This document shows, piece after piece, positions 1-64,000 of a stretch of DNA of 64,000 nucleotides. The position numbers and the translations under genes are program-made. Below the pieces are notes generated by a model that saw nothing but the letters and a program-made list of their open reading frames with translations, ran no database searches and was not told the DNA's origin. Origin of the DNA: Candidatus Bathyarchaeota archaeon (lineage in GTDB: Archaea > Thermoproteota > Bathyarchaeia > Bathyarchaeales > Bathyarchaeaceae); contig JAUWDY010000001.1 of assembly GCA_030608565.1 (NCBI GenBank), forward strand, positions 104,238 through 168,237. Direction: 5' to 3'. Each line of letters begins with the position of its first letter. Position 1 is the first letter of the stretch.

Positions 1-334
1 TCTCGACCCTTTTCTGCGCCTTTATCCTCTTCAAAGCCTCTTCTCTTCCATAGAGAAGCGTTTGCGCGATAATCTGTTTGGGCTGTCTGACTGCGAAAAA
101 TATGGCTTTACCTGCGAAGTCGTGTTCTATCAGTTTATCAAGCTCTTCAGCTTTGAACCCGTAGAACTTCTTCGTGTAATCTCTCTTCGCAGTCTTTGCC
201 TTTGTCTTCCCATAATGCCTTTGAATCTTTAGCCTGTTCTCTATCGCTATTGCAGTGGTAGCGCCTTTTAACTCTACGTCCATTGAGACCCTTTCGAAAA
301 TCTTATGGAATTCGTAGCGTGAAACACTATCCAT
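1..334 (-). CDS. hypothetical protein, N-terminal part (ORF runs off left window edge)
   Basis: Manual minus-strand translation from ATG at 334-332 gives MDSVSRYEFHKIFERVSMDVELKG...RIKAQKRVE, open to position 1. Its start overlaps the stop of the 327..551 ORF. No family recognised. Confidence 0.4.
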   Translation of the reverse strand, partial: MDSVSRYEFHKIFERVSMDVELKGATTAIAIENRLKIQRHYGKTKAKTAKRDYTKKFYGFKAEELDKLIEHDFAGKAIFFAVRQPKQIIAQTLLYGREEALKRIKAQKRVE

Positions 335-551
335 TTTTATCACCAACGAACTCGTAAATCAAAGTGTATTTTCGGTTGCCATCCAAGACCTCGGTAGCTT
401 CCTTGAGATTAACTACAAAGCGCTGATGCTTAACCACGACACTCAGCACTTTGCCCGATTTGCTGAGAGTTAAGTATCCACAATCGACCCAGGAGCGTTT
501 CTTTTCTGGTGATTGCTGTTTTTCTTTATTCTTCTGCCATGGTTTGCTCAT
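327..551 (-). CDS. hypothetical small protein (74 aa, basic N-terminus)
   Basis: ORF track. Tightly coupled to the neighbouring minus-strand ORFs. No family recognised. Confidence 0.45.
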   Translation of the reverse strand: MSKPWQKNKEKQQSPEKKRSWVDCGYLTLSKSGKVLSVVVKHQRFVVNLKEATEVLDGNRKYTLIYEFVGDKNG

Positions 552-607
552 TCACTATTCCTCCTTTTCCTGCAAACTGAGACATCGATGTCTTAGTTTG
601 CATAATT

Positions 608-1516
608 TCACCCTCTCGCATCAAGCCCTAAAGGCTTGAGGCCCATTTTCCTTCTCACCGTGTTAATTTCTTCCAGCCTTTTCTGCTGTACGTAATCCAT
701 AAAAGGACGTCCACCACTGGTACTGGATATACTGGTACGTATCCCACTGGTTCGTATTCTTTGATTGCAGCCGGGGCACACGTTCATCCGGCCCATGTTC
801 TCTTTTGGAAAGCTTTTTCCACAAACGTCGCAGGCCTTGAACGCATGGTAAGTGCCGCTTATTATTGCCTGAACGTATGATGCTGTTTCTCTGGAGCTCA
901 TGTTCTGAGCTTTCTCAGAAACCCGCGGTATCAAATGCTCTTTCTCTGTTCCTAAAAGCTTGCATATCTCTATGGCATTACTGTATTTCAGTTTCCCTTT
1001 GCCAATGTTCTCTTTAACTGAAGATGGGAGTTCAAGGAGCCTTATGTGCCGTTTAATTGTTTTCAAGTCTTCTCCGGTTGCTTTCGAAACGTCATGCAGC
1101 ACGCTTTTGTGTCCCCGCCCGCCTTTTAGTGCAAAGCTGGACAACGTTGTCCTAGTTTGCATAGTTTCAGCCATTTTCTTCAAATGCCGTGCCTTATCAA
1201 TAGTATTATACCATTCATGAGTCCTGTTAGCCTTATATCCCTCAGCCAGGGCTTGTTCCCTAGGTATGTCTTCCAGTACCACAGGGACAGTGTCCAGTCC
1301 CAAGGATATACACACTTTCAGTCTGTGTATTCCATCAAATACAATGTATCTCTTCCTCTTCAAGTCCCACAGTGCCCTTAATGGATAAGCAGGGTTGTAG
1401 CCGTCAGCTGAAATTACTCTTTTGAGATAATGAAAGCTTGATTGACTGTAGAATTCTCTCTCAAGCTCAGGCATGGGTTCGCATTCTTCAGGGTCCACCA
1501 TTCTTACTTTAGCCAT
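608..1516 (-). CDS. ParB-like N-terminal (ParB/Srx) domain protein with HTH and C-terminal zinc ribbon
   Basis: Carries the ParB/Srx signature FDGIHRLKV. A central ParB-like HTH segment reads VSKATGEDLKTIKRHIRLLELPSSV. The C-terminus has CDVCGK...CPGCNQ. Confidence 0.75.
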   Translation of the reverse strand: MAKVRMVDPEECEPMPELEREFYSQSSFHYLKRVISADGYNPAYPLRALWDLKRKRYIVFDGIHRLKVCISLGLDTVPVVLEDIPREQALAEGYKANRTHEWYNTIDKARHLKKMAETMQTRTTLSSFALKGGRGHKSVLHDVSKATGEDLKTIKRHIRLLELPSSVKENIGKGKLKYSNAIEICKLLGTEKEHLIPRVSEKAQNMSSRETASYVQAIISGTYHAFKACDVCGKSFPKENMGRMNVCPGCNQRIRTSGIRTSISSTSGGRPFMDYVQQKRLEEINTVRRKMGLKPLGLDARG

Positions 1517-1539
1517 TCATTGCCATCTACCCTTCTAGG

Positions 1540-1716
1540 TTATTCCTCCGGGTGTATTCTGGACGGCTTGCGGCCTTTCTTCTTTGCCCAACCCCAATGT
1601 CCATCTCTCTTTACGTAGGTTAGCCCTCTAGCATAGTACCTCTTTCGCCATTCAGCACACCTTTTCCTCTGCCATTCCCGGGTGGCCTTGGGTCTTAGCT
1701 TCTTTTTCTTTCTCAT
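1540..1716 (-). CDS. small highly basic protein (about 58 aa), not in ORF track
   Basis: Manual translation from ATG at 1716-1714 gives MRKKKKLRPKATREWQRKRCAEWRKRYYARGLTYVKRDGHWGWAKKKGRKPSRIHPEE, stop at 1542-1540. It lies directly upstream of the ParB-like gene on the same strand. Confidence 0.35.
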   Translation of the reverse strand: MRKKKKLRPKATREWQRKRCAEWRKRYYARGLTYVKRDGHWGWAKKKGRKPSRIHPEE

Positions 1717-1923
1717 GCTATACCCAGCTATAGGCTGCTATAGCTTTCCATCTAGCATAAGTCGTATAAAAGGATTTGTCTACTATTCTTCTAGAAGTAT
1801 CTTCTACTCATTGAAAATAAGCACTTCCGTGCATCAATGGTTGTATGTTAATGTTAAGATGGTTGTGCTGGTTGTCTGAGTAAACATCTACAACCACCAA
1901 CAACCATTTCCGACCTGAGAACA

Positions 1924-2292
1924 CTAACCTTTCCTTTTTGCACCACAATTAGGGCAGAACAAGGATGTTTGAGGCATTAGGCTTCCACAGTGGCTGCAGG
2001 TTATCATAACAACCTCTTTGGTTATGACTTCTTTCTGAACAATAGAAGCTTCCTTTTTCGCACGATATCTTCGAATCTCTTGAAGACCTAAAGCCATACC
2101 TAGAAGAACAATTCCAATGGTAACTAGATTTACGAAAGGGGTTTTGTGTAGCCCCTCAGGATATGCCCCCACCATGTATCCTTGGACACACATCATGGCC
2201 TGATAAATGTACCACGAACCAACAACTATCAAAGGCAATTGAGCAATGGTTATGTCTACATTTTTCATTTTTTTCCCTCGATTATTCTCCAA
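1924..2292 (-). CDS. membrane protein with C-terminal zinc ribbon
   Basis: Two hydrophobic segments, then CSHCGSLMPQTSLFCPNCG. Confidence 0.55.
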   Translation of the reverse strand: MENNRGKKMKNVDITIAQLPLIVVGSWYIYQAMMCVQGYMVGAYPEGLHKTPFVNLVTIGIVLLGMALGLQEIRRYRAKKEASIVQKEVITKEVVMITCSHCGSLMPQTSLFCPNCGAKRKG

Positions 2293-2433
2293 GTCATCTT
2301 TATTTCAAACATATAATTTATGAATTTGAAAATAGGATTGCCAATATTTCCGAGAGTCGAGAGAGAGTTGGGTATTCTGTTGGTTTTACTCTGGTGTACT
2401 CTTATGGGGTTACACTGGAGTGAAATTCTACCC

Positions 2434-2455
2434 GGTTGGTTGGTTGGTTGGTTGG
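2434..2455. repeat. (GGTT)5GG microsatellite
   Basis: Read directly: ggttggttggttggttggttgg, in an intergenic region. Confidence 0.9.
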
Positions 2456-2535
2456 ATAAAAATTTAATTCCTTCCTTCCAATATCATACATTGCATTTGA
2501 CTAGATCATATTATAATATACCATAATCCTGAAAG

Positions 2536-2549
2536 ATGCATGCATGCAT
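2536..2549. promoter_or_regulatory. ATGCATGCAT-type palindromic motif, copy 1 ((ATGC)3AT)
   Basis: Read directly. Intergenic, upstream of the minus-strand gene 1924..2292. Confidence 0.4.
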
Positions 2550-2623
2550 TAACTTTTTTGAAAAAAAGGAGGATAGAAGGGTTTGTTAAGAGCAGTTGGA
2601 GTGCTGCTTAGCGTTTATGGGAT

Positions 2624-3073
2624 TTAGCCGTTAAGCGCTTTGGTTATTTTGACCGAGGAGCTTCCCCAGAAGATGGCGCCCCCCCATGTCTCACCTACAA
2701 GGCAGCCCGCCATGAAGTGGTTACCTCGTGTGGCATACGCGCTCCAGTCGCACTCTTGCGTGACAAAGTACAATACCATGTCTAGGTCGCCATCGCTATC
2801 GTAGTCCTCCATCGCCCAGCGCAATGGCGAAGCACCTAGAAACCCTACTGTCACAGGGTCAACTGTGGAAGCATCGAAACTGTCAGTTGTCTTTATAGCC
2901 ACTGGCGTGTTTCCCATGGAATTTGGGTTAATGGCATTCGGACAGCTCAGCGGTTTGACGTCGATCGCAATCTCCCCAGTGGGAGCCATGACTGGCACAG
3001 CCAACAGCAACGTTGAAAGCACCAGAAGTGCAATTCCAATTAGTTTTTTCATTCTTCTTTCTCCCTTATCCAA
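2624..3073 (-). CDS. secreted protein with DxDxDG-like calcium-binding motif
   Basis: N-terminal signal/TM segment KKLIGIALLVLSTLLLAVPVMA. Contains the motif DYDSDGDLDMV. Confidence 0.55.
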   Translation of the reverse strand: MDKGERRMKKLIGIALLVLSTLLLAVPVMAPTGEIAIDVKPLSCPNAINPNSMGNTPVAIKTTDSFDASTVDPVTVGFLGASPLRWAMEDYDSDGDLDMVLYFVTQECDWSAYATRGNHFMAGCLVGETWGGAIFWGSSSVKITKALNG

Positions 3074-3126
3074 AAAATATATGCATCATGTAAATAAAGA
3101 CTAATGGAAGTCTATTCTATAGTATA

Positions 3127-3144
3127 ATGCATATATGCATGCAT
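3127..3144. promoter_or_regulatory. ATGCATGCAT-type palindromic motif, copy 2 (ATGCATATATGCATGCAT)
   Basis: Read directly. Sits in the divergent intergenic region between 2624..3073 (-) and 3320..4576 (+). Confidence 0.4.
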
Positions 3145-3319
3145 AGCGGGGAAACGGAATGTGGATAAAATGAGTTTTTAACTCATCTCTGTGTTCACCA
3201 AATACAGAAATCCGTTCGTTAATCTTTTAAGGGAGAACCGCTATCGTGGAGGAGGATGCACATGTATCGTAGAACCTTCCGGAAAACAAAACGGAAACTA
3301 ACCTGTGAGGGTGTAAACA

Positions 3320-4576
3320 TTGAGTCAAAAAGAGGACAAGCCACGTTTCGGCTTCATGACACGCAATTACTTAGTGCTAACCCTCACATCAACACTATGG
3401 GGAATCCCCACAAGCATCTGTAACACCTACTTCTCTCTATACGTCTTCGGACTAGGCGGAACAGAAATAACCATAGGCTTAATCACAGCCCTAGGAAGCA
3501 CCGCTTTTGTCATATCCGCAATCATAGGCGGTCACATAGCTGATCTGTACGGCAGAAAGAAAATAATCAGCATAATGACCATAGTCCTCGGGTTAAGTCA
3601 ATTCCTGGTAGCATTTGCACCCAACTGGCAATTTCTAACCCTCGCCATGATTATAGTAAACATATGCTTCGTATTTGAACCCGCATTCTGGGCGATACTA
3701 GCAGACTCCATAAACGAACAGAAAAGAGGAACAGCCTTCGCACTCTACAGTTGCCTAAGTTTCCTTCCATGGGCCATAATGCCTTCCATCGGCGGCTACT
3801 TAATCGACATTCACGGCATTCTAGCCCCAATGCAGTGGACTTACGTTTGCTTGGCTATAGTAGGCGTAGCTGCTGGAATAATACGATTGTTTATGCTTAC
3901 AGAAACGATTTCTCCCCAGAATAGAAAAGCTGGTGGGCAATATAGCCTTAAAGAATTAGGCAAACTCGTGAAAGATGCTTTCAAAGGACACTTGCAAACG
4001 TGGTCGTGGATGCCCCGCTCGGCTCTTGCCTTAGCAGCTATCTATATTCTATGGGCATTCGAATACGGTTTGGTCGAACCTTACTGGATAGTTTACGCTA
4101 CAAAGGTAATCGGTGTCACATCTACACAATGGGGCATCATCATAGGTTTAGGAAGTGCAATCAGCATTGTATCAAAGATACTCATAGTCGGCAAGCTACT
4201 AGACAAATTCAGCCGAAGAAAAATCTTGTTAGCAACAACAGCCTTAGACATATTCACTTACCTGCTCTTCATACGTTGCGGCATGTACATACAAGTCCTA
4301 ACCCTCTGGATCGCAAGTTCCTTCATATGGTCCTTCTACGAACCCACATATTCATCATTAGAAGCAGACATAATCCCAGAAGAAAGAAGAGGAAGAGTAT
4401 TCGCTGCTTTCGGCGTTGCTTGGTCAGCCTTCAGCGTTCCAGCAAGTCTCCTAGGCGGATTCATTTATGAGCAAGTCAACCCTGAACTATCCTTCATCAT
4501 GGCATCAATTGGCATTATACTATGTTTTATTCTGACCGCACTATTCATCAAACAACCACAACACAATAAAAAGTAA
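3320..4576 (+). CDS. MFS transporter
   Basis: 418 aa with about 12 hydrophobic segments. Loop motif GGHIADLYGRKK is typical of the MFS TM2-3 loop. Confidence 0.8.
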   Translation: MSQKEDKPRFGFMTRNYLVLTLTSTLWGIPTSICNTYFSLYVFGLGGTEITIGLITALGSTAFVISAIIGGHIADLYGRKKIISIMTIVLGLSQFLVAFAPNWQFLTLAMIIVNICFVFEPAFWAILADSINEQKRGTAFALYSCLSFLPWAIMPSIGGYLIDIHGILAPMQWTYVCLAIVGVAAGIIRLFMLTETISPQNRKAGGQYSLKELGKLVKDAFKGHLQTWSWMPRSALALAAIYILWAFEYGLVEPYWIVYATKVIGVTSTQWGIIIGLGSAISIVSKILIVGKLLDKFSRRKILLATTALDIFTYLLFIRCGMYIQVLTLWIASSFIWSFYEPTYSSLEADIIPEERRGRVFAAFGVAWSAFSVPASLLGGFIYEQVNPELSFIMASIGIILCFILTALFIKQPQHNKK

Positions 4577-4627
4577 ATGATGATAAGCACGACTAACGCA
4601 CACACAACTCAGCACGACAAAAAACAC

Positions 4628-5311
4628 TTAACAAATTACTGTCCCAACCTTTTTCCCTTTCACAGCCAACAACACATTTTTTGGTTTAAACCCGTTCACC
4701 ACAACCGTCTTCGTCCTACTCTTCCGAAGAACACGAACAGCCTCAGGATCCAAAATTTGATGTATCCCCGCCTTATGCTTATCCTCATCAAACAATCGAA
4801 ACAAATCGTCAAAACCAAGCCTATCAATCATTTTCGCATCCGGATGCTTCCTCGGATCCTTACCGTATATGCCATCTTGATCCGTGGCCTTCACCAACAA
4901 TTCAGCCTTCACCTTTTCAGCCACCAAAGCCGCCACCGCATCCGTAGTCATACCCGGCTTCAAACCACCCATAACAACAATCTTCCCATGCTTCAAACAC
5001 TCAACAGCCTCATCCAAAGAAACAGGCACAGAACCACAACTCAATTCACCTAAACGCATAACAAACAACAAAGCAACCAAACGGGAAACAAAAATCGCAA
5101 CCCAATCTCTACTCGACTCGTCTAACCCCAGCTCACCCGCAACCCTAATAAAATCACGCGCCAACACGCCGCCACCAACAACCGCAACAACCTCATGCTC
5201 CTGCTTTTTCAAATTCTTCAACAAATCCACATACTTGGCTATAAGCGGAGATTCCACTGGAGAGGCCACCACCGAACCGCCGACACGAACCACAACCCTC
5301 AACGAAACCAC
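4628..5311 (-). CDS. pyrH: uridylate (UMP) kinase, archaeal type
   Basis: 227 aa. Shows amino-acid-kinase-fold motifs VRVGGSVV, VVGGG and VVMGG. Confidence 0.85.
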   Translation of the reverse strand: MVSLRVVVRVGGSVVASPVESPLIAKYVDLLKNLKKQEHEVVAVVGGGVLARDFIRVAGELGLDESSRDWVAIFVSRLVALLFVMRLGELSCGSVPVSLDEAVECLKHGKIVVMGGLKPGMTTDAVAALVAEKVKAELLVKATDQDGIYGKDPRKHPDAKMIDRLGFDDLFRLFDEDKHKAGIHQILDPEAVRVLRKSRTKTVVVNGFKPKNVLLAVKGKKVGTVIC

Positions 5312-5484
5312 CGTACCACCTAATGTTCGTAATAGAGCATAAATAAAACTCTCCCTGCTACTCTCCTATATGTCCCTGTGTCGCCATCTGTACATCTGAG
5401 CACCCGTACTCTAACTCACATAAAACAGAAACAAAAAAATCGTCACAAACCCAAATAACAAGTCCAAATCCCAGAGAGATAAAA

Positions 5485-6330
5485 ATGACCCAGCTCGAAC
5501 TCATCTTCCTAGGAACCGGAGGCGGAAGATTTGTAACCATCACCCAAAAAAGAAGAACCGCTGGAATCCGCATACTCTCCGAAAAACTGAACATACACCT
5601 AGACCCAGGACCCGGTGCTCTTGTACATTCGTTGAACATGGGGTTGAACCCTCAAAAAATCCGAGCAATACTAGTTTCCCACAGTCACCCAGACCACTAC
5701 ACCGACGCAGAAGTTCTCGTCGAAGCCATGACCCAAGGAACGACCAAAAGAAGAGGAATTTTAGCCGCACCCCACAGCGTCCTATTTGGCAATGAAACGT
5801 GTGGACCAGTGGTTTCAAAATATCATCAGCAGATGCCCGAGAACGTGATAGAGTTGAAAACAGGCGTTAATTTCAATATTAGCGACATAAAGATTACAGC
5901 TACTGAGGCTAGACACACGGATCCAGACACCGTGGGGTTTCGACTAGAAAACCGAGATTTCGGAGACATCGCTTACAGCTCTGACACCGAGTTCTTCGAA
6001 GGCGTTGGAAAACAGTACAAAGGGGTTCGACTCCTGTTGTTGTGTGTTATGAGACCTTCTGGAAAGCCTTGGAAAGGACACATGACCACTGATGATGCAA
6101 TCAAAATTGTAGAGGAGGCTGGTCCAGAGATGATTGTGATGACACACTTCGGAATGCAGATGATCTTCAGTGGGCCTTATCGCGAGGCGAAACTAATTGA
6201 ACAAAGAACTGGAGTTCCTACCACAGTGGCTTCGGATGGAATGCGTATAAGCGTGGGTGAGGAAATTCGGGTGCGGAGGATGGAGAGAAAACAGAAAGGT
6301 TTAGACGATTTTGTGAAATCGAGGAAATAA
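5485..6330 (+). CDS. MBL-fold metallo-hydrolase
   Basis: Carries the HxHxDH motif (VSHSHPDHY) and starts with GTGGG. Confidence 0.8.
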   Translation: MTQLELIFLGTGGGRFVTITQKRRTAGIRILSEKLNIHLDPGPGALVHSLNMGLNPQKIRAILVSHSHPDHYTDAEVLVEAMTQGTTKRRGILAAPHSVLFGNETCGPVVSKYHQQMPENVIELKTGVNFNISDIKITATEARHTDPDTVGFRLENRDFGDIAYSSDTEFFEGVGKQYKGVRLLLLCVMRPSGKPWKGHMTTDDAIKIVEEAGPEMIVMTHFGMQMIFSGPYREAKLIEQRTGVPTTVASDGMRISVGEEIRVRRMERKQKGLDDFVKSRK

Positions 6331-6380
6331 AATTTCACGAAGACCCTAGGTAAGGGGACGTCTAATGGTGGGGTGGCTGT

Positions 6381-6896
6381 TTAAAGGTATATGTCTATGA
6401 GTTTTCTTTTGATTAGTATGTAGATGACGATTGCGCTGATTATGAATTCGCCGACGAGGTATGTGCCATTGTATAAGGCTGAGGCAATTGCCCCCTCTAT
6501 GGTAGGAGATGTAAAGAAAAACATGCCAGACAAGAAGGAACAAATGAACCTACCAGCTATTCCGACCCCAACGCCAACTAACGGGTATCTTTTGAAGAAC
6601 CCTGCTAGGCCTAAGGCTGCAAAAGCCACGGGATAATCAAGCAAGCCCTGAACTGGATTAATAACATAGCCACCAAGCGACATGTGAACCAACCCATAGA
6701 TAACCCCAGCAAAAACTCCAAAGCGAAAACCTCTTCTCAGAGTAAACCAAATAAGCGGGACTAAACCCGCGATCGTGATGGACCCTCCTTGAGGAAGATG
6801 GTAGATTGGTGGTAAAACATCCTTCAGAATGATACTTAAAGCGACAATAACTGACAATTCTGTCAGTACTTTGGTTGGAAATCTTCTTTCTTTCAC
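6381..6896 (-). CDS. thiT: ThiT-like thiamine transporter (ECF-type S component)
   Basis: 171 aa with about 6 TM segments and a GTG start at 6896. A TPP riboswitch lies directly upstream. Confidence 0.75.
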   Translation of the reverse strand: MKERRFPTKVLTELSVIVALSIILKDVLPPIYHLPQGGSITIAGLVPLIWFTLRRGFRFGVFAGVIYGLVHMSLGGYVINPVQGLLDYPVAFAALGLAGFFKRYPLVGVGVGIAGRFICSFLSGMFFFTSPTIEGAIASALYNGTYLVGEFIISAIVIYILIKRKLIDIYL

Positions 6897-6899
6897 ATT

Positions 6900-6995
6900 T
6901 TTTCCCTCCGCCAGTATTATCTGGATCAGGTTCTAAGGGTCGACGGCGCGTTTTGCCGTCCTCTCAGCTGGGTCTTGCCCCTAGCTCCCCTCTTT
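6900..6995 (-). promoter_or_regulatory. TPP (THI-box) riboswitch
   Basis: The minus strand reads GGGGCAAGACCCAGCTGAGAGGACGG...GTCGACCCTTAGAACCTGATCCAGATAATACTGGCGGAGGGAA. This matches the conserved CUGAGA and ACCUGAUCUGGAUAAUGCCAGCG...GGGAA cores. It ends at the thiT start. Confidence 0.85.
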
Positions 6996-7164
6996 TCTGA
7001 CAGATGTTGTGTGAGTGACTAGTTGTGTTTATAATTGTTGCGGTTTAGTGCGCGTGTACGTGAGGGTGTCTACCCCTAGTCTATGCAATTCAATTAAGCC
7101 TCTAATACGACTAGTTGTTTTGGAAAGGATTAATAAGAAAGATGCGAAAGTTTCGTTGAAAAGA

Positions 7165-7269
7165 GCGGCGGTAGCGAAGCCAGGTCAAACGCGGAGGACT
7201 CAAGATCATGGTTGATGAGCTATCCTCTCCTGTAGGGGTTCGCCGGTTCGAATCCGGCCCGCCGCACCA
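7165..7269 (+). tRNA. tRNA-Leu(CAA) with 17-nt canonical intron (7205..7221), CCA encoded
   Basis: Folded by hand. Acceptor GCGGCGG/CCGCCGC, D arm GCG-13nt-CGC, anticodon stem GAGGA/TCCTC, loop CTCAAG|intron|A. BHB: central helix CTCA/TGAG flanked by 3-nt bulges AGA and CTA. Also has a long variable arm, T arm GCCGG-TTCGAAT-CCGGC and A73. Confidence 0.9.
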
Positions 7270-7313
7270 AGCTTCGTTAAATATAAACCCACGAATCAGG
7301 TCGGAGGGATACC

Positions 7314-8000
7314 ATGAACAAATGTCTACAGATCATGAAGAAAATGATGAAGGACGCCTCGCTGTACATGGACTTGATCGAGACGGAGAATAGTGAAATC
7401 CGAGTTTGCGTGGAACTTTCCGACACAGGTGAATCCGCAACATTAGTTCTGGGAGAAGAAAATAAGGTTCTTGAAGGCTCTGTGAAACCTGACGGTAAGA
7501 TAGTGATGAAGAGAAGAGTGCTGGAAAGTATTGCTCAAGGAAAGGCAGACGCCTTCGCGCTTGCGGGTAGAGGCAGAGCAGATGAGGTGAGACCCATAGA
7601 ATTCGAAATCTACACTAAAGAACGCTCAAAAGAGATTTGGGAAACAGGAAAAGCACTCCTAACCTATTTCTTTACTCCCGGAAAAATCAAAGTCAAGAAT
7701 CTCAATCTCGAACTAGCTGGTTATGCTCATGGAGCTCACCCAATTCCGTTGGTATATTGGAATGGAATACGTTACAGCTGGATTCTTGTTAAACGCGGAG
7801 AGATTCTAAACAAGAAAAAAGAGAAAGACCCGTGGCCTCAGAGCTTTATCATTCTGGAGGGAAAAGGAAAAGCAATTGTGGGAGAGGAAACATTCGAAAT
7901 AAAGCCTGAAACCGTGATATACATTCCAAGAAATAGTATACATCAAATAATTGCCGAAGAAGACGTAAAAATGATTTGGCTAGCTTGGCAAGCTTGGTAG
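7314..8000 (+). CDS. SCP2-like / cupin two-domain protein
   Basis: The N-terminal half resembles an SCP2 sterol-carrier fold (RRVLESIAQGKADAFALAGRGRA). The C-terminus is a cupin barrel (GEETFEIKPETVIYIPRNSIHQI). The last codons run into tRNA-derived sequence. Confidence 0.6.
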   Translation: MNKCLQIMKKMMKDASLYMDLIETENSEIRVCVELSDTGESATLVLGEENKVLEGSVKPDGKIVMKRRVLESIAQGKADAFALAGRGRADEVRPIEFEIYTKERSKEIWETGKALLTYFFTPGKIKVKNLNLELAGYAHGAHPIPLVYWNGIRYSWILVKRGEILNKKKEKDPWPQSFIILEGKGKAIVGEETFEIKPETVIYIPRNSIHQIIAEEDVKMIWLAWQAW

Positions 8001-8008
8001 CTAATAGT

Positions 8009-8067
8009 AAGAACTCAAGATTCGTCCCAAATGGGGCATGTGGGTTCGAATCCCAGCCGTCGCGCCA
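8009..8067 (+). pseudogene. orphan tRNA-Leu-like 3' fragment (anticodon loop to CCA), no 5' acceptor strand
   Basis: Contains loop CTCAAGA (8014-8020), a CCC-AAAT-GGG variable-arm hairpin, TGGG-TTCGAAT-CCCA, then CCGTCGC-G-CCA. No complementary 5' strand (GCGACGG) was found in about 700 nt upstream. Confidence 0.4.
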
Positions 8068-8079
8068 TAAAATAATGTC

Positions 8080-8805
8080 TCAGAGTTTCTTCGAAACTAT
8101 TTCTTCCACGCTTTGCGCGAACTCGGTTTCCAATAGCTTCTTTACGTCTCCCATCGAGTCCTCAAGCTTATAGTCGAAGTTTATCCCCCCCAAAAAAGGT
8201 GCGGCAAGTCTTTCAACCTGCTCTCGGATGAACGGTGAATCTCTCATCTTCATGTTCTCGACGACGCCTACGATGGGCACCTTCAAGTCCTTTAACAGTT
8301 GTATCAATTTTCTGACGGTTTCAAACGCTACCTTAGAAGGAGTTGTCACAATAAGAAAGTTGATTCCATTGACGAATCTGATCATGTCCAAGGTCGCGTC
8401 TCCAATGCCCGGAGGCATATCAATAACCAGAAAATCCAGTGAGCCCCACTGAGTAATAGCGAATAGCTCTATTATCGCGTTGGAGATGTCAACACCTCTC
8501 AGTGGTGAAGGTTCGTCACGAGCATAGTAAACAATCGACATGTATCTTAGGCCGTGAGCTTCAGGCGGGATAATCCCTTTCTCCTCCTTCGGAAATAGCC
8601 CCTCAATGCTCAGTATTACGTGTGTGGAGGGACAGGAGAAATCTAGGTCAAGCAACCCCACTTTGTAACCTCTTCTCGACAGAGCGAGTGCCAAAGTGGA
8701 TGCGATCATGCTCTTGCCCACGCCTCCTTTGCCGCTGGAGACCGCTATTATCTTCCCTATTTTTGAGAGTCGTTCATTGATGATGTTTAGTCTGGGGTCA
8801 ACCAT
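8080..8805 (-). CDS. Mrp/NBP35 (MinD-family) P-loop ATPase, possible ATPase-type HypB partner of HypA
   Basis: Deviant Walker A motif SSGKGGVGKS. Lies immediately downstream of hypA on the same strand. Confidence 0.85.
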   Translation of the reverse strand: MVDPRLNIINERLSKIGKIIAVSSGKGGVGKSMIASTLALALSRRGYKVGLLDLDFSCPSTHVILSIEGLFPKEEKGIIPPEAHGLRYMSIVYYARDEPSPLRGVDISNAIIELFAITQWGSLDFLVIDMPPGIGDATLDMIRFVNGINFLIVTTPSKVAFETVRKLIQLLKDLKVPIVGVVENMKMRDSPFIREQVERLAAPFLGGINFDYKLEDSMGDVKKLLETEFAQSVEEIVSKKL

Positions 8806-8808
8806 AGA

Positions 8809-9207
8809 CTACTTCGCTCCTTTTATGGAATCTAGCCAAACCCCGCGTCCCGTCAGAATCTCGAAGTCTGGGCTCCCGCATTTGGGGCATTTCAGGTATG
8901 TGTGAGCAATTTCTGGGACAAAATGAATGAACTCTGACACGTCGTGATCCATGTTCTTCGTGCTAAACTTCCATTTGTGATTACAAACTCTGCACTTTAA
9001 CTCAGCCTTTACAGTTTCCAAACTAAATTTGGCGTTTTTGAGCATGGGAGACCGAAGTTGAGACAAAGCGAACTCGAATATTTCTTGGTCTATCTGCTGT
9101 AGTTCACCGATTTTGATTTTGAGTTCAATGACCTCTTTTAGTTCCTTTTCTTCCGCTATTTTAAGGGTAGTAGAGATCACTGCTTCCGCTAAAGCCCATT
9201 CATGCAT
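8809..9207 (-). CDS. hypA: hydrogenase nickel-insertion protein HypA
   Basis: N-terminal MHEWALAEAV and zinc site CRVC...CPKCGS. Confidence 0.9.
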   Translation of the reverse strand: MHEWALAEAVISTTLKIAEEKELKEVIELKIKIGELQQIDQEIFEFALSQLRSPMLKNAKFSLETVKAELKCRVCNHKWKFSTKNMDHDVSEFIHFVPEIAHTYLKCPKCGSPDFEILTGRGVWLDSIKGAK

Positions 9208-9289
9208 AGTGAGCCTACAGACTAGTTATGTATTAAAATGTTGTTGAGTTGTTGCCACACGAGATTACAAGAAAGAAGAGGCTTGGATA

Positions 9290-10735
9290 TTAGAGGAAGC
9301 TGAGAGACCGTGCTTCCTTAAGGTAACTCTCTGCATCAAGTTTCCACGCTTTAACGTCAAATTCTCCTCTCGTCTCAGCGAGACCCTTCACAAAATTTCC
9401 AGCGTCCGAATCTTTCCACCAAACTTCACCGTAGTCCTGCCTTAATCTTTCTCTGACTGCTGCAACTCTAATGGACGCAATCACGTAGCTTGGCGAATAC
9501 ATATCGTAGCTAGGCATTACATGATGAAGCAACCAATAGTTTCCGGGAACCTCTATGAAAAACCGCTTGGTAAGTTCTTGCCACCGTTTTGCAGCTTCTT
9601 CGATGCTGTACCCCTTCTTCCAGAACTCCATCTTCATGATGCCGTTCGCCGCGTAAAATGTTAGGAACGCCAACTCCATGAATCTTCTACGATCAATGAT
9701 TTCATTGATGACTCTGTCCGATAGTTTTAGTTCTTGCTTGAGAAAGAGTGGGGTGTCAAGCATGCTTTCAATAAGGATGCTAAAGGTTTCAGCCACACTC
9801 CTGGGGACAACATAACGTTTCCATACAGGATCATCTGGATTAGCACATATGCCATGGATACCATGCCCGAACTCATGGAAGACGCTTCCAAAATCTGCGA
9901 AGGGTGATACTTTGCGGAAGCAGACTCGAACGTCGTTGGGAATCTGGATTCCATAGCAGAAAGCACTGGGGCTCTTCTTCTCGCGATCTTCAGCATCTAC
10001 CATGATTTTGGAAGGGTTAAATCCGAAGGTTACAAGAAACCTCTTGACCTCATCTAAGGCGTCTATCTTCTCAAAATACTTATTCAACGGCTCGTATATG
10101 TGACCTCGCCAAGTATAATAATCATCATAATATTCCATTTTCTTCTTGCCCAAAACCTCGGGTGCAAAATGTGCAGCCGCAGCCAGAAAAGTATCCTTGG
10201 CTCCATCCCCTAACCTAATGAGCAGATCCCGCAACTCATCGTATCTTATGCCTTCAAACTCCAAATAACTGTCCAGAGGAGTAAGATCATACTTCTCATA
10301 CACATCCTCTGAGATGCCCATCCGCTTCTCGACGAGAAAGGCTATGTCAGGAGCCTTCGCTATGAAATCGTCGAACACCTCCTTCCGCTTCATGTAATCA
10401 TCCGTCCCAGAGTTGAATTGACGCCAGTTCCCCCAATTCACCCTGCGACCTGCGATTCTATATTTCTCGGTAGATATCTTCTCCATCCGTTGATCATGGA
10501 GATCGAGTTCCGTCTCCAGTTTCTCAGCATCCGCAACAGTTGCTATTGAGGTCAAGTACATACTTCGAGGTTCCACAAAATTCCCAAGAAACTCGAGGCT
10601 AACCTCTATGAGCTGGTCCGAAAGCTTCTTCATCATACCCCTGTCGTAGGACAGCCCGGCCATTTGGTTGTAGCGTTGCTCAGAAAATTGAACCGTCAGC
10701 TTCTCATACCTTGATGCGATTTTCTCGAGCGACAA
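9290..10735 (-). CDS. zinc metallopeptidase, M3 (oligoendopeptidase F)-like
   Basis: HEFGH zinc-binding motif (VFHEFGHGIHG). 481 aa. The subfamily was not verified. Confidence 0.55.
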   Translation of the reverse strand: MSLEKIASRYEKLTVQFSEQRYNQMAGLSYDRGMMKKLSDQLIEVSLEFLGNFVEPRSMYLTSIATVADAEKLETELDLHDQRMEKISTEKYRIAGRRVNWGNWRQFNSGTDDYMKRKEVFDDFIAKAPDIAFLVEKRMGISEDVYEKYDLTPLDSYLEFEGIRYDELRDLLIRLGDGAKDTFLAAAAHFAPEVLGKKKMEYYDDYYTWRGHIYEPLNKYFEKIDALDEVKRFLVTFGFNPSKIMVDAEDREKKSPSAFCYGIQIPNDVRVCFRKVSPFADFGSVFHEFGHGIHGICANPDDPVWKRYVVPRSVAETFSILIESMLDTPLFLKQELKLSDRVINEIIDRRRFMELAFLTFYAANGIMKMEFWKKGYSIEEAAKRWQELTKRFFIEVPGNYWLLHHVMPSYDMYSPSYVIASIRVAAVRERLRQDYGEVWWKDSDAGNFVKGLAETRGEFDVKAWKLDAESYLKEARSLSFL

Positions 10736-10864
10736 AATTCTTCTTCTCCAAATACTAGGTTATAGATTAACGAGTTTACGTTCTCTCACAAATATTACAA
10801 TTTTGGTTGACAACTCATCCGAATCTAAATCGACAATATGATAAGCATCCGCATGGTCTAAAGC

Positions 10865-11575
10865 GTGGGCCCTATAGACTTTAAAGTTGAGGTTTCGCTT
10901 GTAATTGCAGGGTGTGGAATGACTGAAAGCCCCTCAATTGAGATTGTTGATGTAACCGAAGATCCCAAGTATGAGCGATTCCACTACTGGTGTATTTTTC
11001 ATACTAAGAAAGATTTTCCTGGAAGCTCCATTTACGAGAAGTATAGACATCGCCGTGAATATTTGGAGTCTGCGATTCCTAAGGGTTTTCGCAAGAAAGT
11101 TTTGTTCTACAAGGGTGACCATGCCGGTATGATCGAGTACGCGCCTGCAGAGGCTTCAGGCCTTCCTATTATGGGTGAGAATATTGTTGTGATGAATTGC
11201 ATTTGGGTTCACAAACGGGCTGCAGGACACCACTTTGGCAAACAATTAGTCGCACACATGATGGAGGATAAGAAAGGGGCAGCTGGGTTCGCCACCTTGG
11301 GTTGCGAGGAGTTTCATAGGGTGTATGTGAGAAAAGATGATATGGAGAGGCTTGGATTCGAATCCGTGGAGTCAATTAAGGTAAAACACAAGGGTATACG
11401 CAAGGGAGGATGCTTCACGACACACCTTATGTGGATGCCAGCAGCCAAGAATGCAAAACCGCCCTCATGGGATGAATCCAAGCTTCTTGAAGGTTTGTTC
11501 TTTTGTGAACATCACCCGCTCTATCATGGAAAACATAGGTGTGAAGAACTGAAGTATATCCTCGAAAAGTGCTGA
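10865..11575 (+). CDS. hypothetical protein, possibly GNAT-like
   Basis: ORF track (GTG start). The internal ATG at 10919 (MTESPSIEIV) is an alternative start. Resemblance to the acetyltransferase fold is weak. Confidence 0.4.
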   Translation: MGPIDFKVEVSLVIAGCGMTESPSIEIVDVTEDPKYERFHYWCIFHTKKDFPGSSIYEKYRHRREYLESAIPKGFRKKVLFYKGDHAGMIEYAPAEASGLPIMGENIVVMNCIWVHKRAAGHHFGKQLVAHMMEDKKGAAGFATLGCEEFHRVYVRKDDMERLGFESVESIKVKHKGIRKGGCFTTHLMWMPAAKNAKPPSWDESKLLEGLFFCEHHPLYHGKHRCEELKYILEKC

Positions 11576-11713
11576 CAAATTTCTCGTTTGCCACGCATTT
11601 GCACACACTCCCCAGAACAGGTAGGCTGGGAGAGATCTGAACAATCACCACGGTAGAGATATCCCACGAACTCCCTTTTCTTCTTAAATTTTTTTGAACT
11701 GTTTGCTCATTGG

Positions 11714-12223
11714 CTACCATTGTTGACGGCGCACTCGCTGCTCGTCGTACTGTGTACGTGGTTCTTTTTCTTCCGCTGGATGACCAATAGAGATCAGGTT
11801 AAGAGGAACAATAGTCTCCGGAATGTTCAACACTTTCCTTATAGGACCGACGCGTTCTCCCCTGGGATAAACACCAAGCCAAACTGCGCCGAGTCCCAAC
11901 GCAGCTGCAGCTAAGAGAAGGTTCTCTGTAGCCGCAGAGCAATCCTGTACCCAATAGCGTGCTGAAATGGTCGTGTCGCCGCATACGACTATGCAGAGGG
12001 GCGCTTTGGACAGCATTTTGCCATAAGGATGAACCCTAGCCAGATTGTCTAGAAACTGTCGGTCGGTTACTACGATGAAGTGCCAAGGCTTGCGGTTTGA
12101 AGCCGAAGGAGCTGCCATAGCAGCCTCTAGCATTGTCTTGATGGCTTTTTCGCTGATCACTTCTGCAGTATATTCGCGTATGCTACGCCGAGCGAAGATC
12201 GTTTTGATCAATTCTTTTGTCAT
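11714..12223 (-). CDS. nitroreductase family protein
   Basis: Motif RRSIREYT near the N-terminus, with PSASNRKPW. 169 aa. Confidence 0.85.
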   Translation of the reverse strand: MTKELIKTIFARRSIREYTAEVISEKAIKTMLEAAMAAPSASNRKPWHFIVVTDRQFLDNLARVHPYGKMLSKAPLCIVVCGDTTISARYWVQDCSAATENLLLAAAALGLGAVWLGVYPRGERVGPIRKVLNIPETIVPLNLISIGHPAEEKEPRTQYDEQRVRRQQW

Positions 12224-12270
12224 CGATCACTCCTCAAAGACTATACGCATTGCTCACAGCAAGAAAAAGA

Positions 12271-12330
12271 TAGCGGTGGGTGGGATTTGAACCCCACCAC
12301 AGTGGAGATATCCCCAGCAATTCCTCTCTT
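12271..12330 (-). other. tRNA-like remnant (T-arm plus acceptor-like 3' end) followed by oligo-T
   Basis: The minus strand reads GCTGGGGATATCTCCACTGTGGTGGGGTTCAAATCCCACCCACCGCTA then TCTTTTTCTT. The T-loop is 8 nt, the anticodon-arm-like hairpin has a 4-nt loop, and there is no 5' half. Confidence 0.3.
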
Positions 12331-12384
12331 TTTTTCCCAGTGTTGACCTTTGCCAACAGACAATTGTTAATCTGAATTGTGTTC

Positions 12385-12597
12385 TCATCCTGTTAGACTT
12401 ATGAGCGCAATCAGGCCAAACGCTGTAATGATTATGCCTGAAACCCTGTTTATCCACTTCAGCTTCTCACCGCTGAATTCTGCACGAAATACGTTGGCAA
12501 CACCGCTCAAAACAAATCACCACAAGGCTGAGCCAGTAAATACACCTAAAACCAACAGTGCCACAGAGACAGAACTCACACTCCCGCCTCCAACCCC
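12385..12597 (-). pseudogene. LysE/RhtB-type exporter C-terminal fragment, frameshifted and 5'-truncated
   Basis: Manual translation gives two frames: GVGGGSVSSVSVALLVLGVFTGSALW* and FVLSGVANVFRAEFSGEKLKWINRVSGIIITAFGLIALISLTG*. Together they resemble the last two TM segments of LysE-family proteins. Confidence 0.5.
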
Positions 12598-12672
12598 TCA
12601 ATCCGGCAAATATCGTCGCAAAAGAAAGAGTTGTAGAATTTTCTCATACAAACCTCATCTACAGTGATATCT

Positions 12673-13287
12673 TTAGCTTAGAATTTGAGGTATGGCTTCA
12701 GTGATACCGCTTATCACAAATTGCACTGCAATAGCTAAGACGAGTATGGCCATGAGTTTCGTAACCACGCGAAGTCCCTCGCTGCCTATAAATTCACTTA
12801 TCTTAGAAGCGTATCTCATCCCCACGTATGACACAGCTATTCCTACCGCAATTGCTACAAGAACGAGAGAACCCTGTAGCAGACCATCCGCTTCAGAGGC
12901 GAGAAGAATAACTGTAGTGATTGTGCCCGGGCCTGCAGTGAGAGGAAACGCAAGTGGAACTATGGCGATGTCCTCAAGTTCCTCTTGAGAGTATTCGCCT
13001 TTTCTAGGATTAAGCATTCTGAAAGCAACTGTGACTAGTAAAATGCCTCCCGCTATTCTGAAGGAGGCGATCGTAATGTTAAATATTGAAAAGAGAAACT
13101 GGCCTGTCAAGGCGAAGAACAATAAAACTACAAATGATATCTGCATAGACTTTGCAATAATTCGGCGACGTTGACTCTCCTTCATATCTTTCGTCAAGGT
13201 GAGATAGATCGCAATAGTGCTAGGGGGTTCTAACACAGCGATAATAGAAGTAACTGCTAGCACTATAAACTCGGGTATTCCAATCAT
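12673..13287 (-). CDS. MarC family (UPF0056) integral membrane protein
   Basis: 204 aa with six hydrophobic segments. Typical MarC length and topology. Confidence 0.75.
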   Translation of the reverse strand: MIGIPEFIVLAVTSIIAVLEPPSTIAIYLTLTKDMKESQRRRIIAKSMQISFVVLLFFALTGQFLFSIFNITIASFRIAGGILLVTVAFRMLNPRKGEYSQEELEDIAIVPLAFPLTAGPGTITTVILLASEADGLLQGSLVLVAIAVGIAVSYVGMRYASKISEFIGSEGLRVVTKLMAILVLAIAVQFVISGITEAIPQILS

Positions 13288-13834
13288 GACGATTCACTTA
13301 ACGTTTGACGGCCTCTAAGATACATCAATCGTTGCATTCTCTTAAAAACCGATTGATAAACTTATCTTCTGCAAGAATTTGCCGGATTAGAATCCGACCT
13401 ATCATGCCGTCAGGCTAGTTACAGAAAAATTACAAAAAATCTTTGCGCGGGGTTATATTAATGTCATCGCTGAGAGAGGAAGGAGGGAAGAACCTCTCTA
13501 CAGCTCTAAACGCTTTCTCCATTCTCTTTCAGTACCTAGGAAGCTAAAGAGTTGATTAAAAGGTAAACTTTACACGATTGACAGTTTTCATAATTCTTTT
13601 CATTACAGTTTTTACATAACAATTTGTTGAGTTCCTTAACCTCTGAATTCATTATTGTGATCCTCATCTCTAGTCTTATCTGAAGCCTTAATATACCATT
13701 TATTTCTTAAAACGACATATTCCCAACACGAAATTCTAAAAGCTCACACCATTAATTGTCATCTCTCCAGCAAACCTTCGCCTCAAAGCTTCACACGGTT
13801 GAAAGATTGGTTTATCGTGTTATCTTGTATTTTT

Positions 13835-13873
13835 GTTGAACAGTTAAACTGTTTTAGTGTTGAACAATTCAAC
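13835..13873. promoter_or_regulatory. paired GTTGAACA boxes with internal palindromes (candidate operator)
   Basis: GTTGAACAGTT-a-AACTGTT at 13835-13853 and GTTGAA-CAA-TTCAAC at 13859-13873. They lie 65-100 bp upstream of the ATG at 13937. Confidence 0.35.
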
Positions 13874-13936
13874 AGAAATATTTATTAAATCTTAATACTT
13901 AATATATATTGACGAACAATACTGGAAGACAAGAAT

Positions 13937-14287
13937 ATGCATAATCCAAGGAGCCTCGTGTGCCCCTACAACAACTGTGCAAAAAAGTTTGACAAACTCA
14001 TTATGCTAACTGATGCAACAAGAATACCTCGAGGCACCTACTATGCTTGTCCCCACTGCAAGTCCCCAGTTGACATAGTCGTCGAAAACCAAAACTTACT
14101 TTCCATCAAACCCCACGGAAACGGAAAAGAAGCACCCCCAATGGGATGCCCATTTCACTTTGGATATCTAGCAGAGCTGAAACAAATATCCAAAGATTTT
14201 CCGACGCCGAAGAACTGCTTGGCATGCCGACAAATCACGGAATGCCTCCTCAACAATCTCGGACTCACAACTAAGCCGACAAAATAA
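13937..14287 (+). CDS. zinc-ribbon protein, hypothetical
   Basis: Contains CPYNNC...CPHCKSP and further Cys pairs. Confidence 0.5.
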   Translation: MHNPRSLVCPYNNCAKKFDKLIMLTDATRIPRGTYYACPHCKSPVDIVVENQNLLSIKPHGNGKEAPPMGCPFHFGYLAELKQISKDFPTPKNCLACRQITECLLNNLGLTTKPTK

Positions 14288-14353
14288 TGTTCAATCCTTG
14301 AAACAGTTCACTAGGCTTTACGTTCCAATTGCGAGCATACTATGTTTTCTTTG

Positions 14354-15142
14354 TTAACACTTTACTTTTTCTTTAGCAATCACTTTCCGGAACGATTTAC
14401 CACATTCGGAGCATCGATAATAGCCTATAGTTAGCCTCAGCCTCTCTCCCGTTCTGCTCGGCCTACCAGCCATACTCCAAATCTTCTTCGGTCTCGTCTC
14501 AGTCCTGCATTGAGGACAGCTAACTAGAACAGCGGCTTCTGGATGGCTTACTATATCTATGAGCCGTCTCCTAAGATCTTCACCAGACTCCTTAACAGTC
14601 TCAACGGAATCAGCTAATGAAACAGCTCCAAGAGCGTCTCGAATCCACCTTGCGAAATCTCCTCTGTTTTGATGAAACTCTATAGAAGTCGCTGGTATCT
14701 CTGTGACCTTTTCTAGAAAGTCTTTCAAACTTACCGCAACCTGATGTAATGGCTGGTCCAAGTCTTCGTAGAAGTGAAAGCCTTTTTCAACCCCAACTTC
14801 TTTTTCGGCTACTATCAGGTATTCCCCCTTAACAATGTTGCATTTCGGAAGCTTGCCATATTTCTTCTTATACTCCTCTAAAATTTCCTTCTTTCGTTCT
14901 TTAGTGTTAGAAGTAAACTCTCTCTTATAATATTTCGTAGCAACTTTGCGCGGATCCTTCGAAAAGTGTGTCTCTGAATACTCTGCAAATTTTTGCTTAA
15001 GGTTTGAACTTTCTCCAACGAATATCAATCGATAGTTCTCATCGTAAAGTTCATACACAGCGGCTTTGGACGGAACATTTCTTGCTTTCTCACCCCAAAA
15101 ATAAAAACTGCCTGAGATTGGCATTTTCTTCACCTTGCACAA
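14354..15142 (-). CDS. hypothetical protein with GIY-YIG-like N-terminus and C-terminal double zinc ribbon
   Basis: AAVYELYDENYRLIFVGESSNLKQKF weakly resembles GIY-YIG. The C-terminus has CPQCRTE...CSECGKS. Confidence 0.45.
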   Translation of the reverse strand: MCKVKKMPISGSFYFWGEKARNVPSKAAVYELYDENYRLIFVGESSNLKQKFAEYSETHFSKDPRKVATKYYKREFTSNTKERKKEILEEYKKKYGKLPKCNIVKGEYLIVAEKEVGVEKGFHFYEDLDQPLHQVAVSLKDFLEKVTEIPATSIEFHQNRGDFARWIRDALGAVSLADSVETVKESGEDLRRRLIDIVSHPEAAVLVSCPQCRTETRPKKIWSMAGRPSRTGERLRLTIGYYRCSECGKSFRKVIAKEKVKC

Positions 15143-15231
15143 ATTACTACGTTAGTCTATTAATAAGTCATTCATCAATTTTTCTCTTGCCAAGAAAAAA
15201 ATAAGTTAAGTTTCTTCTGAAGACAGTTGTT

Positions 15232-15642
15232 CTATTGGCGTACAGTGGATATTTGTACGTAAAATAGCAATTTTTCTCCACAGTAAGGACATAACTTGAA
15301 ATCCGGCAATACATCTTTCCCACACGAAGGACATTTCCTAGGGGTTTCCAAGTCTGTTTCCATTTTTCCGAGTTTCGCCCCCAACATCATCAGTTCAGCT
15401 TTTACGGCGTTTATGCTGTCTCTGACGTTTTCCGTGCTCTCTTTGACCTTATTAAGAAGTATACTATTAGATGCCACAGAATCATTAATCATTTCAAAAA
15501 CGTTTATACCAGATTCCAAATGAAGATCAACTGGATTCTCTTCTGATTTAGCGTCTGAAATTACTCTATTAATGAAAGCCGCAATCGGATCGTGAAACGC
15601 AATAACGCAACTCATACCGAAAAGAACGAATGTAAAAATCAT
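15232..15642 (-). CDS. membrane-anchored coiled-coil protein with C-terminal zinc ribbon
   Basis: N-terminal TM segment, then CPSCGKDV...CPYCGEKL. Overlaps the upstream ORF by 4 nt. Confidence 0.5.
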   Translation of the reverse strand: MIFTFVLFGMSCVIAFHDPIAAFINRVISDAKSEENPVDLHLESGINVFEMINDSVASNSILLNKVKESTENVRDSINAVKAELMMLGAKLGKMETDLETPRKCPSCGKDVLPDFKLCPYCGEKLLFYVQISTVRQ

Positions 15643-15854
15643 GGATGCCCAAAATACGATGCAGCACCTATTTCCCCAAACATATTATAAATCAATCCAT
15701 AAAATGGATTAAGTTTCAGCAGTGAATTTGTGCCTCCAAGCGTGAAAGAAAGAACAGCATCAAAAGTATGCAAAACTCCTAGAAAGGTTAAGAACCCAAA
15801 TATCCATACACATATTCCTTTCTTAACTGGCAATTCGAAACTTTCAGAATTCAC
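15639..15854 (-). CDS. small membrane protein (71 aa)
   Basis: Two hydrophobic segments. Translationally coupled to 15232..15642. Confidence 0.4.
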   Translation of the reverse strand: MNSESFELPVKKGICVWIFGFLTFLGVLHTFDAVLSFTLGGTNSLLKLNPFYGLIYNMFGEIGAASYFGHP

Positions 15855-16048
15855 TACATTTTTTCTATAAAGTTCTTCTATAAGACATATATTTCCAAAA
15901 TCGATATATTACCAAAAAAGAGCACTATGCTTATCACATTTTTTCTTCCGTAAGAGTCTACTATTCGAACCCTACTCGATGAACTACAATGCTTTTATAT
16001 CATCTTCCACAAAAAGTCAGTCCGTGATTATCTAAGACTTCCGATTAG

Positions 16049-16600
16049 GTGTTAGAAATGAGTGAGATTGTAGATCAAGACCGCAAGATGTTGGACAATA
16101 TGCCAAAAGACAAGCTGCTTGATTTATTCTTCCTGCACATCAGAAATCTATGGAGAGTAGACGGCCTATACTTCCTTGGAATAGAAGAGAAATTCGGCAC
16201 CGATGCCGCTACGGAGATAGATGCAAATTGTTGGCGACTGATGGGAAAACTAGAAGCTAGAGCGCTTAAAAAGACGTTAGGAATGAAAGGAAACGACATT
16301 GCTTCCATGATACATGCGTTAAAGAACACAAGCTGGGCGCTGGACCAGCGAGACAAAGAAACTGAGGTATCAGAGACTAGAGGCATTTACAGAGTAAATA
16401 AATGCAGAACACAGCTGACAAGAATCCGCAAGGGACTTGGAGAGTTTCCCTGCAAAAAAGTTAGATTCGGCTATCTGAAAAGCTTCGCTGAAGAAATGAA
16501 CCCAAACATAGAAGTGAACTGCAAGATCTGCCCACCAGGTGAACACCCTCAAAACATTTGGTGCGAATGGGAGTTCAAGTTGAAAGAGGATAAGACATGA
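16049..16600 (+). CDS. hypothetical cytosolic protein
   Basis: ORF track, 183 aa. C-terminal Cys pair CKICPPGEH...WCEW. Family not recognised. Confidence 0.5.
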   Translation: MLEMSEIVDQDRKMLDNMPKDKLLDLFFLHIRNLWRVDGLYFLGIEEKFGTDAATEIDANCWRLMGKLEARALKKTLGMKGNDIASMIHALKNTSWALDQRDKETEVSETRGIYRVNKCRTQLTRIRKGLGEFPCKKVRFGYLKSFAEEMNPNIEVNCKICPPGEHPQNIWCEWEFKLKEDKT

Positions 16601-16612
16601 AAAATGCCCATA

Positions 16613-18361
16613 CTATTCGTTTTTCATTTTCTCCCTAAGTATTTTGGTGGCTTCCCAATCGATTTTCATTGTCTTCAACTCGATAATGACCCCGTAATCA
16701 TTTCGAACAGAATCCAGTGAAACTAAGTCGTTGATGACATCCCTAAGGACCAACTCTGGTTTTCGCTCCAGTGGATCACCGTAGCCTCCTCCACCCGGTG
16801 TCCTGACGACGAATGTATCGCCCTGGCTCATTTTTACCGTGCATTTCGACTTCAACTTAGCCTTTCTGCCGTCCCGTTTTAATATTAGATATTCGCCTTT
16901 GGCTCCAGGCTTACCTCCATATAATCCCCATGGAGGAAACTTGTTTCTTTCAGCCAAGACAGAGAGAGTAGCAGAAGGGGCAAGTAGCATCCAACTTCGT
17001 TCCACGCCTACACCACCTCTCCACTTGCCGGGCCCGCCACAATCTCTCCTCAACTCGTACTTGAGAAATCTTATCGGGTAAATCCCCTCAATCGCTTCAA
17101 TAGGCGTGTTCATCGTGTTCGTCATATGCGTATGTATCGCGTCTATACCATCTGATCCCTGTCTGCCGCCAAAACCGCCTGCAATCGTTTCATAAAACGA
17201 CCAAGGCTTACCAGTCTTAGGATTAACTCCTCCCACAGACACGTTGTTCATGGTTCCCTGGCACGCCGCACAAACTCTCTTCGGAACGATCTGTGCAAAC
17301 GCCTTTAACAAAACATCCACATTTCTTTGAGAGGTCTCCACGTTTCCCCCGGCTACCGGAGCTGGCGAGACAGGGTTCAGGATTGTTCCTTTTGGTGCAT
17401 AAACCTCAACTGGTCTATAACAGCCGTCATTTGTAGGTATCGTGGGGTCGGTGACGCATTTTAGAGTGTAGTAGACGCCGGAAAGCGTGACTCCCCATAC
17501 AGCATTGATTGGCCCGTCAACTTGGCTGTCCGTGCCTGTGTAGTCAATTTTCAAGTTACTTCCTCGGACGGTTACAGCGACTTTTATTTTAACGGCTTCA
17601 TCACTAACCCCCGTATCCTCCAAACAGTCTTCGGCCTCGTACTGTCCCTCAAGCATCTTATCTATCTCAGCCCTCATCATTTTCTCCGAATAATCCAAGA
17701 CTGCTTCGATGGCTTCGTGGAGTACATTGACACCATATCTTTTCGCGATTTCAACAACCTTGCGTTCGCCGAGAATGTTGGCCGCCATCTGAGCTCTTAA
17801 ATCACCCATCATAACATCGGGGGTTCGAACATTACTCAAGATAAAACCTGCAAGGTCTCCATCGATTTTCCCTTTTGCTACGAACTTAACAGGAGGTATG
17901 ATAATGCCCTCTTGATACAGTTCAGTGGCGTCGCCAGCCATGCTTCCGGGAGCTTTGCCACCGACATCAGAATGGTGTGCCTTGTTCGCTACGTAGCCAA
18001 TTATCTCGTCATCAAGGAAGATAGGGCTAATCAGCGTGATATCTGGTAAGTGGGTGCCACTGATGTAAGGGTCATTAAATAGTATCATGTCACCTTCTTC
18101 AAGTTCTCCCTTGAAGTACCCTAGTCCTTCTTGAACTGCCCAAGCCATAGATCCAAGGTGAACTGGGATGTGCTCAGCTTGGGCTGCCAGCCTCTTTTTA
18201 TGGTCGAAGATGGTGCATGAACAGTCCATTCTTTCTTTGATATTGGGAGAATAGGCTGAGTTTCTTAGCGTGATTCCCATTTCCTCAGCTGCGTATGTCA
18301 AAGCACCTTTAATCACTTCAACGGTTACAGGGTCAACTTTCAACCTGTTTTCCTCCTGCAA
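16613..18361 (-). CDS. hydantoinase B / oxoprolinase family protein
   Basis: 582 aa. N-terminal [12 protein letters not shown] and the overall HyuB pattern. Overlaps the HyuA-like gene. Confidence 0.9.
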   Translation of the reverse strand: MQEENRLKVDPVTVEVIKGALTYAAEEMGITLRNSAYSPNIKERMDCSCTIFDHKKRLAAQAEHIPVHLGSMAWAVQEGLGYFKGELEEGDMILFNDPYISGTHLPDITLISPIFLDDEIIGYVANKAHHSDVGGKAPGSMAGDATELYQEGIIIPPVKFVAKGKIDGDLAGFILSNVRTPDVMMGDLRAQMAANILGERKVVEIAKRYGVNVLHEAIEAVLDYSEKMMRAEIDKMLEGQYEAEDCLEDTGVSDEAVKIKVAVTVRGSNLKIDYTGTDSQVDGPINAVWGVTLSGVYYTLKCVTDPTIPTNDGCYRPVEVYAPKGTILNPVSPAPVAGGNVETSQRNVDVLLKAFAQIVPKRVCAACQGTMNNVSVGGVNPKTGKPWSFYETIAGGFGGRQGSDGIDAIHTHMTNTMNTPIEAIEGIYPIRFLKYELRRDCGGPGKWRGGVGVERSWMLLAPSATLSVLAERNKFPPWGLYGGKPGAKGEYLILKRDGRKAKLKSKCTVKMSQGDTFVVRTPGGGGYGDPLERKPELVLRDVINDLVSLDSVRNDYGVIIELKTMKIDWEATKILREKMKNE

Positions 18362-20450
18362 AGGTCATTAAGAAGTTTCCAAACCCATCTACTCTGGCCT
18401 TCCAGTTAGGATAGACAACTGTGGTAGCATCGTATTGCTCTATTACTGCTGGGCCACAGATCATATTTCCCGGCTTGAGTTTCTCTCTGACATACACGGG
18501 ACATTTCACATAATCTTTGTATTTCTCAAAGAACACATTCCGCGTAGTCAAAAGAGCCTCTGCAGGCGGCTCCCGCTCACATAGTTTTTGCTTCATCAAT
18601 TTAGGCTTCATCACGATGCCGACTGCGACAAGCCTAGCATTCACCAACTCGACATTTTCTTCTCTTACTGCATACCCATAGACGGCCTTATGTTTGCTAT
18701 GAAACCTTTCTATGACACTGTCAAATTCTTCTTTGGTTAATGGAGCAAGCACTGGAATGGTAAGCTCGTACCCTTGGCCAAAGTACCTCATGTCCAACTG
18801 TCGCAGAAACGTCATGTTGTCAGGTTTGATTCTCTGCGATTCCATTATTTTCATGCCTTCGGCTTGCAGTTTCCTAAACGTCGCTTTAATATCGCTTAGT
18901 TGAACATCTTTCACTGTTTTCATGATGGCTTTTACAAGGCTATAGGTGAAATCGGCTGTGAGGAGTCCAAGCGCTGAAAACAGGCCTGGATTAGTTGGTA
19001 CAATAATGCTGGATATGTGTAATTCTTCAGCGAGGGCGCAAGCGTGCATTGGACCGGCTCCACCAAAGGAGTTTAATGTGAATTGTCTCGGGTCGTGGCC
19101 ACGCTCCACCGAAACGATTCTTAGAATCTTAGCCATGGTTGAGTTTACTATTCTTATTATACCTGCAGCGGCATCAGCTAATTCGAAACCGGTTTTCTCA
19201 CAGATTTCTTTATCAATGAATTTTTGAGACAACTCTGGGAATGCTTTCATTCTTCCTCCAAGCATATAGTTGGGGTTAAGCCTTCCAAGAATTAGGTTAG
19301 CGTCGGTTACGGTGGGTTTCTCTCCGCCTTTTCCGTAGCAGGCTGGACCAGGATCAGCTCCTGCGCTTAGTGGGCCGACTCTTAAGGCTCCGCCTGTGTC
19401 AACCCAAGCGATTGTTCCTCCTCCGGCGCTGCACTCTGCTAGGTCTATGAAGGGGAATCTTACGGGGTATCCGCTTCCTTTCACAATTCTTCCGCTGTGG
19501 ACTTTGCCAGCCACTTCGTACTCTGTCACAACTTCTGGGATTCCGCCTTGTACGATTCCTGCCTTAGCGGTGGTTCCGCCCATGTCGAAGCTTACTATGT
19601 TCTTGATTTTGAGCATTTTTCCGTAGAAGGATGATGCTATGACGCCGGCTGCTGGGCCAGATTCAACCATGCTTACCGGTTTTTCAATAATCACATTTTT
19701 AGAAGCTATACCGCCACTGGACTGCATCACGCAAAGTGGACTGGAAACGCCTAGTTTTTGAGTTCTATCAGATAAATCGTTCATATAGACTGACACGATT
19801 GGCATTAGGCACGCGTTCACTACTGTCGTGCTTGTTCTCTCGAACTCGCGGTATTCAGGTGCAATTTCAGAGGAGCATGTTACAAAAATCTGTGGGCATG
19901 CCTCTTGAAGCATATTCTTGATTTCTTGCTCGTGCTTCGGGTTCATGTAAGAGTGAAGCAACGCGATTGCTACAGCTTTGATTTTCTCACGTTTCAACTC
20001 AACTGTAAGGGTCTGTGCATTCTCGGTGTTTAACGGCTCTAACACTTCACCTTCCGGCCCAATTCTTTCATTAACTTCGTACCTAAGCTTTCTGGGCATA
20101 AGCATCCGAGGCCTTTGAACGAAAAGGTTGTATAACTCATGCCTCCTCTGCCGACCTATTTCTAAAACGTCTCTAAATCCCTTCGTTGTGATCAACGCAG
20201 CTTTTGGGAGTTCAAGACCAAGCTGCCCAAGCAATGCATTTACTGCTATTGTTGTGGCATGCGTTATTGTGGAAATTTTTTCGGGTTCAACTCCTTTGAG
20301 AAACTGTTTAAAAACCTCGATAACCGCGTCTGCAGGCTTTTTTGGAGTTGAGGACTCCTTGAAATTCATTAGCTTACCGGTTTGTTCGTTCAGTGCAACT
20401 AAGTCTGTGAATGTACCTCCAATGTCTACACTGACTCTGTATTCTGGCAA
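18333..20450 (-). CDS. hydantoinase A / oxoprolinase family protein
   Basis: 705 aa. The N-terminus [13 protein letters not shown] is typical of HyuA. Confidence 0.9.
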
Positions 20451-20549
20451 GCTTTTTCGTAACTCCCATATTGCCTTGGCGGCAACAACTCATAAATTTT
20501 AGATAAGTTTAGAAGGAAATTTTTTTCAATCGAAGAGACTGCGTTTTTG

Positions 20550-21578
20550 TCAGCCGAAATATTTTCTCATGTCCTCAAGCGCGGCTGATGGAACAGGTAA
20601 ATCCTTCATGGTCACCAAGCCTGGCGCTGCATTCATCACCTTGGGAATGGAGTTTACGATTATCGCTACGGTTCCTGAGTCGCCGTGTATGCATGGTGTT
20701 ATTTTCTCGTGGACGTTTGGCACTCCTTTGATAGTGATAGCATCGTATTCTTCTTTTGCGCCTATGTACGCTTGAAAATCGAGTGAGATGACTTCTTTCT
20801 CTTCCTTTATGCCTCTTGCACATTGTTTTAGGCCAGCTACTTGACCGGGTTCCACTTTAACTGCCTCGCTTTCCACATGTGTCTTAGCTATCACCGGCTC
20901 CACGGGGTCTACCTCTATCTTGTCAAGTTTCCATTTTAAGGCGTTGGCTATCATGGCTATAGATTGTGTAAGTCCGACATGTCCCGTGATGGTTTTCTTT
21001 TCTATTCTTTCTTTGAATTCGTTGACGGTGAGTCCTGCTCCTATTTTCTTTTGGAATGGAGCCCTCCGCGTGGCAGCGTTCATTATTCTAGTTGCCTTGA
21101 TTTGCTCGATTTCTTGGCATACGCTAGTGAGTGTGATGACGATGGTGTCCATGAGGAAACCGGGGTTTATGCCCGTACCTAAGACGGTTACGCTGTGTTC
21201 TCTTGCTAGTTTGTCAAGTTTTTCTGCTATTTCCGGTTCCGTGGCGTATGGATACGAAAGTTCTTCGCATGTGGATATCACGTTTGCTCCATGTTTTATG
21301 GCTGCTGCTATCTGTGAGTATGTTTGTTTGAGGAATGATGTAGTTGAGTGAATTACTACGTCAGCATTAGCCTTAGAAAGCACACCGTCAGGGTTATTGG
21401 ATACCGTGATTCCTAACCGTTTGCCGATGTCTAAAACGTCTCCTAGGTCTTTTCCAACCTTCTCTTTGGCAACATCGATGGCACCAACGATTTCTACTCC
21501 TTTCTTCTTTAGTAGGAGTTTGGCTATGCGGCTTCCCATGGCGCCGACACCGTATAGAACTATTCTCACGTTTTCCAT
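20550..21578 (-). CDS. DapB-like NAD(P)-dependent amine dehydrogenase family protein
   Basis: N-terminal Rossmann motif RIVLYGVGAMGSRI. 342 aa, with the architecture of the DapB-like amine dehydrogenase family. Confidence 0.6.
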   Translation of the reverse strand: MENVRIVLYGVGAMGSRIAKLLLKKKGVEIVGAIDVAKEKVGKDLGDVLDIGKRLGITVSNNPDGVLSKANADVVIHSTTSFLKQTYSQIAAAIKHGANVISTCEELSYPYATEPEIAEKLDKLAREHSVTVLGTGINPGFLMDTIVITLTSVCQEIEQIKATRIMNAATRRAPFQKKIGAGLTVNEFKERIEKKTITGHVGLTQSIAMIANALKWKLDKIEVDPVEPVIAKTHVESEAVKVEPGQVAGLKQCARGIKEEKEVISLDFQAYIGAKEEYDAITIKGVPNVHEKITPCIHGDSGTVAIIVNSIPKVMNAAPGLVTMKDLPVPSAALEDMRKYFG

Positions 21579-21700
21579 GGCTCAATCCTTCTTTTGTTAT
21601 GCGTAGCGTTTTACTCTGATATAGGTGTATTCTGTGTGTGCACGCATAAATATGTCAGATTTCATTTATGATTAGAAACTTTAAGGATTAAACGGGATGG

Positions 21701-22984
21701 TTGATGCGGCGTTCAGAATTATACTCAGCGAGCGTTATAGTACTATCAATAACCTCCATGGTCGAGAACATCGCAGGCGCCCTACCTATATCCTACTTCC
21801 CCTATTACGCAACCTCCTTAGGGGCTGAAATCTGGTTTATAGGAGTGTTCATAGCCGCCTTCATGGTTACAAGCGCATTTCTCTCTTCCCCGTTTGGAAG
21901 CCTCTCTGATCGAGCTGGCAGGAAGAAACTCATTCAAGCTGGACTACTAGCAGATGTTTTCCTAGGCATATTAACAGGTTTAGTTCCGAATTGGCAGACA
22001 CTCCTCATCATCAGAGCCCTAAACGGGGTAGCTACAGCAGCAGTTCGACCCGCAGCAGAAGCTTCCTTAATCGACCAAGTTCCAAAAAGACGAAAAGGCG
22101 AAGCCCTAGGATTCTTCCTAACCCTAACCATGGTAGGATGGTTCATAGGCCCCATCTTCGGTGGAACCATTCAATTCCTTTCAGAGACCACTTTAGGATT
22201 AACTTTAGAAAATAGTTACAGAATCCCATATTTTATAGATTCCTTGTTATCCGTAATCGCCATAGGATTAGTGACATGGAAGGTCAAAGAGACAAGAGGA
22301 AAAAAATCTGACTTGAAAAGAACAGAGGCCGAGGAAGAAGACGACTTCAAGCTTACTGGATGGATTCTACGTTCCATAAGAGTCCTGTACGTTACAACCC
22401 TGACTAACGGCTTCGCAGTAGGCTTCATCGCCCCAGTGGGCGTCCTCTTCCTAGCCGAGGTCTTCGGAGCCATAACCTTCCAGATCGGAGCAATCCTATC
22501 CATATCAGGGTTTGTAGGAATAGCATGCAATTTCTTCGCGGGCAAACTAGCCGATAAGTGGGGAAGAAAGCCAGTGATAACCATTGGAAGTCTATCATCC
22601 AGACTCGGATCGATAGCACTACCATTCGCCTCGAATCTTTGGCAAGCGACAGGAGTTATGGCGTTTAGATCCTTAGGGATAAACGTAAGCATGCCCGCGG
22701 GAAGAGCATTAAGAGCAGACCTTGCCCCTGCAAAAATAAGGGGAAAATTATTCGGAAGGTTCACTGCATTCTTCGACGTAGGCATGATTGCAGGAGTCCT
22801 CATAGGACCATGGCTCTTCCAGACGTTCCAATTCCAAGAATTTAGGATCGAATGGCTTGGAGGCCTGATAGTTAAAGGAGCAGGACTCCCATTTTTCCTA
22901 AGTGGAATAATAGGATTAATAGCTTTAGCACTTCTACTTGCCTTTGTTGAAGAACCGCAGAGAAAAGAAAAAGAAGATCGATAA
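21701..22984 (+). CDS. MFS transporter
   Basis: 427 aa, multi-TM. Loop motifs GSLSDRAGRKK and GKLADKWGRKP. Confidence 0.8.
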   Translation: MMRRSELYSASVIVLSITSMVENIAGALPISYFPYYATSLGAEIWFIGVFIAAFMVTSAFLSSPFGSLSDRAGRKKLIQAGLLADVFLGILTGLVPNWQTLLIIRALNGVATAAVRPAAEASLIDQVPKRRKGEALGFFLTLTMVGWFIGPIFGGTIQFLSETTLGLTLENSYRIPYFIDSLLSVIAIGLVTWKVKETRGKKSDLKRTEAEEEDDFKLTGWILRSIRVLYVTTLTNGFAVGFIAPVGVLFLAEVFGAITFQIGAILSISGFVGIACNFFAGKLADKWGRKPVITIGSLSSRLGSIALPFASNLWQATGVMAFRSLGINVSMPAGRALRADLAPAKIRGKLFGRFTAFFDVGMIAGVLIGPWLFQTFQFQEFRIEWLGGLIVKGAGLPFFLSGIIGLIALALLLAFVEEPQRKEKEDR

Positions 22985-23270
22985 TTATTGAAAATCAAAA
23001 CAGACAACGCACGCATTTCAATCATCCAGTTCATTGGTTTTGGTGCTCAAATTCGTTCAAAAACAATCATTTATTCACCATCGCAAAGGAGTCCACCATT
23101 GAAAACAAAGAATACCACAACACCGGTATTTTTCAGTTGAGGAGATTCAACGAATCAAGATCTACAAAGAAACAGCTTAAAACCAAAAAACCTTTCTCCC
23201 TCAGCTCTACAGCAACTCTATTCTACGTCGTCTATCCTCCACTCTCAAAACAGAGCCCTCCCAAAAAAAC

Positions 23271-23387
23271 CACGTAATCAAAGTGTGAACAGAGTTTTCA
23301 CTAGGCTTAGAAACAAAACACAACCTAAAAGTAACCCTGACACAAGCCATGATCCCCCCTAGGTAGGGGGGTCTATAAAGAGAGAGA
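23271..23387 (-). repeat. 117-bp repeat, copy A (inverted relative to copy B at 31603..31719)
   Basis: The hand-aligned reverse complement matches copy B over 117 nt with roughly a dozen differences. Contains TTTATAGA, then the C6-TACCTA-G6 palindrome, then a conserved segment of about 80 nt. Confidence 0.85.
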
Positions 23388-23407
23388 ATAAGAAACTGCA
23401 AAAAATT

Positions 23408-23447
23408 AGGGGGGGGCTATAGGGGGGTCTAATAAGAGAGAGACACC
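23408..23447 (-). repeat. partial third copy of the repeat's inner end
   Basis: The reverse complement GTGTCTCTCTCTTATTAGACCCCCC matches the start of copy B (31600-31623) nearly perfectly. It then diverges to CTATAG-C8. Confidence 0.7.
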
Positions 23448-23505
23448 CACAAATAACCTAACAAGCAAAAACGTTCAATTCTACTATTCACAAAACACCA
23501 ACAGA

Positions 23506-23985
23506 TCAAGCCATCCGCTTAATAAGATCGTTAATAACTTCACCCCTATACCCAGTAACTCCACCAGCAGCATAACTCTTTTTCACCTTACCTTTGAAAC
23601 CTTTCTTTGGCGGATGAAGACGAAACAGAGGCTTAACACCAGAAAGACTACTATACTCAACCTTCAACGCATAAATAGCCTCAGCCAAATCATCAATTGA
23701 TTCATAACCAATCCCTTGAACATACTGTTCAGTCAACTTCTTATTACCAACAAGCTTCCCTCTTTTCCTCAAAAGAAGCGCAACACCCTCTCTAGAAACC
23801 TCACCCCAAACCAAGTAATCCTTCGCTTTACGCAGCATACCCAAGTAGGAAGGACGATCATCAATCAATGTAGCATGACAATTCCGAGTTAGATGAAGCA
23901 TCTGAAGCGTTTCATCAATTTCTCGAAAAACGCCACTCAGCCCACGAACCCGAATAACCGCTAAACACTTCCGTTTCTCCTTCAT
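23506..23985 (-). CDS. rpl30: 50S ribosomal protein L30 (uL30)
   Basis: Translation LAVIRVRGLSGV... matches uL30. It holds the last position of the conserved spc-type order. Confidence 0.9.
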   Translation of the reverse strand: MKEKRKCLAVIRVRGLSGVFREIDETLQMLHLTRNCHATLIDDRPSYLGMLRKAKDYLVWGEVSREGVALLLRKRGKLVGNKKLTEQYVQGIGYESIDDLAEAIYALKVEYSSLSGVKPLFRLHPPKKGFKGKVKKSYAAGGVTGYRGEVINDLIKRMA

Positions 23986-24618
23986 TTACCCCACCCAATC
24001 ACTCGGCATGACGAGAGTATACGTTTTCCGAAGAGCCTCAAACACAGCATAAGCAAAGGAAGGAACAGTCTTAGTAGAACCATAGCTCCGCGTCCAACAA
24101 TCCTTAACCCCAGCAAGCCCCAAAATAACCTTAGCCGCTTCATTCGCAACAACACCTAAACCACGAGGACCCGGAATCAACACAACCTCCACTCCACCAC
24201 ACTTAGCTCGAACCCGAAACGGCAAAGAATGCGGTTTCCCACACCCACATTCCCAGCTTCCACAACCTCGACGAATAAGAGTAACGTTAAGACGCGCATC
24301 CACCGCGCCTCTCTCAATAGCATTACGCACCTGCTTCGCCTTTCCTGAACCTAAACCCACATAGCCATCGCGGTTTCCAACAGCCACAATCGCCTTAAAT
24401 CGAGATTTCTCTCCAGCATCAGTTTGCTTTTGCACCAAATTTATGTCAATAACTTCTTCTTGCAGATCTGGAAGAAGAACATCCACTATTTCCGGTTCAC
24501 GTATTTTCAGCCCTTCCATAAACACTTCTTCAATAGAAGAGATATGGCCTTCAAGAATCATTTTCCCCAGCCTTGTACGAGGCTTCCACCCCGCCACCTT
24601 TTCCTCCGTGGATCTCAT
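23986..24618 (-). CDS. rps5: 30S ribosomal protein S5 (uS5)
   Basis: 210 aa. The uS5 pattern (VAVGNRDGYVGLGSGKA) and gene order. Confidence 0.95.
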   Translation of the reverse strand: MRSTEEKVAGWKPRTRLGKMILEGHISSIEEVFMEGLKIREPEIVDVLLPDLQEEVIDINLVQKQTDAGEKSRFKAIVAVGNRDGYVGLGSGKAKQVRNAIERGAVDARLNVTLIRRGCGSWECGCGKPHSLPFRVRAKCGGVEVVLIPGPRGLGVVANEAAKVILGLAGVKDCWTRSYGSTKTVPSFAYAVFEALRKTYTLVMPSDWVG

Positions 24619-25217
24619 GCTTTTTCCTCCTTAAATGAAGAAACAATTTTCTCCTTCGTCAAAGAAAAATGTTCAGAAAGTTGTTCAGGACGCAAACCCT
24701 TTGACAACTGTTTAGAAAACAATTTCTGATAGGCATCCAAGTTTGAAGATAATTGATTTGCATAATCGACAACATGCTCCCCACATATTCTTTTTCCGTC
24801 CGGCAGCATCTTTTCATCATGTGGAACCATCATACCAGCGTCAAGAACCCCCTTTAACACAGCAAAAACTCGCGAGCCTCGGGAAGGACACTGCAAACCT
24901 ATATCCAAAACAGCCTTTTTCACGCCATGGACAATTGCTCTGCAACCGCACAAAAGCCCAGTCAAATAAGCCGCTGGAACGTTTTTGCAACTGCCTTGCC
25001 ATCCATAAGTTTTCATCAGTTCGCAGGAGTGAGCAGACGCAATGACCACATCGCCACTTGTCTTGGCTTCAATGACTTGGGCGATAGTATGCTTTAACGT
25101 CCCGCGAGCTATTAATCGAGGCAACCTAGACAAAACAAGAGCTCTTCTTGAATGATAGTCAGTTTTTCCTTCTCTCCGTCTGCGGAAGGGTACACGATAG
25201 CTGGGTCCTGTGGCCAT
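24615..25217 (-). CDS. rpl18: 50S ribosomal protein L18 (uL18)
   Basis: N-terminal YRVPFRRRREGKTDY is typical of archaeal uL18. Confidence 0.95.
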   Translation of the reverse strand: MATGPSYRVPFRRRREGKTDYHSRRALVLSRLPRLIARGTLKHTIAQVIEAKTSGDVVIASAHSCELMKTYGWQGSCKNVPAAYLTGLLCGCRAIVHGVKKAVLDIGLQCPSRGSRVFAVLKGVLDAGMMVPHDEKMLPDGKRICGEHVVDYANQLSSNLDAYQKLFSKQLSKGLRPEQLSEHFSLTKEKIVSSFKEEKA

Positions 25218-25669
25218 TACTGTTTCCTCCCTAAACCACGGGTTTTGATGTGACGTTCCAAGTCTGCTGTTGACTCAAATACTCCACTTCCAGCTTTGTT
25301 GTAGAGTTTACGATAAACGCTTTTCGTGATCACACGGCTTGTTTTCAGTTCACGCAACTTTTTTCGCAACGCTCGGATTTTTTTCATCCACCTTCGCTTC
25401 TTAGAAATCCTTGCATGAGTCGACCCACTTTTTCGACCTGGGCCCCTCCTTAATCCTTTCTTTTTCTTTTCATGCAAAACCCGTGCACGAGCACGACTAA
25501 TACCCTTTTTGGGTCGAGGTTGAATGATCTCTTCATGGATTAGCCTTCTGATTTCCTGCCTAGTAATTGCTGCCTCAACATCCTCTATTCGATCAGGGTC
25601 TATCCAAACTCGCCCCTCACCAACATTGAGAAGCTCGGCAGCTAATCGGCGTTGACTTCTAAGACTCAA
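25217..25669 (-). CDS. rpl19e: 50S ribosomal protein L19e
   Basis: [20 protein letters not shown] is typical of eL19. Confidence 0.95.
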
Positions 25670-26154
25670 TTCTTTTCGCTCCGTTTATGCTGTTCAGCCT
25701 TCTCCTCTTTTTTCTCCTTCTCTTCTTCCTCGACTTCTTCAAGTTCTTTCATTTCTCTGGGATTTAGAATGTGAATTCCTCGTTCCTCGGCTCTGGCAGA
25801 GATTTCAACTCGTTTTCTCGCTCCCACAGTGCGAGCAATTCTGATGGCTTGCGTTTTAGGATCAACTTTTTCAACATCATCTACGTTATATACTAAAGCC
25901 TCTGCATATCCCGATGGGTGAAGACCTCTAGTTTTCTTTGGACCACGATAACCAACTTCCACGGATCGGGGCCAGCCCTTTACCTTCTTCCGCATTTTAC
26001 TGTCTATGCCACGTGGTCTCCGCCAACTTTCTTCTACTCTCTTGTATCGCCAACTTTCTTGTCGCCTAAAATCGGGTTTCTTATCTTTAATGCGTTCTCG
26101 CTTTCTTAAAGCTCGCTCTTTGGCGAACGTCTCTGGTTTTTTCTCGCTTTTCAT
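25666..26154 (-). CDS. rpl32e: 50S ribosomal protein L32e
   Basis: [13 protein letters not shown] and [15 protein letters not shown] are typical of eL32. Lys/Glu-rich terminal extensions. Confidence 0.9.
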
Positions 26155-26699
26155 TCTTTCATCCCCTCATGCCGCTCGTAAGTGTAGATGCCGTCAAGGA
26201 ACACCCGGGGGTCTTTTTTCTTAATTTTGGTTGCTCTTTCGATGTTTGCAGCGGTTTGGCTGACATCCTCGATGTTGATTCCTTGTACAGTTACGTCATC
26301 GCCCTTTGGCATAACCTTGGCGTCACCCATTATTTTGGCTATGCGTGGGCTTCGTTCCCCTGTAAAGTTTTCGATAGTCACTGTTTTTTCTCTAACTTTG
26401 ACAGATATTGGGAAGTGTGAGAACACGATTTTGAGTTTGTAAGTAAATCCCTTAGTCACCCCTATCATCATGTTTTGAATATGAGAGCAGATCGTTCCCA
26501 CGAGAGCTGCTTCTCTTTTGCGAGGCCAGCTCGCTCGAATCTTTATCAAATCTTCTTCTAATTGAACAGATACGGAGGCATGAGAAAAGTCTCGCGTTAG
26601 TGTTCCCTTTTCACCCTTAACCATTACAACTCTTCCCTCTACTTTAACGTCCACCTCTTCAGGAATTTCGATCGATCTAACCGCCTCAATGACGCGCAT
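26151..26699 (-). CDS. rpl6: 50S ribosomal protein L6 (uL6)
   Basis: 182 aa, with the uL6 two-domain pattern and the expected gene order. Confidence 0.95.
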
Positions 26700-26710
26700 T
26701 CACAGTTCCC

Positions 26711-27103
26711 CTAATAGATAAAAGCAAGGAGTCTCCCCCCGATTTTTTCCTTCTTAACCTTCCGATGAGCCAGCACTCCCTTGGAAGTGGAAACCACGAG
26801 AACACCGATGTCTCTGGATGGGAGAAAACGTTTCTCCCAAGTTTCAAATTCATTTGATCTCACAGGAAAACGGGGTTTTACGGCGCCGCATTTGTTTATA
26901 CGACCAAGAAGCTGTATCTTGAACTTTCCGGAACGCCCGTCCTCCACAAATTCAAATTCGCCGATATACCCATTCAGTTGCATAATCCTCAAAACGCGCC
27001 CCAAGAGCTTAGAGGCTGGACTAATTATGCATTCACGCTTATTTCGCATCTCATTGTTCATAATGGTCGTCAACCCATTAGCAAGAGTATCTACAGGTGT
27101 CAA
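26711..27103 (-). CDS. rps8: 30S ribosomal protein S8 (uS8)
   Basis: DTLANGLTTIMNNE and the C-terminal GGRLLAFIY. Confidence 0.95.
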   Translation of the reverse strand: MTPVDTLANGLTTIMNNEMRNKRECIISPASKLLGRVLRIMQLNGYIGEFEFVEDGRSGKFKIQLLGRINKCGAVKPRFPVRSNEFETWEKRFLPSRDIGVLVVSTSKGVLAHRKVKKEKIGGRLLAFIY

Positions 27104-27117
27104 TTTTCCAGCGCCTC

Positions 27118-27282
27118 CTACTCATACTTTTTGAACCCAAGTTTTTCAGCGACCTCTCTAAAACATTGGCGACATAAATACAGTCCATGCCGACGAATGA
27201 TTGCTCCATAGGAGCCACATCGTCTGCATGGGCGGCTACCCTTACCGTATTTTCGCTCTTTTTTTGGCTTCTGTTTTCCCAT
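27118..27282 (-). CDS. rps14: 30S ribosomal protein S14 type Z (uS14), not in ORF track
   Basis: Manual translation: [54 protein letters not shown] (54 aa, CxxC...CxxC). The track ORF 27078..27350 is in the wrong frame. Confidence 0.9.
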
Positions 27283-27297
27283 CCGAGTGCCCTCAGC

Positions 27298-27879
27298 TTA
27301 TACGATTTCAACTCCAAATTCATCTTTAATAAATAGCATCGCATCATCAAGTGTCAATAAGTGGTCTAGTCCAACTTTAGATCGAGCACGATGCCTCCGT
27401 TTAACGCGATATCCGGGTCTACCAAGAGTAACTGAAACATCCATGCCATATATGCCGAGTTCTGGCACGTATTTGGTGCCAGGTATCTCTATATGTTCCT
27501 TAATGCCGAAAGAAAAGTTTCCGTGACGGTCAAAACAGTCCTTTGAAAGTTTATTATCAACAGTATGAAAAGCTTTCTGAAGAAAATTCTTCGCTTTTTC
27601 CTTCCGAAGAGTCACAACACAAGCGATCGGTTCTCCTTTTCTGATACCAAAATCCCGTATTGTTTTCTTGGCCTTCCGCTTACAAGGCGTTTGTTCAGTC
27701 AGTTTCTCAAGAACCTTTGATGCCTTTTCAAGAGGCTCTCCAGACTTTCCGACAGAAATATTGACGGTTACTTTTTCAATTTTGGATTTAAGCATCGGAT
27801 CTTCACGCCATCTCTTGCGAATTTCTTCTTCTGACAAATCAATTATCCTCCGGCAAAGATATCCACGGCCGGGTATCAC
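27298..27879 (-). CDS. rpl5: 50S ribosomal protein L5 (uL5)
   Basis: IEKVTVNISVGKSG and YGMDVSVTL match the uL5 pattern. The annotated start overlaps S4e by 41 nt, so the true start may be internal. Confidence 0.9.
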   Translation of the reverse strand: MIPGRGYLCRRIIDLSEEEIRKRWREDPMLKSKIEKVTVNISVGKSGEPLEKASKVLEKLTEQTPCKRKAKKTIRDFGIRKGEPIACVVTLRKEKAKNFLQKAFHTVDNKLSKDCFDRHGNFSFGIKEHIEIPGTKYVPELGIYGMDVSVTLGRPGYRVKRRHRARSKVGLDHLLTLDDAMLFIKDEFGVEIV

Positions 27880-28597
27880 CAGTAGCGAAAATGAAATTAA
27901 GAGTTGTTTGGAAGCGATTTCCGTTTTCGTCTTCGATAGTAACCAGCGAGCCTCTGCGTTTTTGGCCTGAGCGCTTTTCTACGGTAACGATCTTGCCGTA
28001 TTTACCCACGTTTTTTCCTCCAATAATAATTGCGTGCATGTCTTTACCTAGCTTCAGGTGTGCAGTAATTTCTTGACTAGGGACACTTGTTTTCAAAACA
28101 TCTAATGTTTGATAGACATCTTTTTCAGGTTTTTGGGGGTCTTCCACTTGAACCTGTATGTTTCTTCCATCATGAAGATTAAGCTGCATATGTCCGCCTT
28201 TGATGACAGTTTTGTTTTCGATTCTACAGAGTTTGAATAGTGCCTCCTCGGGTCCAATGGAATGAAGAAACAACCCTTTTTCAGAGGGTAAAATTCGATA
28301 CGTTTTTTTCATCTCAGGTATGGAAATGACGTCCATTAGGCCTGTTGGAAAAAGTTCCTCCAGTTGTAATTTTCCGTTGACTTCTATCTTTCCTTGGGAA
28401 ATTATCGTTTTTGCTTCTTTTCGTGTTTTTGCGAATCCAAGAATATCACGGACAATAAGTGCAAGTGGCATGCAACGTGAAGTTGGGTGAGGCCCCGGCT
28501 TAGGTCTAACTACCCAAACGAATTCTTTTCGATGGATGGGCCAAAATTTTGGAGCTGGTTTTCGTTTTAAGTGTTTTTTTCCGCCTTTTTTCCCCAA
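27839..28597 (-). CDS. rps4e: 30S ribosomal protein S4e
   Basis: MGKKGGKKHLKRKPAPKFWPIHRKE is typical of eS4. Confidence 0.95.
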   Translation of the reverse strand: MGKKGGKKHLKRKPAPKFWPIHRKEFVWVVRPKPGPHPTSRCMPLALIVRDILGFAKTRKEAKTIISQGKIEVNGKLQLEELFPTGLMDVISIPEMKKTYRILPSEKGLFLHSIGPEEALFKLCRIENKTVIKGGHMQLNLHDGRNIQVQVEDPQKPEKDVYQTLDVLKTSVPSQEITAHLKLGKDMHAIIIGGKNVGKYGKIVTVEKRSGQKRRGSLVTIEDENGNRFQTTLNFIFATGDTRPWISLPEDN

Positions 28598-28598
28598 T

Positions 28599-29081
28599 TT
28601 ACGTTCCTCTGGTTTTTGCCGTAGTTTTGCGAGTTCCCTTTTTCTTTCTTTTCTGCTGGGCTTTCGCAGGTTTTAGCTCTGTTTCTTCCGCGGCCGTCTC
28701 TTTTGGTAACTCTATTTTTTCGCCGACGCCTTTTCGTTTCAGTGCTTCTCTGCGCCACTTGTCATCAAGATTCAGACGGGTAATTCTCACCTTAGACGGA
28801 TGAATAGGGATGGGCATTGAAGTTCCGTCTACTTTCTCCCGTGTTACTCCTTCAACAAAGATTCTATACTTCGTTCGGTTAACTCCGGTGACTTTCCCTT
28901 CAAATCCCTTGCGGTCTCCCCTCATAATATGAACAGTGTCGCCCATTCTCACCGGAATCGAGTTGGTGTTGTGGGACGTTTTTAGCTTCGATGAAAGAGC
29001 AGCAGAGAATTGTTTGTATCGTTTATGCAGAGGAGCTTGATACAATCTTTTGTGCTGTTTTCTAGGTTTTGTTGTTTTCAC
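28599..29081 (-). CDS. rpl24: 50S ribosomal protein L24 (uL24) with Lys-rich C-terminal extension
   Basis: KOW motif GDTVHIMRGDRKGFEGKV. The C-terminal 40 aa are basic and low-complexity. Confidence 0.9.
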   Translation of the reverse strand: MKTTKPRKQHKRLYQAPLHKRYKQFSAALSSKLKTSHNTNSIPVRMGDTVHIMRGDRKGFEGKVTGVNRTKYRIFVEGVTREKVDGTSMPIPIHPSKVRITRLNLDDKWRREALKRKGVGEKIELPKETAAEETELKPAKAQQKRKKKGTRKTTAKTRGT

Positions 29082-29094
29082 TTCTTCCAGCTTC

Positions 29095-29535
29095 CTACAC
29101 GATGATGCTTGCGGCGCTTGCTATTCTCGGCCATCGCTCAGCCGCTTCCTTCGCCACTGGGCCTCGGATCTCCGAGCCGCGCATTTCTCCTTCGGGGGTC
29201 ATTATAACAGCTGCGTTGTCTTCGAATTGAACCCAGACTCCGTCGGCACGTCTGTATGGTTTTCTCTGTCGAACTAAGACTGCATGAAATATTTTCTTTC
29301 TCATATCAGGTGTTCCTTTTCTCACTGAGACAACAACCCTATCTCCAACGGCTGCTGCGGGAACACGTCTTAATCGACCATGGTAACCCATTACTTGAAT
29401 TACTCTGAGTTTTCTGGCCCCGCTGTTATCAGTACATTTGACAATAGAACCAGCTAACAAGCCTGTTGAAATTTTTGGTCTCTGACCAATCATTCCTCTG
29501 GCTAGGAAAGCACGCGATTTGGCTCTTGCCGCCAT
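29095..29535 (-). CDS. rpl14: 50S ribosomal protein L14 (uL14)
   Basis: [15 protein letters not shown] and the overall uL14 pattern. Confidence 0.95.
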
Positions 29536-29536
29536 T

Positions 29537-29857
29537 TCATTTTCCCTCCAGCTTTTCGACTACCACAAAGGAAACGGTTTTGCTTATGGAGCGGCATTCA
29601 GCTATCTTCACTAGATTTCCTTCTTTCACGTTTATGCATGGAGGGTTATGGGCAGGAATGTGACTGTGCCTCCGTTCATAACGTCTGAATTTTGGCACGT
29701 AATTTAAGTAGTCACGTCGCACGACAATGGTTTTGTCCATCTTGGCGCTGATGACAACACCTTCCAATGTGTGCCCTCTGATCGAGAGGGTTCCATGAAA
29801 AGGACAGTTTGGGTCGTTGCAGGTTTTTTTTGGTTTTTTTGTGGAACGGGTTGTCAT
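29537..29857 (-). CDS. rps17: 30S ribosomal protein S17 (uS17)
   Basis: [16 protein letters not shown]...KTIVV matches the uS17 pattern. Confidence 0.95.
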
Positions 29858-30139
29858 TTACCAACGCCTCCTGATTCGCTTCTTGATTCGATTTTCGGGT
29901 CGTCCAACGATAATCTTTCCATCTATCTCTATAACTGTTCCGTCGGGCATGGTGAAATGAAAGACAGCCATGTTCTTGATAATTATTGTTTTCTTGTTGT
30001 TATGTAGTATTACCAACGTGTTTCGAGTCTCGTTGAGTACTTTGCCTTTTATGCCCACGTAGCTAGAATGTAGGCTTCTTACAACCTCAGCGTTAAGCCC
30101 GATAAACTCGTGTTGAAGTGTGGTGGGTGTGATTTTCAT
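29858..30139 (-). CDS. rnp1: RNase P protein component 1 (Rpp29/Pop4)
   Basis: 93 aa. The motif EFIGLNAEVV...GIKGKVLNETRNTLVI is typical. Sits at the conserved position between L29 and S17. Confidence 0.85.
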   Translation of the reverse strand: MKITPTTLQHEFIGLNAEVVRSLHSSYVGIKGKVLNETRNTLVILHNNKKTIIIKNMAVFHFTMPDGTVIEIDGKIIVGRPENRIKKRIRRRW

Positions 30140-30354
30140 TTTTTCTTCTTCTCCACCTGTATTTCTTCGTTTTCAACTGTGAGAATGCGCGCGATTGTTT
30201 TGCGGAGTTCTCGTATCCGAGAAGGGTTGTCAAGAGAACCTCCTGCTTTGACCATTGTTTTCAATCTGACGAGTTCGGTTCGCAGTTCAATGATCTTTTT
30301 TTTGCGGTCCTCAGAAGACATTGTTCGGATGTCTTTCATCCTTATGATCGGCAT
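30136..30354 (-). CDS. rpl29: 50S ribosomal protein L29 (uL29)
   Basis: 72 aa, uL29 helical pattern (RKKKIIELRTELVRLK). Order conserved. Confidence 0.9.
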   Translation of the reverse strand: MPIIRMKDIRTMSSEDRKKKIIELRTELVRLKTMVKAGGSLDNPSRIRELRKTIARILTVENEEIQVEKKKK

Positions 30355-30355
30355 G

Positions 30356-31006
30356 TTATTCTTCAGCCTCCGCGGTTTCTTTTTCAGTCTTCTTCATCGC
30401 CTCTTCTGTGGGTTTTTCAATAATTTGCACTTGGTCTGGAAACCTTGCGTCTGGGGGCATGATTTGCACTCTGACTCCAAGAATGCCTGGTTTTAATTGA
30501 ACGGGTAATACTGCTTTTCGCATGTATTTTCTTGCAGCGTCTCCGCTTTTAGGTAGGTATCCTGAGCGAAACTTTTCGTATCGAGAGCGGTCTGTTCTTA
30601 GTTTTCCGCTTATAACAATCTCTACGCCTAGTGCTCCTGCTTCCATGATTTGGTTTAATGCCCAGAAGCCTGCTCTTCGAAAGTGTACGCCGCGTTTTAG
30701 GGCTGAGGTGATGCGGGATGCTACGATGCGTGCGTTGAGTTCTGGGATTTCGATTTCGGCTACGGAGATTTGTGGGTTGGGCATTTTGAATTTTTCTTCT
30801 AGTGTTTTTGCGAGGTTCTTTATGGTTTCTCCGCCTCTTCCGATGACTAGTCCGGGGCGCATTGTGTAGATTACTACGTGTGTGCCTAGTGGGGTGTTTG
30901 TGATGTCTACGCCGCCGTATCCTGCTCTTTCGAATTCTTGTTGTAGGAATTCGTCGATTTCTGTTTTTTTTATGGCTTCGGTTATGAAGTGTTTGACTGT
31001 TGACGT
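30356..31006 (-). CDS. rps3: 30S ribosomal protein S3 (uS3); start codon non-canonical (ACG proposed)
   Basis: The track ORF starts at the internal Met (30862). The conserved uS3 N-terminus (TVKHFITEAIKKTEIDEFLQQEFERAGYGGVDITNTPLGTHVVIYT) continues in frame upstream to a TAG at 31033-31031, with no ATG/GTG/TTG. AGGAGG lies 9 nt upstream of the ACG at 31006-31004. Confidence 0.8.
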   Translation of the reverse strand, partial: TSTVKHFITEAIKKTEIDEFLQQEFERAGYGGVDITNTPLGTHVVIYTMRPGLVIGRGGETIKNLAKTLEEKFKMPNPQISVAEIEIPELNARIVASRITSALKRGVHFRRAGFWALNQIMEAGALGVEIVISGKLRTDRSRYEKFRSGYLPKSGDAARKYMRKAVLPVQLKPGILGVRVQIMPPDARFPDQVQIIEKPTEEAMKKTEKETAEAEE

Positions 31007-31007
31007 T

Positions 31008-31481
31008 TTATGCTTCCTCCTTTGTTTGCTCTAGGATTAGTTCGACGTGGCAGAGTGTTTCGAAGTGTGGTGTCATTCGTCCGAAGGCTCTTGGTCTGTA
31101 TCTTTTGATTTTCATTCCTGGGTAGGCTGATGCGTGTATTATTCGTAGGTTTTCTGTGTCTAGTCCTTTGAATTCGGCGTTTGTTTCGGCTTCTTCCAGT
31201 TTTTTCAGGATTTTTTGTGCGGCTTTTTGAGGGTATTTGCCTGCGGCTATTTTTTGTAGTCCGCGTCTGTGTGGTTGTTTCTTTTTGTGTTTGCGGAATG
31301 GTACGGGTTTTTCTATTTTGATGACTTGTTGAAGGTAGGTTTTTGCCTGATCAAGCTTCATTCCTTTTATCGTCGTGCATATTTCTGTTGCGTGTTTTGG
31401 GGATACTCTAATTTCGCGTGCGCTGGCTTTCGCTGTTTTTTCTGGGTCTATGTCCGTTTTTGAGTATCCCCAATGTGGCAT
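31008..31481 (-). CDS. rpl22: 50S ribosomal protein L22 (uL22)
   Basis: 157 aa. KASAREIRVSPKHATEICTTIKGM matches the uL22 pattern. Confidence 0.95.
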   Translation of the reverse strand: MPHWGYSKTDIDPEKTAKASAREIRVSPKHATEICTTIKGMKLDQAKTYLQQVIKIEKPVPFRKHKKKQPHRRGLQKIAAGKYPQKAAQKILKKLEEAETNAEFKGLDTENLRIIHASAYPGMKIKRYRPRAFGRMTPHFETLCHVELILEQTKEEA

Positions 31482-31535
31482 TTTGTCTGTCTTTCCTTCT
31501 TTTTGTTAATGTGCTGAATCAACTGGGGTTGCGTT

Positions 31536-31557
31536 GTTTATATGCTTTATTATTTCC
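31536..31557 (-). promoter_or_regulatory. promoter-like AT-rich boxes upstream of L22 (GGAAATAATAAAGCATATAAAC on minus strand)
   Basis: Lies about 55-75 nt upstream of the L22 ATG. Shares the GAAATAA element with the regions upstream of S13, rpoD and rpoN. Confidence 0.4.
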
Positions 31558-31602
31558 GTGGTGTTTTTGAAGAGTGGCTTTTTGTTATGTTATTTGCGCG
31601 TG

Positions 31603-31719
31603 TCTCTCTCTTATTAGACCCCCTACCTAGGGGGGGGTCATGGCTTGTGTCAGGGTTACTTTTAGGTTGTGTTTTGTTTCTAAGTCTAGTGAAAACTCTG
31701 TTTACGCTTTGATTGTGTG
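31603..31719 (+). repeat. 117-bp repeat, copy B (inverted relative to copy A at 23271..23387)
   Basis: TCTCTCTCTTATTAGA-C5-TACCTA-G8-TCATGGCTTGTGTCAGGGTTACTTTTAGGTTGTGTTTTGTTTCTAAGTCTAGTGAAAACTCTGTTTACGCTTTGATTGTGTG, aligned by hand to the reverse complement of copy A. Confidence 0.85.
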
Positions 31720-31900
31720 AGAACTGAATGTTGTTTGTTGTTGATGCTATGAGCGTTATGAATGTGTTAGAACGTCGGATGACGCGGTGAAGAGCTTCAG
31801 TTGTCTGTTCTGTCTACGAAATACTTATTTGTATTAGTTTTGTGTGTGTGCTTATTCTAGACCTGGTCTCTGAGAGCTCTAGATACGCCAACGACAAATA

Positions 31901-31972
31901 CTGAGGTTGGGTTTGAACCCACACAATTCCGATGACAGGGAATTAGATCAGTTAAGTGACAGTTTTCTAACC
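31901..31972 (-). other. degenerate tRNA-Asp-like remnant / hairpin cluster
   Basis: The minus strand has AATTCC-CTGTCATC-GGAATT (a GTC anticodon in an 8-nt loop) and TGGG-TTCAAA-CCCA (6-nt loop). There is a second CTGTCAC and no acceptor pairing. Confidence 0.25.
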
Positions 31973-32002
31973 AAAAACAAACACATGGTTGTAACTGTAG
32001 GC

Positions 32003-32710
32003 TCATCGTACGGGCACCCAAACCTTCGAAACGTTCTTTCCACGTATAACAAAAGAGAGATAGTTGGCAAGCCATATGCCGACAACCCTGAAAAGTCCAA
32101 GTTTTCGAAACCGCCTTAACGACTCGTACACGGTTAGGTCCTTAATAAACACGAATCTTCCTCTTTTTGAGAGTCGAAACGCAAGTTCATGGTCCTCAGT
32201 GCACGGTAGACTTTCGTCAAATCCGTTGACTTTGAAAAACTCGCTTCTTCTGGCTACAAAAAATTCTCCACGGCAGTGAGGTTTGAACCTAGCCAAGATT
32301 CGGGTAAGAGAGTTATGAAGGTGAAAGAAAACTTTTTCATGAAATCTTGGTTTTACGGGCATAATGGAACATGTGGCACCTACAACCGTAGAGTCACTAA
32401 ACGTTTCCAGCACCTTTTCCACGAAATCAGCGGTGGTAATCACGTCTGCATCAAGGAAAACAAGAACGTCTCCGCATGCTCGTTTGGCCCCATAATTTCT
32501 TGCCCTAGCTATCCCTCGTTCTCGCAGTACGTACACCTTATTCGTGAAGCGTCTTGCAACTTCAACGGTTTTATCTTCGCTTCCTCCGTCAACCACTATG
32601 ATCTCGATGAGATGATCTATGTTAACCAGCCTAGACAATGTTGTGGCTATGTATTTTCCCTCTTGAAAAGCGGGAATGACCACCGAGACAGTTCGAACTT
32701 TTGTTTTCAC
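32003..32710 (-). CDS. glycosyltransferase family 2
   Basis: VSVVIPAFQE..., DGGSEDKT and the DxD motif (FLDADV). Confidence 0.85.
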   Translation of the reverse strand: MKTKVRTVSVVIPAFQEGKYIATTLSRLVNIDHLIEIIVVDGGSEDKTVEVARRFTNKVYVLRERGIARARNYGAKRACGDVLVFLDADVITTADFVEKVLETFSDSTVVGATCSIMPVKPRFHEKVFFHLHNSLTRILARFKPHCRGEFFVARRSEFFKVNGFDESLPCTEDHELAFRLSKRGRFVFIKDLTVYESLRRFRKLGLFRVVGIWLANYLSFVIRGKNVSKVWVPVR

Positions 32711-32795
32711 AAGTCTCCCTGCGCAATTTTTTCTTTGAATGTTGATAACATTAACCTACCGAGTATCTTGTTTCACATATTCTTTTTGCGTTCCA

Positions 32796-33536
32796 TTATC
32801 GTATGGGCGTCCATTCATGCGATGTCACACCATAGACTAGAAATATTAGATAATTTTTGATCCATGCCCGGAATAGCTTGAATAATCCTACTTGCCTTTG
32901 GCGTCTCATCGATTCATGGACGGACAAGTTGTTGATGAAAACGAATTTTCCGCGTTTAGATAATTGGTATATTAAATCGGAATCTTCTGATGTTGTTGTG
33001 GCTTCATTGAACCCGCCGATTTTTTTGAATATTTCTTTTCTCACGGCAATGAACGCTCCGCTTGGATAGAACTTAAATCTTGTCGGTGGCAAAACGTTCA
33101 TGGAAAATCGGATACACGTGTTCAAAATTTTGAAAAAAATTGATTCAGATAATTTAGGGTTTAGAGGCATATTGTTACAGGTTGCACCGACGACATTGGG
33201 GCAAGCAAAAATATTGTTGATTGCCTTTATGAGGTATGGTGGAACGATAACGCTTGCATCAATAAACAGTATGATATCTCCTCCAGTGTGAGCTGCACCA
33301 TAATTTCTAGCCTTGGACACCCCTTTTTCCTTTAAAACGTATACCTTATCCACATAACGTTTAGCGGTTTCAACAGTTTTATCAGTGCTTTCTCCATCCA
33401 CCATTATGATTTCCATGTTTGGATCGGCTCTGAGCAAACTGGCTAACGTCGCACCAATGAATTTCTCCTCTTGGAAGGTGGGGATAACCACAGAAATCAT
33501 CTTCTTTCCTCTTATGTGGATCTTGAGGGTTCTCAT
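32796..33536 (-). CDS. glycosyltransferase family 2 (tandem paralog)
   Basis: ISVVIPTFQE..., DGESTDKT and FIDASV. Clearly alignable to 32003..32710 along its length. Confidence 0.85.
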   Translation of the reverse strand: MRTLKIHIRGKKMISVVIPTFQEEKFIGATLASLLRADPNMEIIMVDGESTDKTVETAKRYVDKVYVLKEKGVSKARNYGAAHTGGDIILFIDASVIVPPYLIKAINNIFACPNVVGATCNNMPLNPKLSESIFFKILNTCIRFSMNVLPPTRFKFYPSGAFIAVRKEIFKKIGGFNEATTTSEDSDLIYQLSKRGKFVFINNLSVHESMRRQRQVGLFKLFRAWIKNYLIFLVYGVTSHEWTPIR

Positions 33537-33692
33537 TTGTCCCCCTTTTCTTCTACTTTCGAACCAAGCAATATCAATTTTTTGTTATGTTTCGTCAAAC
33601 GAATTTTAGAACAAAGACAATAGCATTCTTAAAAGGTTTAAATGATAAGAACAAGCCATTTGTGATACGTTCAAATTTGCCTTCGCAGGGGT

Positions 33693-34970
33693 GTGAGAAT
33701 GCGTAAATCAGCCTTTGTTGCATTGGCCGTAGCAATTTGTCTATGCACTGGGATTTTTGTTCCCATTCGTGAAGTAAACACTACAAGTGTTCCCAGCAAA
33801 GTGCGACTGTTTGACCCACGAACATTGTATATTCACGGATACTTAGTTTACAAATACAATTGTCCAACGCCTGCTTCAATTCCGATTCCAGTTTTTGTAG
33901 AGGTTTGGACGAACAACTTTTGGTCAGACGTAAGGATTTTGCAAACTACGTCAAGTTCTGGTGGGCGGACGTTAGGAGTCGGTTACGTAAAACACAATGT
34001 TACTAGTGGAAAATACGATTTGACAGAAAGGGAAGATTACAATTCAATTTATGGTGCGCAGTTTAATTCCACCGATGTTAAGCCGTATCAGGAAATCAGA
34101 ACGGACGTTTGGATCAAGCTTTCCATATCAAAAGTTGATATGACGGATATATTGAATGAGACTGTGGGGGATATTTTTGAGGCAAGTAGTCAACTTGGTG
34201 CTGACTATGGAACGTATGTAAACAAAACATACTACTGGGATTACGGCAACGCAAGTGTTCAAGACGTGATTCAAGAGATTAACCAAACAGCTGGTGGACC
34301 CAACGTGTATGACATAGTCTACGCGACAATAGACTGGTTTTCCACTCATATGGTCTACAGGGAGCACGAGGATTACCCTGATCAGAGGTTGAAAGCCAGC
34401 CGGATACTGAACGAAACCATTGAGGTTACGGGTGATGGAGAAAAGCGATATGGCGTCTGTAGACATTTTGCCGAGGTTTTTGTTGCGATTATGCGGGGAT
34501 TTGGGATTCCTTGTAACCTTTTTAATGGGTTGGTTTTTTCCGACATGGGTGGAACTGTTGGTGTTATCTTTGGTGGCGGTCACGCGTGGTGTGAGGTGTA
34601 CATGCCCAATGTAGGATGGGTTCCGTTAGAGGTTACGATTTCTGACAGATATATTCGGGACATCGTTCGGGTCGGTCTCATTTCTCCATACTATTATCTT
34701 CCCATATACAAGGAATTTACAAACTCAGAGCCCGAGGAGACGGAAGAACAGGGAGAACCCAAAGAACCCTATGAATATCTTATCGCTGCCTACTGGGGCT
34801 GGGGGGTGGGCGAGGTTCCTATACTAACGCTTGAAGGCTTAATTCACACCGTAGTTTCGATGCCTATTATCAATTGGATTCTGCTGGTGGCAGTCATAGT
34901 CTTAATAGTCAACAGCATCATGGTGAGAAGGAAAATCAAAGCGTTAACTGAACGTACTCTCCTCGTCTAA
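33693..34970 (+). CDS. transglutaminase-like cysteine protease-fold protein, secreted and C-terminally anchored
   Basis: Signal/TM at the N-terminus. Catalytic-type motifs GVCRHFAEVF and GGHAWCEVY. C-terminal TM segment. Confidence 0.8.
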   Translation: MRMRKSAFVALAVAICLCTGIFVPIREVNTTSVPSKVRLFDPRTLYIHGYLVYKYNCPTPASIPIPVFVEVWTNNFWSDVRILQTTSSSGGRTLGVGYVKHNVTSGKYDLTEREDYNSIYGAQFNSTDVKPYQEIRTDVWIKLSISKVDMTDILNETVGDIFEASSQLGADYGTYVNKTYYWDYGNASVQDVIQEINQTAGGPNVYDIVYATIDWFSTHMVYREHEDYPDQRLKASRILNETIEVTGDGEKRYGVCRHFAEVFVAIMRGFGIPCNLFNGLVFSDMGGTVGVIFGGGHAWCEVYMPNVGWVPLEVTISDRYIRDIVRVGLISPYYYLPIYKEFTNSEPEETEEQGEPKEPYEYLIAAYWGWGVGEVPILTLEGLIHTVVSMPIINWILLVAVIVLIVNSIMVRRKIKALTERTLLV

Positions 34971-35729
34971 ACTCAGTAACACAATACTTTTGGCTTTGTA
35001 TACTGGAACAACTGGATAAGCATTAAGCTGACAGCAAAACTTCACATCTTCTTCATGCCCTATGTCTTTAAGATATCGTGCGTGGCTTCCACGTTGAATA
35101 ATCTTAGTTAACTGTCTACACGATTGTTGAAAAGTTAATGACGCCGCTAAAACAGCATCTGAACATTCAATTTTGTCGGCTGGTATGTTCTCCACGATTG
35201 CCCCTGCACACATGAAGTCTTCTAGCGAAAACCGTCCACGCGCCCCTGAAAGCACAAAAGAAATCCCAACCGTTTCTTTTTCAGCAATTTCAAAAGCGGT
35301 CTTGGCAACAGCCTCAGCATTAAAGAAGGCTCCGATCAGCACCCACCTTGCATTTTTGGATAAGCAGATAGCCTTTGTCCCACTTGTAGTGGTCAAAACT
35401 ACATGCTTTTCTTTCACAATGTTAGAAGAAAATTCGAGCGGCGAGTTTCCTAAATCGAATCCTTTGGGCTTTATTGCTTTTCTTTCGCCAGCTAGCAAAA
35501 ACTCGGGATGTTTCTTATGAAGTGCTTGGGCTTCTTTGATGGTTTTTGTTGGAATCACCTCTTTAGCGCCGTTCGCTAACGCCGTGACAATGGTGGAGCA
35601 GCACCTCAAAACGTCAATGACAACAAGCACGTCTCCTCTGCTTACTGCTTTCACAGCATCCTTTGCACTCAGTTCTAGGCTTACTGGCACTTTTTCTTGA
35701 GTCAGGGTTTGCGTTTTTGTCTTCTTCAT
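34944..35729 (-). CDS. 2-phosphosulfolactate phosphatase (ComB) family protein
   Basis: VVIDVLRCCSTIVTALANGA is typical of the ComB family. 261 aa. Confidence 0.7.
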   Translation of the reverse strand: MKKTKTQTLTQEKVPVSLELSAKDAVKAVSRGDVLVVIDVLRCCSTIVTALANGAKEVIPTKTIKEAQALHKKHPEFLLAGERKAIKPKGFDLGNSPLEFSSNIVKEKHVVLTTTSGTKAICLSKNARWVLIGAFFNAEAVAKTAFEIAEKETVGISFVLSGARGRFSLEDFMCAGAIVENIPADKIECSDAVLAASLTFQQSCRQLTKIIQRGSHARYLKDIGHEEDVKFCCQLNAYPVVPVYKAKSIVLLSLDEESTFS

Positions 35730-36751
35730 CTATAATGCTTTCCCAGGATTCCCCAGATTTCTTCTTTTATAGGCTTAGAAAGGCTAAGCGTTGTTCCGTC
35801 TCTTCGAAAAATACAGGATTTATCTTTCTTGTCTCTCACTTTTCCAATGATGGACGCTTGAATACCTTTTTTCTGAAGAGCGACCACTATTTCTTTAGCC
35901 TTGTCTGGGTGCGCAGAAATTATCAGTGATCCGGAGCCGATGGTTTTAAGGGGATCTATGTTTAGGGTTCTGCAAATCGCCTCCGTCTCTCTGTAGACGG
36001 GTATTTTCTCCTCGTAGGCTTGGACGCTTACATCGGAGGCCCATGCGATTTCCTGTAGTCCTCCTGCAACTCCTCCCTCTGTAGCGTCATGCATCGCGTG
36101 AACTCCTCCAGCTTTGACTGCAGTTAAGGCGTCTTTTACCACGCTGATCTTTTTGATGAATTTTTGGGCGTTCTCAACAATTCCTGAGTTGATCTTTATT
36201 TGGAGCGATTCAGCTAATTCGCTTGATAGGATGGCTGTTCCTTCGATGGCTGCGCCCTTAGTTATAATCACATGGTCGCCGACTTTTGCTCCGCTTGATT
36301 GCACAAGCTTTCCCTTTTCTGTTTCGCCCATGGCGGTTGCAACTATGATTGGTCTTTTGATGCCAGGCGTGACTTCGCTGTGTCCGCCTACAATAGCGAT
36401 GCCTAACTCCTTTGCTGCAGTGTCAATTTGCTGAGTTATATGCTTCAGCTTTGCAGTGTCCATGTTGTTTGGCAGAAGAAGCACAATGAGCATCCAAAGT
36501 GGTTTAACTCCGCGAGTTGCGATGTCGTTGACGACAATGTTGACAGCCAACCAGCCGATGTTTTCCACAGCGCCAGTTATCGGGTCAGAGTGAACAACAA
36601 GAACCTTGTCCTTAAAATCAATCACCGAAGCGTCTTCTCCAATACTTGGACCAAGAATCACACGAGAGTTAGCCGCTCCTAAACAGCTGAAAACAAGTTG
36701 CTTCAGCATGTCTGGTTCAAGCTTTCCAACCGACAGTAATTGCTTAGTCAT
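35726..36751 (-). CDS. AIR synthase-related (PurM/ThiL/HypE superfamily) protein
   Basis: IGEDASVIDF, VVHSDPITG and VNDIATRG motifs. 341 aa. Confidence 0.7.
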   Translation of the reverse strand: MTKQLLSVGKLEPDMLKQLVFSCLGAANSRVILGPSIGEDASVIDFKDKVLVVHSDPITGAVENIGWLAVNIVVNDIATRGVKPLWMLIVLLLPNNMDTAKLKHITQQIDTAAKELGIAIVGGHSEVTPGIKRPIIVATAMGETEKGKLVQSSGAKVGDHVIITKGAAIEGTAILSSELAESLQIKINSGIVENAQKFIKKISVVKDALTAVKAGGVHAMHDATEGGVAGGLQEIAWASDVSVQAYEEKIPVYRETEAICRTLNIDPLKTIGSGSLIISAHPDKAKEIVVALQKKGIQASIIGKVRDKKDKSCIFRRDGTTLSLSKPIKEEIWGILGKHYR

Positions 36752-36821
36752 ATTTAACCTCCAATGTTAATGTTAACCATTGCTTTTGTAACTTAAAAAT
36801 TGAACATCTTAAGATAGCCTT

Positions 36822-37583
36822 TTAACCTTTGAGGGACGGTAAGGAACGCCATATTGCCCTCACTATTGGCAGAGCCACTATGAGACCAATTGTCATTTGA
36901 CCGATGTTCACTGGAATCTCAGCTGTTGCCAGAACATAATAGCCAAACAACGGACCGAGAAGAAACTGTTGATAAATGAAATAACCTATTACCATCACTG
37001 AACCCCCTATAAGTGTCGTGAGAATCAACCAACCAAATTCCGGTTCAAAAACAAGACCCATTAAACTGATTAACACTATTACTAAAACCCCTAGAGAGAA
37101 CCAAAATTCTGGTGGAATAAACAAAATTGCGGTGGGGTTTTCAGGTGGAGGGATGCCGAGAGAAAGTTCTACCGTGCCGCTATAATAAAGGGAACCGATT
37201 CCTCCCAATAAAACTCCTGCTATCAAACCAACAATGAATGTAAAGGCTTTCCACTGGAGTTTAGATCTAAACTTAATTCTTTTGCGACTGAGGATGCCAA
37301 CGATGCTCCCTTCGCATGCCTTTATGATAAGAGTTGCTGGCGCGTAATGTGGGTAGCCTAAAAGAATATCTGCGGACATAGAACCGACTCCTCCCGCGAA
37401 AGCACCGATAAATGGACCGAAAAGAAGGGCCGTAATGAACACCATGGTTTCGCCGATATTAAAGAAGCCTTTTGTGATCGGTACATAGATGGAGAAGACC
37501 ATAGTGGCTACACATACAAGCGATGTGAAAATGGCTGTGATAGCTAATCGGATTGGTCTTGACGCAAAGGTTCTTTGAGACAT
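36822..37583 (-). CDS. ECF-transporter S-component-like membrane protein
   Basis: Multi-TM. LLFGPFIGAFAGGVGSMSADILLG is typical of ECF S components. Substrate unknown. Confidence 0.55.
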   Translation of the reverse strand: MSQRTFASRPIRLAITAIFTSLVCVATMVFSIYVPITKGFFNIGETMVFITALLFGPFIGAFAGGVGSMSADILLGYPHYAPATLIIKACEGSIVGILSRKRIKFRSKLQWKAFTFIVGLIAGVLLGGIGSLYYSGTVELSLGIPPPENPTAILFIPPEFWFSLGVLVIVLISLMGLVFEPEFGWLILTTLIGGSVMVIGYFIYQQFLLGPLFGYYVLATAEIPVNIGQMTIGLIVALPIVRAIWRSLPSLKG

Positions 37584-37721
37584 ATGAATCAGCTATAGTA
37601 TAGTTGTAACTAGAATAAAAAATCCCGAAATTTATAAGTTGCGGTTGATAAAAAAGTTATTTGAAAACCTTTGATATTGAGAAACGTTGTAGAGCATAAG
37701 GAGTTGGATTCTTGCTAAGGC

Positions 37722-37731
37722 CATGCATGCA
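37722..37731. promoter_or_regulatory. ATGCATGCAT-type motif, copy 3 (CATGCATGCA)
   Basis: Read directly. Intergenic, upstream of 36822..37583. Confidence 0.4.
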
Positions 37732-37753
37732 CCATCTGGTATATACACTTAAA

Positions 37754-37764
37754 GCATGTATGCA
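37754..37764. promoter_or_regulatory. ATGCATGCAT-type motif, degenerate copy (GCATGTATGCA)
   Basis: Read directly. One mismatch to the core. Confidence 0.3.
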
Positions 37765-37813
37765 AAGAAAAATCAGAGTTTATTATGAAAACCAATGTTG
37801 ACTGATAAATTGT

Positions 37814-37823
37814 ATGCATGCAT
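37814..37823. promoter_or_regulatory. ATGCATGCAT-type motif, copy 4
   Basis: Read directly (tgtATGCATGCATtc). Intergenic. Confidence 0.4.
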
Positions 37824-38229
37824 TCGAGACCGCCTTCGCTCGTAGTTGAGAGAGGGTATAACTAGCGCGGAATGAATGAAGCAGTTTATGTCGCGCGCTT
37901 GCGCGATTGCGAAGCCTCAAGCAACATCGCAAATTAACTCGGCATGGAACCAAATAAAAATGAAAGTTTACGAATCAGTCACACAAGACACAGATTGACC
38001 GTATTTCTTGTGGGTTGTCGATATCAGAGCATGTAGGAAACTGGGTCATAGAAAACACAGAGCCAATAGATCAAAGAGTGAAGAAAAGCAAAGGGCAACT
38101 AACAAGAATAACAATAAAAAATCTAAACAAAATCAAACTGGAAGAATGGCTAAACATGATAGGGATCACTAGTAAAACAGCGTTACTAAGTAGTTAGTGA
38201 TTTTTTACATTAAAGCCTTCTACAGAAGA

Positions 38230-39633
38230 TTACAGTAACATTTTTAGCTCATCGATGGCCTGCAAAGCTCGTTTTCCACGCTTGGTAATTTTGAAGTATT
38301 TTCTTCTCTCCCTTTTATAGGCAATCACCAACCCTCTTTCTGAGAGTTCGTTTAGGTGCTGATAGACAGCGGCTCGTGTCATTGTTTTTCCAAGTTTTTT
38401 CCATAGGTCATAGCCGTAAGTGTCTTTTCTGCTGAGAATGCGCAGAATCTTTTCTTTTGTGCTTAATTCTAGGCCGACTACAGCGGTTTTGCGTTTTTTC
38501 GTCAGGGCCTGTAGTACATCGGTTGCTTTCAAACCGCTTGCGGTTATGAGACATACAACGCTGTCTTTCTTGTTGATAGTACCTTGAGCAACCATTTTTT
38601 CGAGCGCGGCTATTGTAGCTGAGCTCGCTGGCTCTGCAAAGATTCCTTCAAGCCTTGCGATTTTTTGTTCAGCGGTGAAGATTTCGGAATCGCTGACTGA
38701 GACAGCGATACCTTTCGATTCTGTTAGCGCCTTCAGTGCCCATATTCCGTTAAACGGGTTGCGCACAAGGATTCCTAAGGCGTGTGTGGACGGCTTATGA
38801 ACAACAGTTGGTTTTGATTTGCTTTTCAGGTGTGCATTGACTATGGGTGCGCATCCGTGAGCTTGTACGCCGACCATCTTCGGTAGCGTTTCAATCCTCC
38901 CGAGCATTTGCAGTTCTTTGAAGCCCTTCCAAATGGAGTATATAATTCCACCGCTCCCCATAGAAACGACGAACCAGTCGGGTACTCCAAATTGTTCCGC
39001 AACTTCGTATGCTACAGTTTTCTGGGCTTCAATTACGAGGGGGTTCAATTCAGCCGTGGCTTGATACCAACCTGTCTCTGCCGCCAATGACTCTGCCCGT
39101 TCTATGGAGTCGTCAACAATTTCACCGTATTCGTCAAGGATAGCATCGTAGATCAGCATTTGAGCCAGCTTACCCATGTCAACCAGTTTGGGAACAATAA
39201 TGTGACACGTGAGTCCAGACTTTGCGCAGTAAGCAGCCGAAGAGGCTCCTAGGTTCCCGTTCGAAGCACAAACCATAGAATTATGCTTCAAATCTAAAGC
39301 GTTGGAAACCATTAACGCGGCGCATCTGTCTCTAAAGGAATTCGTGGGGTTTCGTGTTTCATCCTTAAGATACACTGCACTCAAACCAAGCTTTTTGCTA
39401 AGACGCGTAGCTTTATGTAGGGGGGTGCCACCTTCGCCCAGTGTCACGGTGTTTTTGACTTCTGGAAGAAGTCGTTTGTATTTCCAAAAAGAGAGGGCAC
39501 CATCGAGCTTGATTCCTCTTAACTGTTCGAAATCAAGAGCATACTCCAAGAGGCCTCCGCACTTTTCGCATTTATATCGTGGAGGATACGGCTTCAGAGT
39601 TGCTGAACACTGGGTGCATCGCAAAATCGTCAT
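38230..39633 (-). CDS. threonine synthase-like PLP enzyme with N-terminal zinc ribbon and C-terminal PadR-type winged HTH
   Basis: N-terminus CTQCSATL...CEKCGG. ThrC-like fold-type II PLP core (TNSFRDRCA). The last 70 aa or so, ILRILSRKDTYGYDLWKKLG...AVYQHLNELSERGLVIAYKRERRKYFKITKRGKRAL, match the PadR pattern. Confidence 0.75.
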   Translation of the reverse strand: MTILRCTQCSATLKPYPPRYKCEKCGGLLEYALDFEQLRGIKLDGALSFWKYKRLLPEVKNTVTLGEGGTPLHKATRLSKKLGLSAVYLKDETRNPTNSFRDRCAALMVSNALDLKHNSMVCASNGNLGASSAAYCAKSGLTCHIIVPKLVDMGKLAQMLIYDAILDEYGEIVDDSIERAESLAAETGWYQATAELNPLVIEAQKTVAYEVAEQFGVPDWFVVSMGSGGIIYSIWKGFKELQMLGRIETLPKMVGVQAHGCAPIVNAHLKSKSKPTVVHKPSTHALGILVRNPFNGIWALKALTESKGIAVSVSDSEIFTAEQKIARLEGIFAEPASSATIAALEKMVAQGTINKKDSVVCLITASGLKATDVLQALTKKRKTAVVGLELSTKEKILRILSRKDTYGYDLWKKLGKTMTRAAVYQHLNELSERGLVIAYKRERRKYFKITKRGKRALQAIDELKMLL

Positions 39634-39656
39634 AGTGAATAAACTCCATGAAATAG

Positions 39657-40049
39657 TTGTGTTCTCCTAACTTTTATCGATTGTTTAGTAAATGTTTAAG
39701 AGAATCCGAGACGAGTTATGAACAGAACATCGCTAGTGAAGAGCATCTGAGGGAAGATTTATTGAATATACGTGACTTGCAGCCCGGCATGAGCCGCGTA
39801 AGTATCAAAGTGAAGGTTGTAAGCGTTTCAGAACCCAAACATGTTACGTCGGGTAAGGGTGTTGAGCACGAAATCCTTGAGCTAGAGGTGGAAGATGAAA
39901 CCGGATCGATGGCGATGAATTTGTGGAACGAAAAGATAATTCCATTGAAAGTTGGAGACATCTTGCAAATTGAAAACGGCTTTGTGACATCATTCAAAGG
40001 AGTCCGGAGAATCAACGTCGGAAAATACGGTGAGGTAACGAAGGTTTAG
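39657..40049 (+). CDS. OB-fold nucleic-acid-binding (SSB/RPA-like) protein
   Basis: IRDLQPGMSRVSIKVKVVSV...GSMAMNLWNEK...GDILQIENGFV matches a single OB fold. The true start is probably the TTG at 39762. Confidence 0.6.
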   Translation: MCSPNFYRLFSKCLRESETSYEQNIASEEHLREDLLNIRDLQPGMSRVSIKVKVVSVSEPKHVTSGKGVEHEILELEVEDETGSMAMNLWNEKIIPLKVGDILQIENGFVTSFKGVRRINVGKYGEVTKV

Positions 40050-40162
40050 TCGAGTTAAGGGTTTTTGTAAGAGGACAAGACTTTCTTCTCATAACGGTTC
40101 CCAAAATGTCAGCGTAAATCTCGTATGTCGTCCTTTTACTCAACATACTTCTCAAAACTGAG

Positions 40163-41236
40163 TCATAACTCCGTTGGGACGCTGGATGAACTACCGGCCA
40201 ATGTTTTGATTCCAACCCACTGCGTTGCCACAAATCCTATGGAGAGTCGGAGCCATACGGTTAAAATTCTTGTTAGAATGGTTGCAGCGCCGCCAATACC
40301 GACAGGAACACCGAGCAACGCGTAAAGGCTGATCATAATGGGTTCTACAATGCCCACTTCTGCGGGGATTCCTGCGGGTATAGCTTGAATGGCGCAACTG
40401 ATGGAATACACGGTAACCACGGTAATTATTACGCTGAAACTGAACGGGTAGCCGAGAGAAAGAAAAACCAGCAAAGATATGAGCAAACTAAAGAACCAAG
40501 ATACTATCGAAAAAATCACTGGTGGAACCAAGCTCGTAGGATGCGCACCTAAGATATCTATTGCCTGATGAAAAGCTTTCAAGGCTCTCTGTACTTCAGA
40601 TGTCAAACTGGTTAACCGCCAGCGACCTCTAGAAACAAACGCAATCAGCCTCAGCAAAGAATCGGTTATTTTACGGGTCATGTGCTCTTTGAAACATAAA
40701 AGGAGCAGGAAAACCAGTGTAATCACGGTGCCAAACGATACGAGTAATATTAGGTTCAAGATAAACCCAGGGATTTCATGCCTCAAAACTAGGAACGAGA
40801 GAGAACCAACGATCAGACTTCCTAGGGTTACCACAGATGAGAGGATTCTATGACTTACAACGGACGCTGCAACTCTTCCAGTGTTTTCGTTTGTTTCTTT
40901 GGACATTAAATAAGCTTTAGAAACATCCCCGCTAACCGATTCCGCAGGAACTAGAATGTCAACGAAAGCTCCAACCCAAACCAAAAGAAAAGTCTTCTTG
41001 AAAGAAGTTTTCACCGAGAGAGGACGCAAAAAATAATGCCAAGTCAACGCGTAGAAGAGTATGTCTAATAAAAAAGCGGCTATCGCCAGCGAGTAATAGA
41101 AAGGATTGACGCTTTGAATAGTTGCTATTATCTCAGGTATGTCAACGAAGAAGTACAGGTAACAAACAAAAACCAATAGGCCGATGAGCAGAAAAGGAAT
41201 GGACTTTGCTATCACCGTGCGCCTTTCTAACACCAT
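40163..41236 (-). CDS. UPF0104 / flippase-like (LPG-synthase TM region) membrane protein
   Basis: 357 aa with about 8 TM segments. Pattern FYALTWHYFLRPL...VPAESVSGDVSKAYL. Confidence 0.65.
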   Translation of the reverse strand: MVLERRTVIAKSIPFLLIGLLVFVCYLYFFVDIPEIIATIQSVNPFYYSLAIAAFLLDILFYALTWHYFLRPLSVKTSFKKTFLLVWVGAFVDILVPAESVSGDVSKAYLMSKETNENTGRVAASVVSHRILSSVVTLGSLIVGSLSFLVLRHEIPGFILNLILLVSFGTVITLVFLLLLCFKEHMTRKITDSLLRLIAFVSRGRWRLTSLTSEVQRALKAFHQAIDILGAHPTSLVPPVIFSIVSWFFSLLISLLVFLSLGYPFSFSVIITVVTVYSISCAIQAIPAGIPAEVGIVEPIMISLYALLGVPVGIGGAATILTRILTVWLRLSIGFVATQWVGIKTLAGSSSSVPTEL

Positions 41237-41404
41237 TTACTGCTACACCCAACGCGCGAATAGAAGCAGATAACAGTTACTGCATATTATATTTTACTTG
41301 GCACGAAATCCTTCCACTACATATCGACAACATGGTTCATCTCGTCACATCAGACCTCGCCAAATCTAGATGTAACAACTTGCCAATGCGCCAATCATTC
41401 ATAT

Positions 41405-43051
41405 TCAAAATTCTGGTTTTGTATTTCCTAGCTTTCTGTCTAAACATGCCTTGACAAAGCCATAGTATTCTGGGTCCGGTTTGCCTGGACGGCTCTTGAA
41501 CTCGCCATGAAATTGTGAGGCTAAGAAGAAGAACTTGTCTGGCAGTTCCAGAATCTCTATTCTCCTGCCGTCTGGACTTTTGCCTGAGAATACCAGTCCA
41601 TGCTTTTGCAACACGTTCCAGTAGTCTCGGTTGACTTCCCATCTGTGGCGATGGCGCTCATAAATTTCTTCAGTCCCGTATAGTGTGTACGCCAGAGTAT
41701 TCTTTTTGACTATGATTTTATGTGCGCCTAACCGCATGGTTGCTCCCTTGTATTCGACGCCTCGCTGTTCAGGCATCAGATCGATTACTGGATTTGTGGT
41801 GTCTGGGTTAACTTCCGTGCTGTTGGCGTCTTCTAGTCCACATACGTTACGGGCAAACTCCACGACTGCCAGTTGAAAACCATAGCATATACCCAAAAAC
41901 GGTACGTTATTTTCACGCGCAAAACGGATTGCCCTCATTTTTCCTTCAGTTCCCCTGGGGCCAAAGCCATAGGGAATGAAGATTCCGTCGTAATTTTTGA
42001 GCAATTCTAATCTGCTTACATCTCTTTCGAGCCGTTCTGCCTTGATGTAGTCGATTGAAATTCGGGTTTGCCAGGCAGCTCCTCCATGTCGCAGTGCCTC
42101 GTTCATGCTTACGTAGCTGTCAGCCAAGCCTGCGTATTTGCCAACTAATCCTATTTTGACCTCGAAGCGTGGATTTTCAACAGAGTTCACGAATCGTTTC
42201 CACTCGCTCCATTTGGGTCTTTTTTGTGGTATACCCAACCGTTTACAGGCATATTTGCCCATGCCTTGCTTGTCCAAGATCAGTGGAACCTGGTAGATGG
42301 AGGGAACATTGTACGAGCAGAACACGGCGTTTTCTGGTATTGTGCCGAACAGCGCTATCTTTCGGAGGGCTTCGGAGTCAATCATTTTTCTGCATCGAGC
42401 TACGATAATGTCTGGTTGGATACCGATTCGGCGTAGTTCATTTACGCTGTGTTGGAGAGGTTTTGTCTTCATCTCGCCAGTGACGTCTAAAATGGGGATG
42501 AGGGCTATGTGAACGTATAGGGTGTTCTGGAATCCCTCTTCTAAGCGCATTTGACGAATTGCTTCGAGGAAGGGTAAGCCTTCTATGTCCCCGACTGTGC
42601 CTCCGCACTCGGTTAAAACGACATCAACTTTTGACCGTTTCGCGACCAAGCGGATTCGACGCTTAATTTCGTTCGTGATGTGGGGAACAATTTGGACGCA
42701 CTTTCCTAGGAAGTCGCCTCGACGTTCTTTGTTGATAACCGTCTGATATATCTGTCCGGTTGTGATGTTATTCACCTTTGGCAGGTTGAGGTCTAGAAAT
42801 CTCTCGTACCCGCCGAGGTCGAGGTCTGTTTCTCCTCCGTCGTCTGTCACATAGACCTCTCCGTGGATGTAGGGATTCATTGTACCTGCGTCTACGTTGA
42901 CGTAGGGGTCTATCTTTATCACTGTGACCTTGTAGCCTCTGGTTTGAAGCATTTTTCCGATAGATGAGGTTGTGATGCCCTTGCCTACGGAAGAGAGCAC
43001 GCCGCCCGTTACGAAGACAAACTTTGTCATCAAGGGGCCTCGCAATAACAC
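41405..43051 (-). CDS. pyrG: CTP synthase
   Basis: KFVFVTGGVLSSVGKG, and the glutamine amidotransferase domain with GICYGFQ. The likely start is Met8. Confidence 0.95.
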   Translation of the reverse strand: MLLRGPLMTKFVFVTGGVLSSVGKGITTSSIGKMLQTRGYKVTVIKIDPYVNVDAGTMNPYIHGEVYVTDDGGETDLDLGGYERFLDLNLPKVNNITTGQIYQTVINKERRGDFLGKCVQIVPHITNEIKRRIRLVAKRSKVDVVLTECGGTVGDIEGLPFLEAIRQMRLEEGFQNTLYVHIALIPILDVTGEMKTKPLQHSVNELRRIGIQPDIIVARCRKMIDSEALRKIALFGTIPENAVFCSYNVPSIYQVPLILDKQGMGKYACKRLGIPQKRPKWSEWKRFVNSVENPRFEVKIGLVGKYAGLADSYVSMNEALRHGGAAWQTRISIDYIKAERLERDVSRLELLKNYDGIFIPYGFGPRGTEGKMRAIRFARENNVPFLGICYGFQLAVVEFARNVCGLEDANSTEVNPDTTNPVIDLMPEQRGVEYKGATMRLGAHKIIVKKNTLAYTLYGTEEIYERHRHRWEVNRDYWNVLQKHGLVFSGKSPDGRRIEILELPDKFFFLASQFHGEFKSRPGKPDPEYYGFVKACLDRKLGNTKPEF

Positions 43052-43256
43052 ACCATAAGCTACGGTTCTGATTAAAATTCTTTTGTGTGTGTTTGTGGAA
43101 GGTAATCATTTTTTGTGAGTGGGCTGGGTGAAGGCTTAAGTCTATGATGTGAGATTTGAACTTCTAACCAGCTTGGGGATATCGCCTATAATCTCCTCTC
43201 AGCCGTGTATTCTATCCTAATCCTTTTAGCTATCCTAACCCCTTCCACTTTACTGA

Positions 43257-44264
43257 ATGAATATGCCGAGAATCATGCCACCGTGGGAAGTCGAAAGAAA
43301 ACTTATTGTGAAAGCTGAGGGGGAAACCAATCCAGATTACGGCTGTAGCCCAGACGAAAGACCTCTCGAAGACTACATCAAGTTTGGGGTAATAAACCTA
43401 GACAAGCCACCCGGGCCTTCAAGCCACGAAGTCACAGCTTGGACAAAACGTCTCATAAACATTCAACACGTTGGCCACGGTGGAACACTAGACCCTAAAG
43501 TAACCGGCATTCTCCCCATCGCCCTAGAAGAAGCCACAAAAATAATCCAAGCTCTCCTCGTCGCCGGAAAAGAATACATCTGCGTAACAAGACTTCACTC
43601 TGAAGTGCCAGAAGACCGAGTTAAAACCGTTCTAAACGAATTCGTAGGAGCAATCTATCAAAGGCCACCAATCCGATCCTCAGTCAAACGCCAGCTAAGA
43701 ACCCGCAAAATCTACTACCTAAACCTCCTCGAAATCAAAGATCGCAACATACTTTTCCAAGTAGGCTGCGAAGCAGGAACATACATACGTAAACTCAGCC
43801 ATGATATAGGCGAAGTCTTGGGCTGCGGAGCCCACATGCAAGAACTACGCAGAACAAGGTCTGGGGCACTCACTGAAGACCGTAGCCTAGTCACACTGCA
43901 CGACATATCATACTTCTACGCACAATACCAAGAAACCAAAGACGAAAAACACCTCCGCAGATTCATACAACCAATGGAGAAAACCTTGCGATTACTACCA
44001 AAAATCATCATACGCGACTCAGCCGTAGGTGCCATTTGCCACGGAGCCAACCTAGCAGCCCCAGGCGTCCTAGCACTGGAAACTAAGATATATCCAAACG
44101 ACGCAGTCGCCATGTTCACACAGAAAGGCGAAGCAGTAGCACTCGCAAAAGCGCTAGAATCCACAGAAAACATCTTAAAGAAAGACCATGGATTCGTCGC
44201 AAAAACACAACGGGTGTTAATGCCACGTGGCGTCTATCCAAAAAAATGGCAAACCCACAAATAG
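43257..44264 (+). CDS. cbf5: H/ACA RNP pseudouridine synthase Cbf5
   Basis: TruB catalytic motif HGGTLDPKVTG, plus a C-terminal PUA-like region. Confidence 0.9.
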   Translation: MNMPRIMPPWEVERKLIVKAEGETNPDYGCSPDERPLEDYIKFGVINLDKPPGPSSHEVTAWTKRLINIQHVGHGGTLDPKVTGILPIALEEATKIIQALLVAGKEYICVTRLHSEVPEDRVKTVLNEFVGAIYQRPPIRSSVKRQLRTRKIYYLNLLEIKDRNILFQVGCEAGTYIRKLSHDIGEVLGCGAHMQELRRTRSGALTEDRSLVTLHDISYFYAQYQETKDEKHLRRFIQPMEKTLRLLPKIIIRDSAVGAICHGANLAAPGVLALETKIYPNDAVAMFTQKGEAVALAKALESTENILKKDHGFVAKTQRVLMPRGVYPKKWQTHK

Positions 44265-44325
44265 CCCCATTGTTTTCAAAAAGCCTAAAAATAACAGTGA
44301 CCCCTTTTATCCTAGACTGAAAGAA

Positions 44326-44471
44326 GCCGGGGTGTCCTAGAGCAACGCGTCAAATGCGGGAAATCAGGTAGGGAGCAGATTCAACCTGAAAAGAAGCTCA
44401 CGCCTGGAGTTCGATTAGAAAGCCTGTGGTCCTTTTGGGCCGCGTGGGTTCGAATCCCACCCCCGGCGCCA
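44326..44471 (+). tRNA. tRNA gene (146 nt, CCA encoded) with about 70 nt of intervening sequence; isotype unresolved, class-II/Ser-like features
   Basis: Acceptor GCCGGGG/CCCCGGC, T arm GTGGG-TTCGAAT-CCCAC, G73 and CCA. A GGTCC-TTTT-GGGCC hairpin just 5' of the T arm resembles a long variable arm. No canonical anticodon arm or BHB could be built by hand. Confidence 0.7.
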
Positions 44472-44510
44472 AACTCCACGAACTACGTTTGAACCCTCGT
44501 TTTGAAATTT

Positions 44511-44531
44511 CATTAGTGGATTTCACTAATG
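44511..44531. terminator. perfect 8-bp hairpin CATTAGTG-GATTT-CACTAATG between convergent tRNA and CDS
   Basis: Read directly. Lies 40 nt after the tRNA 3' end and 33 nt after the stop of 44564..45208. Confidence 0.3.
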
Positions 44532-44563
44532 TGCGAAGACCCTTTCTTCTAAGGATCGCTTTA

Positions 44564-45208
44564 TCACGAAGTTGCGCCACCTATTTGCCAACCATTTTCT
44601 TCCCATGCCTTTCTCATCACGGGATTGCGCTTGAGATACTCATCAACAACTTCCTTGGGTACTCTGTTCAAAAGACAAGAAAAATTGACACATTTGGAAC
44701 ATGTGTATTTTTGCAAAGTCCAAAAAAACATTATCAAGCCCCATGCGGTAAGAAGAGACAAGATGATTTGCTCACCAAGAATTAGGAATAGAAAGGGATA
44801 ACCGCACATTAGAGTGAAACCGATTAGAAGCTGAATTTTCTCTGAATTACTAATAGGTTCGGGATGGTATTTCCAGAACTTAGGGCACCCATAATTGGCG
44901 ATACAGTGTAGCGTGAATCCTTTTTCAGCATAATAAGGGCAATGACTGCAAAGGATACGAATCTCCCAGAACCCAAAAAAGATTATCGCCAGCCCCACCC
45001 AACCCAAAAGATACCAACCATAGCCACCCAATATCATTCCAACAAAAGCTGGAATAGCAAAGGTCAAGAAAAGACCCATAAAACGAAGCAAATCTCCTGT
45101 TCTAAAGCGACATTTCAGGCGACCAGCAATGGTGCAATCTTTACACTCGGAAATTGGCCTACAAGTACATATATTGTAGGGGTTATTTGTTTGCTCTTGT
45201 TTTTTCAC
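44564..45208 (-). CDS. Cys-rich integral membrane protein, hypothetical
   Basis: 214 aa. N-terminal CTCRPISECKDCTIAGRLKC, 4-5 TM segments, further CxxC pairs (CSHCPYY, CSKCVNFSC). Confidence 0.5.
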   Translation of the reverse strand: MKKQEQTNNPYNICTCRPISECKDCTIAGRLKCRFRTGDLLRFMGLFLTFAIPAFVGMILGGYGWYLLGWVGLAIIFFGFWEIRILCSHCPYYAEKGFTLHCIANYGCPKFWKYHPEPISNSEKIQLLIGFTLMCGYPFLFLILGEQIILSLLTAWGLIMFFWTLQKYTCSKCVNFSCLLNRVPKEVVDEYLKRNPVMRKAWEENGWQIGGATS

Positions 45209-45295
45209 GATGAAACTTCCCGCGTGCGCAACGGAGGAAACTCTTCCACCCTACAGGCTTGCACTGACCGTAGAGGATTTACTCTGCCCCGATAC

Positions 45296-45305
45296 ATGCA
45301 TGCAT
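45296..45305. promoter_or_regulatory. ATGCATGCAT-type motif, copy 5
   Basis: Read directly (acATGCATGCATtt). Lies 88-97 nt upstream of the start at 45208. Confidence 0.4.
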
Positions 45306-45361
45306 TTCTCTATTGAGTAGGTCACTAATGTTTATCCCACGGACATTGCATATTTATGGAT

Positions 45362-45574
45362 TCATTTTTCAGGTCTAACGATTAAATATCCTTCATTAAT
45401 TAGCCAGTGATGAAATTGCCATGTTGTAAATTTACATTTTGTCCTGCAAATTTGCCTTACTTTTTCATATTCCTCAGAACCCGGCTTCTTAGAATTTAAC
45501 TCCAATTGTACTGGACATTTTACATCATTGCAGAATTCTCTCTTCCTATAATCGACATATCCTTGAATTGACAT
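45362..45574 (-). CDS. small Cys-containing protein (70 aa), hypothetical
   Basis: ORF track. Cys pattern CNDVKCP...CRTKC. Confidence 0.4.
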   Translation of the reverse strand: MSIQGYVDYRKREFCNDVKCPVQLELNSKKPGSEEYEKVRQICRTKCKFTTWQFHHWLINEGYLIVRPEK

Positions 45575-45705
45575 GGTTACAGAAAAAAGTCAACAAGATA
45601 ATAAGGTTTGTGCGCTCGCCAAAAAAATAGGTTGGTTTAAACTCTTCCAGAAGCACTTAAACCGAGTTCTAAACCTAGTATCCAGCGTCAAAAACAACAA
45701 TTGTG

Positions 45706-46389
45706 CTAGTCTTCAGTCTTGCTTGGTTTCGCATCTGGCTTGTAAAGCCGTTTCTCATAGGCTGATTTTGGCTTGAATTTACCCCGATACTGCCGCATAG
45801 ATGACCTTCTGCGCTCCACGTTGGCAAGCCGAGCTCGAGCCCTCGCTATCTTGGTCTTAGAAGGCTCTCGGAGTCTACGTGGTTTGGTTGGTCGAAAAGT
45901 TTTATCCATGAATGCGGAGGTGGCTTTCCTGCGTTTTCTACGAGTTTTCTTTTTGACCAATCCTTCTCTTCTGAAAGTAACCCTTTCATGTTCCAAATTG
46001 ACAGTGTGCACTTTCCATTTTACATCCAGCCACGCTTGAGCTTGAGGGCTACTCTGTGTGCTCCACCAGTGTCGATGATGCGTAGCTGAGAAGGGAAGGC
46101 TATCGTCGATTATCTCTTCAATCTTAGCGAAAGGCAATGTGACGTGATCAGCATACCGTGCTTTTCTCGCCAAATACCTACTGAGTGGACTGTACTTGCT
46201 TCCTCTTATCTTCGGTGAGACAAGCCTTCTGGCACAGTTCAAACAGATGAGGTTACCATCCCACGTATATGTGATGCAGTCTCTGCAGTACATTTTTTTA
46301 CAACGGTAACAACGCCTAAGGGAATAATGCGAAAATTTTCTCTCGCACAGCGAACAGTCTTCTTTCATTGCAGACTCCCTACGCTGCAT
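45706..46389 (-). CDS. zinc-finger protein with basic C-terminal tail, hypothetical
   Basis: CSLCERKF...CYRCKKMYCRDC...CLNCARR forms an interleaved zinc-binding pattern. The C-terminus is Arg/Lys rich. Confidence 0.5.
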   Translation of the reverse strand: MQRRESAMKEDCSLCERKFSHYSLRRCYRCKKMYCRDCITYTWDGNLICLNCARRLVSPKIRGSKYSPLSRYLARKARYADHVTLPFAKIEEIIDDSLPFSATHHRHWWSTQSSPQAQAWLDVKWKVHTVNLEHERVTFRREGLVKKKTRRKRRKATSAFMDKTFRPTKPRRLREPSKTKIARARARLANVERRRSSMRQYRGKFKPKSAYEKRLYKPDAKPSKTED

Positions 46390-46515
46390 TAGTTTCTTCT
46401 AGTTGTTCTTCTCGTGCAGCGAATTTAAACATGTTCTTTCAGCAAATTCAGCCGGCAAAAGCCTTTATGCGCACTTGCAGTACAAAAGCTAGTTTAAAGG
46501 AGTAGAATAAGTGGT

Positions 46516-47727
46516 GTGGCCATGCCAAAACTGGCGATAAGCAAGAAAGAGTATGAGAAAAGAATAGAAACTGTTAGAAAAGAGCTCGTGAAAAGAAAGT
46601 TAGATGCCCTGTATCTAACGAGTGGTATAAGCTTCTTTTACCTCACAGGATACTCGTACATCGCCACCGAAAGACCCGCAGCACTCATTATTCCTGTCGA
46701 AGGCGAGATAACCTTTATGGGGCCTCTCCTAGAAATTGATCACATCCCATTAAAAACCACCTTGATAGAAACCATCAAGACATATGCGGACTATCCAGGA
46801 CACAAACATCCAATAGACCATTTCGCAAGTTTCCTCAAAGAACTAGGATTAAGCGACAAAAAGATTGGCACAGATAACCCAGCTGGAGCCGCCGAAATCT
46901 GGGGTTACAAGGGTCCACCGATAACAGAAAAGCTGCCTAAAACCGAGTTTGTGAAGGCAAAAGACATAGTTGAAAACATGCGAATAATAAAATCGAAAGA
47001 AGAGATTGCGCTGATAAAAGAGAGCGCCAAATGGGGAAACCTAGCCCACACATTACTTCAAGAATATACGGAACCTGGCTTATGGGACGTCGACATTGCA
47101 TTGAGAGCCTCCTACGAAGCCTCGATGACCCTGAAGAAGACGTTAGAGCCAGAGTATGAGCCGTGTAGAAGAAGTGGAGCACCAGCAAGTGCAGGTTTTA
47201 GAGGTCAAGTCGGTGCGATGTCAGCTATCCCTCACGCAATCGGCACAAAGAAGAGAATTGAAGTTGGAGAGGTCATCGTGACAGGTGCCGGAGCAGAAAT
47301 CGGCGGATACAACAGTGAACTTGAGCGAACCATGATTGTTGGAGAACCAACTGAAAAACAGAAAAGGTATTTTGAGGTCATGTTGAAGGCTCAAGATGTG
47401 GCTTTAGCAGCTTTCAAGCCTGGAGCAAAATGTTGCGGCGTTGATAAAGCAGCCCTGAAAGTGATTCAGAAAGCAGGCTACGCTGGATTGATAAGGCATC
47501 ATACTGGTCATGGAATAGGCTTAGAAGGTCACGAGCCACCGTGGCTGGATGTAGGCGACGACACTATTATGAAGCCTAGCATGGTCTTCAGTTGCGAGCC
47601 GGGTATATACGAACCGGGGTTTGCGGGTTTTCGGCATTCAGATACTGTGGTGATAACAGAGAATGGAGTAGAGAGAATAACATATTATCCTAGAGACTTG
47701 GAATCATTGATCATCCGAAAGGAATAA
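46516..47727 (+). CDS. Xaa-Pro aminopeptidase / M24 family peptidase
   Basis: Creatinase-like N-domain and pita-bread C-domain with HHTGHGIGLEGHEPP. Confidence 0.85.
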   Translation: MAMPKLAISKKEYEKRIETVRKELVKRKLDALYLTSGISFFYLTGYSYIATERPAALIIPVEGEITFMGPLLEIDHIPLKTTLIETIKTYADYPGHKHPIDHFASFLKELGLSDKKIGTDNPAGAAEIWGYKGPPITEKLPKTEFVKAKDIVENMRIIKSKEEIALIKESAKWGNLAHTLLQEYTEPGLWDVDIALRASYEASMTLKKTLEPEYEPCRRSGAPASAGFRGQVGAMSAIPHAIGTKKRIEVGEVIVTGAGAEIGGYNSELERTMIVGEPTEKQKRYFEVMLKAQDVALAAFKPGAKCCGVDKAALKVIQKAGYAGLIRHHTGHGIGLEGHEPPWLDVGDDTIMKPSMVFSCEPGIYEPGFAGFRHSDTVVITENGVERITYYPRDLESLIIRKE

Positions 47728-47737
47728 CGCTTCTCTA

Positions 47738-48247
47738 TCAACTAACATAATTGATAATTTTTTTCAAGGCCTTGATAATAGCCAGCTTTATTTCCGTTGC
47801 ACACGTTTGGTAAGTTCCAATTCCTCCGCCATAAGGATCTTTAATATCCAAGTCGTTGATTTCCCCTGCAAACTCCTTCAGCGTGAAAACCTTGTGTCTA
47901 GATTGCAGATGCTCTGAGACAATCCTGTCTTTGTAGCTTTTTTTCATAGTTAAGATCAAATCCGCTTTTTCGACTAATTCCTGTGTCAGTTGCCTTGACG
48001 TGAAAGATGAGATGTCGATACCTTCTCCGCTCATAACTTTTATGGCCTCACTTGTTGGAGGCCCCCCATAGGCGTTCGTTCCCGCCGAGAGAACTTCAAT
48101 CTTTACGGGTTCATTAAAATCTTCCAACATTTTCTTCAGAAAACCCTCAGCCATCGGGCTTCTACAGATGTTTCCATAGCACACGAAAAGGACCAACTTA
48201 CTAACCATAAACCTTCCACTTTCCATTGCAGTCTCAGTATTCTTCAT
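47738..48247 (-). CDS. low-molecular-weight protein tyrosine / arsenate phosphatase family
   Basis: CX5R(S) P-loop: VCYGNICRSPMAEG. Confidence 0.85.
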   Translation of the reverse strand: MKNTETAMESGRFMVSKLVLFVCYGNICRSPMAEGFLKKMLEDFNEPVKIEVLSAGTNAYGGPPTSEAIKVMSGEGIDISSFTSRQLTQELVEKADLILTMKKSYKDRIVSEHLQSRHKVFTLKEFAGEINDLDIKDPYGGGIGTYQTCATEIKLAIIKALKKIINYVS

Positions 48248-48278
48248 GCTACCTAAAGAATTCTTTTATCCATCGAAT

Positions 48279-48306
48279 CTTGAAATAAGGAAAGTTTAAA
48301 TAAAAT
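48279..48306 (+). promoter_or_regulatory. promoter-like boxes upstream of S13 (CTTGAAATAAGG ... GTTTAAATAAAAT)
   Basis: Lies about 50-75 nt upstream of the S13 ATG. Shares the TTGAAATAA element with the rpoD and rpoN upstream regions. Confidence 0.4.
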
Positions 48307-48354
48307 ATGATTCACTTCAGTGGTTAGCTTGAAGAGAGATATGGACGGTTTAGG

Positions 48355-48816
48355 ATGCCCAAAGAATTCCAGCACATCGTTCGGATTGTCAACACCGACC
48401 TATACGGCACCCAAAAAATAGTCTATGCCCTAACGAATATAAAGGGAATAGGAATCAAATTAGCCAACGTGATTGTGAAAAAAGCCAACATCGATCCGAA
48501 AACTCGCGTAGGCTTTCTCTCCGAAACTGAAGTTGAGAAAATTAAGGGCATACTAAAGGACCTAAAGAAACACGGCGTGCCCAGTTGGCTTCTTAACCGC
48601 ACCAAGGACCGCCAAACTGGAAAACACCTTCACCTTATTGGATCTGACCTCATTCTCCAAACAAAAACAGACATTGACCAAATGAAAAATATCAAATCAT
48701 GGAGAGGATTCCGTCACGCTTACGGGTTGAAGGTACGGGGGCAACGAACAAGAACGACAGGCAGAACAGGAAAGGCTATTGGCGTGAAATTTAAGAAAAC
48801 AAGGACGCGGCAATAA
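48355..48816 (+). CDS. rps13: 30S ribosomal protein S13 (uS13)
   Basis: IVRIVNTDLYGTQKIVYALTNIKGIG matches the uS13 pattern. Confidence 0.95.
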   Translation: MPKEFQHIVRIVNTDLYGTQKIVYALTNIKGIGIKLANVIVKKANIDPKTRVGFLSETEVEKIKGILKDLKKHGVPSWLLNRTKDRQTGKHLHLIGSDLILQTKTDIDQMKNIKSWRGFRHAYGLKVRGQRTRTTGRTGKAIGVKFKKTRTRQ

Positions 48817-48818
48817 TC

Positions 48819-49382
48819 ATGGGCGATCCTAAAAAGCAACGAAAAAAATATGAAACGCCAAAGTTTCCTTGGCGAATCGATATTCTAGAAACGGAACTAA
48901 AACTGGTTGGTCAATACGGACTGAGAAACAAAAGAGAACTCTGGCGCCACAAAACCATGGTCTCAAAGTTTCGAGGAATCGCTCGGTCGCTTCTAGGCAT
49001 GTCTGCTGAGGAACGAAGAAAACTGGAAAAACAACTTATCGATAGACTTCGCCGCCTTGGTGTTCTACCTAAAGCAGCTGCTTTAGATGATGTTTTAGAC
49101 TTAACTATAGAAGACATCCTTGAACGTCGACTTCAAACCCTCGTATTTAGAAAAGGCCTAGCTAAGTCTCTGTATCAAGCTCGTCAACTCATTTCACACA
49201 GGCATGTTGCCATCGAAGGTAAACGGGTTTCATCTCCGAGCTATCTGGTCTTAAGTGATGAGGAGCCAAGAATAGGTTACGCTCCAACGAGTCCTCTAAC
49301 AAATCCTAATCATTCAATAAGAGAATCCGTTAAAGCTACAGTTGAGACGAAACCAACGGTAAAACCAAAAACTAGAGGTTAG
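48819..49382 (+). CDS. rps4: 30S ribosomal protein S4 (uS4)
   Basis: [18 protein letters not shown] and the S4 RNA-binding domain. Confidence 0.95.
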
Positions 49383-49387
49383 AAACA

Positions 49388-49783
49388 GTGAGCAAAAAAG
49401 TTGAAAGATGGGCAGTCGTCCACATTTACAGCTCCTACAATAACACGATTATACACATCACCGACATATCTGGCGCCGAAACCATCGCCAGAGCCTCAGG
49501 AGGCATGTTTGTTAAGGCAGCCCGGTTACAATCATCACCCCACGCTGCCATGCAAGCCGCAGCTCACGTTGCAAGTACTGCTCGGGATAGGGGAATAAAC
49601 GCCATACACATCAAAGTTCGAGCCCCAGGCGGATCAAGTGCTAGGACGCCGGGTTCTGGAGCACAAGCCGCCATACGAGCTTTGGCTCGAACTGGATTCC
49701 GCATAGGTCGCATTGAAGAAGTAACGCCGGTTCCACATGATGGAACGCGAAGAAAGGGCGGGCGCAGAGGACGCAGAATCTAA
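49388..49783 (+). CDS. rps11: 30S ribosomal protein S11 (uS11)
   Basis: [19 protein letters not shown] matches the uS11 pattern. Confidence 0.95.
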
Positions 49784-49997
49784 CTTTCCGTTAGCTGAAA
49801 ATGCCATTTAGTTCTAGTTTTTCAAACGAGAAACATTGAAAATGAGTTAGTATGCACAGGGATGGTTCTAGAAGGTTATTATTGCGTTGCTGGTGGAGGT
49901 TTGTGGTTTTGATGCTGCAATACTCGAAACATTTTGCTTAAACGAAAAGTTTCCTTAATGTTAATATGAATGCCTCTTCTTCCTAAATATCACCATA

Positions 49998-50035
49998 ACA
50001 TTGAAATAATGGCTTCGTCTCCTTATGAAAAACAC
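49998..50035 (+). promoter_or_regulatory. conserved 38-nt promoter-like module upstream of rpoD
   Basis: ACATTGAAATAATGGCTTCGTCTCCTTATGAAAAACAC. A near-identical module lies at 52049..52087, upstream of rpoN. Confidence 0.5.
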
Positions 50036-50074
50036 GTGAGTTCATAAGCATCTGCCAAAGGGCGTTTAATCATA

Positions 50075-50731
50075 ATGAAGATTCAGATAATTAAAAAAAC
50101 TGATTTCACCATGCGGTTAACTATCCGAGGAATTGAGACGTCCTTTGCGAATACTTTGCGCCGAATTATGCTCTCTGAGGTCCCCACTATGGCTATCGAG
50201 GATGCAGTTATCATTGAAAACTCATCCGTACTTCCCGACGAAATTCTCGCCAATAGACTGGGATTCATCCCCCTTAAAACAGATTTAGATTCCTATAACC
50301 TCCCCGAGGAGTGCCCATGTAAAAGCGAGTTTGGATGCAATCTATGTCGTGTAGCTCTGACACTGGAAGCTGAAGCCACCGATGAAGTAACAGCCGTATA
50401 CTCGGGAGACCTACAGTCCGAGAACCCGGATATAGCACCCGTTAGCGACAAGATTCTCCTCGTAAAGTTGGCGCCCGACCAGAAAATAAAATTGGAGGCA
50501 TATGCTCGACTGGGGAAGGGGAAGGTCCACGCGAAGTGGCAACCAGTTTCCACATGTGCCTACGAGTTTGTGCCTGAAACCGAAACCAACAACGAACGCG
50601 GTGATGCATTTATTTTTAACATAGAATCAACAGGCGCGCTTCCGGTTGAAAGAATAGTGCTTGAAGCCGTTCATATACTTGACAGACGATTTAAAGACTT
50701 CTCTAAACAATTAAAGGAGATAAAAAAATGA
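50075..50731 (+). CDS. rpoD: DNA-directed RNA polymerase subunit D (Rpo3)
   Basis: ANTLRRIMLSEVPTMAIE, and the Cys cluster ECPCKSEFGCNLC. Confidence 0.95.
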   Translation: MKIQIIKKTDFTMRLTIRGIETSFANTLRRIMLSEVPTMAIEDAVIIENSSVLPDEILANRLGFIPLKTDLDSYNLPEECPCKSEFGCNLCRVALTLEAEATDEVTAVYSGDLQSENPDIAPVSDKILLVKLAPDQKIKLEAYARLGKGKVHAKWQPVSTCAYEFVPETETNNERGDAFIFNIESTGALPVERIVLEAVHILDRRFKDFSKQLKEIKK

Positions 50732-51090
50732 AGCATGTTAGAACTACCAATCCAGAGCTAATTAACCTCGTTCGATCGTTAAAAAAGCAGTCTCGAGAAA
50801 GCGAGGCAAGAATATGGCGTGATATAGCGGATTTTTTGTCTCGTTCACGACGAAGGCGCATAGCCGTAAATGTAAGTCGATTAAATCGGTACACTAAGAA
50901 GGGAGAAACGGTGGCGGTTCCAGGCAAGGTATTGGCCGCGGGAAAAATTGATCATCCAATCAAAGTAGCAGCTTTCACCTTTTCTCAACCAGCAGAAATA
51001 AAAATTTTAAAGGCCAAAGGAAAATGTTTATCACTCTCTGAGCTGATGAAGAAAAACCCGAAAGGCACAGATGTGAAAATCATTGGGTAA
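50728..51090 (+). CDS. rpl18e: 50S ribosomal protein L18e
   Basis: TNPELINLVRSLKK...WRDIA matches the eL18 pattern. Order conserved. Confidence 0.9.
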   Translation: MKHVRTTNPELINLVRSLKKQSRESEARIWRDIADFLSRSRRRRIAVNVSRLNRYTKKGETVAVPGKVLAAGKIDHPIKVAAFTFSQPAEIKILKAKGKCLSLSELMKKNPKGTDVKIIG

Positions 51091-51535
51091 ACCAACGACT
51101 ACTGAACGTGTTGCAGTAATTGACGCAACTGGACTGATTCTCGGTCGAATGGCCAGTCACATAGCTAAACGTCTCCTCCAAGGCGAAAAAATAATCGTCG
51201 TAAACGCAGAAGAGGCGGCCATATCTGGCAAAAGACTGAGTATAGTTAAAGAGGCGAAAAGATTCTTGGAAATTGGCCACCCAAGAAAAGGCCCTTTACA
51301 TCGGAGGCGGCCAGATCGAATCGTCCGAAGAACCGTACGCGGCATGCTTCCACGAAAGAAACCAAAGGGAAAACAAGCATACAAACGATTGAAGGTTTTT
51401 CTTGAAGTCCCTGAAGAGTTTAAAGGCAAGGAAATGCAGACGATTCCTAACGCTAATGCGGAGAAGTTACGATGTCCTTATATAACTGTTGGAAAACTGG
51501 CAAAAGAAATCGGGTGGACTCCAATAGGTGAATAA
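51083..51535 (+). CDS. rpl13: 50S ribosomal protein L13 (uL13)
   Basis: [32 protein letters not shown] matches the uL13 pattern. Confidence 0.95.
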
Positions 51536-51537
51536 AA

Positions 51538-51951
51538 ATGCCAAGCCCTAAAAGAATATTATTAACCAGCGGAAAACGAAAAACTGCTATTGCCCGAGCA
51601 ACCGTCAGAGCTGGAAAAGGTAGAATTCGCATAAACAATGTTCCTATCGAAATTTTTGAACCTAGAATCGCCCGTGATAAAATTTCGGAGCCTCTTCTGC
51701 AGACTGGTGAAGAAATATGGAAACAACTTGACATAAACGTTAAAGTGTCTGGCGGAGGTTTCATGGGGCAAGCCGAGGCTACGCGGACAGCCATCGCGAG
51801 GGCTCTGTTGAAATGGACAAAGAGTGCTCGCCTCAAAACCGTTTTTACCGATTATGACCGTGCTATGATCGCTGGCGATCCGAGGCGAAAAGAACCTAAA
51901 AAGTTTGGTGGTCCTGGCGCAAGAGCTAGAGATCAGAAGAGCTACAGATAG
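51538..51951 (+). CDS. rps9: 30S ribosomal protein S9 (uS9)
   Basis: [22 protein letters not shown] and the C-terminal RDQKSYR. Confidence 0.95.
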
Positions 51952-52048
51952 GGTTGTGGAATTTAGGCTTGTCACAGTATTTGTATGCGTGTATAGTCGG
52001 TCCATAGAGAGGAAGACTGGTGGAGAGACTAGTGAACCGTTGACGGAA

Positions 52049-52087
52049 ACATTGAAATAATGCCTTTCTCCCCCTTATGAAAAGCAC
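52049..52087 (+). promoter_or_regulatory. conserved promoter-like module upstream of rpoN
   Basis: ACATTGAAATAATGCCTTTCTCCCCCTTATGAAAAGCAC, the paralogous copy of 49998..50035. Confidence 0.5.
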
Positions 52088-52125
52088 ACAAACTAAGAAA
52101 ACATCTCAATAGGAGGCACTCGATA

Positions 52126-52353
52126 ATTATCATACCAGTACGCTGTTTCACGTGCGGCAAGGTAGTCGGCGACAAGTGGGAAGAGTTTGCCAGAAGGGTA
52201 AAGGCTGGAGAAGACACAGGAAAAGTCTTAGACAGCTTGGGAATGACACGATATTGTTGCCGCCGTATGCTTCTGTCCCACATAGACATCATCGACGAAG
52301 TTCTGAAATTCTACGTAGAAGCTGGAAGAAGAAAACGAGCTAAACAACTCTAA
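52126..52353 (+). CDS. rpoN: DNA-directed RNA polymerase subunit N (Rpo10); non-canonical start (ATA/ATT), not in ORF track
   Basis: Manual translation: (I)[75 protein letters not shown]. The frame is closed upstream by a TGA at 52078-52080. No ATG/GTG/TTG lies between that stop and [14 protein letters not shown] sits at 52111-52116. Confidence 0.85.
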
Positions 52354-52366
52354 CGAGGCAGACGAA

Positions 52367-53617
52367 GTGTCAACAGTCATCGAAAACGTCACTGCTCGAA
52401 AAGTCTTCAACAGTCGAGGAGAAAAAACGCTGGAAATTGACATATCAACCATCGCGGGGTTTGGAAGAGCTTCCGCCCCAGCTGGCGCCAGCAGAGGCAA
52501 GGCTGAGGTCATTTCATACCCTAAAGGCGAAGTAGACCAAGCAATAAAAAAGGTTGAAGAACTCGTTGCCCCAGAGCTAATCGGCAGAAATGCAGATGAA
52601 CAAGAGGAAATCGACCTTCTTCTCCACGAACTCGATGGAACCGAAGACTTTAGAAATTTGGGAGGAAACATGGCTTACGCCGTTTCTTTAGCCACAGCGG
52701 AGGCTGCAGCCACATCCTACGGTATGCCATTATTTCAACACCTTGCAGGCTATTTTGCAAACGAACTTCCTTACCCGCTTGGAAATGTTTTGGGCGGCGG
52801 AAAACACGCGGGAGGAAAAACACCAGACATACAAGAGTTTCTGGTTCTCCCCGTCAAGGCAGAAATTTTTTCAGATGCGGCCAAAGCCAATATTCTAGTT
52901 CATCAAAGGGTTGGTTCACTTCTCAGAAAAAAGGATGCATCCTTCACTGGAGGAAGGGGCGATGAAGGGGCATGGGCGCCTAACATAAAAAATGAAGAAG
53001 CTTTAGAAATCGTGGCGAAGGCATGTGAAGAGGTTTCAGAGGAGTCAGGCGTAGAATGCAGGGTTGGCTTGGACATAGCTGCCTCCACCTTGTGGAAACC
53101 AAAAGAAGAACGTTACGTGTACAGCCGAGAAGGAACTAAAAGAAATTCCGGAGAACAACTGGACTTTGTGTCAAGTCTTGTCAAAAACCACAACCTCGCT
53201 TACGTTGAAGACCCTTTCCATGAAGAAGATTTTGAAAGTTTTTCGAAGCTTACTAAGAGAGTTAAAAAGTGTCTTGTTTGTGGTGACGACCTGTTTGCAA
53301 CGAGCAAAAAGAGACTGGCTCGTGGAATGAAAGTTGGTGCCGGAAACGCCGTTATTGTTAAAACGAATCAGGTTGGAACCCTTACGGATGCTTGGGAGAC
53401 CACTAAACTGGCAAAAAAAGCTTCTTACGCTCCGATCATGTCTCATCGATCTGGAGAAACAACTGATACTCACTTAGCCCACTTGTCCGTGGCCTTTCAC
53501 TGCCCCATCATAAAAACTGGCGTATTGGGAGGGACAAGAGTGGCGAAAATTAATGAACTCATCCGGATAGAAGAGATGCTTGGTAACAGGGCTGAAATGT
53601 CTGCTCTTTTATTGTGA
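52367..53617 (+). CDS. eno: enolase
   Basis: ARKVFNSRGEKTLEIDI and SHRSGETTDT motifs. GTG start. Confidence 0.95.
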   Translation: MSTVIENVTARKVFNSRGEKTLEIDISTIAGFGRASAPAGASRGKAEVISYPKGEVDQAIKKVEELVAPELIGRNADEQEEIDLLLHELDGTEDFRNLGGNMAYAVSLATAEAAATSYGMPLFQHLAGYFANELPYPLGNVLGGGKHAGGKTPDIQEFLVLPVKAEIFSDAAKANILVHQRVGSLLRKKDASFTGGRGDEGAWAPNIKNEEALEIVAKACEEVSEESGVECRVGLDIAASTLWKPKEERYVYSREGTKRNSGEQLDFVSSLVKNHNLAYVEDPFHEEDFESFSKLTKRVKKCLVCGDDLFATSKKRLARGMKVGAGNAVIVKTNQVGTLTDAWETTKLAKKASYAPIMSHRSGETTDTHLAHLSVAFHCPIIKTGVLGGTRVAKINELIRIEEMLGNRAEMSALLL

Positions 53618-53626
53618 TGAAAAAAC

Positions 53627-54277
53627 ATGTCAGAAGAAGAGAAGAAAGAAGAAGTTGAAGCTCCCAGTGAGGAGGAACTTTTGCTACCTCAGGACACCAT
53701 GCTATCAGCAGGAATTCACATAGGTACAAAGACAAAAGCAAGAGACATGGAACAGTTCATCTACCGCGTTAGACCTGACGGGTTGTTTGTTTTAGACATT
53801 AAAAAAACTGATGAACGTATAAGAGTTGCCGCTAAATTCCTTGCTCGGTTTGATCCATCCAAGATTGCGGTGGTGGCGGCGAGATTGTACGGGCGTGCTC
53901 CTGTGAATAAATTTTGCGAAGTAATCGGCGCGACTCCAATTGTAGGACGTTTTATTCCTGGAATGCTTTCAAATCCACTCTATTCAGATCATATCGAACC
54001 CGACGTGATAATTGTGTCTGATTCTAAAGCTGACGCTCAAGCCGTAATAGAAGCCTCAAGCCTAGGCATCCCCGTAATAGCGCTTTGTAGCACCGACAAC
54101 GATTTTCGCGACATAGACCTAAGTATACCAACCAACAACAAAGGTAGAAGAGCTTTAGCAATAGTTTACTGGCTTCTTACCAGACAAATCCTACGGGAAA
54201 AGGGCGAGATACCCCCAGATGGAAACATTGAACCATCAATCGACGACTTTGAAGTGAAAATGACGAGAGAGGAATAG
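53627..54277 (+). CDS. rps2: 30S ribosomal protein S2 (uS2)
   Basis: LLSAGIHIGTKTKARDMEQFIY matches the uS2 pattern. Confidence 0.95.
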   Translation: MSEEEKKEEVEAPSEEELLLPQDTMLSAGIHIGTKTKARDMEQFIYRVRPDGLFVLDIKKTDERIRVAAKFLARFDPSKIAVVAARLYGRAPVNKFCEVIGATPIVGRFIPGMLSNPLYSDHIEPDVIIVSDSKADAQAVIEASSLGIPVIALCSTDNDFRDIDLSIPTNNKGRRALAIVYWLLTRQILREKGEIPPDGNIEPSIDDFEVKMTREE

Positions 54278-54290
54278 CGAGAGGAGAAGG

Positions 54291-55139
54291 TTGAAGATTA
54301 GACATCCTTCTCAAGCTGGAGCGTTTTACGCAGGCACTGCACAATCACTGAAAGCGCAGATTGAAGGATGTTTTACACATAAATTTGGACCAGGCAAACT
54401 CCCCACGGTGGCGGAGGATGGTCTCCGAAATGTTGTTGGACTCATCTGTCCTCATGCAGGATACATGTATTCTGGACCAGTAGCCGCACATGCGTATTAC
54501 AATCTTGCAGCGGACGGAAAACCTGATGTTGTCGTTATTTTTGGTCCCAACCATACTGGGCGTGGAAGCGCTTTGGCGCTCATGAGTGAGGGAGTTTGGC
54601 GGACTCCTCTGGGAGACGTAAAGATTGACACCTTGACCGCCAAGCAGATCGTAGATGAATCTCGCATCGTTGACATTGATGATTCAGCTCACACTTTTGA
54701 GCATTCCATCGAAGTTCAGCTTCCTTTTCTTCAATACTTGTACGGCTCAGCCTTCAAGTTTGTGCCCATCTGCTTTCTTATGCAAGATTTGGAATCCAGC
54801 CGAGAAGTGGGGCGGGCTGTTGCGAAGGCCTTGTCGGGAAAGAACGGTTTGATAATTGCCTCTACAGATATGACTCATTATGAGCCGCATGAACAGGCTC
54901 AACGAAAAGATAAGATGGCCATCGACGCTGTCGCGAAAATGGACGAGGAACTGTATTATTCCACCGTGGAGAGCCAGAACATATCTACGTGTGGTTACGG
55001 TCCAACGGTTGCTGTGATTACTGCGGCGAAGTTGTTGGGTGCAAAAAGGGCACAGTTGTTGTGTTACAAAACGAGTGGCGATGTGATCAGTGACTTTTCC
55101 TCGGTGGTAGGTTATGCTTCGATGTCATTCACAAAGTAG
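54291..55139 (+). CDS. MEMO1-family protein (AmmeMemoRadiSam system protein B type)
   Basis: RHPSQAGAFYAG... and ICPHAGYMYSGPVAAHAY are typical of the Memo family. Confidence 0.85.
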   Translation: MKIRHPSQAGAFYAGTAQSLKAQIEGCFTHKFGPGKLPTVAEDGLRNVVGLICPHAGYMYSGPVAAHAYYNLAADGKPDVVVIFGPNHTGRGSALALMSEGVWRTPLGDVKIDTLTAKQIVDESRIVDIDDSAHTFEHSIEVQLPFLQYLYGSAFKFVPICFLMQDLESSREVGRAVAKALSGKNGLIIASTDMTHYEPHEQAQRKDKMAIDAVAKMDEELYYSTVESQNISTCGYGPTVAVITAAKLLGAKRAQLLCYKTSGDVISDFSSVVGYASMSFTK

Positions 55140-55149
55140 CTAGAACAGG

Positions 55150-55578
55150 TTATCGAGGAATCCTTCCCTTCTCTATTCTAACCGCATCATTTTCTAATCG
55201 AACAATGTCTCCTGTCTCTATTTTCGAAATATCAATCTTGTCAATGCAAGGTATTTCCGAGATTATTGCTCCTACAGCAACCACGGTTTCACATTCTTTG
55301 TTTATGATCCCAGCAGGAGCCGTATCATTCTTCTTCATCCTGTAAAGAGTGTAGGATCCAACGGTTGACCCTTTACCATTCGGGAAAACCAGTATTTTGT
55401 CCTTCACCTTCTTTCCTTTCAGTTCGTGCCCTTTTTCTATGATCACGCCGGTGTCGGGGTCCACTCCACCGTAAAAGGAGATTGGTTGCGAAGTGGTTAG
55501 GGCTTCGCCTTCTGCAACTCCCTTTGAGATGATTCTTCCTTTCAGCTCCATTTTCCTCTCACCGCAGCCTCTATACAC
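55150..55578 (-). CDS. aconitase X swivel-domain protein, putative phosphomevalonate dehydratase small subunit
   Basis: About 130-140 aa with the DUF126-like pattern (GEALTTSQPISFYGGVDPDTG...VFPNGKGSTVGS). Adjacent to the aconitase-X catalytic subunit. Confidence 0.75.
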   Translation of the reverse strand: MYRGCGERKMELKGRIISKGVAEGEALTTSQPISFYGGVDPDTGVIIEKGHELKGKKVKDKILVFPNGKGSTVGSYTLYRMKKNDTAPAGIINKECETVVAVGAIISEIPCIDKIDISKIETGDIVRLENDAVRIEKGRIPR

Positions 55579-56747
55579 TCTTCTAGGCTTCCCAGTCTTG
55601 TCTTCATGTTGTTATGTCTTGAATAGTAACATCCTTTTGCAGAGGTTGTTGCAACTGACCTGAACCTTCCTTTCAATGGTGCCACTGCCATGCAAGTGTC
55701 GCAAGCGAATTTTCCCCCAGCCTTCTCAATTATTTCCGTGTAGCCTCTTTTGTCAGCGAGTTGTTTCATTAGCCTTGAGGTTGCAACCCAGAATTCAGTG
55801 TTCGAGGATACTCTCTTGTTTTTCAACAATTTTGCCACTTCAGCAATTTCTTTAATCGAGCAGTGGGGGCAACCTATACAGACGAAGTCGATGGTGTCAA
55901 CGTCGTCATCAATATTTTCATATGCATCTTTTATGTCCCTATCTTCGATGATGACTTTCTCTTTTGGCAGTTGATGTTTTTCAGATCCAGGAGTTATTTC
56001 CTTCATAAAAAACAACGGTTTTGAACCGTAAGTCACCACTGAAGCGCAGAACGATTTCAACTCATCCAAATCCGCGTCTTTTACACCGGTTATGTATGGT
56101 ATCTTGTTTTCAACTTTTTTACCAATACAATAACCGAGGGCTCCCCAATCTGACAATTTTTTTAGGTTAACCCTCACGTCTACATGAACGTCGGGCACTC
56201 TGTTCTCTTCCAAGTGTAGCCCGTAGGACGGTGTTTTACCTACAAAAGCCGCTGCAAGGGCTGATGGACCGCCTTCTCTGTTGGTCTTTGCTCCGATAAC
56301 CGAATTGGCGAAAGTGACTGCAGAGGACTCGGACCAAGCAATGTGTTCTCCATATGTTGGTAGGCTTCCTATCAGGTATGGTGTACATGTGCAAGAGATG
56401 ATTATGCCCATTTTTCTGAAGGCGTCTATGACTAGGTTTTGTTTTTCTGCGAACTCTTTGGAGATTCCGAGTTTTTTCCAATCCTTTAAATCCATTCCTG
56501 CAGGATTCAAGGTTGTGAGCACCTTGACTTTTCCATCCCTTGCTAGTTCATTTAGAAATTCTAGACCAGCATCTCCTAGGTTGTGATATGACACGCCTGC
56601 CACTTGAACGGAGCCCACGCTGATGAGTTTTTCAGCGCCGTAAATGTCTCCTAAGGCAACGAGTATCTCCATGGATTTTTTTACTGCGTAACCTTCTTCT
56701 CCATCCAGCATTCTCTCTTCTTCTTTTGTGAGGTACATAAAAATCAC
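55542..56747 (-). CDS. aconitase X catalytic-domain protein, putative phosphomevalonate dehydratase large subunit
   Basis: 401 aa with the DUF521-like pattern (MYLTKEEERMLDGEEG..., multiple conserved Cys). Lies between the UbiD-like and swivel-domain genes. Confidence 0.8.
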   Translation of the reverse strand: MIFMYLTKEEERMLDGEEGYAVKKSMEILVALGDIYGAEKLISVGSVQVAGVSYHNLGDAGLEFLNELARDGKVKVLTTLNPAGMDLKDWKKLGISKEFAEKQNLVIDAFRKMGIIISCTCTPYLIGSLPTYGEHIAWSESSAVTFANSVIGAKTNREGGPSALAAAFVGKTPSYGLHLEENRVPDVHVDVRVNLKKLSDWGALGYCIGKKVENKIPYITGVKDADLDELKSFCASVVTYGSKPLFFMKEITPGSEKHQLPKEKVIIEDRDIKDAYENIDDDVDTIDFVCIGCPHCSIKEIAEVAKLLKNKRVSSNTEFWVATSRLMKQLADKRGYTEIIEKAGGKFACDTCMAVAPLKGRFRSVATTSAKGCYYSRHNNMKTRLGSLEECIEAAVRGKWS

Positions 56748-58051
56748 AAGAATTTGTTTAGATCAACTCTTCTGTATCCCTCTTTTCTAAACCCTTTACC
56801 CGTTTTTTTGAACGGAATCGTCGCGTCCAACCCCATCTTACATGTTGTCGCTTTTTTTCCTTCAGTCAAATCTCCAGATGGATCAAGAGAAGACCCTCTT
56901 TGTTTTGGCAGGATAACAGCGTCTTTATCTGCCTGAAATCTCGTTGCAATGCCCCATTCAACGTCGTTTGGATCATAGATGTTTATATCGTCATCCACAA
57001 CAATACAGTGTTTCAATGAGCTGTGGCCTTTAAAGGCTGCTTCAATCGTTTTCTTTCCGTCATCTGGATTCCGTTTCTTTATTTGCACCACCGCGTGGAG
57101 CCAGCTACAACCGCCAGGAGTTATGTAAACATCTTTACATTCGCAGACTTTATTCACTTCGTTAAAAATTGTTGGTTCTCTAGGCATTCCCATCAAGAAT
57201 TTATGTTCGTTTCTTCCAGCAAGTATGGTTTGGTAAACGGGATTTTCTCTGTGAGTTATGCAGTTGATTTCTATCACTGGTTGCTGTCTTACTCTATCGA
57301 TAATTCCTGTCAGATCTAAGAATGGCCCCTCTTCTGTTCTTTCTTTTGTTATCCTTCCTTCTAATACAACCTCGCAGTCCTTCGGGACTTCAATGTCAAT
57401 GGTTTTACACTTCACCAACTCTGTTTTTTCCAGTGCGTTCGCCATTCCCATTTCGTCAACGCCTTTTGGTAGAGATGTGGCGGCAGCAAGAAGAACAGCT
57501 GTTGAGTTGCCTATGCAAATTGCGATGTCGAGTTCACCGCCAGACTTTTTAAGGGCAGTGTCGGTTCCCCTCTCTTCAACGATCCTAGCTACGAACCTGT
57601 TTTTACCTAGTAGCATCAACCTGTGGAAACATGTGTTTCTGCCTAATTCAGGATCTTTTATTATGCAGATAGCCGATGCGATGTATTTTCCGCCGTCTTT
57701 TTCTGTGTACCTCATTATGGGAAGCTTTGTTAGATCAACATCTTTCTCAACTATTTCCTGGCATTCTCCCTTCTCCACAACATCGGGGTGCACAGGGTTT
57801 TCTATGGCATTGGATAACTTGTGCAACAATTGTGCCTTCTTAATGTTCAACGCTTGGGCAATCAGTTTTTTAGAAGAGATGAGGCCGCCTACAACGGGGA
57901 TGCTTGATTCTTTCACTTTCTCAAAGAATACGGGTTTCTCGCCGAGAGCATCTATAATCCCTGCTATCTCATACTCGGTTGACACTTCCTTTTTAATTCT
58001 TATCAATTCTCCATTTTTGTCAAGCTGTTCCAGAAAACTTCTAAAACCCAA
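56744..58051 (-). CDS. UbiD-family decarboxylase, putative trans-anhydromevalonate-5-phosphate decarboxylase
   Basis: 435 aa with UbiD family features. Operon context with mvk and the aconitase X subunits. Confidence 0.8.
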   Translation of the reverse strand: MGFRSFLEQLDKNGELIRIKKEVSTEYEIAGIIDALGEKPVFFEKVKESSIPVVGGLISSKKLIAQALNIKKAQLLHKLSNAIENPVHPDVVEKGECQEIVEKDVDLTKLPIMRYTEKDGGKYIASAICIIKDPELGRNTCFHRLMLLGKNRFVARIVEERGTDTALKKSGGELDIAICIGNSTAVLLAAATSLPKGVDEMGMANALEKTELVKCKTIDIEVPKDCEVVLEGRITKERTEEGPFLDLTGIIDRVRQQPVIEINCITHRENPVYQTILAGRNEHKFLMGMPREPTIFNEVNKVCECKDVYITPGGCSWLHAVVQIKKRNPDDGKKTIEAAFKGHSSLKHCIVVDDDINIYDPNDVEWGIATRFQADKDAVILPKQRGSSLDPSGDLTEGKKATTCKMGLDATIPFKKTGKGFRKEGYRRVDLNKFL

Positions 58052-58102
58052 TCTTATCCCTGCTATAAAGGTAGTTTCTTGTTTCTGATAAGGCTATTCT
58101 CT

Positions 58103-59056
58103 TTATATTTTTTGAATCCCGATCTTTGCTCTCAGTACTTTGAATCCCTCTTTTTCCATTGCTGTGGCAACCGCTTCTTGCAGTTCTTTTCCTGGCGTTA
58201 ACGCTACCATGCAGCCTCCACCGCCACCGCCAGTTAGTTTTGCTCCAAACGCGCCCTGCTCTCGAGTTAAATTGATCAGATAATCCAATTCTTTGCAAGA
58301 AACCTCAATTTGTTGCAGTAAGCCATGATTTTCGTTCATTAACCTTCCGACTTTTCTTAAATCAAAATCTTCTAAGGTCTTTCTCGCCTCGAGCGCTAAC
58401 CATTCTGCTTGATTGAACAATGGATCGTATTTTTCTGGATTTTCGTTCTTTCTTTCCGCAACGCCTGCAACCATTTCTTTCGTGTCAGCGACAACTCGCG
58501 TGCTGCCTATGACAATTTCAACGGGCTGTCTTATACTCAATCTTTCAATTGTGTTTTGGCCTCCGCTTAGATTCCTCCTGAACCAGATTAGCCCTCCGTA
58601 GGTTGCCGCGGAGTTGTCGATGCCTGAGGGTGTTCCGGCGTAAGCTTTCTCAGCTTCATAAGCAATTTCATTAATTCTTTCATCTGACAAATTCATTTCT
58701 AACTCCTCGGCTATAGCTCTAGCGATTGCAACGCTGCTTGCTGCAGAAGCACCAATTCCGCTGAAGCCGGGGAGATTTCCTCCTAACCAAATCTCTAAAA
58801 ACGCCTTTTCCAAATCGATTCCCATGGTTTTAAGCATTCTCTGAATCGACTCTTTTTGTTGGGTTCTCTTCTTTTCAGTGTAACCTTTTGCGCCTCTTCT
58901 TTCATCCTTTATAGTGATTCCGTCTCCAATTTTTTTCACCTTTGCATCAGCTGTTAAATCAATTGCAGAAACAATCCCTGGCACGCCGTGAACAACGAAA
59001 TGTTCGCCAAACAAAATGACTTTTCCGAAACCAGAACCTCTTCCCATCGAAACCAC
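58103..59056 (-). CDS. mvk: mevalonate kinase
   Basis: GKVILFGEHFVVHG and the GHMP motif PGFSGIGASAASSVA. Confidence 0.9.
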   Translation of the reverse strand: MVSMGRGSGFGKVILFGEHFVVHGVPGIVSAIDLTADAKVKKIGDGITIKDERRGAKGYTEKKRTQQKESIQRMLKTMGIDLEKAFLEIWLGGNLPGFSGIGASAASSVAIARAIAEELEMNLSDERINEIAYEAEKAYAGTPSGIDNSAATYGGLIWFRRNLSGGQNTIERLSIRQPVEIVIGSTRVVADTKEMVAGVAERKNENPEKYDPLFNQAEWLALEARKTLEDFDLRKVGRLMNENHGLLQQIEVSCKELDYLINLTREQGAFGAKLTGGGGGGCMVALTPGKELQEAVATAMEKEGFKVLRAKIGIQKI

Positions 59057-59164
59057 CTAGGTAATCAATGGTTTCCAAAAATTTAAATAGATGGATTATG
59101 CGGGTTCCGAAGTTAAACTCATCGAAGAGGCTAAAGACTCTCTGTGAAGCGGTTAGGGGAGTGC

Positions 59165-59174
59165 ATGCATGCAT
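59165..59174. promoter_or_regulatory. ATGCATGCAT-type motif, copy 6 (within GCATGCATGCATG)
   Basis: Read directly. Lies about 110 nt upstream of the mvk start. Confidence 0.4.
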
Positions 59175-59212
59175 GTGTTGTTGAAATGCCATAATTTACT
59201 CGGAAGTCATGA

Positions 59213-59500
59213 TCAAATCGGTATCAATGGTGTTAGGAATCTCGTCATTGTTGCCAAGAGAGTAGCTAAAAAGAATGTTAATAAAGTGGCTTGAATGGCA
59301 GTTTTCCATCCGAGTTCTTTAACTATCATTCCAATCGACGTGAAGCAAGGGACAAAGAAAATCGTGAAGACGGTGAAGGTTAACGTCTGAGCCGTTGTAA
59401 GAGCAAACTGTATATCAATAGGGGCGAGTGCCTCCGCCAACATAATTAACGCCAGCTCTCTTCGAGGCATCGTCCAATCTTCACGGTTTTCAGGCAACAT
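59213..59500 (-). pseudogene. FeoB C-terminal fragment (extra copy; remnant or split piece)
   Basis: The 95-aa ORF aligns to the last TM region of FeoB (LALIMLAEAL...FTIFFVPCFTSIGMIVKELGWKTAI versus LTLIMLATLL...LVTMLYIPCIATIAALVREFGWKKAL in 63083..64000). The upstream FeoB already has its own C-terminus. Confidence 0.45.
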
Positions 59501-59537
59501 TGGCCTTATTGAAGGTCATATAAATGCGCATTTTTTA

Positions 59538-61652
59538 TCAGCCGAATCCTAAAATGTGAGCAGACTGAGCAACGACGAAGCAGACTAGGAACGCGACCAC
59601 CAGTGGAATTAGGTTTGACAAAAACGTCCACTTAGCACTTCCCGTTTCCTTCCAAATAGTGTGGGTGGTAGTTGCGCATGGATAATGAAGCACCGAAAAT
59701 AGCATCAAGCAGATTGCTGTGACGACAGTGAACCCTTGAGCTACAAAGAGCGCGTGAAGTCCAGCCATGCTTTCGAGTTCAATCATCATGCTGGCGCCCA
59801 TGTAGCCCATAATTATTGTTGGGATGATAATCTCGTTGGCCGGGAGGGCGACAATGTAGGCCAGTAGAATGATACCGTCAAGACCGATCAATAGTCCGAT
59901 GGGTGAGAGAATACCTGCAAGGTAAGTCATTAGGGTCTCGCTTCCAACATACACATTCCCCAAGATCCAGATGATTGCACCTGCTGGTGCAGCCCAAACT
60001 ATGGCACGATATAAAACTTTGATCGTTCGATCAATCAATGAAGTGTAGAGGACGCGGAAAATCTGCGGACGACGATACGATGGCATTTCCAGGGTGAAGA
60101 ACGAACTCTCGCCTTTAAGCAGTGTACGTGAAAGCACGGCTGATATTATGAAGGTTGCAAAGATGCCAACCAACGTAATAGCAACCATCACAGCTGCAGC
60201 TACTATGGATGACACGGCTGATGGGAACATTGGTGCCACGAAAACAGTTGTCACCAGAATGAGGGTGGGCCAACGGCCGTTGCACGGTACGAAGTTGTTG
60301 GTAAGGATGGCGATAAGCCGTTCACGAGGTGAGTTGATGCTTCTGCAGGAGATGACCCCTGTGGCGTTGCAGCCGAAGCCCATACACATAGTGATGGCTT
60401 GCTTTCCATGTGCACCGGCCCACTTGAAGATTCGGTCAATATTAAATGCGACTCTCGCTAAGTAACCGAAATTCTCAAAGAGCGTAAAGAGAGGAAAAAA
60501 AATAGCCATAGGCGGCAACATGACGGCCACAACCCACGCGAGACTCCTATAAATTCCGTGGACCAGCACACCTTCAAGCCACTCCGGGGCTCCGAACCAC
60601 CTGAACAGCAAGGTGAACTGGTCTTCAAGCCAAAACAGACCCTCCGCTAAGAGTTGCGATGGAATATTCGCGCCTTCTATTGTGATCCAGAAGACGCCCA
60701 TCAGAAGAGCAATCATAATTGGAAACCCTATAATACGCGATGTCAATATCCGATCTAGTTTAGCGTCCATATCGATCTTGGGGGCCTCAGTCTTGGTTAC
60801 GGCCTTAGACGCTATGATTTCTGCGTCTGCGTAGATCGAGGATACAATGTGATCGTGTAAGGATTCCCGAATGGAAGATGCTGCAATTTGTACGCGGTCG
60901 AAAAGCTCTTTCAACTCAGCCTCCGTGGATTCTGCTATCGAAACGTGTTGGTTCAATGTTGCCAGAGACGCTAGATCTCCATTCTCTAACGTTTTACGGA
61001 TTCTAGCATCTCCCTCTAAGAGACGCATAGTAATCCATCTAGTATTCGGCAGGTCATCCACAACCTTTTTTACATAGGGGGTTACTTCGTCGAGCACCTT
61101 GCGTATCTCAGGCTTGAGAGTAAAGCGATGTGGACTCGTGGGTATGGCTCCTGAGGCAACTCCAGCGATGACTTTAACCAGATCATTCAAACCCTTGCCC
61201 ACATTGGCGACCGTAGGAACAACGGGAACCCCGAGATCGCGCGACAGTTGTTTAGCATCGACCTCTAGACCTTTTCGAGCCGCTTCATCCATAAGATTGA
61301 GACAGATTACCACGCGATTGGAGATTTCGAGAACTTGTAAAACTAGGTTCAGATTTCTCTCAAGCGTTGTTGAATCAACTACCACGACTACTACCTCAGG
61401 ATGGGCGAACAACACAAAATTCCTAGCAATCTCCTCATCCGTCGCAGTGGCGAGCAGGGAATAGGTGCCCGGAAGGTCGATCAGTTTGTACCGTTTTCCC
61501 ATGTATTTGAAAGATCCCTCGGCACGAGCGACGGTCTTCCCAGGCCAGTTTCCAACGTGTTGGTGAAGACCAGTGAGGGCGTTGAAAACCGTGCTCTTTC
61601 CAGTGTTGGGGTTTCCAGCGAGAGCAACGAGATAGTCATGGCCCTTTTCCAA
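59538..61652 (-). CDS. feoB: ferrous iron transporter FeoB
   Basis: N-terminal G-domain [11 protein letters not shown], followed by a long polytopic membrane domain. 704 aa. Confidence 0.95.
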
Positions 61653-61725
61653 ATCCTCATGGCTCTCTTGGTAAAAGTCATGATCCTTCCCCTCTGCACT
61701 CAGATTAATTCCCTCCTACACATCG

Positions 61726-62040
61726 CTAACGCGAGGGGTTCACCATAATCTTTGAGGCGTCTTCCAGCCGCAATGCAAGGATGGACCCTCGAATTTTGTA
61801 CGCCACCGGAGTTCCTAACGGACTTTCCATTACGGCTTTGACTTCCGTTCCTGGAAGAAGACCGAGATCGAGAAGTCGGCGGCGAGTTGGACCTTCAACG
61901 AGAAGCCCTACTACCTTAGCTCTCTGACCGACTTTTATTTCTGCTAAAGTCTCGTATTCTAATTTTTGCTTAGTCATTGAGGACATAACTAAATTAGTTA
62001 AATGTTGACGCCCACTAATAAATTTTGGGCTGTCTAACAA
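61726..62040 (-). CDS. feoA: FeoA family protein
   Basis: SH3-like FeoA pattern (GQRAKVVGL...RRRLLDLGLLPGTEV). The internal Met at 61977 would give a typical 83-aa FeoA and place the palindrome at 61986-62000 upstream of the gene. Confidence 0.8.
   Translation of the reverse strand: MLDSPKFISGRQHLTNLVMSSMTKQKLEYETLAEIKVGQRAKVVGLLVEGPTRRRLLDLGLLPGTEVKAVMESPLGTPVAYKIRGSILALRLEDASKIMVNPSR
61986..62000. promoter_or_regulatory. 15-bp perfect palindrome TAACTAA-A-TTAGTTA, candidate DtxR/MntR-type operator of feoAB
   Basis: Read directly. It lies between a TTATTTAAAT box (about 62030-62045, minus strand) and the probable feoA start. A DtxR-family gene is divergently adjacent. Confidence 0.45.
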
Positions 62041-62229
62041 ATTTAAATAAGTCTAACATTCAGTTGAGTGCAGAGTATGTGAAGAAAACGTATTCAGACA
62101 TCAATCGCTCATGTAAAAGGCCTGCTCAAAGCTAGGCACCCGTGACAAGATGCTTCAAAGATAAATATTATTTAGTGTATAGTTTACAATGAAGAAGAAA
62201 GTAAAGAAAATCGTTTAGGGTTCCGGTGG

Positions 62230-62706
62230 TTGAACATGGGAAACGAGAAAAACGAAGAGCTTGGTAAGAGCGCGGAGGATTACTTAGAAGCAATCTACGG
62301 GCTTGTTAGGGAAAGAGGCTTCGCTACAGTCATGGACATTGCGGCATCATTAAACGTTAAACCTCCCAGCGTCACACACATGCTTCAAAAATTAGATCGT
62401 CTCAACTTAGTCAAATACCAGCGGTATCGCGGAGTTACTTTGACCACAAGGGGAGAAAACTTAGCCAAGTCGATGGAACACCGTCACAAGATTTTAAGAA
62501 CTTTCCTAGAACTGCTTGGTGTAGACAAAACCATTGCTGATGGAGACGCTGAAGAAATAGAGCATACAATACATTCTGAAACCGTCGAAAAACTTACAAA
62601 ATTCATTGAATTTGTGAAAAATATGCCAGGATGGCTTGAAAAGTACAAATATTTCGAGCAAACCGGAAAATACCCTGAGAGTTCCAGCGAGAATACACGA
62701 GATTAG
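62230..62706 (+). CDS. DtxR/MntR-family metal-dependent transcriptional regulator
   Basis: SAEDYLEAIYGL...ATVMDIAASLNVKPPSVTHMLQKLD...RGVTLTTRGE, plus a metal-binding helical domain. Confidence 0.85.
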   Translation: MNMGNEKNEELGKSAEDYLEAIYGLVRERGFATVMDIAASLNVKPPSVTHMLQKLDRLNLVKYQRYRGVTLTTRGENLAKSMEHRHKILRTFLELLGVDKTIADGDAEEIEHTIHSETVEKLTKFIEFVKNMPGWLEKYKYFEQTGKYPESSSENTRD

Positions 62707-63082
62707 GCGTTTACCATCGAAACAACATCACGTAACACCTTTTTCACAGATTTTTGCCTCAAAAACCTTTACGAAGCAGTAACTTAAAATCCCATGTCAG
62801 CATTATTTCCAAGTGAAGGCTTTTTAGTCTGCTAAAAATTTTTTGGCCAAGCATGATCGCCAGCAGAAAATAAGTCTAGCTTAAAGCAATTTATGAAATA
62901 GTAGAAAGGATACGCCAAAGTGACTATTGTCTCAAGACTACTGGATGTCGGGTTTGCCGCAGTAACAGAGATGTTTCAAAAATATCATGAAACCGGATAG
63001 TTGCCTGAGTGGCCTACCTACAGACTAGTAAGAAAAAGTAAACGTTTAGAACAACAGAGATAGATTGAAGCTTTGGCTTTCT

Positions 63083-64000
63083 TCATTGGGCCAATATCAA
63101 TAATCTGAAAGCTATCCCGCCAACGAGTATTGCAAACACTATCTCAAACACCGTAATGAATAGTGCTTTCTTCCATCCAAACTCTCTAACTAGGGCAGCA
63201 ATAGTAGCTATACAGGGTATATAGAGCATCGTTACCAAGGCGAACACAATCATCTGCACTGGTCCAAAATCAAAATTCGGAACATGTGCGAAATCCGCTG
63301 TCCCCAAAAGAGTTGCGAGCATTATTAACGTCAGTTCTTTCCTTAGCACCCCAAATATCAGTGCTATACCTGTGATGGCTGGTAACCCCAGCCAAGTGAC
63401 AGTCATGGGACTGAGGACGCTTGCGATAGGGTTCAACAAGTCCGTAACATCTGCGAGTTTGATTAGAAGACTGCCTACGATTATAAGGGGAAAGGCCATC
63501 TTTATGAATTCCATCAATCTAAACCAGGTTTGCTTCAACACTGTCTGCAGATGAGGCACCCTATAATCATGCATCTCCATTATTAGTGCGGTTGGTTCAC
63601 CGGGTAAAGCCTTGAATGCCAGTCTTCCTAGAAGGAAGATAATCAACAAGTTGATGATGTATAACGCTAAGGCCCATTGAACACCCACAAATGTCCCAAC
63701 TAGACCGAGAACGATAACTGTTGTTGCGGCGCAAGGTACCAATGTAACAACGAAGGCGGTGAGAAGTCTCTCTCTTTCCGTCTCCATGATTCTGCACCCC
63801 AAACATCCTGGGACGTTACAACCAAGGCTGAGCATGACTGGGATAAAGGCCTTCCCATGTAAGCCTATCTTGTGCATTACATTATCTAACAAAAACGCGA
63901 TTCTACTAAGATAACCGGAATCCTCAAGAAAGTATAGTATAAGGTAGAATGGAATGATGTAAGGTAACGCTATCGTAACGCCCGCTATGATACCCTCCAT
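63083..64000 (-). CDS. feoB: second FeoB, C-terminal membrane portion (gene continues beyond right window edge)
   Basis: FeoB gate/nucleoside-recognition region motifs (LEDSGYLSRIAFLLD, GLHGKAFIPVMLSLGCNVPG). The ORF is open to position 64000. Confidence 0.85.
   Translation of the reverse strand: MEGIIAGVTIALPYIIPFYLILYFLEDSGYLSRIAFLLDNVMHKIGLHGKAFIPVMLSLGCNVPGCLGCRIMETERERLLTAFVVTLVPCAATTVIVLGLVGTFVGVQWALALYIINLLIIFLLGRLAFKALPGEPTALIMEMHDYRVPHLQTVLKQTWFRLMEFIKMAFPLIIVGSLLIKLADVTDLLNPIASVLSPMTVTWLGLPAITGIALIFGVLRKELTLIMLATLLGTADFAHVPNFDFGPVQMIVFALVTMLYIPCIATIAALVREFGWKKALFITVFEIVFAILVGGIAFRLLILAQ

Follow-up and report, generated by a model that had tools for sequence, protein, structure and literature searches.

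Background

HIP1 (GCGATCGC) is a highly iterated octamer palindrome of cyanobacteria. Other extragenic palindromes, the REP/REPIN sequences, are mobilised by RAYT transposases. Short symmetric sites also bound small cassettes, namely the attC sites of integrons, which are 57-141-bp folded imperfect repeats (R''/R' boxes) beside intI, and the Xer-type pdif sites, which are 28-bp XerC/D sites with conserved arms. For HIP1, roles in recombination, transformation and chromosome structure have been proposed (PMC5861425; bioRxiv 10.1101/2024.09.10.611283), with the link to chromosome structure made in one study (PMC5861425) and a link to Chi-like or uptake effects in the other (bioRxiv 10.1101/2024.09.10.611283).

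Here we describe a short palindromic element in a 64-kb stretch of DNA from a member of the Bathyarchaeia (the window). By analogy, its closest known kind would be HIP1: both are perfect 8-bp palindromes, over-represented in one lineage and flank-free, and the mechanism of neither is agreed. HIP1, however, is much more frequent, with densities that reach more than one per gene, occurs in genes and spacers alike at sites shared among genomes, and has a cognate methyltransferase, whereas the element is restricted to non-coding DNA, lies mainly in strain-specific DNA and at block edges, and has no cognate methyltransferase among the genes of the 64-kb window. Like the REP/REPIN sequences, the element is extragenic, lineage-specific and palindromic, occurs singly or in close pairs and is found at rearrangement sites; REPs, in contrast, are RAYT-dependent imperfect palindromes of 20-40 nt with stable hairpins and a conserved tetranucleotide, whereas the element has 8-14 nt and no stable hairpin. 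Neither the 64-kb window nor any of the fetched loci yielded a RAYT (IS200/IS605-like) transposase. The element resembles attC and pdif in being a short symmetric site that bounds small cassettes, with mosaic boundaries at the sites, and differs from them in its length of 8-14 bp, its unrelated flanks and the lack of a recombinase gene in the 64-kb window; moreover, attC and pdif need a matching site in the recipient, whereas recipient alleles of the element are without one.

Two further systems share its geometry. The tandem 8-bp met boxes of MetJ are likewise 8-bp dyads whose units may overlap or follow in tandem, but operators of this sort have a fixed promoter position, degenerate variants and orthologous conservation, none of which the element shows, the mevalonate kinase copy excepted. 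Type II restriction sites are also short, perfect, flank-free palindromes, read by a symmetric enzyme, and cutting and joining at such sites would place them at block edges; they are usually avoided, whereas the element is enriched, and the 64-kb window holds no genes of a cognate system. The same word (TGCATGCA / CATGCATG) serves as a eukaryotic cis-element, in the ApiAP2 sites of apicomplexans and the plant RY element. This match is a sequence coincidence between unrelated organisms and proteins and no evidence of kinship. The literature that pairs TGCATGCA with 'archaea' concerns only apicomplexan parasites or, once, a tick-borne bacterium, and none of it links the word to archaea.

The Bathyarchaeia are abundant and uncultured, and gene exchange between their genomes is little known; to our knowledge, no mobile-element or recombination system has been described for the clade concerned here.

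Copies of the element in the window

All of the sites listed in the original prediction were present in the window sequence. Table 1 gives them, each extended as far as the cyclic TGCA pattern continues, together with the blocks that they border.

Table 1. Copies of the element and associated blocks in the window
Feature	Position	Strand	Sequence	Remarks
Copy 1	2536..2549	.	ATGCATGCATGCAT	(TGCA)3 core; 74 nt beyond stop of secreted-protein gene 2624-3073(-)
Copy 2	3135..3144	.	ATGCATGCAT	additional separate ATGCAT at 3127-3132
Copy 3a	37722..37731	.	CATGCATGCA	at border of replaced block
Copy 3b, degenerate	37754..37764	.	GCATGTATGCA	one mismatch; within replaced block
Copy 3c	37814..37823	.	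ATGCATGCAT	within replaced block
Copy 4	45295..45305	.	CATGCATGCAT	57 nt beyond stop of 70-aa Cys-rich ORF 45362-45574(-)
Copy 5	59162..59175	.	TGCATGCATGCATG	between 95-aa ORF 59213-59500(-) and mevalonate kinase promoter
Cassette-like unit	2550..3134	-		promoter, 142/149-aa secreted-protein gene and T-rich terminator hairpin; copies 1 and 2 at its two ends
Replaced block	37721..38023	.		303 nt; substitutes for about 330 nt in nine assemblies of 95-97% identical relatives
Variable segment	44503..45308	-		214-aa Cys-rich membrane protein gene; flanked by copy 4 and a tRNA gene (3' end near 44475)

Each copy is a run of (TGCA)2-3.5 that is complete in itself, mostly aTGCATGCAt. The core octamer, TGCATGCA, is invariant; A and T next to it are favoured, being present in 64-68% of the clade copies, yet variable. 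Runs of 4, 5, 6 and 7 nt numbered 174, 54, 8 and 1, and those of 8 to 14 nt numbered 2, 2, 9, 2, 3, 4 and 2, respectively. The distribution is bimodal, which marks a discrete element and not a drifting site. One-mismatch copies were not in excess (4 seen versus 2.9 expected, with two of the four overlapping perfect copies), and the flanks of the copies are unrelated, conservation being confined to the 8-14-nt run. Copies paired at distances of only 66-327 nt were observed in the window and in the relatives L083, L167 and L170. The window has 12 intergenic tetranucleotide runs, and 6 of these have a TGCA-type unit. Other short tetranucleotide runs, (GGTT)5.5 and (TTCC)3, are found at 2434-2479.

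The claimed enrichment was borne out. The octamer TGCATGCA gave eight matches at six places, against 1.00 ± 0.94 expected from dinucleotide-preserving shuffles of the window, and none of the 100 shuffles reached eight. All of the matches fall in the non-coding DNA, taken as the 14.2% of the window not covered by an ORF of 80 aa or longer, in which about 0.11-0.17 would be expected against the eight observed (Poisson p≈2e-11), and TGCATGCA ranks first among the over-represented intergenic 7-mers and 8-mers of the window. The coding DNA of the window contains 11 ATGCAT hexamers and not one TGCATGCA octamer, in line with the statement that all copies are intergenic and that coding sequence holds single hexamers only. 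Sites 1-3 were reproduced in the Logan assemblies of one run (L001, L162), and the same copies recur across independent assemblies from different projects (L167/L168/L169; L170/L171; window/L001/L162).

Each copy had also been said to lie 60-250 nt upstream of a start codon. The numbers are correct; the distance is nevertheless uninformative, because a palindrome reads alike in both directions and, in a compact genome, any spacer position precedes some gene. Three of the window copies lie only 37-75 nt 3' of a stop codon. At copy 4 the upstream gene is the 70-aa ORF at 45362-45574.

On folding, the 10-mer gave 0 kcal/mol and the 14-mer -2.7 kcal/mol, that is, no stable hairpin at the usual length. 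Of the earlier proposal of a dimeric regulator site or a cruciform, the perfect dyad stands, the cruciform is unsupported by these energies, and a shared operator is poorly supported, as discussed below. Since there is no stable hairpin at the usual length, recognition of the duplex by a putative symmetric (dimeric) protein would be the most natural way of reading the element.

Distribution among relatives

In the clade of close relatives, 22 intergenic copies were counted in 149.6 kb (23.8 kb intergenic), or 0.92 per kb intergenic, versus two in 812 kb (105 kb intergenic), or 0.02 per kb, in sister Bathyarchaeia with PyrG 75-87% identical and the same composition. The intergenic density is therefore about 50-fold higher in one narrow group of uncultured Bathyarchaeia than in its sister lineages, for a clade sample of some 150 kb that comes from a few metagenome-assembled lineages and in which the places are not fully independent. 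Judged from these sequences, the motif is clade-specific, with a recent expansion limited to one lineage. Turnover of copies is fast between relatives of 95-99% identity; other copies stay in place across relatives of 93-99% identity though the neighbouring bases differ. Orthologous copies vary by base substitution, never by unit number.

Copies at the edges of rearranged blocks

The copies mark the edges of inserted, swapped or lost DNA blocks. A permutation test placed 7 of 18 copies within 11 nt of a homology breakpoint, compared with 1.8 expected (p=0.0009), and five copies within 5 nt, compared with 1.15 expected (p=0.004). BLAST segment ends coincide with the motif at window positions 45305 and 59162/59173, at L083 5130, at L167 5590 and 9830, at L170 9830/9833 and at L172 41. 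Flank-by-flank mapping showed one-sided homology at the majority of informative places, and the bulk of the copies fall at block edges or in DNA specific to a strain. Their position at the edges of rearranged blocks makes the element look like a mark or tool of rearrangement and not like a gene switch. The empty alleles do not have even one TGCA at the junction; the motif would therefore come with the new DNA or arise at the joint. The new blocks had no match among the other sequences fetched, and no repeated sequence is common to the motif-bearing regions.

The clearest comparison was obtained at the ECF-S locus, where the relatives are collinear with the window apart from the single replaced block. 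Copy 3a (37722-37731) is the border of this 303-nt block to the nucleotide; the left end of the site-3 block carries no motif. An 83-aa ORF that the relatives conserve loses its 5' part through the replacement, which leaves a 60-aa ORF, 38015-38197(+). None of ten assemblies from relatives at 95-97% DNA identity has the ECF-S copies. The idea that copies lie at breakpoints preceded the retrieval of these relatives, and their comparison agreed with it.

The secreted-protein unit (2537..3136) has copies on both sides. Copy 1 is the 3' edge of the unit common to L163, L164 and L166, and copy 2 is its 5' edge, in the spacer of the divergent secreted-protein and MFS genes; relatives carry the unit without the motif and in different gene contexts. 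Homology of the window with L082 and L083 stops exactly at copy 4, and in L083 an ABC-transporter pair occupies the place of the variable segment. At copy 5 both edges are homology breakpoints versus L167 and L170. This copy is kept in L173, L167, L170 and L174 and is absent from L172, which lost it along with the promoter region; five lineages in all keep a copy upstream of mevalonate kinase, with three different left flanks. A copy is likewise kept upstream of the Zip gene while one neighbour changes, and in L170 the Zip gene (8875..9833) has copies on both sides.

Motif-free breakpoints were also observed, for example where the NHL-gene insertion of L082 begins and ends and at the IS/R-M insertion in L286, and the L083 copies at 8362 and 2757 sit 36-170 nt within a block instead of at its end.

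Possible origin of the element

The element (a)TGCATGCA(t), in some copies extended by a third TGCA, may well be the site or the remnant of sequence-specific DNA breakage and rejoining, left at block ends, and we tentatively favour this reading over the others. A putative symmetric enzyme of the lineage, for which a nuclease, a topoisomerase-like or a strand-transfer enzyme would be candidates, would bind the duplex palindrome and break the DNA there or beside it. The palindrome would stay on the broken end, and end joining or template switching would then link this end to other DNA in the spacers of transcription units. Because the ends would keep the palindrome, inserted, replaced or deleted blocks would start or finish with a copy; each rearrangement may seed a copy at a fresh location, and copies would remain intergenic because events within genes would be purged by selection. 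The enzymatic and sequence-specific nature of the breakage, what the enzyme is, and how the ends are joined are all inferred. Some of the evidence sits less well with breakage and rejoining. No nuclease, recombinase, transposase or methyltransferase gene, nor any candidate for the enzyme, is present in the 64-kb window; several breakpoints are motif-free and some copies lie 36-170 nt within blocks; the new blocks match none of the other sequences fetched; the sample is small; and the persistence of the copy upstream of mevalonate kinase in five lineages also fits a selected function. Restriction-modification systems do occur in the relatives, within motif-free insertions (L172 has an EcoO109I-like system, and L286 has a methyltransferase together with an HNH nuclease).

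A more specific form of breakage and rejoining is somewhat unlikely. Here the element would be a flank-independent junction sequence of one Bathyarchaeia clade: a symmetric enzyme would break at (a)TGCATGCA(t) and the ends would be pasted between transcription units, so that promoter-gene-terminator modules would be shuffled, replaced and deleted at 8-14-bp marks. It would amount to cassette exchange resembling that of integrons or restriction and ligation, with a site ten times smaller and a recipient that needs no matching site. If the element is indeed a junction mark, it would be of practical use as a marker with which to map the flexible genome in metagenomes, and would offer a handle on the responsible enzyme through a gene present in motif-bearing genomes and absent in their sisters. 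The lineage-specific iterated octamer palindromes represented by HIP1 form an unexplained class, to which the element adds a second, very different case; as the link of the element to rearrangement is directly visible by sequence comparison, it may help to explain that class.

It is unlikely, though worth weighing, that the octamer is selected in the manner of HIP1, as a site of a nucleoid, methylation or recombination-stimulating factor, with its placement at breakpoints secondary: copies would lie in the sole DNA that tolerates rearrangement, and a dispersed 8-14-mer, identical from place to place, would be the best available microhomology for illegitimate joining. The perfect 8-bp palindrome, its strong over-representation and its lineage specificity suit this explanation, as do the copies that hold position across 93-99% relatives while adjacent bases change; the scarcity of near-misses would be expected under purifying selection or biased repair, and HIP1 itself is similarly unexplained. 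Unlike HIP1, however, the element is missing from coding DNA and is concentrated in strain-specific DNA instead of at conserved positions, and a 50-fold rise to about one copy per kb of spacer in a shallow clade is hard to achieve by point mutation and selection. Furthermore, recipient alleles at several junctions are without the motif or TGCA, so these junctions are not products of microhomology between two pre-existing copies.

The idea put forward originally, that the element is the operator of a dimeric transcription factor for the downstream transporters, membrane proteins and mevalonate kinase, is doubtful. The perfect dyad, the intergenic position 56-330 nt 5' of start codons, the transporters among the neighbours (MFS, ECF-S, Zip, ABC) and the mevalonate kinase copy kept in five lineages are consistent with it. 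The spacing to TATA-like boxes and start codons is, however, not fixed over these 56-330 nt, there is no phasing with TATA, and the flanks are featureless. Copies tend to be nearer to the preceding stop codon than to the following promoter, many of them lying 5-75 nt past that stop and distant from the next promoter, and some are beside pseudogene remnants or in convergent spacers (L167 3655, 3982, 5596). The neighbouring genes share no functional theme. Conservation in orthologous promoters failed as well: those of ECF-S (in the ten assemblies above), TruB/PyrG and the secreted-protein gene are without the motif in close relatives, and the mevalonate kinase copy, the exception, was lost in L172 with its promoter region. 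Degenerate sites are not in excess, and the sister lineages have the two copies in 812 kb noted above. If the operator reading were true, it would mean a large and very young regulon in an archaeon without genetics.

Still less probable is a footprint or target-site duplication of a cut-and-paste element inserting at TGCA (or ATGCAT) with a 4-bp stagger, in which insertion and excision would leave TGCATGCA and a second round (TGCA)3. Such an origin would account for the (TGCA)2 or (TGCA)3 units, the preferred A..T flanks, the two size classes about 4 nt apart and the association with variable DNA, and selection against frameshifts would explain the restriction to non-coding DNA. Against it, TGCA is missing from the position in the empty or ancestral-like alleles; no TGCA-flanked element with terminal inverted repeats and no repeat shared between motif-bearing regions was found, nor any transposase near a copy, nor direct repeats outside motif pairs.

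An ordinary tetranucleotide microsatellite, grown by slippage from ATGCAT seeds, is largely refuted and very improbable: formally, the element consists of 2-3.5 tandem units of ATGC, and the (GGTT)5.5 and (TTCC)3 runs at 2434-2479 lie nearby, but half of the 12 intergenic tetranucleotide runs are of one unit type, the lengths are bimodal and not geometric, orthologous copies differ by substitutions and not unit number, and sister lineages of the same composition nearly lack the element (2 in 812 kb). Chance, composition or an assembly artefact, for which the small sample size alone speaks, is rejected, as 0 of 100 shuffles reach the observed count, the copies recur in independent assemblies, and the element, at 8-14 nt, is below the k-mer length of the assembler.

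Occurrence and nature of the palindrome

In the window the octamer TGCATGCA has eight matches at six places, against an expectation of 1.00 ± 0.94, and none of 100 dinucleotide-preserving shuffles gave 8; the 10-mer ATGCATGCAT, with at most one mismatch allowed, has 10 matches versus 1.84 expected. By a crude gene call, which took the longest non-overlapping ORFs with a minimum of 80 aa, 76 ORFs make up 85.8% of the window and leave 9,069 nt of intergenic DNA, in which all eight octamers lie and only 0.11-0.17 would be expected. The octamer and its sub-words rank highest among the over-represented intergenic 7-mers and 8-mers, and the coding DNA of the window contains hexamers only. The re-derived runs and these shuffle and intergenic counts bear out the coordinates and the enrichment given in the original prediction.

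Copies of the palindrome, homology ends that fall on it, orthologous copies and the closest relatives
Feature	Genome or locus	Position or sequence	Remark
Copy 1	window	2536-2549	maximal cyclic run
Copy 2	window	3135-3144	maximal cyclic run
Copy 3a	window	37722-37731	maximal cyclic run
Copy 3b	window	37754-37764	one mismatch
Copy 3c	window	37814-37823	maximal cyclic run
Copy 4	window	45295-45305	maximal cyclic run
Copy 5	window	59162-59175	maximal cyclic run
Homology end	window	45305	against L082 and L083
Homology ends	window	59162 and 59173	both edges; against L167 and L170
Homology end	L083	5130	
Homology ends	L167	5590 and 9830	
Homology end	L170	9830/9833	
Homology end	L172	41	
Orthologous copies	window and L173	(TGCA)3 and TGCATGCATGTA	
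Orthologous copies	L170 and L174	...CATGCAT and ...CATGAGT	
Orthologous copies	L174 and L172	(TGCA)3T and TGCATACATGCAT	
Relative	L167, L168, L169		mevalonate kinase 96%; three independent assemblies of one 348-kb contig
Relative	L170, L171		mevalonate kinase 93%
Relative	L172		mevalonate kinase 94%
Relative	L173		mevalonate kinase 99%
Relative	L174		mevalonate kinase 95%

The element is a self-contained run of (TGCA)2 to (TGCA)3.5, and since the TGCATGCA core is flanked mostly by A (64%) and T (68%), its commonest form is the 10-mer palindrome. Pairwise comparison revealed nothing in common among the copies in 120 nt on each side, there was no signal in positional base composition or TATA-like words around 20 independent copies, and one-mismatch octamers were not in excess (4 seen versus 2.9 expected, two of the four overlapping perfect copies). 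A longer repeat, MITE or IS was rejected, because flanks compared pairwise and against all loci share nothing past the run; a promoter element was rejected because flank composition and TATA-like words are unphased. Rfam found no RNA family at any copy and only a TPP riboswitch and one tRNA across the window, both away from the copies, so an RNA element was rejected as well. Folded as single-stranded DNA, the 10-mer gains no stability (0 kcal/mol) and the 14-mer very little (-2.7 kcal/mol). With folding this weak, the cruciform proposed in the original prediction would not be stable at the usual length; a hairpin or cruciform role is unlikely, which leaves duplex DNA as the form in which the element must be read.

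Distribution among relatives

A search with CTP synthase placed the window in Bathyarchaeia. The closest GTDB representatives, including 'Bathyarchaeota archaeon BA2', are 84-86% identical in PyrG; they are without the motif, and their spacers upstream of the ECF-S gene are just 60-90 nt. Among the metagenome loci fetched, L082 (PyrG 94%) has one intergenic copy and L083 (PyrG 90%) four, and about 70 loci at 75-87% have background matches only, mostly coding. Mevalonate kinase homologues provided closer relatives (see table), of which L167 and L170 each carry five copies in 21 kb. In total, 149.6 kb of the window's clade, 23.8 kb of it intergenic, contain 22 copies in intergenic DNA plus 3 in doubtful ORFs, whereas 812 kb of sister lineages, 105 kb of it intergenic, contain 2 in intergenic and 10 in coding DNA. 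Per intergenic base the clade has about 50-fold more copies; the clade figure comes from about 150 kb of metagenome assemblies of few lineages, and the places compared are not fully independent. The lengths of the clade's intergenic runs are bimodal: runs of 4, 5, 6 and 7 nt number 174, 54, 8 and 1, and a second mode follows from 8 to 14 nt (2, 2, 9, 2, 3, 4 and 2 runs). Run lengths in the sister lineages decay near-monotonically except for two isolated 13-nt runs.

Copies at homology breakpoints

The window, L082, L083, L167, L170 and L172 were compared by BLAST, and homology segments were seen to end on the motif (see table); BLAST segment ends are approximate, and the key ends were checked in alignments. 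When the copies were re-placed at random intergenic positions 20,000 times, a breakpoint at most 11 nt away was found for 7 of 18 copies versus 1.8 expected (p=0.0009), and one at most 5 nt away for 5 of 18 versus 1.15 expected (p=0.004). At most of the informative places, with each flank mapped separately, the homology is one-sided. Thus, with a slash marking the junction, the window's reverse strand reads CAATAGAGAAA/TGCATGCATGTATCGGGG where L082 reads CAATAGAGAAA/GCTACAACG, and L083 reads GGTTTAA/TGCATGCATAATAAG where L082 reads GGTTTAA/ATCCTTG.

Upstream of the mevalonate kinase gene, a block that begins with the motif is common to L167, L170 and L174, and the DNA to its left is different in each, either a Zip gene or an insert containing fragments of a tRNA and of a kinase gene; the motif directly adjoins the conserved block in the window and in L173. 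The block upstream of the Zip gene likewise begins with the motif in L174, in L172 (as the decayed copy TGCATACATGCAT) and in L167, which has a different left neighbour.

The kinase-upstream spacer is also an insertion hot spot (L172 7712-9971; L167 9397-9885). The L172 insertion carries an EcoO109I-like endonuclease and an N6/N4 methyltransferase, with loss of the kinase promoter. L167 and L172 both contain a degenerate piece of a tRNA 3' end, and in both a part of the kinase C-terminal domain is present in reversed orientation. In L282 (GCA_046760805.1; kinase 89%) a ribosomal-protein/enolase/Memo block lies directly upstream of the mevalonate kinase gene and shares its strand; the window's clade has this block downstream of the gene and inverted (window 48-59 kb compared), and because of this arrangement the clade's spacer would be an old inversion breakpoint.

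Empty alleles and cassettes

Close relatives lacking a copy have no TGCA at all at the corresponding position. For instance, the TruB-PyrG spacer reads GAGATTA/TAGGCG in both the window and L082, and at that point L083 has an 88-nt insertion with the motif central in it; the 3' region of the secreted-protein unit in L163 reads AAATGAAAAGTCA. As these empty alleles are free of TGCA, the motif is not produced by duplication of a resident TGCA, and crossing over between two pre-existing copies cannot explain all of the junctions.

A secreted protein of 142/149 aa has its promoter, gene and T-rich terminator bracketed by copies 1 and 2. This unit also turns up, without the motif and in other gene contexts, in L163, L164 and L165 (protein 81% and 73% identical) and in L166 (61%), and the window's DNA homology to these units ends within a few nt of each copy. 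In L170 the Zip gene lies between a copy at 8875 and another at 9833. Some copies form close pairs, spaced by 66-327 nt, at window 37722/37814, L083 5065/5131, L170 1806/1967 and L167 3655/3982, and the DNA inside each is unique to that pair. A 58-nt stretch between or after copies (L082 827-884; L083 5073-5130) contains, by eye, an inverted copy, with slight degeneration, of the final 27 nt of the tRNA gene ending near window 44475, such as an integration event might leave behind. The spacer of copy 1 also has (GGTT)5.5 and (TTCC)3 runs at 2434-2479, 60-100 nt from that copy, and the Logan contig L162 terminates at the GGTT run.

Block replacement at the ECF-S gene

After the idea of junctions had been formed, relatives with 96% identity to the ECF-S protein were fetched, in ten assemblies from different samples. 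None of the ten has a run of at least 8 nt. Nine are collinear with the window, with DNA 93-97% identical on both sides, save for one block: 303 nt of the window (37721-38023) stand in place of about 330 nt of unrelated sequence. At the border, the window's reverse strand reads ...CCAGATGGTGCATGCATG/GCCTTAGCAAG and the relatives read ...AAATTCGGGA/CCTTAGCAAG; this alignment makes copy 3a the exact end of the new block, with copies 3b and 3c internal to it. The other end of the block has no motif. The replacement deletes the 5' part of an ORF of 83 aa that the relatives conserve, so that an ORF of 60 aa remains (38015-38197); as the conserved ORF is cut short, the window allele is derived.

In the tenth assembly (L286, DNA 97.7% identical) an insertion of 5.65 kb (181-5832) replaces the PALP-PadR/ECF-S spacer. 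It encodes an IS240/IS66-like DDE transposase together with an N6/N4 methyltransferase and an MTaX1-HNH nuclease. Since this insertion contains no TGCA palindrome, the rearrangements are not all tied to the element. The neighbouring gene in the window (38230-39633, minus strand), conserved in relatives, encodes a 467-aa protein with a PLP-dependent (PALP) enzyme domain and a C-terminal PadR-type winged helix.

Possible explanations

The account that covers most of these facts, which we hold tentatively, is that the palindrome may be a site of sequence-specific breakage and rejoining. A palindrome-bearing end would be joined elsewhere between transcription units; blocks would consequently begin or end with a copy, new DNA would bring new copies, and either edge of a copy could be a breakpoint. 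It is a conjecture that the size classes of about 10 nt and of 12-14 nt represent joints in which a four-base stagger was or was not filled in. Much firmer than this enzymology is the general claim that the element is junction-associated and insertion-borne, and not an operator. A Pfam scan found no transposase, integrase, nuclease or methyltransferase in 46 of the about 76 window ORFs.

The nearest described kind is HIP1 (PMC5861425; bioRxiv 10.1101/2024.09.10.611283), a lineage-specific iterated octamer palindrome, one of whose defining features is a cognate methyltransferase. A selected palindrome of this type, a less likely reading, would share with our element a strongly over-represented perfect octamer and lineage specificity, but HIP is present inside genes at conserved positions and the element is not; selection of this type leaves unexplained the confinement to non-coding, mostly strain-specific DNA and the block borders at copy edges, even where the other allele has no copy. 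The regulator site suggested in the original prediction agrees with the dyad symmetry and the intergenic location, but the idea of an operator regulon fails on spacing, orthologous conservation, degenerate variants and gene content. Orthologous copies differ by substitutions and not in unit number (see table), and the octamer core upstream of mevalonate kinase is retained in five lineages, which alone is not significant at about 5% flank divergence; the absent unit polymorphism and the length spectrum dismiss microsatellite slippage. A transposon footprint fails on the empty alleles and the lack of any element found, and classical site-specific recombination fails on the lack of conserved arms and of a site in the recipients.

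The element behaves more like a cassette-bounding site, such as integron attC or Xer-type modules, but is not a member of these families, as it lacks their architecture; we class it as a dispersed short palindrome. Its word is that of the apicomplexan ApiAP2 and plant RY elements, a coincidental likeness. In the literature, no paper was found that ties the word to an archaeal function, or ATGCAT to an insertion-sequence target-site duplication. A viral or plasmid origin was tried and rejected: an IMG/VR scan for ATGCATGCATGCAT gave 107 matches, about chance level, none of the top motif-dense contigs inspected looked related to the clade, and the two cassette proteins had no relatives in viral contigs. 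One phage-like IMG/VR contig (L281; 13.5 kb, 33% GC) has 10 separate TGCATGCA copies, at least four of them inside ORFs, a HIP-like pattern unlike that of the clade element.

Other features of the window

A 117-nt inverted repeat (23271-23387 / 31603-31719, 88% complementary; also 23423-23464 / 31582-31623) brackets the 8.2-kb ribosomal-protein operon. The end of the relative L287 agrees at 98.6% with the distal arm (23276-23345) instead of the syntenic one, a hint that the operon was inverted or that the two arms underwent gene conversion. ARAGORN reported no tRNA in the window. The Rfam tRNA is 102 nt long, a length that implies an intron, and two more tRNA 3' ends are visible, with the GGTTCGAA T-loop and CCA; these genes (regions 7165-7266, about 7990-8075 and about 44380-44475, all plus strand) probably contain introns and were missed. 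The TPP riboswitch (6886-6996, minus strand) scores 58.9 bits, which exceeds the gathering score, and is located upstream of a gene for a thiamine transporter of the ThiT/YuaJ type (6381-6896) in this Bathyarchaeia genome. The window of this BA2 relative also has a gene for 2-phosphosulfolactate phosphatase (ComB, coenzyme M pathway) at 34944-35729 on the minus strand.

Follow-up and report, generated by a model that had tools for sequence, protein, structure and literature searches.

An L22-to-L30 ribosomal protein operon between short inverted repeats occurs in two orientations in a Bathyarchaeia clade

Why should a complete block of ribosomal protein genes in an archaeal genome be bracketed by inverted repeats, and have these repeats been used to move it? 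We addressed this question for 64,000 nucleotides of Candidatus Bathyarchaeota DNA (hereafter 'the window'), for which an earlier note had claimed 117-nt inverted repeats around a block running from L22 to L30. The block (positions 23506 to 31481, minus strand) carries, in minus-strand order, the genes L22-S3-L29-Rpp29-S17-L14-L24-S4e-L5-S14-S8-L6-L32e-L19e-L18-S5-L30, all of which were assigned with Pfam; among them are L22 (31008-31481), S3 (30356-31006), S14 (27118-27282) and L30 (23506-23985). S3 appears to use ACG as its start codon, as a feature of the window's genus. An MFS transporter gene (21704-22984, plus strand) flanks the L30 side and provides the left synteny anchor, and two GT2 glycosyltransferase genes flank the L22 side, one of which (32003-32710, minus strand) provides the right anchor. 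These flanks had been described correctly, but the 'tRNA debris' placed next to GT2 was not recovered by ARAGORN or by an Rfam E-value scan of 31450-32050.

The repeats themselves are borne out. A repeat search of the window finds that 23271-23387 (arm A) and 31603-31719 (arm B) are 88% complementary, and also returns a second inverted pair of 42 nt (93%; 23423-23464 and 31582-31623). The arm pair is the sole inverted repeat of at least 35 nt in the 64-kb window. Arm B ends 122 nt upstream of the ATG of L22 (31481), and the 117-nt part of arm A lies 119 nt from the L30 stop codon (23506). When gaps and weaker homology are allowed, the arms grow to 23271-23505 for A (235 bp, plus strand) and 31556-31719 for B (164 bp, minus strand), both non-coding; A then reaches the L30 stop codon, and B stops about 8 nt upstream of the L22 TATA box. 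The segment bracketed in this manner extends exactly from the predicted L22 promoter to the L30 stop. This putative promoter is the BRE/TATA-like sequence AAAGCATATAAAC (31536-31548, minus strand), proposed on the basis of its position and its conservation in all relatives, and it belongs to the invertible segment and not to the repeat. A leader element recognised by its sequence conservation, CCAGTTGATTCAGCACA (31510-31526, minus strand), follows the TATA box ahead of the L22 ATG, and terminator-like T-tracts occur in the arm just beyond L30. The unique outer flanks, from the MFS stop codon to arm A (22985-23270) and from arm B to GT2 (31720-32002), are not homologous to each other.

Each arm consists of a unique part of about 80 nt, a C/G homopolymer palindrome, and one to three modules facing inward. 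Arm A, on the MFS and L30 side, comprises the unique left part (23271-23352), the palindrome CCCCCCTAGGTAGGGGGG (23354-23371), two modules and a tail reaching the L30 stop codon; arm B, on the GT2 and L22 side, has the same layout with its palindrome at 31618-31635, but one module. The palindrome is predicted to fold into a hairpin, and its run lengths differ among contigs. Its pattern is matched four times, against 0.02 matches expected from shuffled sequence, and the palindromic core is kept in every arm, including that of a sister species without the unique part. What had been regarded as a partial third copy (23408-23447) is indeed present, but it is the second tandem module inside arm A, as indicated by the 92% resemblance of 23420-23443 to 23364-23387. 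This extra 56-nt module (a G-run plus TCTAATAAGAGAGAGA; 23388-23443, plus strand, its placement ambiguous by one period) is found neither in arm B nor in the arm A of strain L002, and arms among relatives contain between one and three modules. Wherever the palindrome, the module or the unique part occurs in about 300 kb of clade DNA, it sits at a block end and faces inward. We also considered whether the arm is a structured sRNA gene and rejected this identity, given that an Rfam search of the arms gave no match to a known ncRNA and that the fold is not clearly beyond that of shuffled sequences (z-scores of -1.0 to -2.7), the palindrome hairpin being the only robust structure.

Related contigs present the segment both ways round. 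In the window and its relatives of at least 98% identity, the order is MFS> <L30...L22< <GT2, and independent assemblies repeat both of its junctions: contigs L001 and L007 run from GT2 through arm B to L22, and L002 runs from L30 through arm A into the outer flank. The window's junctions are therefore not the chimeric joins that the earlier note had named as a potential refutation. The flipped order is seen on the MFS side in contigs L018 and L026, which read MFS> L22> and retain the outer flank up to window position 23261. Positions 1-2772 of L018 correspond to window 20486-23261 and positions 2947-3985 to 31611 down to 30573; in L026, which carries DAP-DH, MFS and then L22 to L6, positions 1-4395 correspond to 18862-23261 and positions 4595-10036 to 31582 down to 26145. 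These two contigs come from different samples and different assemblers, and are 97.8% identical over a single match that spans all of L018 and the junction. On the GT2 side, where the evidence is one contig, L020 reads GT2...arm...L30 (1-2934 equals window 34528 down to 31603, and 2825-4562 equals 23276 to 25015), with the GT2-side outer flank adjoining the L30 end.

At the MFS-L22 junction, the match to the window jumps from 23261 to 31611/31582; at the GT2-L30 junction, it changes over within 31603-31714/23276-23387. These joins are the reciprocal pair left by a single inversion whose breakpoints fall within the arms, and they support the original suggestion that the block was moved, or can be flipped, between the repeats. 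The position of the crossover is resolved to about 75 nt, comprising a stretch identical in both arms and the palindrome. The window-type order is found at identities of at least 98% and the flipped order at 96.5% or below; orientation segregates by lineage, and it therefore fits a fixed difference and not random misjoins. We infer that the flipped order is probably the ancestral one, from which that of the window derives.

Sequence has also passed between the arms. Arm A of the window matches its own arm B at 74 of 77 positions, versus 65 of 77 for the orthologous arm A of a strain of about 98% identity, and this greater similarity to the paralogue than to the orthologue points to gene conversion between the arms. 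A 47-nt stretch of arm A (23306-23352, plus strand) is 100% identical to 31638-31684 on the minus strand; it is likely a recent gene-conversion tract, and assemblies made at k=31 break there. The duplication that gave rise to the arms is much older than the strain divergence of about 2%, because arm A of L002 and the arm-B type already disagree at 11 of 77 positions (66 identical).

The proposal that the breakpoints of the conserved gene string coincide with the repeats requires revision at one end. Compared with the canonical archaeal S10-spc cluster, the internal L22-L30 order is fully canonical (spc-type, and the same in L012-L014 and L022), the string begins at L22 in this Bathyarchaeia clade, and the window's lineage is also severed from HSP20-L15-SecY. 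In L012 (a 2.2-Mb contig), L013 and L014, whose L22 identity is about 75%, the cluster likewise starts at L22 behind unrelated genes, and no repeat flanks it there. The L22 boundary is thus ancestral, since Bathyarchaeia relatives without any repeat share it. The linkage of L30 to HSP20-L15-SecY is intact in L013, L014 and L022, and the break between L30 and L15-SecY, which is located at arm A, is the only boundary specific to the window's lineage. Breakpoint and repeat therefore coincide at the L30 end but not at the L22 end, where relatives have this boundary without repeats, one of the grounds for refutation that the earlier note had named. The S19|L22 break belongs to the clade of these Bathyarchaeia as a whole and is no sign of recent mobility, which corrects the initial expectation.

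On balance, we consider it likely that the 8.2-kb L22-L30 segment underwent repeat-mediated inversion at least once as this Bathyarchaeia genus diverged, with general homologous recombination as the likeliest route. The operon, with its own putative promoter, is a chromosomal segment between two non-coding inverted arms, and recombination from arm to arm, with a crossover presumably in the palindrome or the identical stretch at the centre, or next to either, would invert all of it. The same pairing of arms would also drive gene conversion, which would be the reason that the arms stay similar. Since the arms enclose promoter, genes and stop codon alike, a flip should leave expression unchanged and either orientation viable, and it would presumably be neutral. 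One historical inversion accounts for all of the data. As a counterpoint, the homology in the flipped sister species may be only the palindrome plus modules, about 40-100 nt, a small span for recombination of the RadA type; for T. kodakarensis, PMC5495485 cites at least 500 bp for cellular recombination.

Alternatively, the repeats might be the product of a single inversion, wherein staggered breaks with fill-in, or replication template switching, left inverted duplicates of the breakpoint sequence at both ends and conversion came later. We regard this origin as unlikely, although it would suit arms that fit exactly around the functional unit, from promoter to stop, as well as the lack of relatedness between the outer flanks and the absence of any repeat in more distant relatives. 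On the MFS side, the arm of the flipped sister species also has no recognisable unique left part, as if this part had been duplicated in the window's lineage only. However, flipped contigs already carry the palindrome and modules at their MFS-side (L018/L026) and GT2-side (L020) ends, the duplication has the great age indicated by arm A of L002, and such an origin is in any case compatible with later repeat-mediated flips. Less probable still is a programmed reversible switch, in which the arms would serve as recognition sites (palindromic core and variable modules) for a dedicated site-specific recombinase whose targets would be the C/G palindrome or the cores of the modules and which would turn the operon round in living populations. 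The palindromic core retained in every arm would suit such a system, as would the change from arm-B-type to arm-A-type sequence at the palindrome in L020 and L016, and about 100 bp of homology suffices for inversion by archaeal integrases (PMC5495485). Two arm-B configurations occur in one sample (ERZ23498665), where L004 is window-type and L016 has the outer sequence of arm B followed by an arm-A-like tail. L016 is the sole hint that both orientations may occur in one population, but it ends 40 nt past the palindrome and is equally compatible with arm B plus an extra module. Yet no transposase, recombinase or integrase domain was found in the flanking or unassigned window ORFs scanned (part of the window ORFs being scanned with Pfam and the rest recognised by eye), the arms greatly exceed inverton repeats in length, and homology-dependent gene conversion extends outside the palindrome. 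Furthermore, orientation follows lineage with one event sufficing, and no on/off output is apparent because the flip carries the promoter along with the operon. If true, this 'operon orientation switch' might, for example, alter replication co-orientation or read-through and antisense transcription into MFS and GT2.

Two further explanations were considered. That the repeat led assemblers to join the wrong flanks, with no real inversion behind it, seems to us very improbable. Most contigs do end in or beside the arms, which have the 47-nt exact stretch in common and G/C homopolymers that are hard to sequence, but the same junction was assembled in L018 and L026, its reciprocal is present in L020, and junction type tracks sequence divergence. 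Moreover, a contig built at k=141 cannot have misjoined at the MFS-L22 junction, because this junction has no long shared part. We give hardly any credence to the idea that the arms are MITE- or IS-like copies of a composite transposon that moved the operon, the 'composite-element-like architecture' of the earlier note. Contigs L021 and L025 lack the block at the MFS locus, with 93% identical flanks, and thus the region has been rearranged more than once. However, they part from the window at 23001-23016, within the outer flank that they are missing and about 260 nt outside arm A, and not at the arm. There is no transposase in the ORFs scanned, no terminal inverted repeat within a single arm, and no target-site duplication (CCCAAAAAAA just outside arm A versus AGAACTGAAT just outside arm B). 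In the window, a sensitive blastn search detects no additional arm copy, complete or partial, and none was found in JGI metagenomes (where the sole match is the orthologous arm of L020), GTDB representative genomes, IMG/VR or the roughly 300 kb of DNA from relatives. A generic, high-copy dispersed intergenic repeat, raised at the outset as a possible objection, was rejected on these same searches, which returned no copy beyond the block ends.

The locus is a real but mechanistically ordinary case of repeat-mediated inversion and represents no new kind of mobile element. It provides a clean case from nature in which an essential operon is enclosed in full, promoter and stop codon included, by short inverted repeats and is tolerated either way round, and it lets the importance of orientation for highly expressed genes be tested in an archaeon. 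There is also a practical drawback: in these Bathyarchaeia, assemblies from short reads are interrupted at the arms, and the resulting orphan contigs of about 8 kb, which hold most of the syntenic ribosomal protein markers used in phylogeny and in estimating MAG completeness, may be mis-binned or lost.

Recombination between homologous sequences is the main route of chromosomal reorganisation (PMC5495485). The inversions made by the pTN3 integrase of Thermococcales (PMC5495485) are likewise archaeal, but they require a tyrosine recombinase from a plasmid or integrated element, and none was seen in the window. Plastid inverted-repeat isomers and a 24-kb region of Saccharomyces chromosome XIV (PMC9731477) similarly hold a single-copy segment in two orientations between inverted repeats that are homogenised time and again; these arms bear genes and are kilobases long, and the isomers are documented within species or cells, whereas our orientations are known from different lineages. 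Bacterial invertons also place a segment between inverted repeats that is able to invert, but their repeats are short, an invertase is encoded nearby, and what they switch is a promoter or a coding-sequence variant (PMC9881135). Assignment to this class, taken here as inverted repeats of about 10-40 bp that toggle a promoter or coding variant, was rejected: the arms are 164-235 bp long, there is no invertase or other recombinase adjacent among the scanned ORFs, and the predicted promoter is inside the segment and moves with the whole operon. The closer parallels are inversions at rRNA operons, IS copies or duplicated genes, of which homologous recombination between tufA and tufB in Salmonella is an example. 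As in those systems, two inverted homologous arms hold a segment that occurs either way round, the breakpoints fall within the arms, and the arms are gene-converted; unlike them, the arms described herein are short non-coding spacers, and the cargo is not hundreds of kilobases of chromosome but one complete 8.2-kb core operon.

Two arms of an inverted repeat, at 23271-23387 (arm A, on the side of L30 and the MFS transporter gene) and 31603-31719 (arm B, on the side of L22 and the GT2 genes), bracket the 8.2-kb block of ribosomal protein genes. A repeat search bore out this pair, which the earlier note had aligned by hand, at 117 nt and 88% complementarity, and it also returned a second collinear inverted pair (23423-23464 and 31582-31623; 42 nt, 93%). 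The arm pair is unique in the 64-kb window, where no other inverted repeat of at least 35 nt is present, and blastn with 7-nt words found no further copy there. The two collinear pairs are one single repeat, split in arm A by an additional 56-nt module that is evident from the resemblance of 23364-23387 to 23420-23443. Tandem Repeats Finder is blind to this period because only 24 nt per unit are alike. The extra module is missing from arm A of contig L002, from a sister strain that is ~98% identical.

Gapped alignment, combined with alignment to relatives, places the full arms at 23271-23505 and 31556-31719. Every arm ends inward with ...CTmTTCA(C)AAAACACCAACAGA, which is followed directly by either the L30 stop codon or the L22 promoter, and the outer flanks (22985-23270 versus 31720-32002) are not homologous (alignment score 21; mean of shuffles, 18.6). 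The palindrome CCCCCCTAGGTAGGGGGG has four matches in the window versus 0.02 expected. There is one module in arm A of L002 and in arm B of the window, two in arm A of the window and in contig L020, and three in contigs L018 and L026; homopolymer run lengths likewise differ from contig to contig. The modules contain TATAAA and could act as promoters, and T5-T6 tracts in the arm may terminate the operon past L30. The arm folds are unremarkable except for the palindrome hairpin and, with no Rfam family matching the arms, a structured RNA was rejected as their function.

Pfam searches identified L22, S3, L29, Rpp29, S17, L14, L24, S4e, L5, S8, L6, L32e, L19e, L18, S5 and L30 between the arms, all on the minus strand, and S14 was recognized there on the same strand by translation. 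The left flank carries the plus-strand MFS gene and a DAP-dehydrogenase-like gene, and the right flank carries two minus-strand GT2 genes. All L22 homologues with a named source are labelled Candidatus Bathyarchaeota or Bathyarchaeia. In the window (31510-31548) and in all relatives, a conserved motif, AAAGCATATAAAC...CCAGTTGATTCAGCACA, precedes the L22 start by 50-60 nt. This promoter motif belongs to the segment but not to the repeat, and the unit that can invert therefore consists of exactly a promoter, 17 genes and a stop. The same arrangement rules out the repeat as the operon promoter, since the conserved L22 promoter sits between arm B and the ATG.

Same-species contigs of independent assemblies were retrieved by exact-protein look-up; the species is present in SRR14876854, SRR14876844, SRR22936146/7 and the runs underlying ERZ23498525/622/665 and ERZ23499054. 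Contigs L001 and L007 (GT2-arm B-L22) and L002 (L30-arm A-outer flank A) are collinear with the window, and the window junctions are therefore not the chimeric joins against which the earlier note had advised a check. Evidence that this unit has been inverted comes from three contigs of related lineages with the opposite order. In L018 (ENA, MEGAHIT k141), positions 1-2772 correspond to window 20486-23261 (86%) and 2947-3985 to window 31611->30573 (93%), such that the DAP-dehydrogenase-like and MFS genes are followed by L22 and S3. The 10-kb JGI contig L026 has the same junction and runs on through L22...L6; it matches L018 at 97.8% identity across all of that contig in one match, junction included. 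The other junction is represented by L020 (JGI), in which 1-2934 corresponds to window 34528->31603 (94%) and 2825-4562 to window 23276->25015 (96.5%), giving the order transglutaminase-like gene, GT2, GT2, arm, L30, S5 and L18. L018/L026 and L020 carry both reciprocal junctions of a single inversion whose breakpoints fall within the arms, and such comparative data lend support to the flip by recombination between arms that had been suggested from the window alone.

Junction type follows divergence, in that window-type contigs are at least 98% identical to the window and flipped contigs at most 96.5%, and random misjoins would not fit such a pattern. In addition, the junction of L018 and L026 lacks the long shared sequence by which an assembler might be misled. 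Contig L016 and the window-type L004 come from one sample. L016 reads through GT2 and outer flank B into sequence of arm-B type as far as the palindrome, beyond which 27 nt are identical to the arm-A-type module before the sequence diverges and the contig ends. This contig is equally compatible with a flipped isomer and with an arm B that has gained a module.

The arms also affect how this locus is recovered. Most contigs that contain this L22 terminate in or beside them (31556-31740 on one side, 23417-23503 on the other), and thus the block typically assembles as an orphan contig of ~8.1-8.3 kb. The contigs L015 and L017 from Logan, which comprises assemblies of public sequencing runs, terminate within the 47-nt stretch over which the two arms are identical; we take these assemblies to use k=31.

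The earlier note had tied the loss of canonical neighbours at both ends of the block to the repeats, and this holds for only one end. In three relatives whose L22 is ~75% identical (the 2.2-Mb JGI contig L012, and L013 and L014), the cluster likewise begins at L22, preceded by unrelated genes (an epimerase, a peptidase), and no flanking inverted repeat or arm-like sequence was found in these contigs. The break between S19 and L22 is therefore ancestral to the clade. At the other end, L013 and L014 retain L30-(hypotheticals)-HSP20-L15-SecY and L022 retains L30-HSP20-L15-SecY-Adk-EMC3-Cmk-MFS, and the break after L30 is confined to the lineage of the window and located at arm A. In this Bathyarchaeia clade (L013, L014 and L022), an HSP20-family small heat-shock gene is inserted between L30 and L15 of a spc string that is canonical in other respects.

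Synteny is broken repeatedly at the MFS 3' flank (22985-23016). In lineages whose flanks are at least 86% identical, the right neighbour of MFS is L30 in the window, L22 in L018/L026, and an isocitrate dehydrogenase/ATP-citrate-lyase/aconitase cluster in L021 (NCBI MAG GCA_030615375.1) and L025. The MFS gene of L022 follows Cmk and closes the SecY string. L021 and L025 match the left flank of the window at 93% identity up to 23001-23016 and then run into the isocitrate dehydrogenase/citrate lyase cluster, with no ribosomal protein block and no repeat. Their breakpoint is ~260 nt outside arm A, and thus represents a separate rearrangement. Should L020 be part of the L021/L025 lineage, we infer that the flipped order would be ancestral and that one inversion on the branch of the window species would explain everything.

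A generic high-copy intergenic element, a case the earlier note had itself raised, is ruled out by pattern scans and by motif counts across clade loci: in ~300 kb of clade DNA, all occurrences of the palindrome, the module and the unique part (the outer ~80 nt of the arm) are at block ends and point inward. Two-anchor scans for extra copies gave a single match among GTDB representative genomes, a chance occurrence in a Crocinitomicaceae MAG without similarity to the window, only the orthologous arm of L020 among JGI metagenomes, and no extra arm copy in IMG/VR. The composite-element-like mobile architecture proposed for the block is rejected as well, on the basis that the arms show no target duplication, the databases scanned hold no extra copy, and the window ORFs scanned include no recombinase or transposase.

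Several other features of the window merit description. At the true start of S3 (30356-31006, minus strand) there is no ATG, GTG or TTG. The codon at 31004-31006 is ACG, homologous in position to an ATG start (L014) or a TTG start (L012/L013); it lies 1 nt past the L22 stop with GGAGG ~10 nt upstream, and is also present in L001, L018, L019 and L026. Gene callers drop the 48 conserved in-frame codons that follow and report S3 as 168 aa. This essential ribosomal protein appears to start at ACG in this genus, or via coupled re-initiation.

The tRNA debris reported beside GT2 was not recovered, as ARAGORN and Rfam found no tRNA or fragment there. ARAGORN called no tRNA in the 64 kb, and an intron-containing tRNA at 7165-7266 is the sole one from Rfam. 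The 146-nt region 44326-44471 encodes CCA and carries a T-arm and acceptor halves that match (GCCGGGG ... CCCCGGC-G-CCA); it is probably a tRNA with multiple introns that neither tool detected. Directly after a cupin-domain ORF (7314-8000) there is an orphan tRNA 3' half (8032-8067; T-arm, acceptor strand, CCA) whose 5' partner is absent within 180 nt, and which may represent either what is left of an integration site or one half of a split tRNA. A TPP riboswitch (6886-6996, minus strand; 58.9 bits, exceeding the Rfam gathering score) overlaps with its 3' end the first 11 nt of a membrane-protein ORF (6381-6896, delimited as the maximal frame that opens with ATG/GTG/TTG), and is thus at the 5' end of that gene, whose product we would guess to be thiamine-transporter-like. 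A riboswitch in a Bathyarchaeia genome is noteworthy. At the left edge of the window, a 65-nt direct repeat (560-624 and 1119-1183; 74%) in and beside a ParB HTH domain ORF (608-1516) may be part of an integrated element. By eye, a threonine-synthase-like ORF (38230-39633, minus strand) appears to have a C-terminal winged-helix-like tail (...YGYDLWKKLGK...YQHLNELSERGLV...).

The 77-nt unique part of arm A in the window matches its own arm B at 74 of 77 positions and the orthologous arm A of L002 at only 65 of 77, in surrounding DNA that is ~98% identical. This greater closeness to the partner arm than to the orthologue is the hallmark of gene conversion. Candidate routes for the inversion are recombination that depends on RadA, a recombinase that targets the palindrome, and an origin of the repeats themselves through staggered-break inversion, and there is a small chance that the block is a programmed switch. 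In archaea, an integrase can drive inversions between homologies of ~100 bp (PMC5495485). Repeat-mediated inversion with gene conversion is a known kind of event, of which this locus is a new and tidy example.
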